Source: Tubulanus polymorphus (taxonomy: Eukaryota > Animalia > Nemertea). Taken from it: a DNA stretch of 64,000 bases. The notes under the pieces were generated by a model. That model had not been told where the DNA came from. It saw nothing but the letters and a program-made list of their open reading frames with translations, and did not search any database. The stretch is from assembly GCF_964204645.1 (NCBI RefSeq), contig NC_134029.1, forward strand, positions 14,502,950 to 14,566,949, given 5' to 3'. The number at the start of each line of letters is the position of its first letter. The stretch's first letter is position 1. Shown in pieces: positions 1-64,000 of the stretch. Made by a program: the position numbers and the translations under genes.

Positions 1-3
1 TAT

Positions 4-459
4 ATGGCAGAATATATGAGAGAAAGATATCAAACAGATCTTAATTTTAGATTGAAACAATGCTTAAGATCTAGATTAACACAATTATTCAACAAAGAAA
101 CACATTCAGAAACACTATCTAATTTATTGGGTTGTACAGATGAATTTTTCATATCATGGATAATATATCAATTCGATGATAAAATGAATATAGATAATTA
201 TGGTGAATACTTTCATATTGATCATGTGTTACCAATATCTAAATTTAACATGAATATGGAATACAATAAAAAACTTATTTGGAATTGGAAGAATTTAAGA
301 CCTTTAGAAAAGAAGGAAAACATAATTAAATCTAATAAACTAGATTTACAGTTATATTTAGAACAGTTAACAAAGGCAAAGAAATTTATTGATCAATGGA
401 ACAATGATCCAAATAATGAACAATACGTTGAGGAATTTGATATCAAGGATCCGAAATGA
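4..459 (+). CDS. HNH-type endonuclease of Polinton-like element, C-terminal part (N-terminus lies before the window; see 6473-6757)
   Basis: FHIDHVLP...WNWKNLRPL...ENIIKSNK is an HNH signature typical of large DNA virus/phage nucleases; paralog at 38772-40411. Confidence 0.75.
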   Translation: MAEYMRERYQTDLNFRLKQCLRSRLTQLFNKETHSETLSNLLGCTDEFFISWIIYQFDDKMNIDNYGEYFHIDHVLPISKFNMNMEYNKKLIWNWKNLRPLEKKENIIKSNKLDLQLYLEQLTKAKKFIDQWNNDPNNEQYVEEFDIKDPK

Positions 460-770
460 CTTATCTGATAGTTATAATTACTGCTCCTAATAGATAAACA
501 AAAGTAGTGAGATATCAAATAGAATTCAAATAAAATATATTAAAAAAACAATAACTTCAACTAGCCATTATTTCTATTTTAATTTTTGATATTTTCTTTT
601 ACAATTCTTTTCAAAAGAGAATACTTTATATTTTGAATAGATTCAAATAGAAATTCTTTAAATTCAAATAGCTAGTACCAGTAGTCAATACTAGAATTCT
701 TTAACTTTAACTATCTAGTATCATTTTATAATACTTATAATATTTTTCTTATTAAATTTCTCCAATATAA

Positions 771-1379
771 ATGTCAAAGAAATCGAGTAAGAATAGTATT
801 GATATTGAAAAAACATTAGATGATTTGGGTATTAGTGATAATAAGGATCCAGTTGTTTCTAATTCTATTCAAGTTAATTGTAAAATAGATTATGAATACT
901 ATTTATATTGTAAGCATCATCTAGAACTATTGATTGCCGGTGGAAAAACTAAGGAGTTTTTAAATAGAATCATTACTTTTCAAGAACTAGACTCTATGAA
1001 ACCAGATAAAGTAATAAAATATTTTAAGATTTATGAAGAAGCTAGATTAGCTAGAATAAATGATTCTATTTCAGATGGTATTGTCAAATGTTATTCTAAG
1101 TTATGTAACCGGTTAATACCAATTGATGATGAAAATAAATTATATAGTGATTTGAAAAATGACTATTTAGTTATGACTGAATTACAAAAATGGGTTGGTT
1201 ATGCTTCATTCCAATTAGGATCGGTTATGACATTAATTTCTACTGGTGTCATAACATTTTCGAATATTAAGCCTATGGAATATAAATCAGGTAAGAACGA
1301 AACAGATGACGCTGTACTACAACCAAACAGTGAAACAGAAAATGAATCAGAACAAAAATTAACTAAAATAAATGAGTGA
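771..1379 (+). CDS. Polinton-like element hypothetical protein, 202 aa, hydrophobic segment near C-terminus
   Basis: Intact AT-rich ORF with TAAATG start; mirrored at 5730-6338; diverged paralog at 37886-38470. Confidence 0.8.
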   Translation: MSKKSSKNSIDIEKTLDDLGISDNKDPVVSNSIQVNCKIDYEYYLYCKHHLELLIAGGKTKEFLNRIITFQELDSMKPDKVIKYFKIYEEARLARINDSISDGIVKCYSKLCNRLIPIDDENKLYSDLKNDYLVMTELQKWVGYASFQLGSVMTLISTGVITFSNIKPMEYKSGKNETDDAVLQPNSETENESEQKLTKINE

Positions 1380-1735
1380 TGGCGTTAAGAAAAAGCCTAG
1401 ATCCGAGAAACAAACTAAATGGGCAAGAGAATTAGGTAAAAGATCTTCAGAATTAAAAAAAGCTAAGAAAAAGAAATTAACTGAAATGAATCACAGACTT
1501 TATCTGATATTGATTCAAATAATAATCCATCTTATTCTTCTAATGCTGGAAGTAATTATAAATTATATATTACAATTGGATTAGTAACAGTTATTATATT
1601 ATCCGGTGTAATATATAAATCAAAATTCAAATCTAATGATAAAGATGATTCCAATTAAATAAACCTATTATACCAGAAAATAAATCAAATGATAAAGTCA
1701 TTGAAAATAACCCAAGATTATTATTAATGGATTAA
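1372..1735 (+). pseudogene. Small basic protein with TM segment (frameshifted)
   Basis: KKKPRSEKQ..WARELGKRS N-terminus. The paralog at 37657-37893 shows the original frame (…KLYITIGLIAVII). Confidence 0.65.
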
Positions 1736-1741
1736 AATAAG

Positions 1742-2269
1742 ATGAAAAAAGAACAATATTTAAGAGAGTTATATTATAACCCAGAAAGTGAAGTATCATA
1801 TTCTAACGTTTCAGAATTATGGAATAAAATTAAATCTGATAATGAAAATGGCGCCATACGGCACCCACATGGTGGTATAAAATATAGCGAATTAAAATCA
1901 TGGTTACAAAATCAACCAACATATCAAATTCATAAGAAAATGGATAAAACTTATTTAACAAGAAAAGTTATGGTTTCATATATCGATCAACAATGGCAAG
2001 CAGATTTAATTGACATGAAGAACTTAGAAGAACACAACAAAGGATATTTCTGGATATTAAATGTTATAGATATATTCAGTAGATACGCATGGTCAATTCC
2101 AATCAAAAATAAAACTGGTATAGAAGTAACAAATGCTTTTAAATCAATATTTAAAGAAGCTATTCCAGATAAGATACAATTTGATGAAGGTAAAGAGTTT
2201 TATAACAAACATTTTAAACAAGAGCCCCAAGGGGCACAATGGCCAGCCTGTCAGATTTGCTTTTTATAA
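1742..2269 (+). pseudogene. Polinton rve (DDE) integrase, truncated at ~2217 by an inserted repeat
   Basis: WQADLIDM, VIDIFSRYAW and KIQFDEGKEFYN motifs; the last ~17 codons come from the inserted element. Confidence 0.9.
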
Positions 2270-3305
2270 ATGATGTAATCTGTGGGTTATATTTATCAAT
2301 ATACACTCCCTGCTCAATGTCATTTACATACTACAATCGTGTGTTAACACAGACAGCAGGAGCGAATGTAATATAGAAATACTAAGTTATTGTATTGTTC
2401 AACGCCCCTGGTGGCCATGTACAAAAACCAATGAGCTTGAAACTCACCAAGATCATAGACCATGTCATGAGCTACATCTTTCCAATTGATTGTGGTAGCA
2501 AAATATGCATAGGTACGAATGTAATATAGAAATACTAAGTTATTGTATTGTTCAACGCCCCCTGGTGGCCATAAACAAAAACCAATGAGCTTGAAACTCA
2601 CCTCAATCATAGAACATGTCATGAGCTACAACTTTCCAATTAATTATGGTAGCAAAATATGCTTAAGTATCAAAATGATGTGGCAAAACTTTTTTTCCAC
2701 CTACGAATGAGTACTGATGACCCCAAGATGGCCGCCAATTGCGTCATAATTGCCTGGTCAAAAATACCCTCTCGGATATAAAAGATCCCTTTCCAAAGAA
2801 TACCCATTACAAATTGCAATGAAAAATGGCACACCATTAGAAAGCTACAGGACTCAGAATTCAGGCCAAAATTAAAATGTTTGGGAACAAAAAAGGTCAC
2901 AGGACGGCCATCTTGAGTCCGATCGACCCAATTTTTCTCATGCCGATGGGCCCTTGGGGGATACAAATATATACGAATGATCAAGGTTATTGATAAAAGT
3001 GTCTTCAAAATTTCCCTCGAAAACTTCTAAAATGTGTAAAAAGTGCTGATTTTGGCGAACAACAATGGCTGTCAGTCGGCCATCTTGAATCTGACAGGGC
3101 CAGTTTTTGGCCTGAAGATGTGTCTAGGGTAGATACACGTATAAACCTAATATCAAGACATTACCTTGAAGCGTCTTCAAAACTTTGGAACTCTCACGAA
3201 CTATCTAGATGGTTATCTCTCGACTCAATAGCTTCAAGACCCATCTCAAAACAACTTTGTTCCATGCAGCATACCATTAACTCTCGGAAAGCGAATTGGA
3301 TTTAA
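2217..3305 (-). mobile_element. Non-autonomous Helentron-associated (HINE/Pearl-like) element with ~154-bp internal tandem repeats
   Basis: Homologous to 31843-33074. Terminal hairpin GCCCCTTGGGGC followed by TCTTGTTT, inserted at a T-run. Inner boundary approximate. Confidence 0.65.
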
Positions 3306-3803
3306 CATTTTTTTTGTCTGAATAAAATTTGATTGAATTTGCAATTCGAGCACATGGCTAATTAGCATATCAAGTTCATACACTCGATTTGGGAAAAGCA
3401 ATTTTTTGCGAACCTTGCGCAATTGTCAAGGATGAATTTTCTGTAGAGCAAATGAAAATTCCTCCCAAACACCAAATCAACCGTCTGAACAATTTTGTCA
3501 CAACCAACATTTCGTTTACAGAAATCAGGTGTTCACGTGAACCCGCGGTATCGTCTATTGTTTTACTTCCGGGTTTTATTTTAAGATTTAAAACCGTATT
3601 TCAAGATCGATTTCTATGAAATCTTTAGTTGATTTGGTGTTTGGGAGGAATTTTCATTTGCTCTACAGAAAATTCATCCTTGACAATTGCGCAAGGTTCG
3701 CAAAAAATTGCTTTTCCCAAATCGAGTGTATGAACTTGATATGCTAATTAGCCATGTGCTCGAATTGCAAATTCAATCAAATTTTATTCAGACAAAAAAA
3801 ATG

Positions 3804-4892
3804 TTAAATCCAATTCGCTTTCCGAGAGTTAATGGTATGCTGCATGGAACAAAGTTGTTTTGAGATGGGTCTTGAAGCTATTGAGTCGAGAGATAACCAT
3901 CCAGATAGTTCGTGAGAGTTCCAAAGTTTTGAAGACGCTTCAAGGTAATGTCTTGATATTAGGTTTATACGTGTATCTACCCTAGACACATCTTCAGGCC
4001 AAAAACTGGCCCTGTCAGATTAAAGATGGCCGACTGACAGCCATTGTTGTTCGCCAAAATCAGCACTTTTTACACATTTTAGAAGTTTTCGAGGGAAATT
4101 TTGAAGACACTTTTATCAATAACCTTGATCATTCGTATATATTTGTATCCCCCAAGGGCCCATCGGCATGAGAAAAATTGGGTCGATCGGACTCAAGATG
4201 GCCGTCCTGTGACCTTTTTTGTTCCCAAACATTTTAATTTTGGCCTGAATTCTGAGTCCTGTAGCTTTCTAATGGTGTGCCATTTTTCATTGCAATTTGA
4301 AATGGGTATTCTTTGGAAAGGGATCTTTTATGTCCGAGAGGGTATTTTTGACCAGGCAATTATGACGCAATTGGCGGCCATCTTGGGGTCATCAGTACTC
4401 ATTCGTAGGTGGAAAAAAAGTTTTGTCACATCATTTTGATACTTAAGCATATTTTGCTACCATAATTAATTGGAAAGTTGTAGCTCATGACATGTTCTAT
4501 GATTGAGGTGAGTTTCAAGCTCATTGGTTTTTGTTTATGGCCACCAGGGGGCGTTGAACAATACAATAACTTAGTATTTCTATATTACATTCGTACCTAT
4601 GCATATTTTGCTACCACAATCAATTGGAAAGATGTAGCTCATGACATGGTCTATGATCTTGGTGAGTTTCAAGCTCATTGGTTTTTGTACATGGCCACCA
4701 GGGGCGTTGAACAATACAATAACTTAGTATTTCTATATAACATTCGCTCCTGCTGTCTGTGTTAACACACGATTGTAGTATGTAAATGACATTGAGCAGG
4801 GAGTGTATATTGATAAATATAACCCACAGATCACATCATTTATAAAAAGCAAATCTGACAGGCTGGCCATTGTGCCCCTTGGGGCTCTTGTT
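3804..4892 (+). mobile_element. Mirror copy of HINE/Pearl-like element
   Basis: Reverse complement of 2217-3305. Confidence 0.65.
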
Positions 4893-5367
4893 TAAAATGT
4901 TTGTTATAAAACTCTTTACCTTCATCAAATTGTATCTTATCTGGAATAGCTTCTTTAAATATTGATTTAAAAGCATTTGTTACTTCTATACCAGTTTTAT
5001 TTTTGATTGGAATTGACCATGCGTATCTACTGAATATATCTATAACATTTAATATCAAGAAATATCCTTTGTTGTGTTCTTCTAACTTCTTCATGTCAAT
5101 TAAATCTGCTTGCCATTGTTGATCGATATATGAAACCATAACTTTTCTTGTTAAATAAGTTTTATCCATTTTCTTATGAATTTGATATGTTGGTTGAATT
5201 TGTAACCATGATTTTAATTCGCTATATTTTATACCACCATGTGGGTGCCGTATGGCGCCATTTTCATTATCAGATTTAATTTTATTCCATAATTCTGAAA
5301 CGTTAGAATATGATACTTCACTTTCTGGGTTATAATATAACTCTCTTAAATATTGTTCTTTTTTCAT
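4840..5367 (-). pseudogene. Polinton rve integrase, truncated (mirror copy)
   Basis: Near-identical to 1742-2269 (3 aa differences). Confidence 0.9.
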
Positions 5368-5373
5368 CTTATT

Positions 5374-5737
5374 TTAATCCATTAATAATAATCTTGGGTT
5401 ATTTTCAATGACTTTATCATTTGATTTATTTTCTGGTATAGTAGGTTTATTTAATTGGAATCATCTTTATCATTAGATTTGAATTTTGATTTATATATTA
5501 CACCGGATAATATAATAACTGTTACTAATCCAATTGTAATATATAATTTATAATTACTTCCAGCATTAGAAGAATAAGATGGATTATTATTTGAATCAAT
5601 ATCAGATAAAGTCTGTGATTCATTTCAGTTAATTTCTTTTTCTTAGCTTTTTTTAATTCTGAAGATCTTTTACCTAATTCTCTTGCCCATTTAGTTTGTT
5701 TCTCGGATCTAGGCTTTTTCTTAACGCCATCACTCAT
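5374..5737 (-). pseudogene. Small basic TM protein (mirror copy, frameshifted)
   Basis: Mirror of 1372-1735. Confidence 0.65.
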
Positions 5738-6338
5738 TTATTTTAGTTAATTTTTGTTCTGATTCATTTTCTGTTTCACTGTTTGGTTGTAGTACAGCGT
5801 CATCTGTTTCGTTCTTACCTGATTTATATTCCATAGGCTTAATATTCGAAAATGTTATGACACCAGTAGAAATTAATGTCATAACCGATCCTAATTGGAA
5901 TGAAGCATAACCAACCCATTTTTGTAATTCAGTCATAACTAAATAGTCATTTTTCAAATCACTATATAATTTATTTTCATCATCAATTGGTATTAACCGG
6001 TTACATAACTTAGAATAACATTTGACAATACCATCTGAAATAGAATCATTTATTCTAGCTAATCTAGCTTCTTCATAAATCTTAAAATATTTTATTACTT
6101 TATCTGGTTTCATAGAGTCTAGTTCTTGAAAAGTAATGATTCTATTTAAAAACTCCTTAGTTTTTCCACCGGCAATCAATAGTTCTAGATGATGCTTACA
6201 ATATAAATAGTATTCATAATCTATATTACAATTAACTTGAATAGAATTAGAAACAACTGGATCCTTATTATCACTAATACCCAAATCATCTAATGTTTTT
6301 TCAATATCAATACTATTCTTACTCGATTTCTTTGACAT
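5730..6338 (-). CDS. Polinton-like hypothetical protein 202 aa (mirror copy)
   Basis: One aa difference from 771-1379. Confidence 0.8.
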   Translation of the reverse strand: MSKKSSKNSIDIEKTLDDLGISDNKDPVVSNSIQVNCNIDYEYYLYCKHHLELLIAGGKTKEFLNRIITFQELDSMKPDKVIKYFKIYEEARLARINDSISDGIVKCYSKLCNRLIPIDDENKLYSDLKNDYLVMTELQKWVGYASFQLGSVMTLISTGVITFSNIKPMEYKSGKNETDDAVLQPNSETENESEQKLTKINE

Positions 6339-6472
6339 TTATATTGGATAAATTTAATAAGAAAAATATTATAAGTATTATAAAATGATACTAGATAGTT
6401 AAAGTTAAAGAATTCTAGTATTGACTACTGGTACTAGCTATTTGAATTTAAAGAATTTCTATTTGAATCTAT

Positions 6473-6757
6473 TCAAAATATAAAGTATCTAAAATTAAGA
6501 TCTGTTTGATATCTTTCTCTCATATATTCTGCCATATAATAATTATAATGTTCTATATTATCTTCTCGGTATTGTTTGGTATATAGTTTAAAACAAGTTT
6601 TACAACAATATTGAAAACCATCTTTGCTAATCTTACCCTTACTGAATTCTGTTATAGCTAATTTATCTAATTCACATTTAGAACACTTCTTGTAGTATAT
6701 ATTTATGACGCCAGTGTTATTTGTAATATTGATAGTTTGTGGTTGTTCTGGTTCCAT
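6473..6757 (-). pseudogene. N-terminal Zn-ribbon half of HNH nuclease gene, truncated by ~570-bp deletion
   Basis: CSKC...SKDGFQYCCKTC followed by MAEYMRERYQTDLNFR, identical to the start of ORF 4-459. Confidence 0.8.
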
Positions 6758-7015
6758 TTATTATACATATTTTTTTACTAAATTGATTTTAGAAGTTCAA
6801 TGATTTATATCATGTATTATTTCAATCACACTTTACTAACACTTTTAATGTTTAAAAATCTAACTCATACAAATATGAATATTGAAATAATGTTATAAAT
6901 ATATCTATATATCTATTCTATAAAAGCTTACACTTTACTCACACTTTTATATTGAATAATCTATCAATTTATATGTTATTCATATATATTTTATTCATGT
7001 ATATAAATATTTTAA

Positions 7016-7288
7016 GAGTAATAGGGATAATGGGCTTTCATATCAAAGGTTGAAAGGGCTAGTGAGTAAAAAAATGAAAAATATGAAAATAATAATAATT
7101 TCTATTTGAATTAGGAGTGAAACTCATATAAAATGAAAAATAAATTCGAGTGTGCGAGAATTATTTTTCATTTTATATGAGTTTCGCTACTAATTCAAAT
7201 AGAAATTGTTATTATTTTCATATTTTTCATTTTTTATGAGCTCGAACTTTCGACCTTTGGTATGAAAGCCCATTATCCCTATTACTCA
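7016..7288. repeat. ~270-bp AT-rich imperfect palindrome at the element terminus/junction
   Basis: GAGTAATAGGGATAATGGGCTTTCATA ... TATGAAAGCCCATTATCCCTATTACTC with centre AATTC-GAGTGTGCGA-GAATT; related sequence at 40590-40660 and 43781-43875. Confidence 0.9.
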
Positions 7289-7573
7289 TATAAAACTAAA
7301 ACTCATGAAGCTAAAAAGTTAAAAGGAATTACCAAAAGTATAGTAGAAAAAAAACATTCATTTCGAAGATTACATCAATTGTATATTCAATGAAGAAGTT
7401 AGAAAACATAAGATGAAATGTTTAAGATCTGAAGATCATGAAATGTTTATTGAAGAGATAGAGAAGATAAGTTTAAATCCTTTCGATGATAAAAGATATA
7501 TTATAGATGATGGAATTCATACAGTTGCTTATGGTTGCAACTTAGATGAATACTTAAAATTTAAAAGAGAATA
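7284..7573 (+). pseudogene. polB: Protein-primed family B DNA polymerase (pPolB) C-terminal fragment
   Basis: Manual translation with one frameshift in an A-run: YSYKTK..KKLKGITKSIV..IHFEDYINCIF...KISLNPFDDKRYIIDDGIHTVAYG, the characteristic Polinton pPolB C-terminus. Not in the ORF track. Confidence 0.85.
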
Positions 7574-9271
7574 AACAAAAGAGAATGAGATTATGAAAAG
7601 AATTATTACATGTTAATTCAATTTTGATAAAAAATATAGCTGCCAAGCAGCGATGACGGGTTTTCTGCAAAGCCATTCAGAAAGATGGGAATTGTAGTAA
7701 ATTGAAATATCGATACATAGAATAAAATGCATTGACAGATTCGAACCTAATATGCTGTGTAAACGTCAAATATGATTCAGCTTTGAAACCGAACATACGC
7801 GGACGTACAATCACAAATATTAATTTATTTGACCAGGCATTTATTTTGGCATTCAAACATCATGATACTGTATTATCACCATGCTTAAAAATGAATCTGT
7901 CCTATTAAGAACTCATCTTAAGCACCTGCTGAGTCAATAGATTGAGTGAATTTACAGATAAGAACTTACTATGATTTAGAATAGATTTAAGAAGTTAATG
8001 TTTTTATTGAAATATTTGAATAGATACATATATTGTAGTGTAGATTCAATCAATAAATTATGAATTGATCTGGTCTGGGTTTCCGGCTGATGTTGATTTT
8101 GGCTTTTATGGATTACAAATTCTGTAGTGATCAACAACTGATACCTGCAACATGTGTGCAAATCAAACCTATTCCACTAGTTGCGTGTGTTTCCTAATAA
8201 ACGGGAGAGTCGCTCTTGATCCGAGTTATTAGAAAAATAATGTTCATTTAGTTATAGAAATTCATTGCCTTTTTGGAAATTCTGTAATAATATTTGTTCT
8301 GTCCTAATTTTTATTACTGTATGAACCAATGATATGCTTTGTAAATATGATGTAATAAAATAAATTTGAATTTGAATTAAATTTGAACATGAGAATCAAG
8401 CATAACTTGTGTTTTTTCAACTTGTCTTTTGTTAACAGTTCCAGAGTTTCAATTACAATCAAATCCAAATTGGCTAAAAAGTACATATGACTAAATGAAA
8501 TGAACCGTTAGTTACTGCAAACCTATTCCAGTGTTATGTCGATCGTGTTGAATCACTTTCCTTGAGTTGAAAGAATCAGATCTTCTATGGTGCAACATCG
8601 GTCGAAGAGAGATATCTTGGTGTTGACTGTCCTTGGCCATCTAACTTCATGCGTTTGACATTGGAATCAGCATCATGCCCATTTGAACTGCAAAATATTC
8701 ATACAACATGAAAACCTACAGTACATGTATACAGTAATCAAACTTTCACCGATGTTGGATATTTGAATGAACGTTGGGCTTATTTCAGTATTCTAATGCA
8801 GGAAATAATAAGCCCAATAAATAGGCCCTATTCCCATTGGAACAATTGTATAATGCGTACAGCAGCACTTATCAGTCAAGTATGGAGAAATCGGTATACC
8901 AAACGTACGAACAGCAAAATGTATAGGCCTACAATGATTTCTGGTATACAAGCCGTGACCACATGAACGTTTTGGTTTGACTATTAATGTCAGCAGGTCA
9001 GAGAAGGCCTGGCCAAATTTAATCACATGGCTCAAATCAATTAGCCTTTCTGCGTGTGAATACTTCACTGTATTGTTTTAAAAATGGGCCTATCGAGTGA
9101 ATTAGTACAAAGACTGAATTAGACTTTAGGCTAGTCCTGACCAAATCCTATCCATGTTATAATTGCACCAGTTATAGTAACATCACTGAAGGGCCGACGA
9201 GAGGGAAAAAGTTGTGTTTGTAGTACATAGGCATGGTAGAATTGTCGTACTAACCTAATACTTAAAATGCT

Positions 9272-9618
9272 GTTGTTACCTGTACGTGACTGTACGGCGA
9301 TTACTACAGGTTAGCCGTATGTGAGTACGTTGACGCTCAGATTTGTAATATTGGGATTCCAAACCAAACGAAAAAAAATCCAGTTGTAGTCCAGTGATTT
9401 ACCCACGGTGCCACAGAACGTAACTGCAGGGTGTATGAAATTTGATTTACAAATAGCCTAGCCTCACTTACCCAAACTCTATTCTTTCACGCATGCGCGT
9501 TTGCAGATTATAGGAACTCACGTACAGCGTTTTTAGGGAACTCACGTACAGCCTTTTTAGGGAACTCACGAACGGTTAACCTGTGGATATCACCGTACAG
9601 TCACGTACGTATAACAAC
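9272..9618. mobile_element. MITE-like element with ~30-bp imperfect TIRs
   Basis: GTTGTTAC..GTACGTGACTGTACGGCGAT / ATCACCGTACAGTCACGTACGTATAACAAC; internal 23-bp repeats TTTTAGGGAACTCACG. Confidence 0.55.
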
Positions 9619-10098
9619 TTCGTACTTAAAAAACGGTATTGGCTACTGTCTATATAATAGGCCTATAGACAAATAAATACCGGTAGGCTTTCTTAGCTTC
9701 CACACTTCACAACCGAACCAACTGACCAACCAGTAGCCTATATTTATTCCCAGAACGCACCAACCGGCACAGGCCTAACACTGTTTGTCAACTGTGTGTA
9801 CCGTAGTAGGCTATCGATAATCACCTGATACTTTTCTGTCGTTTGTTTTCTCTCTGAGACGAACGTAATTCTGCACCGTAATTCTAGTAGCCCTTCGCGA
9901 CTCAACGACCTAGATTTAAACTTGGTCAATTCAAAATCTGTTTATTGACGCTTTTGGTTACATGAACTGATCAGCAATATACTTAAATGAAATAACCGGA
10001 ATAACAAGAAATCAAAAATATCAACGAGGTAACAAACAAATGCCCGTAAACCTGTCAGACACGCGAACGCCGGACTCGTAAACTATTGGACTCGGACC

Positions 10099-11330
10099 CA
10101 CAGGGGCTCGTATCAGAGTTGTAGGTAATGTAAAAACGATAATCTGTTAATCCAATGTATATAGTATATATAAAATAACAAGGGGGCTAACGACGCTCAC
10201 AAACTCCTCAACTTCAGTCGCTTACTTTTTCGTTATTTTTCATCCGATTTTGATAATCCAGGCATGATATGAAAGCTAATACCTTCCTGCTTCTAACAAA
10301 ACTAATCCCGTTAATTTCCGATGAATAGTTCGTGAATTATATGTCTTTGAACGCGAAATTAGGGCCGAAATTTCCTGGACCGAAAATGCTATGACGCCGG
10401 TTTTTGCCGATTTCGAAATTTAAAACGTTGAGTTCGACACGAAATCCTTCACCGATTTTGATGGTCGAGGGCTTCAAATGCGCAAAACATTCTATACTTT
10501 CTGGATATTGCGGTTGTTTCGTTAATCCATACGATCTTCCAGCTTTGCAAACGCGAATTTTCCGATTTTACGTCAATTCACGCACTCGACACGCGATCTC
10601 AAGATGGCGACCTTGAACTTGAACTAGCAACAGGTCCGCAGTAAATTTTATTTCGTAACAATTCAATCAAATAATGTTTTATCTTATTTAAGCTAGAATA
10701 AACACGATCAGGTTATAATAGATTCTGAATTTCACGTAAATATACACAGAAAATAAATTGGAAATAAAATTTATTTCGGTTCTGCATTGCGCTAAGCATT
10801 GTGGGAGATGACAATCGCCATTTTTAGATCGCGCATGGAGTTTGTGAATTGACTTAAAATCGGAAAATTTGCGTTTTCAAAGCTGGAAGATCGTATGGAT
10901 TAACGAAACAACCACAATATTTAGGAAATATAGAGTGTTATGCGCATTTAAAGTCCTCGATCATCAAAATCGGTGAAGGATTTCGTGTCGAACTCAACGT
11001 TTTAAATTTCGAAATCGGCAAAAACCGGCGTCATAGCATTTTCGGTCCAGGCGATTTCGGCCCTAATTTCGCGTTCAAAGACATATAATTCACGAACTAT
11101 TCATTGGAAATTAACGGGATTAGTTTCGTTAGAAGCAGGAAGGTATTAGCTTTCATATCATGCCTGGATTATCAAAATCGGATGAAAAATAACGAAAAAG
11201 TAAGCGACTGAAGTTGAGGAGTTTGTGAGCGTCGTTAGCCCCCTTGTTATCTTATTTATATATACTATATACATTGGATTAACAGATTATCGTTTTTACA
11301 TTACCTACAACTCTGATACGAGCCCCTGTG
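10099..11330. mobile_element. Foldback non-autonomous DNA transposon (P/hAT-type), ~470-bp TIRs, 8-bp TSD
   Basis: CACAGGGG...CCCCTGTG termini flanked by CTCGGACC at 10091-10098 and 11331-11338. Confidence 0.9.
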
Positions 11331-11684
11331 CTCGGACCCGCTGAGCAATAAATTCGTAAAATTGATTTTGAAATTGATTGTGGAGAAGAGAGGGAATAAT
11401 TCGATAGCTCTTCCTCATAAAGAAGAGAGAAATTTCGGAAAGAAAATACAACATGGCTACTAATTGAACGGAGCCAAATTTCCGATGTTTACGGCTCGAC
11501 AGTGCCTTTATAACGTGGATTTATCAAAATTCCCATGCAGTATCTGGAGATTGAAGTGAGCTGAAGGATATCATACGGATTGTATCGGCGACAGCGGTAA
11601 GGTAAGGAAGCCTTTACACTTTTAACAAAAACTGTGTGGAAAAGGGAAAAAAAATAATAATGAATATAGCTGCAAAGCAGCGAC

Positions 11685-12712
11685 AACGGGTTTTCTGAGC
11701 AGGCGTGCTATTCATAGTTTGAAAAGTGGATAATAGAAATATATCAATACGGGATACGCTTTTGACGTGTCAAGTCACACCAATGCGGTTTAACATAACA
11801 TAATTTATAGTTATAGTCAAATTGGGGGTTACTCGAGTCGTTTAGTTGTCTGCGGAGTCGAGTACCGGTTACCCGTCTGTAACATTGGTTACGGAAACGA
11901 CTCGTCAGCTTGATGAGTTGTATGTATTATGATTGTGCGCCACCTGCATCTTCCGAAATAATGTTCATATAATTATTTGAATGGAGGATTGAAATCAATT
12001 ATCAACGTACATCTGAATATGTAATAGTCCTTAGTAACTTTCTGTTGCAGAGGGCATAGAAAAGATTTTGAAATTATTTAATTAAAATATAAATTTTATT
12101 TACGAAAAATAAACTATTATGGTCAGTACAAATTGAAAATTCATAGTGTATTTTTAAGAACAAGCTTACATAGCTTACAGAATACATCACGTACATTTGA
12201 ATTTTATTAGTGATGGGTAAAAATCAACGTGTGACAGAAAAAAATGTTGTTAATTATTTAACAATATCGAAATATTTGCTCTTTTTTAAACTAATGGAGT
12301 GATACGCAATTAATCACATGGCCTGTATTAAAAGATAGAACATACAAGTTGGATATTTATAAGTCGAAACATGTGAACAGAAACTAAAACTTTGATGTCA
12401 GTGACCAGTATCGAATTACACAACGACAATTGGCTTTAAACTCAACAAACATTATTAAAGAATGTTTCAAACAAAATGCTTTATATAACGACATGAATAA
12501 ACTTGTTTTACAAAACAAGAAAGTACATTTTGAACTTTTGAATGGTCGAATCCCATTTATTCACAGTAACCTGTGATGTGGCGATCCTCGGAGCCATCAT
12601 TCTTGATGACGTCACTAACAAGTGGTCACGGCCGTCGCGTGCACTCATTTCTTTGAAAATCTAGCTTCCTCGCGGAGCGGGACCTAGTGACGCTGCGCCC
12701 CGCCCCCTTCGC
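11685..12712 (+). repeat. ~1-kb interspersed repeat, second copy at 57961-58979
   Basis: Colinear high-identity match from AACGGGTTTTCTGAGCAGGCG to GACGCTGCGCCCCG. Confidence 0.9.
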
Positions 12713-13029
12713 GCTGAGAAATATCTTATTCCCAGTCAGCAAAGACAGGTTCTAATGATCATAAAGTGCATCGCTGGAGGGTTTCCGATCCAATTTGAAT
12801 TGGTGCGGTGGCGCTTTCAATGCGGAAGTTTTTGTGAATTTTTCAGTCGGCGACGGATGTTTATCGTTGTAAGTGATGTAATATGTAAAAAATGGGTGCG
12901 ATTTAAGAATAGGGGACTATAGCGGGTGGTAGCTCCCGTAAATTGTCTACAGATGGTACCTGGCGATACTTAGCAATCCAAAAGGGACTGGTGGATAGAT
13001 GGCGGTGCGACATAGCCTACACATGATGA

Positions 13030-13372
13030 TAAAGAGAGAACGTGGATTTTATGACTGACAACTCTACAGTTCTACACCTCAACAACTGACAAAGATATAG
13101 AGAGAATGTGGCTTTGGTACAGACAACTCTACAGCTCTACACCTCGACACCTCAACAACTGACAGAGATATAGAGAGAATGTGGTTTTGGTACAGACAAC
13201 TCTACACCTCGACACCTCAACAACTGACAAAGATATAGAGAGTATGTGGTTTTGGTACAGACAACTCTACACCTCTACACCTCGACACCTCAACAACTGA
13301 AAAAAAATATATATATAGAACGTGGTACATGTACAGACAACTCTACAGCTCTGCAGCTCTACGACTACACCT
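13030..13372. repeat. Minisatellite, ~60-70-bp unit (ACAGACAACTCTACACCTCGACACCTCAACAACTGAC...)
   Basis: About 5 visible imperfect units. Confidence 0.85.
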
Positions 13373-13402
13373 CAAAAAATGTTGAACAGATTCAGATAAA
13401 AG

Positions 13403-13820
13403 ATGAGTGAGTGTACTGTGTACAGTGTACTGTGTACTTTGTACTGTGAGTGTGAGAGAGTGAGTGTGTACGGTGAGTGAGAGTGAGAGTGGGTGTGTAC
13501 TGTGAGTGTCAGTGAGTGACAGTGTTTGAGTGAGAGTGAGACTGTGAGTGACTGTGAGCGTGTACGGTGAGTGAGAGTGTGTACTGTGAGTGTTTGAGTG
13601 AGAGTGCAATGTGAGTGTCAGTGACTGTAAGCGTGTACGGTACTGTGAGAGTGAGTGTACTGTGAGAGCTACGAGCAATTATCTAAACTAGATAATTGCT
13701 CGTAGGTGAGACTGAGTGTGTAGTTTGAGTACGAGTGAGAATGAGAGTGTCTAATAATTTAGTGTGAGTGTAAGCGTGTACTGTGAGTGAGAGTGAGTGT
13801 ACGGTACTGGGACTGTGTGT
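13403..13820. repeat. GTGA/GAGT low-complexity tract containing a 37-bp hairpin at 13669-13705
   Basis: Direct reading; the ORF at 13343-13678 is a translation artefact. Confidence 0.85.
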
Positions 13821-15451
13821 TAAGATCGTAGGTTTGGCATGTGAATTGTGAATATGGAGGTACCCCCTTATTTTGTTGTCTCTTCATTTTTTTTGTGGTG
13901 TCTGTTTTTGTCACCGTAATGTTGTTTTCCATTTATCCAAAGAACGGGTGTTAAATTACTGGTTGAAATTGTATCATTGGCGGCTTTTCCGTTGCGCCCG
14001 CTGGACACCCCGCTTCAGATGATAGTAGTCGGACGGTTTTTGGTGGTAATTAGTGTGAAATCATGGCGGGCCGTGTTCGTTTATTTGTGATTCTATTGGC
14101 AAAAGGTAGAAAGTTTCTAATGTCCGAACGACAGTACCGGTAGCGCCGCTACTTAGCAATAATAATAACTAATGTTATTGACGATGTTTTGTTAAGTGGA
14201 AAGACGCCGAGTACCAGTATATATCCGATAGGTTCAAATCCCCATTTTCTTCGGGATAATTTGATTTTAAAATAGCGATCGTTTTAATAGATTTGGTGCA
14301 CCTTATTAAACTTACCCACCGTCAACACACCTGCCGGATGTGAAACAGGGGACGTCCTATTCCAATGACGCTAAAGATTTTGTGTGAATTTTATGGTACT
14401 GTAACGGCGGTATGAATTAAATTCAGCTTAGACTGAGAGTAAAGTATTTTAAGGCAAACTCTAATGGGCTAACTGCACATCTTCGAAAGACTTCTCATCC
14501 ATCGATACTTGATAAAAATGAAATAAAACATCTAGTTCCAATTATCTCATGTAAGCATAACATTTATTTTGAAAATCTCAACCATACATCAAAACATTTT
14601 AAAGCCTTCTATATCAAATGCAATCTTTTGCTAACATAAACAATAGACAAATGGCCATATCTCTATCATATTAATTATATCACGAATGCTTAATATTGCG
14701 ATATTAATTGAAATCGTTCAACCAACAAATGAATTTAGTTAACGTGATATCATCACAAACCATTCATATCCTTGGCAAAGGACTTATAAGATTTTAGAAT
14801 ATCCAAACAGGAAAACTTTAGTCTCATTTCTATGCGAGTAGAAATACATTATCATTATAACATCCATATCTTTGCATTATATATAACATCCATATCTGTG
14901 CATTATATATATGTTTATAATGTCATATCTCTTAATAATAATCAATCCAATAATTAAATTAATAATACTAATTTATTTATAAATTAATAATTGATAACTA
15001 AACTATCAACTCTGCTATAATTGAGTTACACATGAGGTAAAAAAATTATGACATAAAAACTCCTGTCAGCGTAATAGGAGTAACTGTCTAATACATGAAA
15101 TAACACATTTTATACAATGAACTGGGCTCTGAATCTGATGAAAATATTCAATCTGAGATCTTACGAATGATGTTATTTTTAGCCCTCTACTTCTGAAAAC
15201 TGAATAGCGCGCTGTGAACTTCAACTTCAAAACAAATTTGTTGAACAGCAGTGTATCGAAAAATTGTACGTACAGTGTACCGCGAACTGAACGCGGCGTC
15301 TTCTCACTTAGAAAATTATCGACTTGACAGATTAGTTCGATTTTCGACCGCGGCGGCGCTATACGACATTGGACAAAATCCAACGTGGTTAACGAATGCA
15401 GACGCGTTTTCGGTGCTCTCTTAATATTTCAACACGACAACTACAGATACA

Positions 15452-16216
15452 ATGGCACCAACCACGAAATCTATTAGATCTTCACCAGATACAAAGCTGC
15501 GAGCCAAGAATAAAAATCAATCGCAAGACGAGTTGGATGTACATTCGGCAATTTCGGAAATATTTAGCCAACTAAAGAAGCTCGATAAACTGGATGTACT
15601 AGATAATCTAATCGCGGAGATCGCCAATCTGACGAAATCGTTAGAATTTTGTCATGAAACTATCAACGAGCTAAAGCTAGAAAACCAACGATTAGAAAAG
15701 GACGTAGCGGAAAATAGTGAAGCGAAAGAGGTTATCCTAGCACAGCAACGAGCGGATCATGAAGCGTTACTGGATTTGCAGTGGAGATCTATGCGCGAAA
15801 ACGCGATCTTCTACTCGATCAAAGAAGAGGAAAATGAGGACTGCAATGACAAAATACAGAAATTCATACAAAATGATCTAGGAATTGCGGACTTCAAACC
15901 GGTACTCGATCGAGTACACAGATTGGGAGGACATAAACGCGGAAAAACCAGACCGATAGTAGCGAAATTCCATAAATACACCGACAAGGAAAGAGTTCTT
16001 AGCGCAGGTCGTAATCTGACTGGAACCTCGTTTGGAATGTCCGAACAAATTCCAAAAGAATGGCAGGATCGGAGAAAATCGCGAATGGGTGAATATCGGG
16101 ATGCGAAAAAGAATGGTTATAAAGTGAAATTCGTTAGAGATAAACTAATCGTAAACGGTAAAGAAGTGTTCCCTCGTGGGGCGAACCACGCGCCGCGCCC
16201 GACGCACCGCGAATAG
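15452..16216 (+). CDS. LINE ORF1p (coiled coil + L1-type RRM/CTD)
   Basis: Coiled coil followed by RENAIFYSIKE, DRVHRLG and RPIVAKF motifs. Confidence 0.85.
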   Translation: MAPTTKSIRSSPDTKLRAKNKNQSQDELDVHSAISEIFSQLKKLDKLDVLDNLIAEIANLTKSLEFCHETINELKLENQRLEKDVAENSEAKEVILAQQRADHEALLDLQWRSMRENAIFYSIKEEENEDCNDKIQKFIQNDLGIADFKPVLDRVHRLGGHKRGKTRPIVAKFHKYTDKERVLSAGRNLTGTSFGMSEQIPKEWQDRRKSRMGEYRDAKKNGYKVKFVRDKLIVNGKEVFPRGANHAPRPTHRE

Positions 16217-19200
16217 GATGTTGCCGAGACCAACATACGGATTGCGGCATTAAATGTTAGTGGATTATTTAACAAAATGAAATCACCTGACTTAGGCGAA
16301 TGTATAACACAATTTGACTTTTTTTGTTTATCGGAAACTAAACTCGATGCGTGCGACTCGGAATTAGTTAAAGAACAACTACCTAGCGGATATAGTGCTA
16401 TTTTTAAGAACAGACATAATCTAGCCGTTAGAAAATCTGGCGGAATTGGGATAATATACCGAAGCGAATATAGTAAATATGTCAAAGAAATACAAACCGA
16501 AAATAAGGACATATTATGGCTCCAAATTGATAAATGTGTGTTTAATACTGAGAAAGACGTTCTCTTAGGTAGTATTTATGTTCCACCAGAAGGCTCGAAG
16601 TTTTTTAACAACGATAAATTCGACGACATTGAAATAGAAATTGCATTTCAAAAAATAGAAAGGGATGTCTTTGTTTGTATAGGGGGTGATTTCAATGCTA
16701 GAACGGGTAAACTTAAAGATTATGTTATAGAAAATGACCTTGATGATATTAATCCTTTCAACCGCCAAATGGCAAATATAACCCATAGAAACAATAAGGA
16801 CTCCAGAATCAACACAGCTGGCTATCAGTTAATTGATCTTTGTAAAAGACTAGAGCTTTTGATTGTTAATGGGAGGGCGCCTGGGGATTTAGAGGGTAAT
16901 TATACATTCAAAGAAAACAGCGTAATTGATTACTTTGTTTACTCAGTAGACGTGTTTGTATCAATCGGCCAGTTAAGTGTCGACACTTTTAATCCTTTAT
17001 TTTCAGATGGTCACCATCTTGTGACGATTGAATTGAATAATAAAAGTTGCCCAGCCAATAGAGTTACTGATACAATACCTAGGCACAAACCTATCAAATC
17101 TATTAAATGGCAAAGAGACAAATCTCAACAATATAGAACGCTAATTAACAATGCGGAATTGACCGAGTTTAATAGAAATTTAACTAATGTAAATCCCACA
17201 ACTATTAACAAAAATTCAGTCGATGACTTGACAAACAAACTTTCGAATATAATGGTCACAGCCGCAGATTCCTGCGGTATTTCCAGATTAAGTCGGCCTA
17301 GAAAAGTAACCACTAAAGGGAGACATAAATGGTATGATAATGAATGCAAGAGACTAAAAAAGATATTTGATAGTCGTAGGAACAAATATAGATACAACAA
17401 AGTGGATACGAATTTAAATGATATGAAAATTGCTGGCAAAAACTATAAAAAAGCTATGTTTGAACGTCAAAAATCCGCCGAGACTACATTTATTAATGAA
17501 CTAAGATCCTGTGAATCAAAAGATCCAAAACAATTCTGGAAATTGATAAATTCGCACAGCAATTCTAACATTCCAACTGACACTGTCACCCTTACATCCA
17601 ATGACTTTTTTGATCACTTCGCTGACCTAAACGCTCACGATGAGACTGAAGTTTTGGATACGGAAACAGATCTACTTTTAGACGATATAGATGACTCTAT
17701 GCTTAATGCTGAAATAACTATGCTAGAATTAAATAAAGCCATTTCTTCCTTAAAAAACAACAAAGCTACCGGTATGGATCTAATTTGTAATGAAATGATA
17801 AAAAATTCCGATGATAACTTACGCTCATCCTTTCTTCAACTCTTTAATATTGTATTGATGAGTGGCATTATCCCAGAAAGCTGGACTATAGGCTCTATTA
17901 AACCGATATTTAAGAATAAAGGCAATATTAATTGTACGGATAATTATAGAGGTAAAACGCTAGTTAGTTGTTTAGGCAAACTTTTTACAAATATCCTTAA
18001 TAATAGATTAACATGTTTTATGAAGGTAAATCAACTTTTAAGTGAAAATCAAGCAGGTTTTAGAGCGGGGTATTCTACTACCGATCATCTATTCACATTT
18101 AAATCTATTGTTGAGCTATACCTTAATCAAGGTAGACGTCTTTTCTGTTGCTTCGTAGACTTCCGCAAGGCCTTTGACTCCGTATGGAGAATTGCTTTAT
18201 GGAAAAAGATGATGGCTTTAGGTATAAAAGGTCTCTTTTTTAACACCGTTCACAACCTCTATTTGAATTCCAAATCGTGTGTATCGTTTAAAGGTGATAC
18301 TTCAAATTTTTTCCCTTCAAACATCGGAGTAAGACAGGGTGAAAGTCTTTCTCCCCTGTTATTCGCTATTTTCCCTAACGATATTGATAAATTCTTCAAC
18401 GATAACAATAGTAACTCACTCACCTTTATTAGCAAACTATACAAATAAAGTTTTGAAGAAGAAATTGAGGTATTACTGAAATTATTTGTATTATTATATG
18501 CAGACGACACAATTTTATTTGCAGAATCAGAATCTGAATTACAAAAAAATTTAGATATACTATATGATTATTGCCAAGTAAACAAGTTATTTGTTAACAT
18601 TGATAAAACGAAAATAATGATGTTCGCAAGATCGAAGCAAAGATTAAAAAACCTTCCCGATTTTCTATTCGGTGATGAGACATTGGAAAGAGTAGATGAG
18701 TACAATTATCTTGGAATTTTGTTTAATTGGGATGGAAAATTTACAAAAGCGAAAAAAGCAATTCACGACAAAGCTGTTCGAGCAATGTTTGCTATTATTC
18801 AAAAAGGCAGAAGATGTAATCTTCCTCCAGACTTACTTTTTAAATTATTTGATTGTTGTGTGGCACCAATTCTATTGTACGGGTGTGAAATATGGGGCCA
18901 TGAAAATATCGATATACTAGAAAAAGTCCACACAAGGTTTTGTAAATTAGTTCTAAAAGTACCAAAATTCTGCCATAATACTATGATATATGGCGAGACT
19001 GGCACATTACCTTTATCGACTACTATTAAACTTAGAATGATTAAATATTGGAACAAAACTTTAAATGCTAACAAGTCAAAGCTGAATCTAGTAATGTATA
19101 ATATTTTGTACGACTTATACAGAAAAGATTTATATGTATCTGATTGGATTTGCCAAATTAAGGAAATTATACAAAAATGTGGGCTGAACTTGTGTGGCAA

Positions 19201-19674
19201 GACCAGGTAATCGATCTACGGTCGATAAATATCATAAAGCAATCTCTAAAAGATAGATACATTCAGACATGGAGGGAAAAATTTCAAAATAGTGACATAC
19301 GCGTAAATTATAGAATCTTTAAACTTAAATATGATTATGAAAACTATTTATCCGTTGTACCGAACCACCTCATGTATAGTCTCGCTGAATTTCGGATCGG
19401 TAGCCGTAAAGTAGATGCCAACAAATTTAGTAATGTAAATATTGATAGAAACGAACGTATTTGTACATATTGTAGTCTTAAAAATATCGGTTATGAATTC
19501 CATTTTCTTTTTGAGTGTTCCAAACTATACAATATACGAAGAGTTTTCTTAACACCTTTTTATGTAAATAGACCAAACACTTTTAAAATGTCACAATTAT
19601 TTAATGCTGTAAATAACAATATATTAATTAAACTCGCAAGATTTGTAAATGCTGGTCTCAAGCTACTTAAGTAA
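16217..19674 (+). pseudogene. LINE ORF2p endonuclease/reverse transcriptase (stop at 18446-18448, frameshift ~19190)
   Basis: APE: NVSGL, LSET, GDFNAR, VIDY, SDGH. RT: QAGFR, FVDFRKAFDSV, GVRQGESLSPLLF, with LYADD just after the stop. C-terminal ERICTYC..EFHFLFEC. Confidence 0.93.
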
Positions 19675-20035
19675 AATTCATGTATACATATCTGTTATCT
19701 CTATTATTATTCTATTCTATGTGTATCTCTGTTTTCTTGTTTTTAAGTTTTGTAAATTATAAATTTTATTGTACAAATTCTTGTAACCTCTATGTACCAA
19801 TGTTTGGTTAGAGCGAAATAAATAAACCTAAACCTAAACCTAAACCAAAAGAAACTTTCTACCTTTTGCATTATATTGACGGATTAGTTTGGGTTGTTGT
19901 GGTTTCTAAGTAGTCTATTACTTTGACCAAAAAACGTCGGCTGTTGCAAGTTACAGTGGAGGTAATTATTTAGATGGCGGGTTGATATAAATTGTGTTAA
20001 CAACCTAGTCCCCTATTCTTGAATCTTACCTATAA

Positions 20036-20425
20036 GATGACTATAGTACACTATCCCTGATGGAATAATAAGCTTCACTCGACAAACTCGTTCCCGTACA
20101 TTTTTATCTCTGTTTCAGCACACACACAGCCCCTCTACCATCAATGCCTAACCCCTGTTCGACCAACTGTGGGCGTTTTCCTTTGAAACATAAGCCTAAT
20201 TGTAAAAGATAAGCATTAATCTATGTTAATGCTGCATCTTTATCATGAAACCTAAGAAAGATTATTCTATTATTTAGGCCTATTCAATTTTCTGTCCACT
20301 ACCACGTGGAAATAAGACCCAGTGAAAATTGTGCATCACGCTTTGACGAAGAAATTGGTTCTAGGCTATAAATTTTCAAACGAATCTTTTCCTCAACAAA
20401 GCCGCTTTTAGTTTGATGCAAAATG
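20036..20425 (+). repeat. Interspersed repeat, second copy at 60553-60935
   Basis: Colinear match from ATAGTACACTATCCCTGATGG to GTTTGATGCAAAATG. Confidence 0.85.
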
Positions 20426-22304
20426 AAATTTGCTTTTAAAATGTGTAACTATGCCTAATCAAAAGGATATTTCAAAAGCAAACTTTGCCGGGCCAAGAGC
20501 CATATTGAATTCAATTTTTTCCGAACCATTATGCCTCTTTCATCATAACATTATTTATCCTATTTCAAGATCTTAGGCCTACAAGTAGAGAGAGGGCCTA
20601 CGTTGGGTTCAAATCGGAATTTTAAGATTTATTACATTTAATTCCAGGTTTTCACTGTAGATTATCAAAGACATGTGGCGTTGTGGGAGTTCATAGTTGT
20701 TTGATAATCCATCATTTGTAAGTGTAAGGCTATTTGAGGGATTCGAAACCGACATTTTGTAAATTTTGTAGCTTCATTACGTTTAATTCCAGATGTTTAT
20801 CATGACAGGTTTCATTTTGGGGGTTTGTCAGCGAGTTGGTATGCTGTCGGCAGAAGTAGTTTGATAATTCGTTTCATGTAAGTAAACAGCTATTTGAAGG
20901 ATTCGAAACCGAAATCTGTATTGTGAATTTTTTAGTTGTATTTTGTTTGATTCTAGGTGAATAGGACATGATTCATTTTGGGAGTTTGTCCGCGAGTTTG
21001 TATACTGTCAAATGATGTTTCTTCGTCGATTTGTCGTATGTAAGTATCAATCTATAGGTTATATAGGCCCTATTAGGGGTTCGATACAGAAATTTGGTGA
21101 ATTCCTCAGATTTATTTTAATTTATTCCAGGTTGTTATAAGAAAAATATGTACTTTATTTCATAGGTTGGTCTTTGATTGAAAACTAAAAATGGATGATA
21201 GTTCTAAATTTGACGTTGATTCACTTGACCAATCTAGTAAGTATGGCTCACTCGTCTTTTAGAATAAGAGACCTATTGCATTAATCCTTCAATTCAAGTT
21301 GCTATACAACCTTTTATACAGATATTTACCTTATCAATATAAACATGTATTTGCCATTAGCCATACAATTCAGTAAAACTTTTCCCATGCAGATTTTGAA
21401 ATATCATTTGACTCAATTTTTCCTCATAGAAAATTGCTTTAGCTCATTCCAATGTTCCCAGTAAAAGTGAATGTAGCATGTATGATTCCCATCCATCAAT
21501 TTTGTCTTGTTTCGTATTTTTAGCGAAAATCTCGAAAAAGTCTGACGTCGAGGCAGGTGGTGGCCAGACAAAGACATATTCTTGGGAAATATTTAAAGAC
21601 GCTTGGCAAACACACTTATTGTTCACTTTTTTCCTATCCTTATTTTGAAATTGAAGTATTGTAATAAACTATTGATTTATTTTTGTTGATCAACACAACT
21701 AGTTTTGTTGTTTTCTTTTTTAATTTACATTTGAATTGGATGGTCATCTTGCGTAGAAGTCAGTTTGTCATCGAAGCAATACAGTCTAACTTGTTGACGT
21801 TTCAGATGCAGCGGGGTAGGGCGGTCATTATATTGTGGACTTATCCATATTACACTTACACAGCCCAACGTGTTTCAGTGTGTAAACTCCGTCGTACTCG
21901 GCATTATAAGACAGTGAGGAATTGAGTTTTAGTCACCTGAGCCCTCGGCTTGATTCGACCAAAAAGACCTTAACTGACTTCACAGAATTTGATTATGAGT
22001 CAAGGATTTTCTAAATTTCTGAATGCTTTCTCTGGTTTTAAGATCAATTCAAATTCAATCTTCAAAATATTTTATTGAAAGAAATTCTACTGAAGACAGA
22101 TTTTGAAATGAAGGATATATCCAGGCAAATAATTATAGCAAAATCAACTGATGATCATCAAGGTGAAGTTTTCATTCATCTTCGGCTAATTTGTCTACCC
22201 CTGATGATTGAAGCATTTTGGTTACTCGCGCCAATTAGTCAGCCACAGTCGATTTTCATGCCATCTGACCTCTTTCCATCTGTAATTAAGCAATCAAATG
22301 TAAG

Positions 22305-22498
22305 AATTACCAGGGAAGTGTGATGAGATGGAATACGGACGCTTTTAATTGCCGGATGTAGGCTATTCAATTCAGCCCGTACATCAAAGGTTACCGCAAC
22401 AGCAGTAAGCTACGCTTATCGAGTGTGTGTTACCAGCTGAACACCAGTCAACATCAACAGCGTCCGTATTCCATCTCATCACACTTCCCTGGAATTAC
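22305..22498. mobile_element. Small palindromic MITE
   Basis: CCAGGGAAGTGTGATGAGATGGAATACGGACGCT and its reverse complement at 22460-22492. Confidence 0.7.
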
Positions 22499-24154
22499 TT
22501 GCGAAATAATATATAGATATCTTAGGAGACTATTTGAAATCATGAGTTTGTTGTGAAAATCTATTACTACAGTCTCGTAGAGCATAGACACCAAGCCACG
22601 TGGCATTGGTATTTTAAGGGCTATTCAGTTTACTCCAAAACAAGTCAATGATTAACATTAAAAAAGCTTCATATCAAGGGTATGTCGCAGGACTCGTGAC
22701 GCCCATGAATTATCATCCCATAATTACAATGAATCCAATTATGCATGTACGTTAGCACGACTGATTACTAATCCAAATATTGCATTACAAAAAAATTACG
22801 CAAAACGTCAAGTACTTACAGCATCTGAGACAGTTGCGCTTAAGTTAGCGTGTTAAGTTACGTCTTTGGCTGTCAATGTCGAAAAAGCCTAATTTGAAAC
22901 ATACATTTGCGCACTGTGGTTTAATATTCCTGCAAGAATCCGCAAAGGAATTGAAGACCGTAGTGCCCAGTTCATTCCACGAATAATAGCTGGAAAGAAA
23001 GTAATCAAAATAAATTGTCATGCACATTCAGTGTAAACCAGGCCCTGCTATTAAGGCATTCCACTGACTGGCTCTACCCAGGGCCTAAATCTATTCTAGG
23101 CGCATCCCCCAAAAAAGCTAGGCATTAAGTAAGTAGGCAACAATGATCATTGCTTCACCGAGTAGGCCTACTCATTTGCTACCTAGTCAGTAACCTGTCT
23201 GTGGTTTAGTTTCACGATCGGATATTTTCACAAACCACAGTCAGGAATGGGAAGGTCATTTTTGTATGAAATCTTCGTCAGCCAATTTGACTGACGAGTA
23301 ATTTGCCTGGCATTTCATTGTCTCTTAAGATATCTGTCTAATTTTTGTTGTAATCGACGCACAACGGATTCGTAGTTTGTCTGATACCTATAACACCTCA
23401 CCTGACGATCTTAATCCATGTGCAAATCGGCCGTAAAGTGAGAGTAAATTTCCGTCCAGTCAACAGCTGCCATTTTGAAAATTACTGGAGGTGCTGGCAC
23501 CTGTGGACTGAGGCCAGGACAACAGCACAAACTAACAAAGCGAAACGACGAAATTAAAAAAAAATTAAGAAATCAACACTTATTCACATTTTTCTTTTAC
23601 CAGAAATTTATTATTTCATTATTTGTTATGGAAAACACGAAGATTTGTAATAAAAGTTGGAAAACCATCAAAAATAAAAATTGTCGTTTCGTCTTGGAAG
23701 TTTTATATAAATCCTTGCAGGTCCCCTTGACTTATCATGCCACATGTGTAATACAGAGAAATGGCGGCCAATGGCGAAATTTGTGGAGAAATTAATTAAT
23801 TTCTCAAAATAATGTTGATTAATCACTCGAAACATACATAAAATTGGATTATTTCGAAAGGTACCTGTGTTAGTTTGTGAATAAAGCCATTAATTGTGGA
23901 CTGAAGTGAATAGAAAGTATATTTTTTAAGTGTTACTTTTTTCAACCGTGTTTTGGTCCTTGTCATCCCTAACGTTGGTATAAGCCCATCCGATTATAAA
24001 AAGCTTACCACCAACGATTAGGTAACTAACTATTTGCTACCATACTCATATTATTAAAGAAATCATTTAATACATTCCCTGGTTAACGGATTCTCACTTT
24101 AAAATACATAAACTCCGCTGTCGTTGTCATCCATCCGAGTCGTCAACGCGGAAG

Positions 24155-24388
24155 TAAAATTCCGTGTGAAAATTCCTACAATTTCTGTCCATATCACGTT
24201 GATTTGACCCCGAAATCTTCAGGAAATGTAGCCAACGTAAATTGATTAACGAATAGAATTAATCAATTGACTCATTTTAGAAATCATGGTTTCGTGAAAT
24301 TCACTAAAGTCCTAAAACTCGCGATAAATTTAAGCCGAAAATGATTTCAACCATCCACCATGTTGTTTCATTGATAAAACAATTATTG
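24155..24388 (+). repeat. ~235-bp repeat, apparently identical copy at 27488-27724
   Basis: GTAAAATTCCGTGTG...AAACAATTATTGC at both loci. Confidence 0.9.
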
Positions 24389-24414
24389 CGTGCCGGCGCT
24401 GTACTGTGATAATG

Positions 24415-24484
24415 CATGGTTTCACTAGGATTCGAACCCTCGACCTCTCAGCTGGGAGTCAAACACCTTATCCACCATGCCACA
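24415..24484 (-). other. tRNA-derived (SINE-head-like) sequence with Pol III A and B boxes; related copy at ~47645-47700
   Basis: Minus strand reads TGGCATGGTGG...GGTTCGAATCC; no convincing full cloverleaf. Confidence 0.55.
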
Positions 24485-24863
24485 AGACAGGACGCTGTTT
24501 TTATCGTTAGTGGGAGTACCGCACAGGGCGAGTCGCGATTGCTACTATCATCCGGTGTTATCTTTCAGTAAGTAATTTTAAGTTTAAAATAGGACGGAGA
24601 GTGCATAGGTATAATCTACGCGGAGCGAATGCGTGTTATTTTACTATCAGAATTCTACATTTCAATTAGAAGCAGTTAGTTGTCGAATCTGATAGAAGAT
24701 GAATTTTATGTGCGAAAAAAAGTGGAAAATATGTAAATAATAATAATAACAATCAACAGAATTACAAAAGGGTTTTCGACGAAAGTCAGAAAACCCTAAT
24801 AATCACGCGAATTTCAATAGGGTTTTCTGTGCAGAAACAGAAAACCCTAAATATGTTATTAAA

Positions 24864-25217
24864 ATGGAGAGTAAACAAGCACACATTGAGAACAACAAAT
24901 CATTTCTAGATAGAATAAAAGATATCACAAATGCTAAATCAGTAGATTATAAATTTAAGAATTTAACAGAATTAACAATTCATAAGAAATATTTAATTAC
25001 AAATATTGATACAGTTTCTAACAAATATGAAGATAAATTAGTTATCCACTTAGAATATGAAGGATTAAAAGGAAATAAATATAAATTCAGAACATATTTA
25101 CCTGATAGATTTCATAGATTATCGAGTGAAGATTTAGAAGAATTATGTTCTGGTGATTACTATTTCATATATAAGGGTAAGAACGAAAAAGGGCACCATG
25201 AAATAGATTTCGAATAA
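24864..25217 (+). CDS. Polinton-associated small protein (possible OB-fold ssDNA-binding protein)
   Basis: Intact 117-aa ORF. The FKNLTEL..KKYLI..NKY..LVIHL..TYLPDRF pattern resembles a family I recall from invertebrate Mavericks; the fold is inference. Confidence 0.55.
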   Translation: MESKQAHIENNKSFLDRIKDITNAKSVDYKFKNLTELTIHKKYLITNIDTVSNKYEDKLVIHLEYEGLKGNKYKFRTYLPDRFHRLSSEDLEELCSGDYYFIYKGKNEKGHHEIDFE

Positions 25218-25231
25218 AATGTGTAAAATAA

Positions 25232-26053
25232 ATGGTAGAATTAAAAGAATAAAGAATATTTGTTGATTCTAGAAGACTTACAAATTATAAATCACATAAT
25301 TTATTAGTACAATTAGATAGAGAATTTAAAAATTGTGTAGATTTAAAATTAGTAAATATTAGTTTATGTAACTCATTTTATAATATATCGAATAAATCTA
25401 TTGAACATAGAGTCTTTTTAATTCATGACAGAAATAAAAATAGATGGTTTCATCTTTATCTTAAACCTGGATTATATAATTTAGAAACATTAGCTCAAGA
25501 AATTAATAAAAGAGCACGCTCAAAAATGGGCGCATCTGCTGGATTTGGATTAAGACTTATAAAAAGTGATAGCTCTGATAAAGTAAGAATGAAATTAGGA
25601 AATGAAGATCAACATCAATTTCTAGTTAAAAAACCTTTCGTTAAAATTTTAGGAATTAACCCAGATGTAAGGATACGTAATGCTGATGCTACACCAAACT
25701 TAATACCTTTTACACACTTTTATATTAATTGCAATTTAATTGATCCTACAAAAACATTTGAAGCAACTAAAGATACAATTTGTAATTCTGGTTTATTGAA
25801 TATTTTACCATTGAAGAATGTTAAAGAATTTGGAACTCAAATAAACTATAATTTAGCCGAGTGCGAATATAAACCTTGCATTCCTCAATTTAAGAATTTT
25901 CGATTAGAAATTATAAATCATAATGGATATTTAATTGATTTGAATAACTTTCCTGTAATTTATGAATTAGTTATAAGATGTAAAGAGGAATTTTCTTTAT
26001 ATAAAAATGAATATAACTGTTGGACCGAGTATATGTTTTATGTTTGGTTTTAA
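25232..26053 (+). pseudogene. Penton / minor capsid protein (single jelly roll); stop at codon 7, natural end ~25992
   Basis: In-frame upstream extension IFVDS..FKNCVDLKL..NSFYNI..LKPGLYNLETLAQEIN, then FYINCNLID and LEIINHNGYLIDLNNFPVIYELVI. Confidence 0.75.
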
Positions 26054-26345
26054 ACATGGTAAAGAAATGAGGATTAAACTAAATGATGTATTTACTGATA
26101 TAAAAAGTAAATCATTTAACAATGCATCAATGATTAATAAAGAAAATTATAATATAGAAAAAGTAATTGGTTAAATTAAAACACCCTTAGAATATTATGA
26201 AGTAAATGAAGATGGAATTATCGATGATATTAAAAACATATTAACTGAAATATATGATAATCATAAAAGTAGTAATGAAAGAAATGTTGAAATAATCATA
26301 AATAAGATAACTAAATATTTTGAAGGTGATTTTTTTGAGAAATAA
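26007..26345 (+). pseudogene. Hypothetical ~113-aa protein (internal stop); intact paralog at 48572-48913
   Basis: MNITVGPSICF start; homology to copy B. Confidence 0.7.
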
Positions 26346-26567
26346 ATGAGTGATAATAAGTGGATAATAACTGGTTTATATAATGGAGCATTACTATCAG
26401 TTGGAACTGTTGGTTATTCAATGGTATTAAAAAAAGTATTTAAAATGGGAAGTGTTAATGTTGATAGATTTGATATCAATGATATTTTAAAATTAACATT
26501 AGCAGTTACTTTATCTAATTTAACAATTGATTATTTGGAAAAACAAAAATATATTCCTCCTATATAA
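26346..26567 (+). CDS. Small hydrophobic Polinton-like protein, 73 aa
   Basis: Conserved with 48914-49135 (2 aa differences); TAAATG start. Confidence 0.8.
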   Translation: MSDNKWIITGLYNGALLSVGTVGYSMVLKKVFKMGSVNVDRFDINDILKLTLAVTLSNLTIDYLEKQKYIPPI

Positions 26568-26591
26568 ATGCGTAATTTTTTTGCTAAATAA

Positions 26592-27013
26592 ATGGCATCT
26601 GCAATTATAACTATTATAGGATCGACAATTGTTAACGCTTTAGCATTTACTGGTGGTGGTTATTTATTTAAGCATATTGATAAAAATAGTTCATTAGTAG
26701 AACAAAGAACACATAACTTAGCATTAGAGAAATATAATAAAGCAGCAGAAGAATATTGAGAAATGAGGCAAAACTATATGGATTATATCAATAAAGAATT
26801 ATATAATCAGAAAATTACACATAGAGATTTTCAATCAGTCGATGAAGCTATGAGTTTATATAACGCAGTTACAAATCGTGAAAAATTACATCTATTTAAA
26901 CCTAAATTATCAGATTATTATACACCAAGTAGTGAACAGAAGAAATATGAAATAATTTGGAATTAGGTGGAACAGTTATTGTATTATTTGTTGCTTATGA
27001 ATTTACTAATTAG
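26592..27013 (+). pseudogene. Conserved membrane-associated protein (MASAII..VNALAFTGGGYLF..HNLALE..PKLSDYYTPSSEQK), internal stop/frameshift
   Basis: Manual translation; N-terminus repeated at 49159-49257. Confidence 0.7.
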
Positions 27014-27032
27014 TAATTTCTTTTCTAAATAA

Positions 27033-28560
27033 ATGGTTGATAAAGTTGATAATATTGATATTATTCCTCATGATATAAATAAAACTAAATTAAAATCATA
27101 TTTGGAAAAACATATATTAGAATTTGAAAATGTCGTAAAGATAAAAAGAAACAAGAAAATTAATTTTAGAAAATTATTTGACGCCTGCGAAAAAAAATGT
27201 ATAATTTCTGGGCTAAGCTAATGTGGAATTGCAAATCTGAAATCGAAGTTTTAAGAAATTTGGGGAATGATGAGATTTGGCGATTGGGTAGATGATACAG
27301 CGGGTCTTCGACTCTAGTGGTTTAAATTTTTTATTGAAAATTCTCAATAATTGATCGCGAACTTGCGACCGACTTCATTTACTTATGCCTCTAAGCTGGT
27401 CTGCAACTTCATTGCCTCCATCGTTGAAGAACGAGCTCTTCTGATGTCTGCTTCATCATGACTTCGAGCATATCGTGTGGCCTAGCCAGTAAAATTCCGT
27501 GTGAAAATTCCTACAATTTCTGTCCATATCACGTTGATTTGACCCCGAAATCTTCAGGAAATGTAGCCAACGTAAATTGATTAACGAATAGAATTAATCA
27601 ATTGACTCATTTTAGAAATCATGGTTTCGTGAAATTCACTAAAGTCCTAAAACTCGCGATAAATTTAAGCCGAAAATGATTTCAACCATCCACCATGTTG
27701 TTTCATTGATAAAACAATTATTGCCACGGGTTTGGCAGTGTCACTCGATATCCTAGAGTCTTGAGTGAGTCTTGAGTCTGGGTGGGTTAAAGTAGACATT
27801 GTCATTTAAAATAACATGCTTATGTTGTTCTGTATGAATTACCCGTGTGTCATGTATGTTGTATTGATTATTTTTATTGATTTATTGAATTTGGGAATTT
27901 TATCCCGAAATTTCAATGTAATAAGGATCAATAAAGAATTGAATTGAATTGTCACCTAATACACATGCCATCAGAGGACGCGGAGCCGTATATGATAGCT
28001 ATGCTATTATAAATTGCTAATCTCACGAAACCTGCATACTCCTAATATCAAACATATTTTCTAAAACGTTTGAATATTGAAATTATATGTTTACACATTT
28101 TCATATTGACCGCTTGTAGCCCCTGATGAAATTCACGCCGGCCCTACACACATCGTATATAGCTTCGTCATTCCACCGGCATGCCCACGTCAGGGTCTGA
28201 CTTTTATATCAGACTTCCAAATCGTGTATACATCCGCCATTTAACCGAATAATCCGATTTACTTATCATTTCTATTTATGCCTGCCGCTTCTGATATAAT
28301 CATACATCCTTTACTATTACAATACGTCTTCTAATGATATTCAATGCAATATAACATTCAATTGGAGCTTTAGGTTTAAGTTCAAGTGTATTAACGGCAT
28401 AAGTTCAAAATTAAATATAAAAAGTTATAAAGAAAAAATAAAATCTAATATAAAAGAAATTAATAGATTAAAAAATACATTAGATTATATAATAAGTTTA
28501 AATGGTAATATAACAGTTGAAGAACAAGATAAATTATTAAAAGAATTAGTAAATTATTAA
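27033..28560 (+). pseudogene. Hydrophobic/coiled-coil protein gene split by ~1.1-kb insertion (~27215-28350)
   Basis: The 3' part (28355-28560) matches copy B 49330-49531. Confidence 0.55.
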
Positions 28561-28576
28561 TTTTTTTATTCTATAA

Positions 28577-29964
28577 ATGGTAGGTAGTTTTCCAAAAGCT
28601 TTCCAATATAATAAATCAATTAAATATAATATTCCAGCAATAGATTTTAATTAAGATATTTTATATAGAAATGAAGTTTTAAATTTGTTACTTAATTAAG
28701 ATATTTATGTTACTGAAACTAATAATTTTAATGCAAAGATGGAAAATATATTTCATGTATATTTAATTAATTTAAAAAAATTGAAAGATGAAAAACAATG
28801 GTTATTAAAATCAATATGAAATATTGGCAGAACCAATTAAATTTTGCTGTTTATTGTGCAACAACAGGATGTGGAATTAGTTGGAATGATCATTTAAATA
28901 ATTCTAAATATAAATTAATTCAAAGTTTATTTAGATTTCATACTTATTTTCAAATAAGATTGATATTAAATGAATTAGACACTCCTTTGCCAGGATCTAG
29001 ATATTTTAAAGAATTAGATAGTAATATAAATTTATAAAAGTTTTATAAAATTTGTAATGAATTTAATATAGATATAAATCATTCTGATTTTAGAACAAAA
29101 ATTGGAACAATAAAATCACTTCCTTGCCCTAAAAAGATTGCAGCATATTGTAAACTTCCCATACCATCTAATAGTTTTTATAATATCTATAATAATAAAT
29201 TAGGTTATGGTAAAATAGCAACTTTGGATTTAGAAACATTAAATTTCAATCAATTACCGAAATTCTATGATAATTTAAAACAAGAAAACAATAATGGTTG
29301 GGTTTATTTTACTTTAGATAATAGTGAAAGTTTTACTGAATCAGGTATACAAAGAATAAATCAATCAATTAGAACTTATTTGATATGTATTCTAGGATCA
29401 CAGGTTGAAACAAGATCCCCAATAATTGGAAATTTAAATACATCATTTGATACACAAAAACAATTTAAAGTTTTATTTGAAGATTCCATTCATGATGATA
29501 AAAATAGATCGATTCCAGAAAATATGGTAAGATATCAAAATTATTTAGATAAATCTCATGTAAGATTAAATTATTGTATAGGCCCTAATTTATTAATTAT
29601 TTCAAATGATTTATTATCAAAAATGGGAAATATAATTGGTTATAATAATTTAATTAAGACTGCAACAATGAATAATTCATTTGGATTAAATTATATAAAT
29701 AAAAAGATTATTACTGCTCCAAAATTAATGGAAGGTGAAAAAATTAAAAAACATATTCAATCAACTGAAACTAAAACTAATAATATCAAATTGGATAATG
29801 ATTCTAAAATAAAAGATTACAATACATCAGAAAATATAAAAACTGATAATATTCAACATGAAATAATTAAAACTAATAATGATAATAAATCCCATGAAAA
29901 TACTAAATTAGTTATAACTTGTATAGGAATTGTAATTGGAGGAATATTATATTTTAAATTTTAA
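28577..29964 (+). pseudogene. Conserved ~450-aa Polinton-like protein with C-terminal TM (MKYWQNQLNFAVYCATTGCGISW motif), multiple stops
   Basis: Fragments 28798-29037 and 29224-29964; near-intact paralog at 49549-50888. Confidence 0.8.
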
Positions 29965-29980
29965 TTTTCATAAGATATAA

Positions 29981-31842
<1,862 letters not shown>

Positions 31843-33074
31843 TTTAGCCCATTTTCGTCCGTCCGTCCGTCCGTCCGTAGACGGAATCCAGTTATTTTGG
31901 GAAGTTTTGAAGACGCTTCAATGTAATGTCTTGATATGTGGGTTACACATGTATCAGCCCTAGAAATATCTTCAGCCCAAAAATTGGCCCTGTCAGAATC
32001 AGAATGGCCGACTGGCAGCCATTGTTGTTCGCCAAAATCAATTCTTTACACATTTTTGAACTTTTTGAGGGAAATTTTGAAGACGCTTTGATCAATTACC
32101 TTGATCTGTCGGATGTATGTGAATCCCCATAGGGCCCATCAGCAAAACAAAAATTGGGTCGATCGGGCTCAAGATGACCGTCCTATGACCTTTTTTAGTG
32201 CCCAAAAATGTCAATTTTGTCCCGAATTCTGAGTCCTGTAGCTCCCTACTGATTTGCCATTTCTCATTGCAATTTGTGATGGGTATTCTTTGAAAAGGGA
32301 TGTTTAATACGTGAGACAGGTATTTTTCATCAGCCAATTATGACGCAATTGGCGGCCATCTTGGTGTCATCAGTACTCATTCGTAGGTGGGAAAAAGTTT
32401 TTCCACATTATATTGATAGATACCTAAGCGTATTTTGTCACCACAATCAATTAGAATCTTGTAGCTGATAAGGTGTTCTATGATTGTGGTGAGTTTCAAG
32501 GTCATTGGTTTTTGTATATGGCCACCAGGGGGCGTTGAATAATACAATATCTTAGTATTTCAATATTATATTCGTAACAATGCATATTTTGTAACCACAA
32601 TCATTTGCAAAGTTGTAGCTCATGACATCATCTATGATTGTGGCAAGTTTTAAGGCCATTAGTTATTCTATATGGTCACCAGGGGACGTTGAATAGTAGA
32701 ATAACTTAGTATTTCCTTATTATATTGGTACCTAGGCATATTTTGTTACCATGATCAATTACAAAGTTATAGTTCGTGACATGTTCTTTGATTATGGTGA
32801 GTTTCAAGGTCATTGTGTTTTGAATATGGTCACCAGGGGGCGTTGAATAGTAGAATAACTTAGTATTTCCATATTTAATTGGTAACGAGTCATATTTTGT
32901 TATCACAATCAATTACAAAATCGTAGCTGCTGACATGTTCTATGATTGTGGTGAGTTTCAAGGTCATTGGTTTTTGTATATGGTCACCAGGGGGCGTTGA
33001 ATATTGAAATTGTTAGATTGTTGAGCATTTGGAACCACATCCCAAGTGGGCATGGTGTCCCTGGACCCCTAGTT
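31843..33074 (+). mobile_element. HINE/Pearl-like non-autonomous Helentron with (GTCC)n, ~154-bp tandem array and 3' hairpin+CTAGT
   Basis: TTTTTAGCCC start, (CGTC)n at 31856-31877, four core repeats at 32430-33000, GTCCCTGGAC..CTAGTT end. Confidence 0.75.
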
Positions 33075-33084
33075 GGGTTAGTGA

Positions 33085-33518
33085 ATATGATCAGAAAGAT
33101 CTCATCATATCATTACTCATAATCCTTCTAATATTAATCCCGATGAAACTTTATTTGTTAGAATTCCTCGATTAACACAAAATACTTTTTATGTTCCAAA
33201 TAGTATTTATTGATCAGCTGATTCATTTATTTATCATTTTTCTCATTAGATGATTATAATTTATTTATGCATTATAAAGATTTATGGTTAACAAAAGAAA
33301 ATAGAAATAATATGATATTTCAAGGCATCCGATCAGATAACCAAAATAAATCAGATCAGAAGCTAATAATGCAATAATAGCTAATGCTACAGATAATTTG
33401 ATAAAAAAGATTTATGGAAGCAAATATTAGAAGTTTAAATTTCAAAAGGCACATTTATATTATATCTGACGCGCAATTAAATACTGTTAATTCTCAATTG
33501 AATGGTGTTATGTATTAG
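33085..33518 (+). pseudogene. Major capsid protein (double jelly roll) remnant with large internal deletions
   Basis: Manual translation: HIITHNPSNINPDETLFVRIPRL..YVPNSI; DDYNLFMHYKDLWL..RNNMIFQGI; C-terminal YIISDAQLN..VMY*. These motifs match my recollection of this Polinton group's MCP. Confidence 0.65.
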
Positions 33519-33550
33519 AATTTTAGTTTTAATAAAAAATTCTATAATAA

Positions 33551-34622
33551 ATGGAAGGAGGAATATATGAAATACAAAGTCCAAGTGAAATGATATCAGA
33601 TATATATTATGTAACACCTTATGATGAATATAGTAAGTATTTTGGAGAATACTTTAACCAATTCAAATATCGAATAAGTAAAATAGAAAAGAATATTGAA
33701 CCTAAAATAGAAAATAATGTTTAACCTAAAATAGAAAATAATGTTGAACCTAAAATAGATGATAATATTGAACCTAAAATAGAAGATAATATTGAAAAAA
33801 AAATAGATGATAATGTTATACCTTCTACATCGAACAATGATACGATTGAACCTGATATCAAAACCAAAAAGACAAATGAAAAATATTGTGACGTATGTAA
33901 GAAATTTTAAATCATATAAAATTGGGCATCACATCAGAAATCAAAGAAACATGTAGAAAAAGAAAAGAATAATAATATCATAGATGATATTAATACAATT
34001 GAAACTAATGATACCATAGATAATATAACAGATAATGTTGATACAATCGAAACTAATGATAATGAAACAATTGATGATTCTAAAAAAACATTATAATGTT
34101 TGTAATTTAGATATTTCTAAAAGTAATTTTTCTAAGCATAAAAAATCTCAGGCGCATATAGAAAATGAAAGGGGGTTAGAAGAACATGAAAAGAAATTAG
34201 AAGAAATAGAAAGAAATAAAACGTGTCAATATTGTAATAAGGAAATTGAACCTGTTGATGAAAATACTCATTATAAATCAAAATAACATCTAATTAATGT
34301 TTATAAAAATGTGAGTATGATACCATTGATAAATAACCCAATGAAATACATCAAATATTTTGATCCTAAAACTAAACAATATTATATATTCTAAAAGTTG
34401 TTATTTGATAAATTATAAGCTTATGCAGAAAATAATCTTGGATATCATTTTGATTTCTATATTGATGAATACTTTGAAAAATTAAGAGAAGAAGGTAAGA
34501 TACATACTAATTATCATAATCTGATGGTTCAACTAAAATTAATAAATATACCTACAGATATCAGTGAATTAGATATAAACAAAGATGACTTTATAAATTT
34601 ATTAGAAACAAAATTAGAATAA
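33551..34622 (+). pseudogene. Multi zinc-finger (U1/C2H2-like) protein with IEPKIENN repeats
   Basis: YCDVCK..HQKSKKH, CNLDIS..HKKSQAH and CQYCNK..HYKSK; stops and frameshifts present. Confidence 0.65.
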
Positions 34623-34859
34623 TTATTGTAAAACTATTTATGATATTTATGTACTAGACGTACGAGTAAGAATCCAAGAATCCTTACTTTCTTACTCGTA
34701 CACATAAATCATAAACATAGTTTTAATTTTAATATATAATTTATTCATTATTATATATTTCATTTAATAATTTATATTTTTGATTATTGTAAAACTATTT
34801 ATTTATGATCACGATAGGTAAAACACAATATCCGTGTTGACACGATGAGGAGAGAATCC

Positions 34860-35549
34860 CACAATGATAATAAAAAGTCCGAAAATGAAACTTTGAGATA
34901 GTAGTTTATTCAACGTTTCGACTATATCCTAATAGTCATCTTCAGGAATAATGAGATACTACAGAAATTATGAGATATATATACAATCCAGAGACAAAGA
35001 GACTAATTCAAGTAATCAGAGATGATACAAACTAAAGGAAAATTAACGTAGAAACAGTTACACGCTAAAATAGATTAAAGGGAAGCAAACTAAGGGGTGA
35101 TTATAAACAACAATAGTGAGTATAAATATAAATGAAACTTAAAGTCAGTAGTAAAAAGAAAGACAAACTAAGGGGCGCTTAAATTAAAACAAAGGTGAAT
35201 ACAAGTTAAGTCAGAGACGAAATTGATGAGAGAACAAATAACAAATAATCAAAGGGGAAATCAAGTGTTGAGTTTAACCAGTTTACAGAGGAATTTTGAT
35301 ATAAGTTTATTATGGGGTGAAAAACCATTATTAAGGTTTACAACGTTGTTCGAATTTTCAATAATTAATGCAGATTCCAAAATATGTCTTCTAGTTTTAT
35401 CGCTGCAAGGGTAAACTAATTCAGCATTAGCAAAATCAAAATTGTGTGAAGTCTGAAAAACATGACTAGCAACTCCGCTTTCAGGTTTAAAGTTTTTTAC
35501 ATCTAATTTATGCTCTTTTATGCGTTGATTAAGATTCCGACCTGTTTCT
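34860..35549 (-). mobile_element. Penelope-like retroelement 3' fragment (GIY-YIG endonuclease C-terminus)
   Basis: Minus-strand translation ETGRNLNQRIKEHK..SGVASHV..HNFDF..RRHILESALI..NLNNG, followed by a hammerhead motif. Confidence 0.85.
34906..34951 (-). ncRNA. Minimal type I hammerhead ribozyme (Penelope-associated)
   Basis: Minus strand reads TTATTC-CTGAAGA-T-GACTAT-taggat-ATAGTC-GAAAC-GTT-GAATAA: stem I, CUGANGA core, stem II, GAAA and palindromic AACGTT stem III. Confidence 0.8.
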
Positions 35550-35713
35550 TATTTATTTATCTATGTACTAGAAGTACGAGTAAGAATCCAAGAATTCTTA
35601 CTTTCACACTTTCTTGACAAGAATCTTGGATTCTTACTCGTACGTCTCGTACATAGATATATAAATAGTTTTGATTATATAATATTTATTTGGAAAATTT
35701 AAAATTATATTTT

Positions 35714-36649
35714 TTAAGGAAATTGTAGTCTCAGAAGTAATTTTGAACCTTTATTACTTTTTAATTTATTCATATATTCATCATGTAAGTCAGTAGGTAT
35801 AATTTGATTTTCTTCCAATGATTGTTGAATAGACTTCTATCTTTGTTATAAAATAAAACTAAAAACGTTATATTCTCCCTAAAGTCTTTAACAATTGAAT
35901 AATATTTTTGATTTAAAACTGATACAGAGCACGTCAACATTCGTAATTAAAGTATATTATGTAATACATATCTATATTGTAATTCTTTTAAAACCAACTT
36001 TATCCTTATCATTTCAATCCCGACCTTATACATTTCACTCGGCGCTGGTCATTTGAACTTTGTTCTACTGACGTCTGGCCATTGTCTAGTGGAGCAATAT
36101 AAGTTCATGTCATTCCATTCCTCCCTCTCTTTCTCTTTCGCTCTCTTTCTCTTTCGCTCTCTTTCTCTTTCGCTCTCGTTCTGGAACGCCTAATAAAGTC
36201 AACGTATAATTTATACTCTTGCGTTCAACATTTCATAACATCTGAGCTAGTTCCAGGTATCAAAACCCATGTTGTTCTTCCAAAATGTCTCCCAGAGAAA
36301 GCTAAAAAGCATAGTTCACTTTCTCTAACTTTTGAATCATGTAAATTAGCACAATCATCTATAATGAATAATGTATTTGAACCTTTATAAATATCAATTG
36401 CTATTTTAATACAATTATCTTAATTTTCTTTGACTTTTTAGGATCTAATATAATAAACTTTTTTATCTTAACTATATCTCTATTATATGTTTTATTCATT
36501 TCATAAGTGGGGCAGAATAATATTATATTATCAAAATGATTTTTATAAATAGTTTCTAACAAATCTAATATGAAATGCGTTTTACCACTGTTGATTACAC
36601 CAGTAACTAACATATTATGCGGTTCAAATATAAATAAATCTTTATTCAT
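35714..36649 (-). pseudogene. A32/FtsK-like DNA packaging ATPase, frameshifted and interrupted (~35880-36260)
   Basis: Walker A VTGVINSGKT, Walker B LFIIDDCA, LAFSGRH motif. Confidence 0.88.
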
Positions 36650-37655
36650 TTATTCTTTTAATTTTACTAGATAAAATCCATTCATTAAATTTGTCATCAT
36701 ACCCTTTATATTTCACCAGAGAATACTTTTTTCCTTAAAGATTTTTCTTTTCAATACTTTTTCTATTTTGTATTCTATTTCATCTGGATTTGGTGATAAT
36801 TCTTGTTCATAATAATAACCTAATATTTCTTCATCTTTTAGATCTTCTAATTTATAAAAAAAAAGGTTTAGTTAATATTATCTTTTTAATCTTAAATATT
36901 TCTTCGGTAAAATTTGGAGTATAAACTTTATAAAATGTTTTTCGATATTTAGATATTCTTACATGTTGTCCTATTTTAAATTTTGGTTCTCCAAAATCAT
37001 GTCTAACAAATGCTTCATATAAATTATTCCAAACTATTTCTGAATTATCTTCTTTTCTAGCTTGTATAGGTTTCATATGTATAGAACTATGTTTAGAATT
37101 ATTATAACCTTTCACTAAATCATCTAACACATCGATATATTCATATGTTTCATTAGCAGTAAAATATTTCCACATTCTAGTTTTCAATGTTTTATTGAAT
37201 CTTTCTATAATAGATGCTTTTTTATCTGAATGCGTTGAAAAATATTCTATACTGTTATCAGATAATAATCTTTTAAAATGTTTATTATAGAATTCCTTAC
37301 CTTCATCGAATTGTATCTTTCCTGGAATAGCTTCTTTAAATATTGATTTAAAGGCATTAGTAACTTCTAAACCAGTTATATTTTTGATTGGAATTGACCA
37401 TGCATATCTACTGAATATATCTATAAAATTCAATATCCAGAAATATCCTTTGTTATATTCTTCTAAGTTCTTCATGTCAATCAAATCTGCTTGCCATTGT
37501 TGATCAATATATGAAACCATTACTTTCCTTGTTAAATAATTTTTATCCAATTTCTTATGGATTTGATATGTTGGTTGATTTTGTAACCATAATCTTAGTT
37601 CACTATATTTTATATTTTCTTTATCAGATTTAATTTTATCCCATAATTCTGAAAC
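36642..37655 (-). pseudogene. Polinton rve integrase with C-terminal chromodomain (5' deleted, frameshift ~36860)
   Basis: DDE core WQADL/FDEGKEF/IIERFNKTLK; after the shift YKIEKVL..LVKYKGYDDKFNEWI chromodomain. Confidence 0.92.
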
Positions 37656-37656
37656 A

Positions 37657-37893
37657 CTAGAATATAATAACTGCGATTAACCCAATTGTAATATATAATT
37701 TATTATTACTTCCAGCATGAGAAGAATTAGATGGATTATCATTCGAATCAATAGCAGATAATTTCTGTGATTCATTTATATCAGTTAATTTCTTTTTCTT
37801 AGCTCTTTTTAATTCTGAAGATCTTTTACCCAATTCCCTAGCCCATTTAATTTGTTTTTCGGATCTAGGTTTCTTCTTAATATCATCACTCAT
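37657..37893 (-). pseudogene. Small basic TM protein, 3' truncated by a deletion fusing it to the integrase
   Basis: Paralog of 1372-1735; the segment equivalent to ~1600-1807 is missing. Confidence 0.7.
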
Positions 37894-38470
37894 TTATTTT
37901 ATTTTATTTTTGTTCTGATTCAATATCTTCTGATTTACTTTTATCTTTATATTCTATAGGTTTGATATTAGAAAATGTTATTACGCCAGTAGAAATTAAT
38001 GTCATTATTCCTCCTAAAATGATGCGTATCCAACCCATTTCTGTAGTTCTGTCATAACTAAATTATCATTCTTTAAATCACTATATAATTTATTTTCATC
38101 ATCAATTGGTATTATCCGGTTACATAATTTAGAGTAACATTTTACTATTCCATCACTGATAAGAGTCAGTTATTTTAGCTAATCTAGCTTCTTGATATAT
38201 GTTGAAATGTTTGATTACTTTATCTGGTTTCATATTATCTAATTCTTGAAAAGTTATAATTTTAGTGAGAAATTCCTTACACTTGCCGCTAGCAATTAAT
38301 AGTTCTATTTGGGGTTTACAATATAGATAGTAGTCGTAATCAATATTACTATCAATTTTATTATCAATATTATTTTCAATTTTGGTTGGAATATCCTTAT
38401 TATCAGTAATGCACAAATCTTCAATTGTTTTTTCAATATCAATACTATTTTTACTCGATTTCTTTGACAT
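37886..38470 (-). pseudogene. Paralog of the 202-aa protein, frameshifted
   Basis: MSKKSSKNSIDIEKT start; homology continues past 38153. Confidence 0.8.
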
Positions 38471-38771
38471 TTATTTTAGAAAAAAAATATTATTAGTATT
38501 ATGAAATGATACTAGCTAGTTAAAGTCAAAGAATTCTAGTATTGACTAAAAATACTAGCTATTTGAAGTTAAAGAATTTCTATTCAATTCTATTCAAAAT
38601 CTATTTAATCTAGTGTTAATTAGAATTGCAAAAGAAAATATTAAAAATATAATAGAATTCACTAGCTAGTTGAAGTTATTGTTTTTTAATACTTTTTATT
38701 TAAATTAGGATTCAATATCTCACTACTATTGTCTATCTATTAGGAGTGGTAACTATAACTGTCCAGATAAG

Positions 38772-40411
38772 TCATTTCGGATCCTCGATAATAAATCCTC
38801 AACTGAAAATCAATTTAACGAAAACACCGGGTGGAATTACTATTTCATAAACACATATATTTATTATGCAAATTGTAGCGATCGAAGATAGAACAATGGA
38901 GAACAATAGAAAAGCGGTCCTAGAAGACCGCTTTTGCTCGGTGCGCATGCGTCAATTATATAATTTATTCTGTAAACTACAACATTCAAACATTGAACTT
39001 TAACCAATCAATACAGAACAGCCGTCACCATCAACAACGACCGAACGACTTATGTACGCGCAAATGCAATTCCGGCATATATAATACAACATGATGAAAC
39101 AGCTTCAGTCTCTTGTGATGAAATATCCATAATTTCGGATTCCACATCCATCCATCTTCACCTTCTTGATTCAATGGTCTTCATTTTGTTATCTAAAAGA
39201 TATCTAGCGTAGAAAATAATTAACTTGAAGTTGAACCAGGTTTATGTTAAAATTTAACACGAGTCAAAACATAGCTTGTGAGTTTGGGAAGTGGCTTGTA
39301 TTTCACTTTATTACAGCTCGGAGTATTCCAAAGTCACAGAGCTGTTGTTAAATATATATCACAATACAAATAACCCCTTTCGGATGTCTTATACCCACGG
39401 CGTTGTTGTGAAAATGAATTACTGTACTTAAATATGTTTAAAGGTTTCCCTACTTCATAATAACTGCAAAAAACGGTACTTACATTTAGATTTAGAACTG
39501 TAAACTGTGTTTCGAGAGAGAATATCCTATGCGTTCTGTATATGTGAATGTTGATTTCTAACTGCCAACGCGGCGCACGTTCGACCATACTGATTATTTC
39601 TGTACGTTTGCCTGGATGGTAACAGGCGTTCTTTATGATGAAGTTAATTAATTCCTTTACAATTGAAAACAATCAAGCGACAGATGTTTTTGTAATCAAC
39701 TATATACATACAGGGCTCAAATAGAGTTGCCGGTTTTCTAACCACTGATTAAAACCTCAGAATGCGGTTGATTCTGCGAGCTACTATTCCATAATTCAAC
39801 AAATGTCTTTGCTTTATCTAATTGCTCCAAATATAACTGTAAATCTAGTTTGTTAGATTTAATTATATTTTCTTTCTTTTCAAGAGGCCTTAAATTTCTC
39901 GAGTTCCAGATTAGCTTCTGATTGTGTTCATCATTCATGTTGAATTTCGATACTGGTAAAACATGGTCTATTTGAAAGTATTCGCCATAGGCCTAATTAT
40001 TTATATTCATTTTAACGTCGATTTGATATACAATCCATGAGTTTTAGAATTCATCTAAACAACCCAACAAATTAGATAGTGTAACTGAATGCGCTTCTTT
40101 GTTGAATAATTGTGTTAATCTAGACCGTAAACATTGTTTCATTTTAAAATTAAGATCTGTTTTATATCTTTCTCTCATATATTCTGTCATATAATCATTA
40201 TAATGTTCTCTATTATCTGCCCGATATTGCTTAGTATATAGTTTAATACAAGTTTTGCAGCAATATTGAAAACCATCTTTGCTAATTTTACGCTGACTAA
40301 ATTCTGTTATAGCTAATTTATCTAATTCACATTTAGAACATTTCTTGTAGTATATATTTATATACAGTGTTATTTTGTAATATTGATAGTTTGTGATTGT
40401 TCTGGCTCCAT
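38772..40411 (-). pseudogene. Zn-ribbon + HNH nuclease gene, interrupted by ~1-kb insertion (~38810-39785)
   Basis: Homology to 6473-6757 plus 4-459; the insertion carries a Helitron-like hairpin AAAAGCGGTC..GACCGCTTTT at ~38910. Confidence 0.8.
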
Positions 40412-40458
40412 TTTAATATCAAATTTTTTATTAAAATTGATTTTATATGTTATTCATT

Positions 40459-40580
<122 letters not shown>

Positions 40581-41617
40581 TATATGAACATTTTAAGAGT
40601 AAATAGGAATAAGTTGTTATAGATTAAAGGTTGAGGGGTCGAATTCATAAAAATATCATTTTTTAGCCGTATGTTTCAAAGCACACTGTCTTCAGTTGTG
40701 GTACTTAGGTCTCCATCAGTTGTAAAGGGACTACCACCTCCACCACTGTTATGTCGGTTTTCTCAACCAGTGTTGTGTCCTCTGACTCTCCTCTATTGCT
40801 GTTCTAACTAATGCTGTACTGCTGGATCTTCCTTCTTTTCTCAAGCAGATATAAAGTGCTAACAAGAATCTCTTTTATGATGATCACACTCTGTTCTTTT
40901 ATTCTTCTTAGTGTTACATCTTGTTAGTCTTAGCACTCTCCTGTTCTTTTACTCCCCAGAACCAAAAACCTTAGACTTAAATACTAATCGGTACATTTTT
41001 CACATTTCTATAACATGACCTCACCCGCTTCTATATTTACCCTATTTGGTATGATCAATCCCAGCTACTTCCATTCTACTCCCTCCTGAACTACACTAAC
41101 CAACCTTAAAAGTCGTTGCATTTTAGATAGTTACTAATTGCTGTTTTTTCATTTCAACATACTCCCTCCTTGTAATCCGAACCATTTGCTTTCAGTGTGC
41201 GCACCAGCACACATCTAGTGTGCGCTATCGTGCACACTACACACACACTATCTTTTCCCATACCCATAAAAACCTATAACTATGGCTTCTACACTTCGTT
41301 CTCTCACCCATTATTCATTAATCGGCCCTTTCAAGTGGTATATGAGCGTGCGCAGATCATTCTCCCCGGGATTCGAACCCGATGGTATCGCTAAACTCAG
41401 CCACGGCACGGAACCTGCCACACGAGACCGCGTGCGCACGTTTAAGCCACTTTCATTATATTTCAGTATTTCATTTCATATTTTAGCAGGACCCGCGAAA
41501 GAATGGCCATTTCGTTTCGTACTTTAGCATTTCGTTTCATATTTCGTAATTCCGCTTCTTATTTTGTAATTTCGTTTCATATTTCGCAGTTTCGTACTTT
41601 AGCAGGACCCCTACGCC

Positions 41618-42400
41618 TTGCACAGCATCAAATACAGACAACTAACACAGGCAATTAAGACGATGTTTAACCACGCTCTAAAACCTACACACTGGAAACC
41701 ACTAATCAACTACAATCTGCAAAAATACCTAGGCCCAGGCTGGAATATTTCAAACATCATTCACAATGAAATACCAAAAAAAGTAATTACAAACGACTTC
41801 TACAGACATGTATTAAAATCATGGACAGCTTTTCAACAACATCTAGTTCCAACTGAGACCATAACCGAAATTTTGCAAAAACCTATAAGCTCAACAAGAA
41901 AATCAATTGCACAGAATACATACATCACAGTATAACCAATCTACGACATTTATTCGATAATCGTGGCAATTACAAAGTATTTGATGAAACTCCTTTAACA
42001 AATAGATTAAAACACACACGTATATACAATGCGATACCGCAACATTGAAAACTAATTCTATCAGACCAAAATTTAGATCCTCTAGTGAATTACCAAAAAT
42101 CTATGTGCAATTTGATGATATAGACTGTACTATAGGAAAACATTCATCATCTCAAATCTATTGAATTCTATTATTCAAAAATCTCCATCAAATCACACCG
42201 ATTGGGCAAACCAAAATTACTGAAATGTTAAACACTGATCTGAACTGACCGGAAACTTGGAATGAAGTTTATAATAAACATATTGATATAGACGATTAAG
42301 TGATACTCTTTGGAAATGACTACATAATGCTCTTGCAACAGCTTCAAAATTAGTATTTTGGAAAATGAAAACTGATCCAAATTGTAAAATTTGTGGACGC
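41618..42400 (+). pseudogene. Degenerate L1/Tx1-type LINE ORF2 C-terminal fragment (zf-RVT)
   Basis: FYRHVLKSW and LWK*LHNALAT..L..W...DPNCKICG motifs. Confidence 0.6.
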
Positions 42401-44184
42401 GCGGCTATAACCCAAGTTATTATAAAAATGGAGCTTCTGTCGCTTTGTATGTGGATGCTGTTCTCTCAAGTTTCACGTAATCGACAACGTGACCCGAAAA
42501 TAAGGTAGTGGCTAAGAACGGTGCTGCCATCTGTTAAGGAACCGCCTTTTCATGATCGTGCATCTACACGGATGAAAAGCCGGCTTTTTAAAAAACGGCT
42601 TCGTTGGGGTCTACTCGCGAGTAGGCCTAAACGGAGCCGCCTTTTTAAAAGGCGGCTCCGATAAAGGCTGCTTTTGGAAATTTAGTCCTCGTGTAGATTG
42701 GAAATGAAGGATTTTTCCTCTCGTGTAGATGGACCTTTAGTTACACTTACATACCCCGACTTTGACATTTGAGGTATGTTCTGCATAAGATCGAACCGGG
42801 ATGACGGTCTATCAATACGCATTAAAATGTCTGACCACTTAGGCTTTGGCTATCACCACATACGCATTAGTTTACTGTTTCTGATGTTTTGACTGTAAAC
42901 TCAGTCTCATTTCTGCGATAGCTGGAAAGCTGCCTCCTTTTTGACTTTAGGATAGCAAGCTCAGTCTATCTGCACGCAATGGTGACTGGAAAGTAACCTC
43001 TTGACGTCCGTCTCCTTAAAAACTAGCAAAAAACTAATCGTGACAATGTAAATAAAACCTGATCAAGACTGTATAGGCCTATACGTAAGTGTGGTTGGAA
43101 GATTGTTTGAATGAACCGGAACCGAATTTCCCAATTATGTACTTCGATTTGAATAAAAATTCTGTTAACTCGACCGCCGATCACACAACTATATCTATAC
43201 TTCGATTTCCGATTTCAAAATCAAACCCCCTGTTTCGTTTCCGGCAGGTGTGGTTGGTCTGTAAGGGACACTCAATCAAAAAATCAAACGAAATTTACCA
43301 TCCAAATAAAAAAAACTGGGACAATCCCTATTTTAAGATATAAAAAAAAGTTGTTCCCCAAACCCCTTGACCTCACGAATCGCTGGAGTCGTTACCAGCC
43401 GACCAGAATCAGGTCGGGATAAATCACGGCGCTTGTTACAAACCACATTGGACTTCTGTACGAATTCCAGTTAAATGGACCAATCAGCGAACGTCTAACC
43501 GAACAAGGAAGTATTTCGCACGTCGACACATGACGTCATGCGCAAAGTGCCAGTTCAGCCAAGCGAGTTCGGGGAGCGATACCGGACCCCTGGCAAGCGA
43601 GGATGCCTTGTAGCTGATTTTGGGAAACGCCTTGTTGGATAATGGTGGTTAAACGAGGGGACTCCTCAAAAACGTGTGAAATCGCTGTTTTGACACTAAA
43701 ACGAGGGGCACACCTCGCAAATTAGTGACATTAAAAAGAGGGTTTGTCAACGTGGATTTTTCCAATTCTGGATCCAATTCTCGAAGGGTCGAGCTCATAA
43801 AAAATGAAAAAATAAATTCTCGCACACTCGAATTTATTTGTTAACTTATACTTATTCCCTATTATTCTTAAAATATTCATATATATGAATAACATATAAA
43901 TGAATTTCATATATTTTCAAATCATTTATATGTTAATCATAAAAGTGTAAGTGAAGTGTGAGTAATAATACATATTTTAACAGATTTCGAATGAAAATAT
44001 AAGTAAAATAAATGGGTAATTAAAAGAATATAAAATTGTGAGTAAAGTGTGAGTGAAATAACTCATATTTTAGAAAAGTAACGAGTAATTAACGAGTTGA
44101 TTAAAATTAGATTTTTAAACATAAAATTGTGAGTAAAGTGTGATTGTAATAATTCATATTTTAACATTGAATATTTATATTTGA

Positions 44185-44850
44185 ATGAGTTTTAATGAAA
44201 GTTCTGTTATAAAAATGAAGACAGAAGAAGAACCTAAATTCAAAATCGAAATAAAAGAAACCAATAAATTATTTTCACAGTTTAACATTAAAAATTATAT
44301 GTCAGTAACAAATGTAGTGTCCGCAAGGTATTATAAAATTGATAACATTACTATGATTAATCAAATATCATCAAATGAAACATGTCTAATTACTGAACTA
44401 GTAGATACTTTTGATAATGGCGTTAAAAATCCTAAAATATTTAATACAGTTTTTAATTTTAAAGGAACTTTAGATGAAAACATAATAAATATTCTTAAAA
44501 CTCCTTTCAATGAAAGAAAAAGTGATATAATACTTTCTAAAGATTACGATGATTTGATTAATTTAAGAATTGAAAAAAGACAATTATATTATTTCAATTT
44601 TGATAATAAACAAATTATCTATAATGAAAATTCATCAAATATTGGAATTCAATGTGAATTAGATAATGAAAAATCATCCAAAGATGTTGCAGTTCAATGT
44701 AATTCAGATGATGAATTTAGAATATTCAATCCTAATGAAAAAGTGTATTGTTATTGCGGCGGCAAATATTTAAGATCACATAAATCAAAGCATTATCAAA
44801 CAGTTAAACATATCAATTATGAAAAGAATAATAAATATATATTGAAATAA
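44185..44850 (+). CDS. Hypothetical protein with C-terminal zinc finger (CYCGGKY..HKSKHYQTVKH)
   Basis: Intact 221-aa AT-rich ORF; the CxCG..Y....H..T.KH finger is common in Polintons/NCLDV. Confidence 0.7.
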   Translation: MSFNESSVIKMKTEEEPKFKIEIKETNKLFSQFNIKNYMSVTNVVSARYYKIDNITMINQISSNETCLITELVDTFDNGVKNPKIFNTVFNFKGTLDENIINILKTPFNERKSDIILSKDYDDLINLRIEKRQLYYFNFDNKQIIYNENSSNIGIQCELDNEKSSKDVAVQCNSDDEFRIFNPNEKVYCYCGGKYLRSHKSKHYQTVKHINYEKNNKYILK

Positions 44851-45016
44851 GATTAAGCTGTATGTTTCAAATATATAGTAGTTAAAGCATTGAGAAATTA
44901 GTTAATGAATAACTGTTAGGTAGTAAGTTTAATTGTTATTTGATTTGAAACATATAAAAGTTAAATATTTCTAAAATATTAAATATTTATCAATTTAATA
45001 ATTTTTTCTTAAATAA

Positions 45017-45515
45017 ATGTATGATTTCAACATACAAACCGGAAGTAGTGATTTGAAACATTATTTAGTAGCAGGAGGATTAATTTTGGCTGCGCTTTTC
45101 TGTTATTATGAGAATATTAGTAAGGATTTTTGTGAATGAAAATATAAAATTGAGCAAGAAATTAAAGAAGTTAAATAGAACAATCAAAGAAAAAATAACA
45201 GTAAAAATTTGATTTAAAAGAATTAGAGGATTAAAACAGCACCTTTTAATTTAATTTATTCTATATATTTTAACTATAAAAATGAGTGAAAATAAGGTAT
45301 TAGAAATATTACATCTGATATATAAAAATCAACAGAATATCAAATCAATATTATGATTTCAGGTTTATTTTCTTTCTTAATTTACTCATTAAAACAGTTG
45401 TTAGAATTCTATGATTGCTGTAAAATTAGATACACTGAATTAATAGAAAATATAAATCATCTATCAGATAGATTGAATAATATTAAGTGTTGTGAAATAT
45501 GCAATAAAAGATATA
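45017..45515 (+). pseudogene. Two small degenerate element ORFs (starts at 45017 and 45282)
   Basis: TAAATG/AAAATG starts, hydrophobic segments, internal stops; cut by the insertion at 45516. Confidence 0.4.
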
Positions 45516-47965
45516 AATATAGCTGCAGAGTAGCGATAACGGGTTTTCTGACATTATTTCAAACCATCAACGGTCGAATTGGAAGGCAACAGTTATATGA
45601 AAATGCGTCTTTTGGAGATATGCCAACAAATACCCTTAGCGCAGAGCAATCACTGGTTTTTTATAAGCGCAAAGAAAATGAGTTTAGTGTATACATGCTA
45701 ACAAATACCCTAAGCGACGTAGATGATTTATTGCGGCTTTACTTGTAATTAAGAGTTCAATAAAGTTATATTGTATTGATAGAGACTGACAATTAGTCTA
45801 GGTATATAATAGACTGAAGAGAGCGGTGTTGTCATATCGCGGAAAGACGGAATCGCGGAATTTTCCAAAAACGCGGAATTTCTTCATTCTTACTTTAAAT
45901 AGAAAACGGGTTTTCCCACGGGGATACCCACTGTCGGACAGGGCACCGGACCGATCGATGCAACGAGTTAGGTTCGAGTCCCATTATTTGCAGGCAATTT
46001 TATATGGAATTATTATATTACGATACCGTTGACTGGTTGCCACCTGTAGAAGAAGTCAGAATCAAGTGGGGTGAAAGAGACCAGGCACCTAATGTCTATT
46101 TCTACTGGGCAAACTTCGGTTATCGAAGTTCATCGACTTTTTGAGAACTTCAGAAACGAATATTATCAGATAAATATTGAGCACGTTCGCGGTGTCGGAC
46201 CGTAGTTGTAGATGGTTGCAAACATGAAATCCTACGACCAAACAAGAATCGGTTCAAATTCCTTCGTCAAATTCGTCCAGTACCGGTACCAATGAGATTC
46301 TTTTGATCCAAATAATCAGCATAGGAACATATATGTTATAGCAGTCACAAAGAAAACATTAAAAAAAACGAAACCATTTTATAATCTTTCATATCATTTA
46401 ATTCTAAAAGATAAACCACATTCGCTTATAACAACAATGTAGACACACAACACGCATGAACAATCCTAAGCCAGAATGAAATGTACATAATGTCTATTTA
46501 TTTTCGTCTGACATCGATCCAGTTCCACAGTTGTGAGTTAACTCTGAGTTACTTAGAATCAATTCATTTCCAATGTTTTAAATCCAGAGACCAGAGTCAA
46601 ATCTTAACTCGGAACTGAGTCCTGGAGAATGACCCATGGTGTCATCAAAAATCCTACGTTTACGTACCATCGATTTGTATTCCTTCAGTTAATGCAGCGA
46701 TACTCTGTATCACTGAATTCGCAAAGCACGTATTGCCTAGGTTCTACATTATTTGGAACAGTATCGTTAAGTTGTTGACTGGCGATATAATAAATTATCA
46801 AATACTAATTCCCGTGGTTGAAAACCTGGGTCCGATGCCCTGTCCGACAGTGGGTATCCCCGTGGGAAAACCCGTTTACTATTTATAGTTAAAATGAAGA
46901 AATTCCGCGTTTTTGGAAAATTCCGCGATTCCGTCTTTCCGCGATATGACAACACCGTGAGGAGAGAGCGGTAACCAGTCTAGGTATATATTACCTATTA
47001 TAAATATTAAATGATGGAAATAAAGATTATTGAAAAAGTTGAAAAGTAGTAATGAAAGAAGAATGGTCGATGGTATAAATGTAATTAGATTAAGATTATT
47101 AATGAGATTAGGAATACAAAGAAGTATTGCGAGAGGAGATCCGGCATCGCTGGCGTAGTTGGTACTCTGACGATTGAAAAACTCTAGTTGGGATAATAAA
47201 GGATGAAAGAAGATATCAGGTGTAAGAAGACAGAATAATTATGACGTGATGTTAAATATCGTAGAAGATGATGACCACCAATTGGAAACGGAAGGAACTA
47301 TATTCTTAGCGTACTGATATGAGTACCGAAGTGAAAGATCTATTTTAGAAGAGAGCGCTGCAAAGTTGGGTGTTCTTGGAGCCACCCTTTTTCATTGACT
47401 CAGAAAGGCGTCTCAAAAACGGTAACGCACTCGTACTCGCAAACAACAACCATTTATTACGATAGGCGGCACATAGTTGGCGAAAATATTAAAGCGACTA
47501 AATTTAGTAGTAGGTTTTAACGACTTATAGGCGCTTTGGGGTTTATTTGATGTTATTAATGAAATGTTATGATTGCATCAAATGACTTTCAACTTATAAA
47601 AACGGAGATTTTCCTTTTTTAAAAAATTAGAAAATACGGATATCCTCGAACCTGCGACCTTGCGCCTGACAAGACAACGCTATTCCAATGCGCCACGGAT
47701 TCTAACCGACATGAGAGGTGATGGGATATTACATATACCAGCTCTGTATCAAAATCAGGCTGGGTTCAGTTATTAAGCCGGATTTTAAGGTACGTCAAAC
47801 ATTTCAAAGGATTCTACCCAATGCTTTCAGAGCGCTTCATCTCCCTCGTCGTTTATTAGAGCATGTATTATTGATTAGTTGTCGGATCTGAGACGAGATA
47901 CATTTTATGTTCGAAAAAAGTGGAATAATATTAATAATAATAATAATAATCCACAGAATTCCAAG
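45516..47965 (-). mobile_element. Helentron-type non-autonomous insertion
   Basis: Same terminal motif as 7633/11662 at 45516; 47870-47965 is homologous to 24675-24768 including (AAT)n. Confidence 0.6.
45824..46957. mobile_element. MITE with ~125-bp TIRs and degenerate 9-bp TSD
   Basis: CGGTGTTGTCATATCGCGG.../...CCGCGATATGACAACACCG; flanks TGAAGAGAG / TGAGGAGAG. Confidence 0.8.
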
Positions 47966-48554
47966 AGAAATAAAAAATCATTAAGGAATCACATGTATAT
48001 TCATGAGCTTAACAATAAACTGTATAATTCAAATTAAGATATATAATATTTATATTAATAAATTAAATTAATCGAAGAGCACGGTTGAAAATTAGAAGAG
48101 ATGATAAATTTTTAATTAGATTTATAAAAAGTGATAGCACAAATAAAATTAAAATAAAGGTATATGATGAAAGTCAACATGCATTTATGGCAAAAAACCA
48201 TTAGCTAAATTGCTAGGAATTGCACCAGATGCTGTTACAGGAAACGTAGATGGTAATTCAAATTTAATGACTTTTACACACATTTATATTTATTGCAATT
48301 TAATCGATCCTACAAAAACATTCGAAGCAACTAAAGATATAACTTGTAATTCTGGTTTATTAAACATTTTACCATGGAAGAATGTTAAAAAATTTGGAAC
48401 GCAAATAAATAATAATTTAACAGAATGTGATTTCAAACCATGCATTCCTCAATTTAATAATTTTAGATTAGAAATTAGAAATTATAATGGATATTTAATT
48501 GATTTGAATAACTTTCCTGTGATATATGAATTAGTTATAAGATGTAGAGAGTAA
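47966..48554 (+). pseudogene. Penton / minor capsid protein, copy B (5' lost)
   Basis: The C-terminal half is highly similar to 25700-25992; the middle region is divergent. Confidence 0.75.
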
Positions 48555-48571
48555 TTTTTTTCACTATATAA

Positions 48572-48913
48572 ATGAATATAACTGTTGGACCGAGTATATG
48601 TTTTGGGTTTGATTTTAAACATGGTAAAGAAATGAGAATTAAACTAAATGATGTAATTACTGATATTAAAAGTAAATCATTTAATAATGTATCAATGATT
48701 AATAAAGAAAATTATAATATAGAAAAAGTAATTGATTTAATTATAACACCTTTAGAATATTGTGAATTAAATCAAGATGGAATTATCGATGATATTAAAG
48801 ATATATTACCTAAAATATATGATAATCATAAAAGTAGTAATGAAATAAATGTTGAAATAATTATAACTAAGTTAACTAAATATTTTGAAGATAGTAATTT
48901 TTTTGATAAATAA
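48572..48913 (+). CDS. Hypothetical 113-aa element protein
   Basis: Intact ORF with TAAATG start; paralog at 26007. Confidence 0.75.
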   Translation: MNITVGPSICFGFDFKHGKEMRIKLNDVITDIKSKSFNNVSMINKENYNIEKVIDLIITPLEYCELNQDGIIDDIKDILPKIYDNHKSSNEINVEIIITKLTKYFEDSNFFDK

Positions 48914-49135
48914 ATGAGTGATAATAAGTGGATAATAATTGGATTATATAATGGAGCATTATTATCAGTGGGAACTGTTGGTTATTCAATGGTATTAAAA
49001 AAAGTATTTAAAATGGGAAGTGTTAATGTTGATAGATTTGATATAAATGATATCTTAAAATCAACGTTAGCAGTAACTTTATCTAATTTAACTATTGATT
49101 ATTTGGAAAAACAAAAATATATTCCTCCTATATAA
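48914..49135 (+). CDS. Small hydrophobic element protein, 73 aa
   Basis: Paralog of 26346-26567. Confidence 0.8.
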   Translation: MSDNKWIIIGLYNGALLSVGTVGYSMVLKKVFKMGSVNVDRFDINDILKSTLAVTLSNLTIDYLEKQKYIPPI

Positions 49136-49158
49136 ATGCATATTTTTTTGCTAAATAA

Positions 49159-49531
49159 ATGGCATCTGCAATTATAACTATTATAGGATCGGCAATTGTT
49201 AACGCTTTAGCATTTACTGGTGGTGGTTATTTATTTAAGCATATTGATAAAAATGGTTGCAATTGGTTACAATTAGTTCTGTAATAACATTTCTAGCAAT
49301 ATTCTCACCATTAACACCTTTAGCTATATCAATTGGCGTGCTAGGATTATCATCAAGTGTTTGAACTGGTATAAGTTCAAAATTAAATATAAAAAGTAAT
49401 AAAGAAAAAATTAAAACATATATAAAAGAAATAAATAAATTAAAAAATACACTAAATTATATCATAAGTTTAAATGGTAATATAAAAATTGAAGAACAGG
49501 ATAAATTATTAAAAGAATTAATAAATTATTA
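49159..49531 (+). pseudogene. Deletion fusion of the MASAII.. gene N-terminus with the 3' half of the next gene
   Basis: Matches 26592-26688, then jumps to sequence homologous to 28355-28560. Confidence 0.6.
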
Positions 49532-49548
49532 ATTTTTTTATTATATAA

Positions 49549-50888
49549 ATGGGGTTTCCAAAAGCTTTCCAATATAATAAATCAATTAAATATAATATTC
49601 CTGCAATAGATTTTAATAAAAATATTACATATAAAAATTTGGTTTTAAATTCATTCACTAATTTAGATATTTATGCTACTGAAAGTATTAATTTTAATGT
49701 AAAGATGGAAAATATATTCAATGTTTACGTAATTAATTTTGAAAATTTAAATGAGGCAAAACAATGGTTATTAAAATCCAATATGAAATATTGGCAGAAC
49801 CAATTAAATTTTGCAGTTTATTGTGCAACAACAGGGTGTGGTATAAGTTGGAATGATCATTTAAATGAACCAAGTTTACCATTGATGTTATCACTTTTTA
49901 GATTTCATACATATTTTCAAATAAAATTAATATCAGATGAATTAGAATGTCCTTTACCAGGTTCAAAATACTTTAATGAACTAAATAATAATATTAATTT
50001 TTCTAAGTTTTATAAAATATGTAATGAATTTAATATTTATTCAAATAATGATTTTAGATCAGAAATTGGAACAATGGGTGGATTAGGAATATTATATACT
50101 AAAGAATTTGGAAAAATAATGACAAATACAGATATAAGAACACTAAATTGGAATGAATTACCAAAATATTATAATAATATACAACAACAAAATAATAATG
50201 GTTGGATTAATTTCATTTTAGAAAATAGTGAAGGTTTTACTAAAGCTGGAATACAAAGAATAAATCAATCAATTAGAACTTATTTGATATGTATTTTAGG
50301 TACGCAAGTTGAAACAAGATCACCAATAGTTGGAAATGATGCGCAGAAACAATTCAAAGTATTATTTGAAGATTCCATTCATAATGATAAAAATAGATCG
50401 ATTCCAGAAAATATAGTTAGGTACCAAAATTATTTAGAGAAATCACATATTAGATTAAATTATTGTATAGGCCCTAATCTATTAATTATTTCTAATGATT
50501 TAGTATTAAAGATGGGAAATATAATTGGCTCTAATAATCTAATTAAAACTGCAACCATAAATAATTCATTTGGATTAAATGATATAAATAAAAAGATTAT
50601 TACTGCTCCAAAATTAATGGAAGGTGAAAAAAATAAAAAACATATTCAATCAACAGAAACTAAAACTAAGAATATTAAATTAAATAATGATTCTAAAATA
50701 AAAGATTACAATACTATAGAAAATGGTGCCGTACGGCACCCACACGGTGATATAAAAACTGATAATATTCAACATGATATAATAAAAACTAATAATGATA
50801 ATAAATCCCATGAAAATGCTAAATTAGCTATAACTTGTAGGGCCTATAGGAATTGTAATTGGAGGAATATTATATTTTAGATTTTAAT
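49549..50888 (+). CDS. Conserved ~445-aa element protein (WQNQLNFAVYCATTGCG), C-terminal TM lost by a 7-bp insertion at ~50840
   Basis: 443-aa ORF; comparison with 29224-29964. Confidence 0.8.
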
Positions 50889-50902
50889 TCTTTATTATAT
50901 AA

Positions 50903-51281
50903 ATGGAAGAAGATATTCCAATGGATACTTCTGGTGACCCCTCTGGTATAAGCGATGAACCACAACAAGAATTTAATTAAACTAATTGATAATGATGATG
51001 GAGCAGCATATAATACTAATTCAGGTGAAGATGATTCTAGTGGGCCTATATTATATGATTATGATGAATTTAAATGTGATACTGAAACGCGCAAAAAATT
51101 TGAAGAATATATGACAGCTCACGAAAGGGGAGTTATTAAACCCAAAACATTTAGAAAAGATTTAATTGATAGATTAGAAAAAACAGAAAACCCTGAATTG
51201 AAAGAAGATTTATATTTAATGAAAAGTAGAGTAATAGATACAATTGTTAACGAATTATTACCAAAAGATGTAATAGATAAG
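50903..51281 (+). pseudogene. N-terminus of the large acidic protein, truncated at 51281
   Basis: MEEDIPMD..PGISDEP-like start; MKSRVIDTIVNELLPKDVIDKV shared with copy A. Confidence 0.75.
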
Positions 51282-52082
51282 GTTCCACAATCTCTTTCAC
51301 CAACCCATGCCTCGACCCCGCTTCCCAGCTCCCCGTTTTTAAGTTTGCTGCGAAGAAATAGAAAATTCATTTGCAAAATGAATCAAAAAATAGATCTATT
51401 ATAAGCTGTCAGTTAACACTCACATCCGCATTACGTCTTGCCTATATTTACACGTCTTTCTCATTTCGTCTAATATCGCTGTCGTACTCAGCGAAATGTT
51501 GGCAATTTGGAGGTCACTTTCGATCTAGAATTCAAAGCAAACAGTTTAATATATAGTTTTACCATAACCGAGTACAGAAATTAGTGAGAATAGGGCTTGT
51601 ATCTTACTCGTTTAGATGTTTTCTGAACTGATGGCACTTTCATGCCATTTAGTTGCTCGATAGAACACGCATTTCTGAATATCGGCTAGAAAAACAAGAG
51701 CTAGGCTTAAAGACTGACACAACGAGGTTCCCTTAACCGAATTTTGGCACTTACTCTTAATTGCTTTCGCTCTTCGGTCATTTTTTTTTTGGTCGGTGGC
51801 TGATGTTGATGGTGGCTACGATTGTTTAGTGTGGGTGCCGGATTTTGTTGTTCTGGTGCCGGATTGTAGCCGTTCATTAGGAAATTCCATCGACCAAAAT
51901 CGTCATTATAGGTTTGATAATCTGAACCATAAAGTGAAATACTTAAGACCGAAACAATCGCCGTGAAAATCCGTGTTCTGCCGCATGTGCCAGGCTTCAC
52001 CCAGTCCTGAGAATGGCCGCTTCGCGGAGCTCCGTATACTGCCTATACTAAAGAGCTCGCGTGAACCACCCACCCAGTCATG

Positions 52083-52368
52083 TAGTCGTTATTTTACGTC
52101 GAAATTGCCGACTAGCGCTCAGTCGGCACTTTACCCACTCAGTACTCGGCAACTACTCATCCGATTTCAATAAATAAACTACCTACACTGACCTTATGTT
52201 GTTATCTTTTCATTGTTTACACTCCAAAGAATATATTTGAAGTTCAAGTGGCTGGAAATTGCCTCTAGAAATATTTTAGTACTGCTTTTGGTTCCTCGCG
52301 AGACTCATCCGCATTAAAAAATCAATCTTAGCAACACAACAATAGATACCGCTCTGCGCGACTCGTGG
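52083..52368. repeat. ~285-bp inverted repeat, partner at 59243-59531
   Basis: TAGTCGTTATTTTACGTCG...GACTCGTGGA and its reverse complement. Confidence 0.9.
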
Positions 52369-52485
52369 AATTTTTATTTTTTATAATTTTTAATTATAAT
52401 TTAATTATTATAATTATATAATTATTTAATTATTATAATTATTATATTAATCATATAATTATTAAAATTATTATAATTTGATTAT

Positions 52486-52567
52486 AATTTTTATAAAACG
52501 TGCCTGGCACTTTACTGAGAACCTTATAAGGTTCTCAGTAAAGTGCCAGGCACGTTTTATAAAAATT
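52486..52567. repeat. Perfect 82-bp spacerless palindrome
   Basis: Centre CCTTA|TAAGG at 52526/52527. Confidence 0.95.
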
Positions 52568-52922
52568 TTAATTATGAAGTTGTACTTCGCTTTTTATGAA
52601 ATAGAGAATGCCTCGATTGAGTTACAAGATTATAAATCATATTAAGATTACGTCGCTTACCTGTTGGTTGCCACATTTTGAAGGATGTTCTGTGTGCGAC
52701 TAAATGCGGGAGACTGTTGTCACCGAGAAACTGCTTCTCCTGTTGTTTTTCCGTCCTAGTTACCGTTCGTTCAAAATCGACGTGCGATTATAAAAAGATT
52801 GGCTCAAGTCCATTAGCCTATAGCATTAAATAGTTCCAGCAGAGACTTATCACATTGGACTGGTATTTGGAATTAATCCGCCAATATTGGACTGATTGAA
52901 TCTTACGACATTACGCCATAGG

Positions 52923-53015
52923 TTCACCAAGAACCTTAGTGTCTGTGATGTACCAATTGGTTACACTAGGATCGTAGATCACTGGTGGAGACAACCACTG
53001 CCAGTGCTGGGTGAA
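52923..53015. mobile_element. 93-bp mini insertion with 8-bp TSD GCCATAGG and TTCACC/GGTGAA ends
   Basis: The empty site CATTACGCCATAGGACGTG is seen in the paralogous repeat at ~60026-60044. Confidence 0.7.
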
Positions 53016-53945
53016 GCCATAGGACGTGCGGCTCAACTCCAGAACAGGTAAAAGTAGAGATCTATCAATCCTAAATATCGGCCGATTCTACTCGTCGACA
53101 ATGTCTACAACCCCGATTGTCGTCCGATTCTACTCGTCGACAATGTCTACAACCCCGATTGTCGTCCGATATAGAGTGGCCGGGATCGAGGGGCTGCGTG
53201 TGTGCGTGGATTATTACCCTTATATAGAGTGGCCGGGATCGAGGGGCTGCGTGTGTGCGTGGATTACCCTTATATATAGCGCGTTCGATTTCCTAACTCA
53301 CATTTACTCGGGGATTCCCGGGTAACTAATCGAACGCACCCGGGTTTCCCCGAGTTACGGTGGATAAACAAACGACTTTGGGTAAAGTCAATCAATGTCA
53401 ATTAAACTTTATTGATCCGTATGAATACAAACAAGGTATACAAAACTAATACACTACACGCAGCGATCATACAGAAAGCGAAAAAAGTATTAAAAATACA
53501 CAAAGCAGAATTATATGTTTATTTTGGAGAAACCACGGCTTATACGCGATATTACGCCTAACTTTCACGGTCCATCTGCTTCCAGATAGTTTAATGTTCG
53601 ACAATCTGAATCTTAATACTCCATCTATCGGAACAGCTAATTAAATATTATACCATAGGAATAATTCTAAGTAAAGAAATACATTTTACAATATAGCAAT
53701 ATTCAATTTAGTTGTATTTTTTCTAATGCGATGCGGTAACATTCAGAGGCCAGATTTTTCATCGCTCAGAGATTTATGTCACTTTCATTAGAGGACAGAA
53801 AGAGATACGCTCAGTCTGTATCGATTGAGATTGATTAAATTCTGGCAGTACATTGCAGGTTTCCATAAAATAAACTTTTGTGGTTGTTAGTAAGGGTGTA
53901 AATCGAATCGGATTGAATTTACTCGGGTATACCCGAGTAAGTGTC

Positions 53946-55146
53946 ATGGCATCTTTTAGAAAGAAAAAAACTATTCTGGCGCTTGTGCTCTTTCTGAGAC
54001 AGTATTCTCGTAGACCTTTCGGGCTTTTATCAAACAGTGATGCACTGATCTTTTTGAATGACAGGCGGGCAAAGGTGCCTCGAATAGAAAATTACGTTGA
54101 AGAAACCGTCCCATCCTACTCTTTCGACGATTTCATGTCACATTTTCGTTTAGAAAGAACGACGTTTGAGAATATATTACGACAGATTTCGGTATGCGAC
54201 GAAATGCGAACGGCAGGTCATGGACGTGAACCTATACCACATGAAAAACAGCTTCTTCTGTTTCTATGGTACCTAGGTGGGTGTCTCCAGCCCATTCATT
54301 TACTGTTGTATAAATCAAATGATGTAATAAAGAAATTTAAAAATTTGTTTTGTTCACCAGGCACTCCAGAGTCCTTCAGATCGTTGGCTGATCGATTCAA
54401 CGTATCCAAATCCACTGCCCATGGTACTATCAAAAAGCTGATATCAGCCATGAAGAATAATTTGATGGATCTGTATATAAGGTGGCCAGATGAACGAAGA
54501 AAACGGGCGATATCGGCAGGTTTCGTGCAGATTTCCCGGCGCAGTTGGTTGCGTTGATGGATGCCATATACCCATTAGAGCACCACGAAAGAATCCATCA
54601 TCGTACGTCAACAGAAAGAAATTCCACTCGGTGGTTCTTCAAGGAATCTGCGACCACACCCTCAGGTTTACTCACGTCTATGCAGGGAGGCCCGGGTGTA
54701 CACATGACGCGTGAGTACAACGCAATTCGATGATCTACAGAAATTCAGACGAATTATTTGACGACGACTTTTTACTTGGAGACTCAGCATATCCTCTTGA
54801 ATCATGGCTGATCACACCATTTAAGGATTATGGGAACTTAACCAACAACCAAAAAGCATTCAATCGTCGACTCAGTTCAGCAAGAGTGGCTATAGAAAGA
54901 GCTTTTGGCCAGTTAAAGGGACGATTCCGAAGATTGAAAGATAACTTCGACGTTTCCGACTTCTAACTAATGATCGGCAGCATTTTGTGTGCGTGTATCC
55001 TACACAACATCTGTATTGAAATGAACGACGAGAGCATTGATGTAGCTGAATTTGAAGATGTCAATTACAACCTAGAACGACCATATAACCATGGACAGGG
55101 TGGTGCAGAGCGACGACAACACATTATTGATCTGTTACAGGCATAG
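53946..55146 (+). pseudogene. Harbinger DDE transposase (HARBI1-like), probable intron 54277-54360, frameshifts/stop
   Basis: FMSHFRL, VGCVDGCHIPI, YVNRKKFHSVVLQGICD, GCTHDA, LLGDSAYPL, SSARVAIERAFGQLKGRFRRL. Confidence 0.92.
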
Positions 55147-55380
55147 ATTCCGCTTGTCACTTCTTGACTTCAATAGAATAATTCGATATTACACTTTTTC
55201 AAATTATTTATAAGTTTATTATTAACTTCGACATGTAAAATATTTATTCTAAACTTCAACAAATAAATACAAATGCATTGTGTATAAAATTAGACATTAT
55301 TTCTAAAATAACAAACATTACTTTGAACTAAGTAAAACAAGGGTAACATGAAACCATATCAAGCCAACAAACTTTGAAAA

Positions 55381-55860
55381 TTACAATTTTTCTGCAATTT
55401 TATTCATTACTGCGAGGGTTTCTTGATGCATCCGTTCAAACGTTTCATGGATAGATTTGTCTCTTATTTCCATGTATTCAAGGATTTGAGACACAGTAGG
55501 TTTCCCTTTCTTGCATGGCTTCTCCCCTGATGTAGTAGGAGCTTTACGCTTTCTTGAGCCATCAGAATTTGAATCTCCATCATCATCGCTATCATTAACA
55601 AGATTATTATTTTCATGCATTTGATCGGCAAATACAAATTTTGTCGGTTTTGACCCAGTTTTATTATTTAACTGTACATAATTCCTATACGCTTTCTTTA
55701 AATTCTTCCATTTATCAACACATTTTTCGGATGGAATATTCATCTCCTCTGCAATTTTGCGCCACACCTTTGTTTTGTTGTGTGCAGCGTTGAGATCATC
55801 AAAATTGTCCTTTATCACTGCAAGAAGTTTTCTTGTTGACACAACAGTCCAATCATATCT
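55381..55860 (-). CDS. Harbinger Myb/SANT-like DNA-binding protein, last exon (upstream exons probably ~55950-56025 and ~57175-57285)
   Basis: WT...KLL..KTKVWRKIAEEM..EKCVDKWKNLKKAYR..NNKTG trihelix motif; splice acceptor TTTCAG near 55862. Confidence 0.85.
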   Translation of the reverse strand, partial: RYDWTVVSTRKLLAVIKDNFDDLNAAHNKTKVWRKIAEEMNIPSEKCVDKWKNLKKAYRNYVQLNNKTGSKPTKFVFADQMHENNNLVNDSDDDGDSNSDGSRKRKAPTTSGEKPCKKGKPTVSQILEYMEIRDKSIHETFERMHQETLAVMNKIAEKL

Positions 55861-58800
55861 CACTGAAAAAAAAAATTTACAATCTAAAATACAACCTGTT
55901 GTTTTTACCAAAACCACATGCGAATTACCATATTAAATTAATGCTTACCATTATTTCATTGAACACTGATGGTGATTTATCTTCCACTTCTGATACTGCT
56001 GTCCGATTATTGCTGGGTGCATTCACTTAAGAGAAATAAAAAAAGAAATTGCAGGTATAAATTAACACTTTCATGCAGTACAGTTTAAAGAAAACAAACT
56101 GTTTCTTGCTATGATGTGATTGTCAAAGTTCAGATCATTTTTAAACTGAACCTTGACTATCTGTTACTTGAACTAGGGGTCCAGGAACACCATGCGGCCC
56201 ACTTGGGAAATGGTTTCAAATGCTCAACAAAGTAACAATTTCAACATTAGCCCCAAAGTGGGCTAAAAATGAAAGGCAAATCATTAAGTTTGAAAAAAAT
56301 TTTAGAAGGAGGGAAATTGAGGAATAGAATAAAAAACTCACCAGTACTTGGCAAAATATCTCGGGGTACTTGAATAAATATGTGCTCATTTGTTGGTATA
56401 TCATGGTATGTAGGGTAATCTGCTTTTATTTGTGCTGTAACCGTGGGAATGTCTGAAATGGCAAGCAATCAAGTTAAAATCCAAGCATAATTTGTATTAG
56501 GTCTGGTATGTATTTCCTCTTCTTAAAACATAAAATGATGCAATATGAATAGCATTATAAAAAAAAGTCTGATTCCAATGGAATTAAGGTATCAGTTTAT
56601 CAGGTATGATGATTTCGTTATACAATTATTTTCGGTCACAAAGCAACAACCTACTTTCAAGAACTTTTTGCATGTTTATATTTATGATCGATAGATGGCC
56701 CTACTAGTAGCCTTCAGCAAATGCCAAGCAATAGAGAGAAGCTGACATAGCATGTACAATCCGATTGTAATCCTTAAATCTCAAGACCAACACATCGCAA
56801 TCGAAACTTCTGAAAGCAATATAAATATTATAAGTTGATTTATAAAACGTTGATCGGTGAAAAAAAATCTATGAAATTTAAATGTTCATTCATTTTCCTG
56901 ATGTTAGAATATATCAAACGTAAAAAAATAATGGAATCATGAAAACATGAAAACATCGGACCAAAACATCCTTGAAGACCCGGACACCGAGGCGCGTTGG
57001 TGATGGTAAACTGATACCTCAACCCCAGAGTCCTAAACAATTTAGTTCAATTCATATTTCAACAACTAAAAATGAATTTTCATTGAATTGAATTGCCCCG
57101 AGCAGTTGAAGACTTAACAAATCACCATTAAATTGGATATAATGTTTTGAAATTTATGTTTACATATAATACTTACTATCTTTTATCCATAAATATGCAT
57201 CATTCGACTCGCATATCGCATTTACTACTCCGAATCCCTTTATATTCAAAGCAAATCGAATAACGTCCACCATCTTGCCCGCCATTTTTTGTCGAAGTAA
57301 CTCACTCGGCGAGCAGGTTACTTCGGGCTCACTCGGGGAAGGCCGGAAGTACCACGTGACAGACAAAACGAACGCTACTCGGGCTTCCCTGAGTTAACTC
57401 CGGGCTACCCGAGTAGGATAATCGAACGCCCTATTAGAGTGGCTGGGATCGAGGGGCCGCGTGTGTGAGTGGATCACCCTTATAGCCTATAGAGTGGCTG
57501 GGATCGAGGGGCCGCGTGTGTGCGTGGATCACCATTATATAAAGTGGCTGGGATCGAGGGGTGGTGTGTGCGTGGATTACCCTTATATAGAGTGGCTGCT
57601 ATCGAGGGGCTGCGTGTGTGCGTGGATCACCCTTATATAGAGTGGCTGGGATCGAGGAGCCGCGTGTGTAAGTGGATCACCCTTATATAGAGTGGCTGCT
57701 ATCGAGGGGCTGCGTGTGTGCGTGGATGACCCTTTATAATGAGTGGCCGGGATCGAGGGGCTGCGTGTGTGTGTGGATCACCCTTATATAAAGGCTGGGA
57801 GCGAGGGGTGGTGTGTGCGTGGATTACCCTTATATAGAGTGGCTGCGTGTGTGCGTGGATTACCCTTAGAATGAGTGGCCGGGATCGAGGGGCTGCGTGT
57901 GTGCGTGGATTACCCTTATATAGAGTGGCTGGGATCGAGGGGCTGCGTGTGTGCGTGGATAACGGGTTTTCTGAGCAGGCGTGCTATTCATAATTTGAAA
58001 AGTGGATGATAGAAATAATATCAATGCGGGATACGCATTTGATGTGTCAAGTCCCACCAATACGGTTTAACATATCATAATTTATAGTTATGGTCAAATT
58101 GGGGGTTACTCGGGTCGTTTAGTTGTCTGTGGAGTCGAGTAGATTGGTTACCCGTCTGTAACATAGGTTACGGAAACGACTCGTCAGCTTGATGAGTTGT
58201 ATGTATTATGAATGTGCGCCACTTGCATTTTCCGAAATAATGTTCATAGAATTATTTGAAGGGACGATTGAAATCAATTATCAACGTGCATCTGAATATG
58301 TGATAGTCCTTGGTAACTTTCCGTTGCAGAGGGCATAGAAAAGATTTTGAAATTATTTAATTAAAATATAAATTTTATATATGAAAAATAAACTATCATC
58401 AGTACAAATTGAAAATGCATAGTGTATGTTTAAGAACAAGCTTACATAGCTTACAGAATACATCACGTACATTTGAATTTTATAAGTGCTGGGTAAAAAT
58501 CAACGTGTGACAGAAAACATGTAGTTAATTATTTAACGATATCGAAATATGTGCTCTCTTTTTAAACTTATGGAGTGATACGCAATTAATCGCATGACCT
58601 GTATTAAAAGATATAGCATACAAGTTTTCATATTTATAAGTCAAAACATGTGAACAGAAACTACAACTTTGATGTCAGTGACCAGTATGGAATTACACAA
58701 GTACAATTGGCTTTAAACGCAACAAACATTATCAAAGAATGTTTCAAACGAAATGCTTTATATAACAACATGAATAAACTTGTTTTACAAAACAAGAAAG

Positions 58801-59631
58801 TACATTTTGAATTTTTGAATGGTCGAATCCCATTTATTCACAGTAACCTGTGATTTGGCGATTCTGGGAGCCATCCTTCTTGATGACGTCACTAAAGAGT
58901 GGTCACGGCCGTACGCGTGTACTCATTTCGGTGCCCGCACGCTTATTCGCGGAGCGGGACATAGTGACGCTGCGCCCCGATTCACTGAGAACCTTAGTGT
59001 CAGTGGTATATCGCTAACGCGACCCCTGACACTAAGTCGCGGAAGCCATATACGCGGTGATTTTAAATTCTTTTGAATTCAATTCTAATTATATCATCAC
59101 TACTCAGCTCTCATTCAACCGATTTCAAAAAATAAACCATCATCGCAAACCTCTGATCTTTCTTGTTCTTACTGTTGTGTTTATTTAGTCATTTTCACAT
59201 CGTATTTTGTGTATGAAACGATTTTTCATGACTTGTCAAATATCCACGAGTCGCGCAGAGCGGTATCTATTGTAGTGTTGCTAAGATATTGATTTTTTCA
59301 TGCGGATGAGTCTCACGAGGAACCAAAAGCAATACTAAAATATTTCTAGAGGCAATTTCCAGCCACTTGAACTTCAAATATATTCTTTGGAGTGTAAACA
59401 ATGAAAAGATAACAACATAAGGTCAGTGTAGGTAGTTTATTTATTGAAATCGGATGAGTAGATGCCGAGTACTGAGTGGTTAAAGTGCCGACTGAGCGCC
59501 AGTCGGCAATTTCGACGTAAAATAACGACTAATGTCTATTTCAACCTGACTTGAGAGCATTCCGGGTGGCCTAGCTCGCTAATTTCTGGTAGTACATACC
59601 TGATAAAGGTCTTAGTAGGACCAGAAAGGAC

Positions 59632-59917
59632 CAGCAGTCAACCTAAATCATCATTTTTAATCCATTTGAAACTGTATTGAAGGATATCCAAAAAGTCTTC
59701 ATTGAGAGGGGTTCATGGGCGAAAAGAGACTCCATGATTTGAAAGTCTGCCTACCAACTGAAGTTTGGTATGTAGGCATGGAAACATATTGTTAAACTTT
59801 CAAATCATGGAGTTACTTCTCTTCATTTAGGCTAACCCCTTTCAGTGAAGACTTTTTGGATATCCTTCAATACAGTTTCAAATGGATTAAAAAATGACGA
59901 TTTAGGTCGACTGCCTG
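59632..59917. mobile_element. Foldback MITE, ~80-bp+ TIRs
   Basis: GCAGTCAACCTAAATC...TTCATTGA and its reverse complement at 59835-59914. Confidence 0.75.
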
Positions 59918-60096
59918 TCAATTATGGAAGTCCATTATGGCATTAAATATTTCCAGCGGAGACTTATCACATTGGACTGGTATTTGGAATTAATCCGCCA
60001 ATATTGGACTGATTGAATCTTACGACATTACGCCATAGGACGTGCGGCTCAACTCCAGAACAGGTAAAAGTAGAGATCTATCAATCCTAAATGTCG

Positions 60097-60497
60097 GCCG
60101 ATTCTACTCGTCGACAATGTCTACAACCCCGATTGTCGTCCGATTCTACTCGTCGACAATGTCTACAACCCCGATTGTCGTCCGATTCTACTCGTCGACA
60201 ATGTCTACAACCCCGATTGTCGACCGATTCTACTCGTCGACAATGTCTACAACCCCGATTGTCGTCCGATTCTACTCGTCGACAATGTCTAGAACCCCGA
60301 TTGTCGTCCGAATCTACTCGTCGACAATGTCTACAACCCCGATTGTCGACCGATTCTACTCGTCGACAATGTCTACAACCCCGATTGTCGTCCGATTCTA
60401 CTCGTCGACAATGTCTGCAATCCTGATTGTCGACCGATTTTACTCGTCGACAATGTCTACAACCCCGATTGTCGACCGATTCTACTCGTCGACAATG
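60097..60497. repeat. 42-bp tandem repeat (~9.5 units; 2 units at 53082-53168)
   Basis: Unit CCGATTCTACTCGTCGACAATGTCTACAACCCCGATTGTCGT. Confidence 0.95.
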
Positions 60498-61372
60498 TGT
60501 TTGTTTTTTAGCGATGCAGCGGAACTAATAAGGAACATTTTGATATATAACATGACCATAGTACACTATCCCTGATGGAATAATAAGCTCCACTCGACAA
60601 ACTCGTTCCCCTGCATTGTTATCTGTTTCAGCACACAGCTCCTTTACCATCAATGCCTAACCCCTGTTCGAGCAACTTTTTTTCCTTTGAAATATAAGCC
60701 TAATTGTAAAAGATAAGCATCTAAGTTAATGCTGCATCTTTATCATGAAACCTAAGAAAGATTATTCTATTATTTAGGCCTATTCAAAATTTCTGTCCAC
60801 TACTACCAGGTGGAAAAAAGACCCAGTCAAAATTGTGCATCACGCTTTGACGAAGAAATTGGTTCTAGGCTATAAATTTTACGACTCAAAGAATCTTTTT
60901 CTCTAAAAAAACCGCTTTTTGTTTGATGCAAAATGAGTAGTTAGGGTATGTCACTATTGGGCCACAGTGGAGGTGGAGGAGGAGTGAGGAGGACTTTCTT
61001 AAGACGTTTGTCTTAAGACGTATGTCTTAAGACGTTTGTCTTGAGATTTTTTTCTCAAGATTTTTTCCTCAAGATTTTTTTCTCAAGATATTTTCCTCAA
61101 GATATTTTTCTTGAGATTTTTTTTTCTCAAGATTTTTTTTTTTCTTTAGGGGAGGTTGGAGAATCCAAATCAATTCAGTGGTCTGATTAATTCCCTAGAT
61201 GGCGTCACTATTACGCGATCCTATGCGTATGTGGAGGGGAGAGGGAAGTGAAGTTGAATCCTAGATGGCGCTTTCTTTTCCAGAAATCCCGAGTACGAGT
61301 GAAACGAAGAAACCACAAAAAACGAACAAAAACAATATAAAACAATAAGAAAAAAAAAACCTTTATTGACCG

Positions 61373-61936
61373 TTAAAATTCACAATTTACACACGATTTC
61401 ACTCCAAATTCCTTCGCGCACGAAATATGAATATAAGTACCGCAGCAGTCTGTCTTTTGTCTAGTAATTTCCAAACATACCGAACACGTATTCATTTTAA
61501 AAAAATTGGTTCTAAAAGTAAAACAAAAGTTTTCTTCGTACCCGTCATACGTACCGACATCTCTTAAACACGACCAACATATAGTTTTATCAAAACGATG
61601 AAGCAAATGCTCTCGCGCGTGACAGCGATAACAGTCTTTTTTCGCTATACGTTTGATAATCCTAAAATGCGCCACACAATCCTCGATAGGGCATTCGAAA
61701 TCATGTTGAACGCTTAACCACCGAGCATTCACTAACCAGCAATCTTGACAAATCGGTTTCTTGCAACACGTCGTTACTTGAAAACTAACGTATGTAATTG
61801 ACGTATTACAATATTTGCAAATTGCAAATCCGGTAGACCAGTCGATATATTCAGAGTCGATATGTTCCGTGGTAACTGATCCTTTGCGGAAAATATTTTC
61901 AACGGTGAAAAATTTGCCAGACATTTTGTAAATCAC
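61373..61936 (-). CDS. Cys-rich protein with two RING-like fingers
   Basis: CKYC..TTCCKKPICQDC..CP; CYRC..ICWSC; CSVC..TDCCGTYIHISC..CVNC; AATAAA downstream. The true start is probably the ATG near 61924. Confidence 0.7.
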   Translation of the reverse strand: MIYKMSGKFFTVENIFRKGSVTTEHIDSEYIDWSTGFAICKYCNTSITYVSFQVTTCCKKPICQDCWLVNARWLSVQHDFECPIEDCVAHFRIIKRIAKKDCYRCHAREHLLHRFDKTICWSCLRDVGTYDGYEENFCFTFRTNFFKMNTCSVCLEITRQKTDCCGTYIHISCAKEFGVKSCVNCEF

Positions 61937-62293
61937 GTTTTGTTTATGCGTGTGTTAGCGAGCGAGTGTAAGCGAGTGAGTGAGCTATCGGTTAAAACCG
62001 GGCTCAATATTACGTGTTCCTGTGTACGTGCGCGCGCAAGCGCGAGCGTGTGTGTGTGTGTGTGTGTGAGAGGGAGGAGGGAAAGTGGGAGATAATTCCT
62101 AGATGGCGTCTTTTAACGGCTATTGTGAAATCATGAACGAGTTTGGGCGAACAATATTTAGCAATAACAAGTGAAACCGTAAATCGTGTTCGGGCAAGTC
62201 ATTTTCTGACAATAAAAACGCGATGTAAATCCATAAATTAATCATTCTGCTCAGAGACTTTGAACAATCAACATCGATCTGTATCAACATACA

Positions 62294-63036
62294 TGATGGA
62301 TTCGACTAGTGGACAAACTACCTTAGAAATATGTAGTACACCAAAGTCATCTACTCAATCTAGAAAAAGAAAACGCCCTTCGCACAAACTCGACTTTAGT
62401 AAGTTTCTACTTAAAAAGAAAAAACTATCTTGTAGCTTAACGGTTCAACTCAATTCTATGAGCCATTTTCAAAAAAATCTACTATTGATATTGGACAGCC
62501 ACTTGTCTATGGAAGCCAAGTTTCTACTTCTTTTCCGTATTTGAGATCGTAGTTTTTATAAAGACGCATACCGATATAGAATATTTTATTGTTTTATAGG
62601 TTCAATCGTTAATGACAACGCAGTCGCGGGCCCGTCGAAAGTTCAACGGAATACCTGGAACAATGACCCCGAGCCTCATTATTTAGGATCGCTTGTATAT
62701 GCCAGTGCTAAAACGTGGCAGGGGGGCAAAACGTATAGATTTGCGATCTTTCGAATGCTGTGAACGAAGAAAACAACTGTACCCCACTAAAAACGGTATT
62801 AATTTGGATCTCCAAGAGTGGGTAGGCTACATATAGATTATTGTAAAGCCGATATCGAACACGAAATTGCGCGCGTTAAAGAAGACATCGATTACGTAGG
62901 CGTGATGACCGTTGGTCGTTCGAACTTTATCAAAATATATAGATCTAGTCACGATCACCGTATTTACGTAGATATCCGAAAATACGATCTACAACTAACT
63001 AACATTAGAACAATGGAAAAAATTGAAAGACATTAA
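62294..63036 (+). pseudogene. PC4-like ssDNA-binding protein (tandem PC4 domains), probably spliced and frameshifted
   Basis: Manual translation AKTWQGGKRIDLRSF..LYPTKNGINL and RIYVDIRKY; polypyrimidine/AG acceptor at ~62600. Confidence 0.6.
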
Positions 63037-64000
63037 TTTTACAGAAGATATATCCGAACTGGCTAATATGAGACCGTGCTGGTATGATTCGAGTCACTCG
63101 AATCAGGAATACAGGTGCCCGTACTGCGCAAAAGACACAAGCGGGTTAGAAAAGCACCTGAATACGGTATAATGATAACCCAAGTATAATTAAAGTAATT
63201 TAAAAGATTCCATCACAGATAATAACTAGATAATATTTATATAAAAGCTGATTAAAATGTGTAAAAATACATCAACCATTGTGAGGAATCGGTTAGAATT
63301 TATATACGTTGTTTGGCGTTAAACTCTCCGGTAGCAATAAGTATCCGAAATGACTAATCCAGGACTTCATTAAGATCCGCTCTGACCAAGAGAGGAGTTT
63401 CTATCTTTTACGAATTTTTATACGTAGCGACACATTCGTCATCTACCGGATTGTATAATTAAAAGCCATAACCCGTGTATATGTATAATACTTTTGGAAA
63501 AAAAAATTATGTTTTTTAGATGAACGAGTAAATAATAAACTTGCAATGTATATAATATTTCATATCTGTCTCATTTTATTCGGATTCACTCCATAATAAT
63601 CAAGCATTTTGTCGTTGGCCAGACCCCTTGATACAATATATCATCTATGAACGTAATTAAGTAATTGAGAAACAAATACCATTGACCCATTGTTAGCATC
63701 TGCCATCTGAAATATCTGGTCAGTACCCTCGATGATATGTGACGGAATATGCAGGATGAAAATTACGCAATTAAGTAATTGAGAAACAAAAACCATTGAC
63801 CCGTTGTTAGCATCTGCCGATTAAGTTATTTAGATCAGAGACACAACCGCGATGGGGGAAATTAAGTATGAGCAAACCAACTAAAGTATACCCATTTCGA
63901 GTTTGTTGATTGTTCTTATCACTGACGCGATTAAGCTGTTTTGAAAACCTAGACTAGCAACAGATGGTTTTCTACGGCGAGTTTATAGAAATATAATTTA

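Follow-up and report, generated by a model that had tools for sequence, protein, structure and literature searches.

The late promoters of vaccinia virus have been described as a TAAAT(G) element that overlaps the start codon, with a conserved T at the tenth base upstream, in a source on both vaccinia and mpox promoters (PMC11980589), and late and intermediate promoters are also on record for an entomopoxvirus (PMC3061580) and for salmon gill poxvirus (PMC4542343). The element discussed here resembles these promoters in having TAAAT followed by G over the start codon, a T at -10 within a T-run, and A-rich variants on some genes. It differs from them in that the putative promoters, read from sequence alone, lie on a small integrating element in which no RNA polymerase was found. 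The late initiators of the ASFV type, given as TATA in the account consulted (PMC7163114), fail to match the motif.

Mavericks or Polintons (Polintoviricetes), reported as 'adintoviruses' (PMC8502044) and from vertebrates (PMC8097293), share with this element an rve integrase with chromodomain, an A32 ATPase, a double-jelly-roll capsid, a probable penton, intronless genes and a multi-copy state of decayed insertions. It is set apart from other Mavericks by the poxvirus-late-type motif at nearly all gene starts and by a long terminal palindrome. Maverick particles, as the vertebrate study puts it, have not yet been observed (PMC8097293). A helper-matched promoter, if true, would explain their silence in uninfected animals and predict when particles should be sought.

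The virophages Sputnik and mavirus are described as using the late promoter of their helper, and together with the Polinton-like virus (PLV) Gezel-14T/PgVV they are small double-jelly-roll DNA viruses that copy helper promoters (10.1101/2022.07.28.501842); mavirus is also listed with an rve integrase and PolB (PMC11296320). Those viruses, in contrast, depend on mimivirus-type helpers that infect protists and have other motifs, whereas the gene set of the present element is of the Maverick type and its host probably an animal. The PLVs associated with entomopoxviruses (AHEV_PLV1/2, CBEV_PLV1 and Ca_PLV1) have been proposed as poxvirus hyperparasites, carry an A32 ATPase and include one in a beetle genome; they are described with an adenovirus-type protease and with an integrase that is either undetected or a tyrosine recombinase, and the words 'promoter', 'motif' and 'TAAAT' are absent from the main text of that paper (PMC11296320). 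By these descriptions the present element stands apart, having an rve integrase and no protease that was found.

To our knowledge, the yeast cytoplasmic virus-like elements pGKL1/2 have neither capsid nor integrase. They are described as Polinton-derived (PMC11071308) and AT-rich, with a poxvirus-like TAAAN initiator and slippage-made poly(A) leaders, and they differ from the Maverick lineage in having their own polymerase and an early-type upstream element (PMC6211774). The literature searched held no report of poxvirus-type start motifs on Maverick genes, and as far as that search goes the motif would for the first time tie an integrating Maverick to the poxviruses at the level of promoters.

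In the window, a stretch of 64,000 nucleotides from the nemertean Tubulanus polymorphus, a single Maverick/Polinton family is present in three to four copies, all of them decayed, recognized by an rve integrase, an A32 ATPase and a double-jelly-roll capsid remnant. Their features are given below; L004 is a near-intact relative with incomplete ends.

1..459, +, HNH-like nuclease gene, copy 1, 3' portion (self-comparison)
771..1379, +, g12, conserved Maverick gene, TAAATG start (homology to L004)
1372..1584, +, g13, TAAATG start overlapping the g12 end (homology to L004)
1742..2269, +, fragment of the rve integrase, disrupted by a repeat insertion (Pfam, L004 homology)
3628..6488, -, inverted duplicate with integrase fragment, g13 at 5737 and g12 at 6338 (self-BLAST)
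6473..6757, -, HNH-like gene, 5' portion, TAAATG preceded by an A-tract (self-BLAST)
6717..7287, terminal-repeat-like region ending in a near-perfect palindrome of about 270 nt at 7016-7287
7290..7574, +, protein-primed DNA polymerase, C-terminal piece lacking a start, putative member of this family
24864..25217, +, g01, no assigned function, TAAAATG variant start
25232..26053, +, probable penton (minor capsid) gene with an early stop, A-tract before TAAATG
26007..26966, +, g03 (TAAAAATG variant), g04 (26346, TAAATG) and g05 (26592, TAAATG), with stops in g03 and g05
27033..28560, +, g06, SLATT-like gene with two TM segments, TAAATG start, split by an insertion
28577..29964, +, g07, conserved Maverick gene of about 440 aa, frameshifted, TAAATG with T-tract
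29981..31866, +, g08, acidic start and hydrophobic C-terminal part, broken, TAAATG start
33091..33515, +, pieces left of the major capsid gene (double-jelly-roll), with 46-84% identity to the L004 capsid
33551..34622, +, g15, zinc-finger-like, broken, TAAATG with A-tract
35717..36649, -, A32-type packaging ATPase, broken and interrupted, TAAATG start (Pfam, L004 homology)
36650..37676, -, rve integrase, broken (Pfam, L004 homology)
37657..38470, -, g12 (38470) and g13 (37893), both TAAATG (L004 homology)
39738..40411, -, HNH-like gene, TAAAATG variant start at 40411, internal stops
43774..44254, opposite terminal-repeat-like region, same palindrome centre
44185..44850, +, ORF of 221 aa, no assigned function, first ATG without TAAATG
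45017..45139, +, short hydrophobic ORF, T-tract before TAAATG
48065..51404, +, third copy of the structural block (part of penton, g03, g04, g05, part of g06, g07, start of g08), 5/5 starts TAAATG: g03 48572, g04 48914, g05 49159, g07 49549 (443 aa), g08 50903

An earlier note on this DNA had described one Polinton-like virus spanning 765..50910 and far more AT-rich than its flanks. The compositional difference is confirmed (24.8% GC in the element blocks, 37.1% in the rest of the window), but the single element gives way to fragments of several copies, all broken by stops, frameshifts and insertions and with the capsid gene mostly deleted. The class also changes: because an rve integrase is present (PF00665 at 36855-37676, E 2.6e-8, and again at 1736-2266, from Pfam scans of window ORFs), the element is a Maverick/Polinton and not a PLV in the narrow sense, a group described as mostly without pPolB and rve (PMC11071308). 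The L004 integrase has both rve and chromodomain in Pfam, and the A32-type ATPase (PF04665) is matched at 36404-36649 of the window and in L004. The predicted L004 capsid (pLDDT 87) matched iridovirus and PBCV-1 capsids in Foldseek at E 1e-15, with virophage capsids ranking lower, and on this model a double-jelly-roll major capsid protein belongs to the gene set of the lineage. The probable penton has a weak DUF5901 match (E 0.0028) in the L001 orthologue. The DNA polymerase B fragment adjoins a terminus and lies outside what is covered by the incomplete L004; in L010 only is the polymerase linked to a TAAATG-type element. No maturation protease was matched in the scanned ORFs of the window or L004, both of which are incomplete, and no tie to the polymerase was found for g15 as its N-terminus.

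The two terminal-repeat-like ends (6717-7287 and 43794-44254) have 64% inverted identity over 483 nt and belong to different copies; neither window terminus of the element has an AGTAGT end. The inverted duplicate is 99.5% identical to 621-3481 and is either a real rearrangement or an assembly fold-back. The HNH label of the nuclease-like gene is tentative; a similar ORF of L079 has a weak HNH_3 match (E 0.054). Genes g07, g08, g12, g04 and g05 are common to many Maverick-type contigs. The model of g07 (pLDDT 82) matches nothing in PDB, BFVD or a wide VIA search (best Z 4.7), and g07 is therefore not the capsid. We take PZ to be a candidate label for it. No relative appeared in IMG/VR when g07 and the capsid served as queries. 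GTDB yielded a single 2.3-kb contig, which was binned with a bacterium and is probably contamination; leads from the Atlas searches were all sub-0.9, and PDB sequence searches had no match. The dNK of L004 has four close relatives at E 1e-20, which give no clue to a donor, and neither these nor the Pfam scans of element ORFs revealed gene exchange with poxviruses.

All 19 TAAATG starts listed in the earlier note read TAAATG at the ATG, with T-tracts or A-tracts upstream as it had said, and two mirrored copies (6338 and 5737, minus strand) add to them; the count was nevertheless inflated, the 19 sites being 13 distinct genes in repeated copies (self-BLAST, and tblastn with the near-intact relative). 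TAAATG occurs 110 times on both strands of the window, 89 of them away from gene starts. When starts are defined by homology, 21/25 have the motif and three of the remaining four are TAAA(A)ATG variants. By gene, 13/15 have it in at least one copy, as against 45/581 (7.7%) of the other first ATGs after a stop in the same AT-rich regions; even when this background is raised 1.5-fold, the binomial p is 6e-11. The note had also offered the LINE, the Harbinger and a second Polinton as an internal control. None uses TAAATG, but the set amounts to five starts: those of LINE ORF1, of LINE ORF2 (its first ATG), of the Harbinger transposase and of two ORFs at 61-64 kb. The 61-64 kb element is a putative Polinton, with a weak PC4 match and an AGTAGT end.

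Among the decayed copies of the window, T at -10 shows only weak enrichment (8/13 vs 31/89, p 0.06). In L004, TAAATG stands at 15/15 gene starts vs 22/258 background ATGs, and T at -10 at 14/15 starts vs 6/22 decoys (p 7e-5, a position chosen after the published vaccinia pattern was known). The four closest loci, orthologues included, have this T at 25/26 starts vs 20/53, and L010, L013 and L065 at 7/7 vs 2/7. A second TAAATG clade (B) reads TTAAATG in place of ATAAATG and has its T peak at -11 (24/26), with -10 at 16/26 vs 10/26 (p 0.08). In the closest clade (A), unlike in poxvirus promoters, positions -1 and -15 also hold a near-invariant A, present in 15/15 starts of L004. Judged by eye, the genes that have the A-rich upstream variant in the window are those that have it in L004 (penton, ATPase, g13, g15), which recalls the poxvirus intermediate class.

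The motif persists across loci whose proteins are only 35-56% identical, and this persistence, with the near-invariance of motif and upstream positions in L004, indicates continuing selection. It also makes it highly improbable that TAAATG is a translation signal or the relic of an ancestral helper-dependent promoter whose helper is no longer needed, a reading that would suit the decay of every window copy, the looser TAAA(A)ATG forms at the neighbouring loci L005, L006 and L079, and the lack of TAAATG in most other Maverick clades.

TAAATG stands at 43/47 starts in 14 related loci, a group chosen by having this trait, vs 7/226 in 54 other Maverick loci, where -3 is a purine in 75% of starts and T in 17%. 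The TAAATG-type loci keep the motif at 31-44% GC, vs 3/54 starts in 12 other loci with GC <=0.44. The start motif is thus specific to some Maverick lineages; a test of the TAAATG group as one clade in the ATPase gave p-AU 0.44.

These comparisons bear on the least probable of the readings weighed here, that TAAATG is a by-product of AT-richness or a device that acts in the RNA, be it reinitiation by stop-start coupling, a stop that guards the ATG in frame, or a poly(A) signal (AATAAA) that overlaps the motif. Genes are tightly packed, and the TAA of the motif also ends the preceding gene in two window copies (g03-g04) and in L004 (integrase-ATPase); however, the L004 case is 1 of 12 tandem pairs there, and a divergent pair has TAAATG on both genes. 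AATAAA lies within 13/26 clade A starts, but is missing from the other half and from 22/26 clade B starts, and a fixed T at -10 would follow from none of these devices. The motif is accounted for neither by stop-start coupling nor by poly(A) signals or AT content.

If the motif were a nuclear promoter, used by the RNA polymerase II of the host with an element-encoded TBP-like factor or a host-specific initiator, the poxvirus likeness would be convergent or inherited. TBP-like genes are reported in related elements (PMC8502044), integrated copies reside in the nucleus, and such a factor could be encoded beyond the ends of the incomplete L004. We consider this unlikely. Pfam scans of element ORFs in L004 and the window, read-through frames included, had no match to RNA polymerase, TBP or TFIIB. 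TATAAA occurs at just 13/26 clade A starts and abuts the ATG, whereas a TATA box is described as lying about 24 bp before the start site (PMC7163114), and a start of transcription farther upstream would leave U at -3 in nearly all mRNAs.

It is improbable, too, that a pox-related polymerase comes from a cytoplasmic helper element or from unsequenced parts of the element itself, as the yeast plasmids with their own polymerase would suggest. Against it stand the lack of any polymerase subunit in the scanned ORFs, the pairing of the pGKL initiator with an early-type element in place of the late-type T at -10, and the size of the longest contig among the matches listed for L004-type proteins (16.9 kb, about 5 kb past L004).

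We therefore prefer, at a probability of roughly 60%, the reading that this Maverick lineage is transcribed in the cytoplasm by the poxvirus-type polymerase of a helper virus, as virophages are. The promoter claim of the earlier note is strengthened here: the motif is bipartite, has the vaccinia late spacing, recurs on genes that are not homologous to each other, is conserved in near-intact relatives and is absent from sister Mavericks. We infer the helper dependence from promoter sequence only; no gene of a helper virus was found. T-tract or A-tract plus TAAATG is likely a post-replicative promoter of the poxvirus type, from which the RNA polymerase of a pox-like helper would transcribe in the cytoplasm; by analogy with vaccinia, transcription would begin in the three As and slippage would give a 5' poly(A) leader, leaving A and not U at -3 of the mRNA. 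Free copies, if they behave as virophages do, would be expressed, replicated and packaged in the factory of the helper, and the rve integrase would put copies back into the host genome. The broken window copies could not run this cycle alone, and the inducible antiviral role that the earlier note suggested for the element stays hypothetical. It counts against the helper reading that short AT-rich promoters may converge.

If helper transcription is true, the lineage would flag hosts of so far undiscovered pox-like viruses. A wider version, possible but doubtful, is that an ancient animal Maverick branch consists of endogenous virophages of such viruses, whose promoters would identify the helper, whose insertions would map its invertebrate hosts, and whose intact copies would wake on infection and curb the helper. 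Internal AATAAA is not depleted in the TAAATG clades (O/E 1.0) or in controls and does not discriminate for cytoplasmic transcription; TTTTTNT is lower in clade A (4 vs 10 expected, one of 45 comparisons). In one host sample, a relative excess of element depth of about 30-fold may reflect an awakening of this kind.

The window consists of nested repeats. By self-comparison they include three to four incomplete copies from a single family, with identities of approximately 78–92%. The single Polinton-like virus described in the earlier note therefore has to be divided among these copies; its kinship to Polintons was upheld, while membership of the Polinton-like viruses (PLVs) in the narrow sense was rejected under published criteria (PMC11071308, partial text). 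The element is a Maverick/Polinton. Pfam detects an rve integrase and an A32 ATPase in the window, and the 443-aa ORF at 49549, which corresponds to the conserved Maverick gene g07, has 77 homologues. The element differs from the PLVs associated with entomopoxviruses (PMC11296320, partial text), and a Maverick gene set of this type is described as restricted to animals (PMC8502044, partial text). The LINE and Harbinger content of the window likewise points to an animal host.

Relatives were sought in metagenomes with an alignment of the 443-aa protein and 63 of its homologues, and the best 80 of at least 379 related stretches were retained as loci. The reference relative, L004, holds a near-intact block of 11.5 kb, with 77% identity to the window in the 443-aa protein, and includes a penton-like gene, small membrane genes, g07, g08, capsid, integrase, ATPase, a deoxynucleoside kinase and a zinc-finger ORF. 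Its integrase has a chromodomain and one frameshift, and its zinc-finger ORF is interrupted by the contig end. A 415-aa protein of L004 has a predicted double jelly roll and matches the capsids of PBCV-1 and iridoviruses (E 1e-15); in the window only pieces of the capsid gene remain. Polymerase sequence is present in the relatives L018, L045 and L076, as well as in L010, which is of the TAAATG type. Contigs listed for proteins of the L004 type reach 16.9 kb. Two of the L004 genes are located as follows.

2541-2975 of L004: SLATT-like gene with two TM segments, starting with the TAAATG motif
10340-10981 of L004: deoxynucleoside kinase gene, starting with the TAAATG motif

The TAAATG start motif is genuine and strong, and it is specific to a lineage within a known type of element. 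TAAATG is indeed present at all 19 ATGs first listed for the window, and these sites collapse to 13 genes once the genes of the intact relative are mapped onto them. Among starts defined by homology, 21/25 have TAAATG, and three of the other four read TAAA(A)ATG. Counted by gene, the proposed enrichment was confirmed, with TAAATG at 13 of 15 window genes and at 45 of 581 background ATGs from the same regions (p 6e-11). The AT-richness of the element was also correctly noted: GC is 24.8% in the element blocks and 37.1% elsewhere in the window.

In L004 the motif occupies 15/15 true starts (leaving out an internal ATG after the integrase frameshift) as against 22/258 background ATGs. In vaccinia, a late promoter carries TAAAT and then G across the start codon, and ten bases upstream, within a run of Ts, one T is conserved; intermediate promoters combine TAAA with an AT-rich block farther upstream (PMC11980589, partial text). 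The T at -10, a position examined with this published description already known, is found at 14/15 L004 starts and 6/22 decoys, that is, TAAATG sites other than gene starts (p 7e-5); A at -15 and A at -1 each occur in 15/15. The same T appears at 25/26 starts against 20/53 decoys in the four closest loci, orthologues counted in, and at 7/7 against 2/7 in three distant loci. Two results speak against the likeness to poxvirus late promoters: the T is less marked in the decayed window copies (8/13 vs 31/89, p 0.06), and a second TAAATG clade has its T peak at -11 (24/26), in the form TTAAATG. That the motif is a relic seems very improbable. Since the spacing is fixed at about one helical turn and is common to unrelated genes, the sequence of T plus TAAATG points to a DNA-binding element.

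Gene starts could be scored in 68 of the 80 loci. TAAATG is found at 43/47 starts in 14 loci and at 7/226 in the other 54, a split defined by the trait itself; it tracks a quick g07 tree of the window and 63 loci with a 250-aa g07 ORF, in which the window and L001-L004 group together (clade A, support 100), as do seven further positive loci (clade B, support 100). A test of one origin for the positive loci (p-AU 0.44 for capsid and 0.44 for ATPase) is compatible with one or several origins. An effect at the RNA level or of composition is the least likely of the explanations considered: the 12 non-TAAATG loci with GC <=0.44 have the motif at only 3/54 starts, ten positive loci lie at 31–44% GC, and stop-start coupling accounts for 1/12 tandem pairs in L004, so that neither AT content nor coupling, the refutations foreseen in the earlier note, explains the motif. 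AATAAA forms part of the start in no more than half of the clade A cases and in 4/26 of those in clade B, and both genes of a divergent pair 72 bp apart have the motif. Three quarters (75%) of the starts in other Mavericks show a purine at -3. Among neighbouring loci, L005, L006, L019, L069 and L079 begin genes at TAAA(A)nATG, and L077 and L018 at TATA-rich sites; further promoter dialects may be involved, or simply AAAATG contexts of the usual kind.

The TAAATG lineage is probably transcribed by the machinery of a co-infecting virus of poxvirus type (probability of about 0.6); no simpler supplier of an apparatus able to read TAAATG promoters suggests itself. This well-motivated hypothesis is modelled on Sputnik and mavirus, which use the late promoters of their helpers (10.1101/2022.07.28.501842, partial text). 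Vaccinia polymerase slips at TAAAT-type initiators and produces a poly(A) leader (PMC6211774, partial text), and such slippage would also take away the unfavourable U at -3. A nuclear promoter served by an element-encoded factor is an unlikely alternative, and a plasmid-like or self-encoded polymerase somewhat more so; the scanned element ORFs and read-through frames, from copies that are all incomplete, contain no polymerase, TBP or TFIIB. Full-text searches, thin on subscription journals and confined to main texts (the supplement of PMC11296320 may bear on the matter), found no description of promoters of poxvirus type in a Maverick or PLV; there, polinton with TAAATG returned one unrelated paper, and Maverick/Polinton late promoter with poxvirus none.

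In raw DNA reads of the same organism the structural genes are mostly 110–1030 deep, as compared with ~22 on the lowest flank, and therefore tens of element copies are present. Summed contig depth, which is not copy number, is higher in run X1 than in the raw reads X5 by a median of 180-fold in 16 element bins and 5.6-fold in 12 non-element bins (window 43933-45487 and 47976-51396, 2 mixed bins excluded); for run X2 the ratios are 1.4 and 0.6. The relative excess of ~30-fold in X1, a run selected for its best coverage of this DNA and possibly subject to AT bias, is a hint of activity open to selection and library bias, and may reflect extrachromosomal amplification in one sample.

A near-perfect palindrome of ~270 nt lies at an element end (7016-7287; DNA fold -110 kcal/mol, z -24); it may represent a terminus in hairpin form or the junction of two ends. 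Its slightly asymmetric centre recurs at ~43774-43897, the opposite end of another copy, and only its inner arm at 40578-40665; near 43811, reads from other copies have fold-back and skip joints. The inverted duplication of 2.86 kb listed below is either a true fold-back or an artefact of assembly, and the MITE-like insertion is polymorphic, because X5 reads and an X1 contig skip it. The element at 60936-64000 is likely another, putative, Polinton end.

621-3481 / 3628-6488: inverted duplication, 99.5% identity, 146-nt spacer
15452-19674: nearly whole LINE, endonuclease and RT
35261-35548: fragment inside the element, resembling a Penelope-type GIY-YIG end
45815-46957: MITE-like insertion, inverted ends of 129 nt
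53874-55932: Harbinger-like pair, including a Myb/SANT gene
60936-64000: second element, AGTAGT start, 14-nt tandem repeats, cysteine-rich ORF, weak PC4 match
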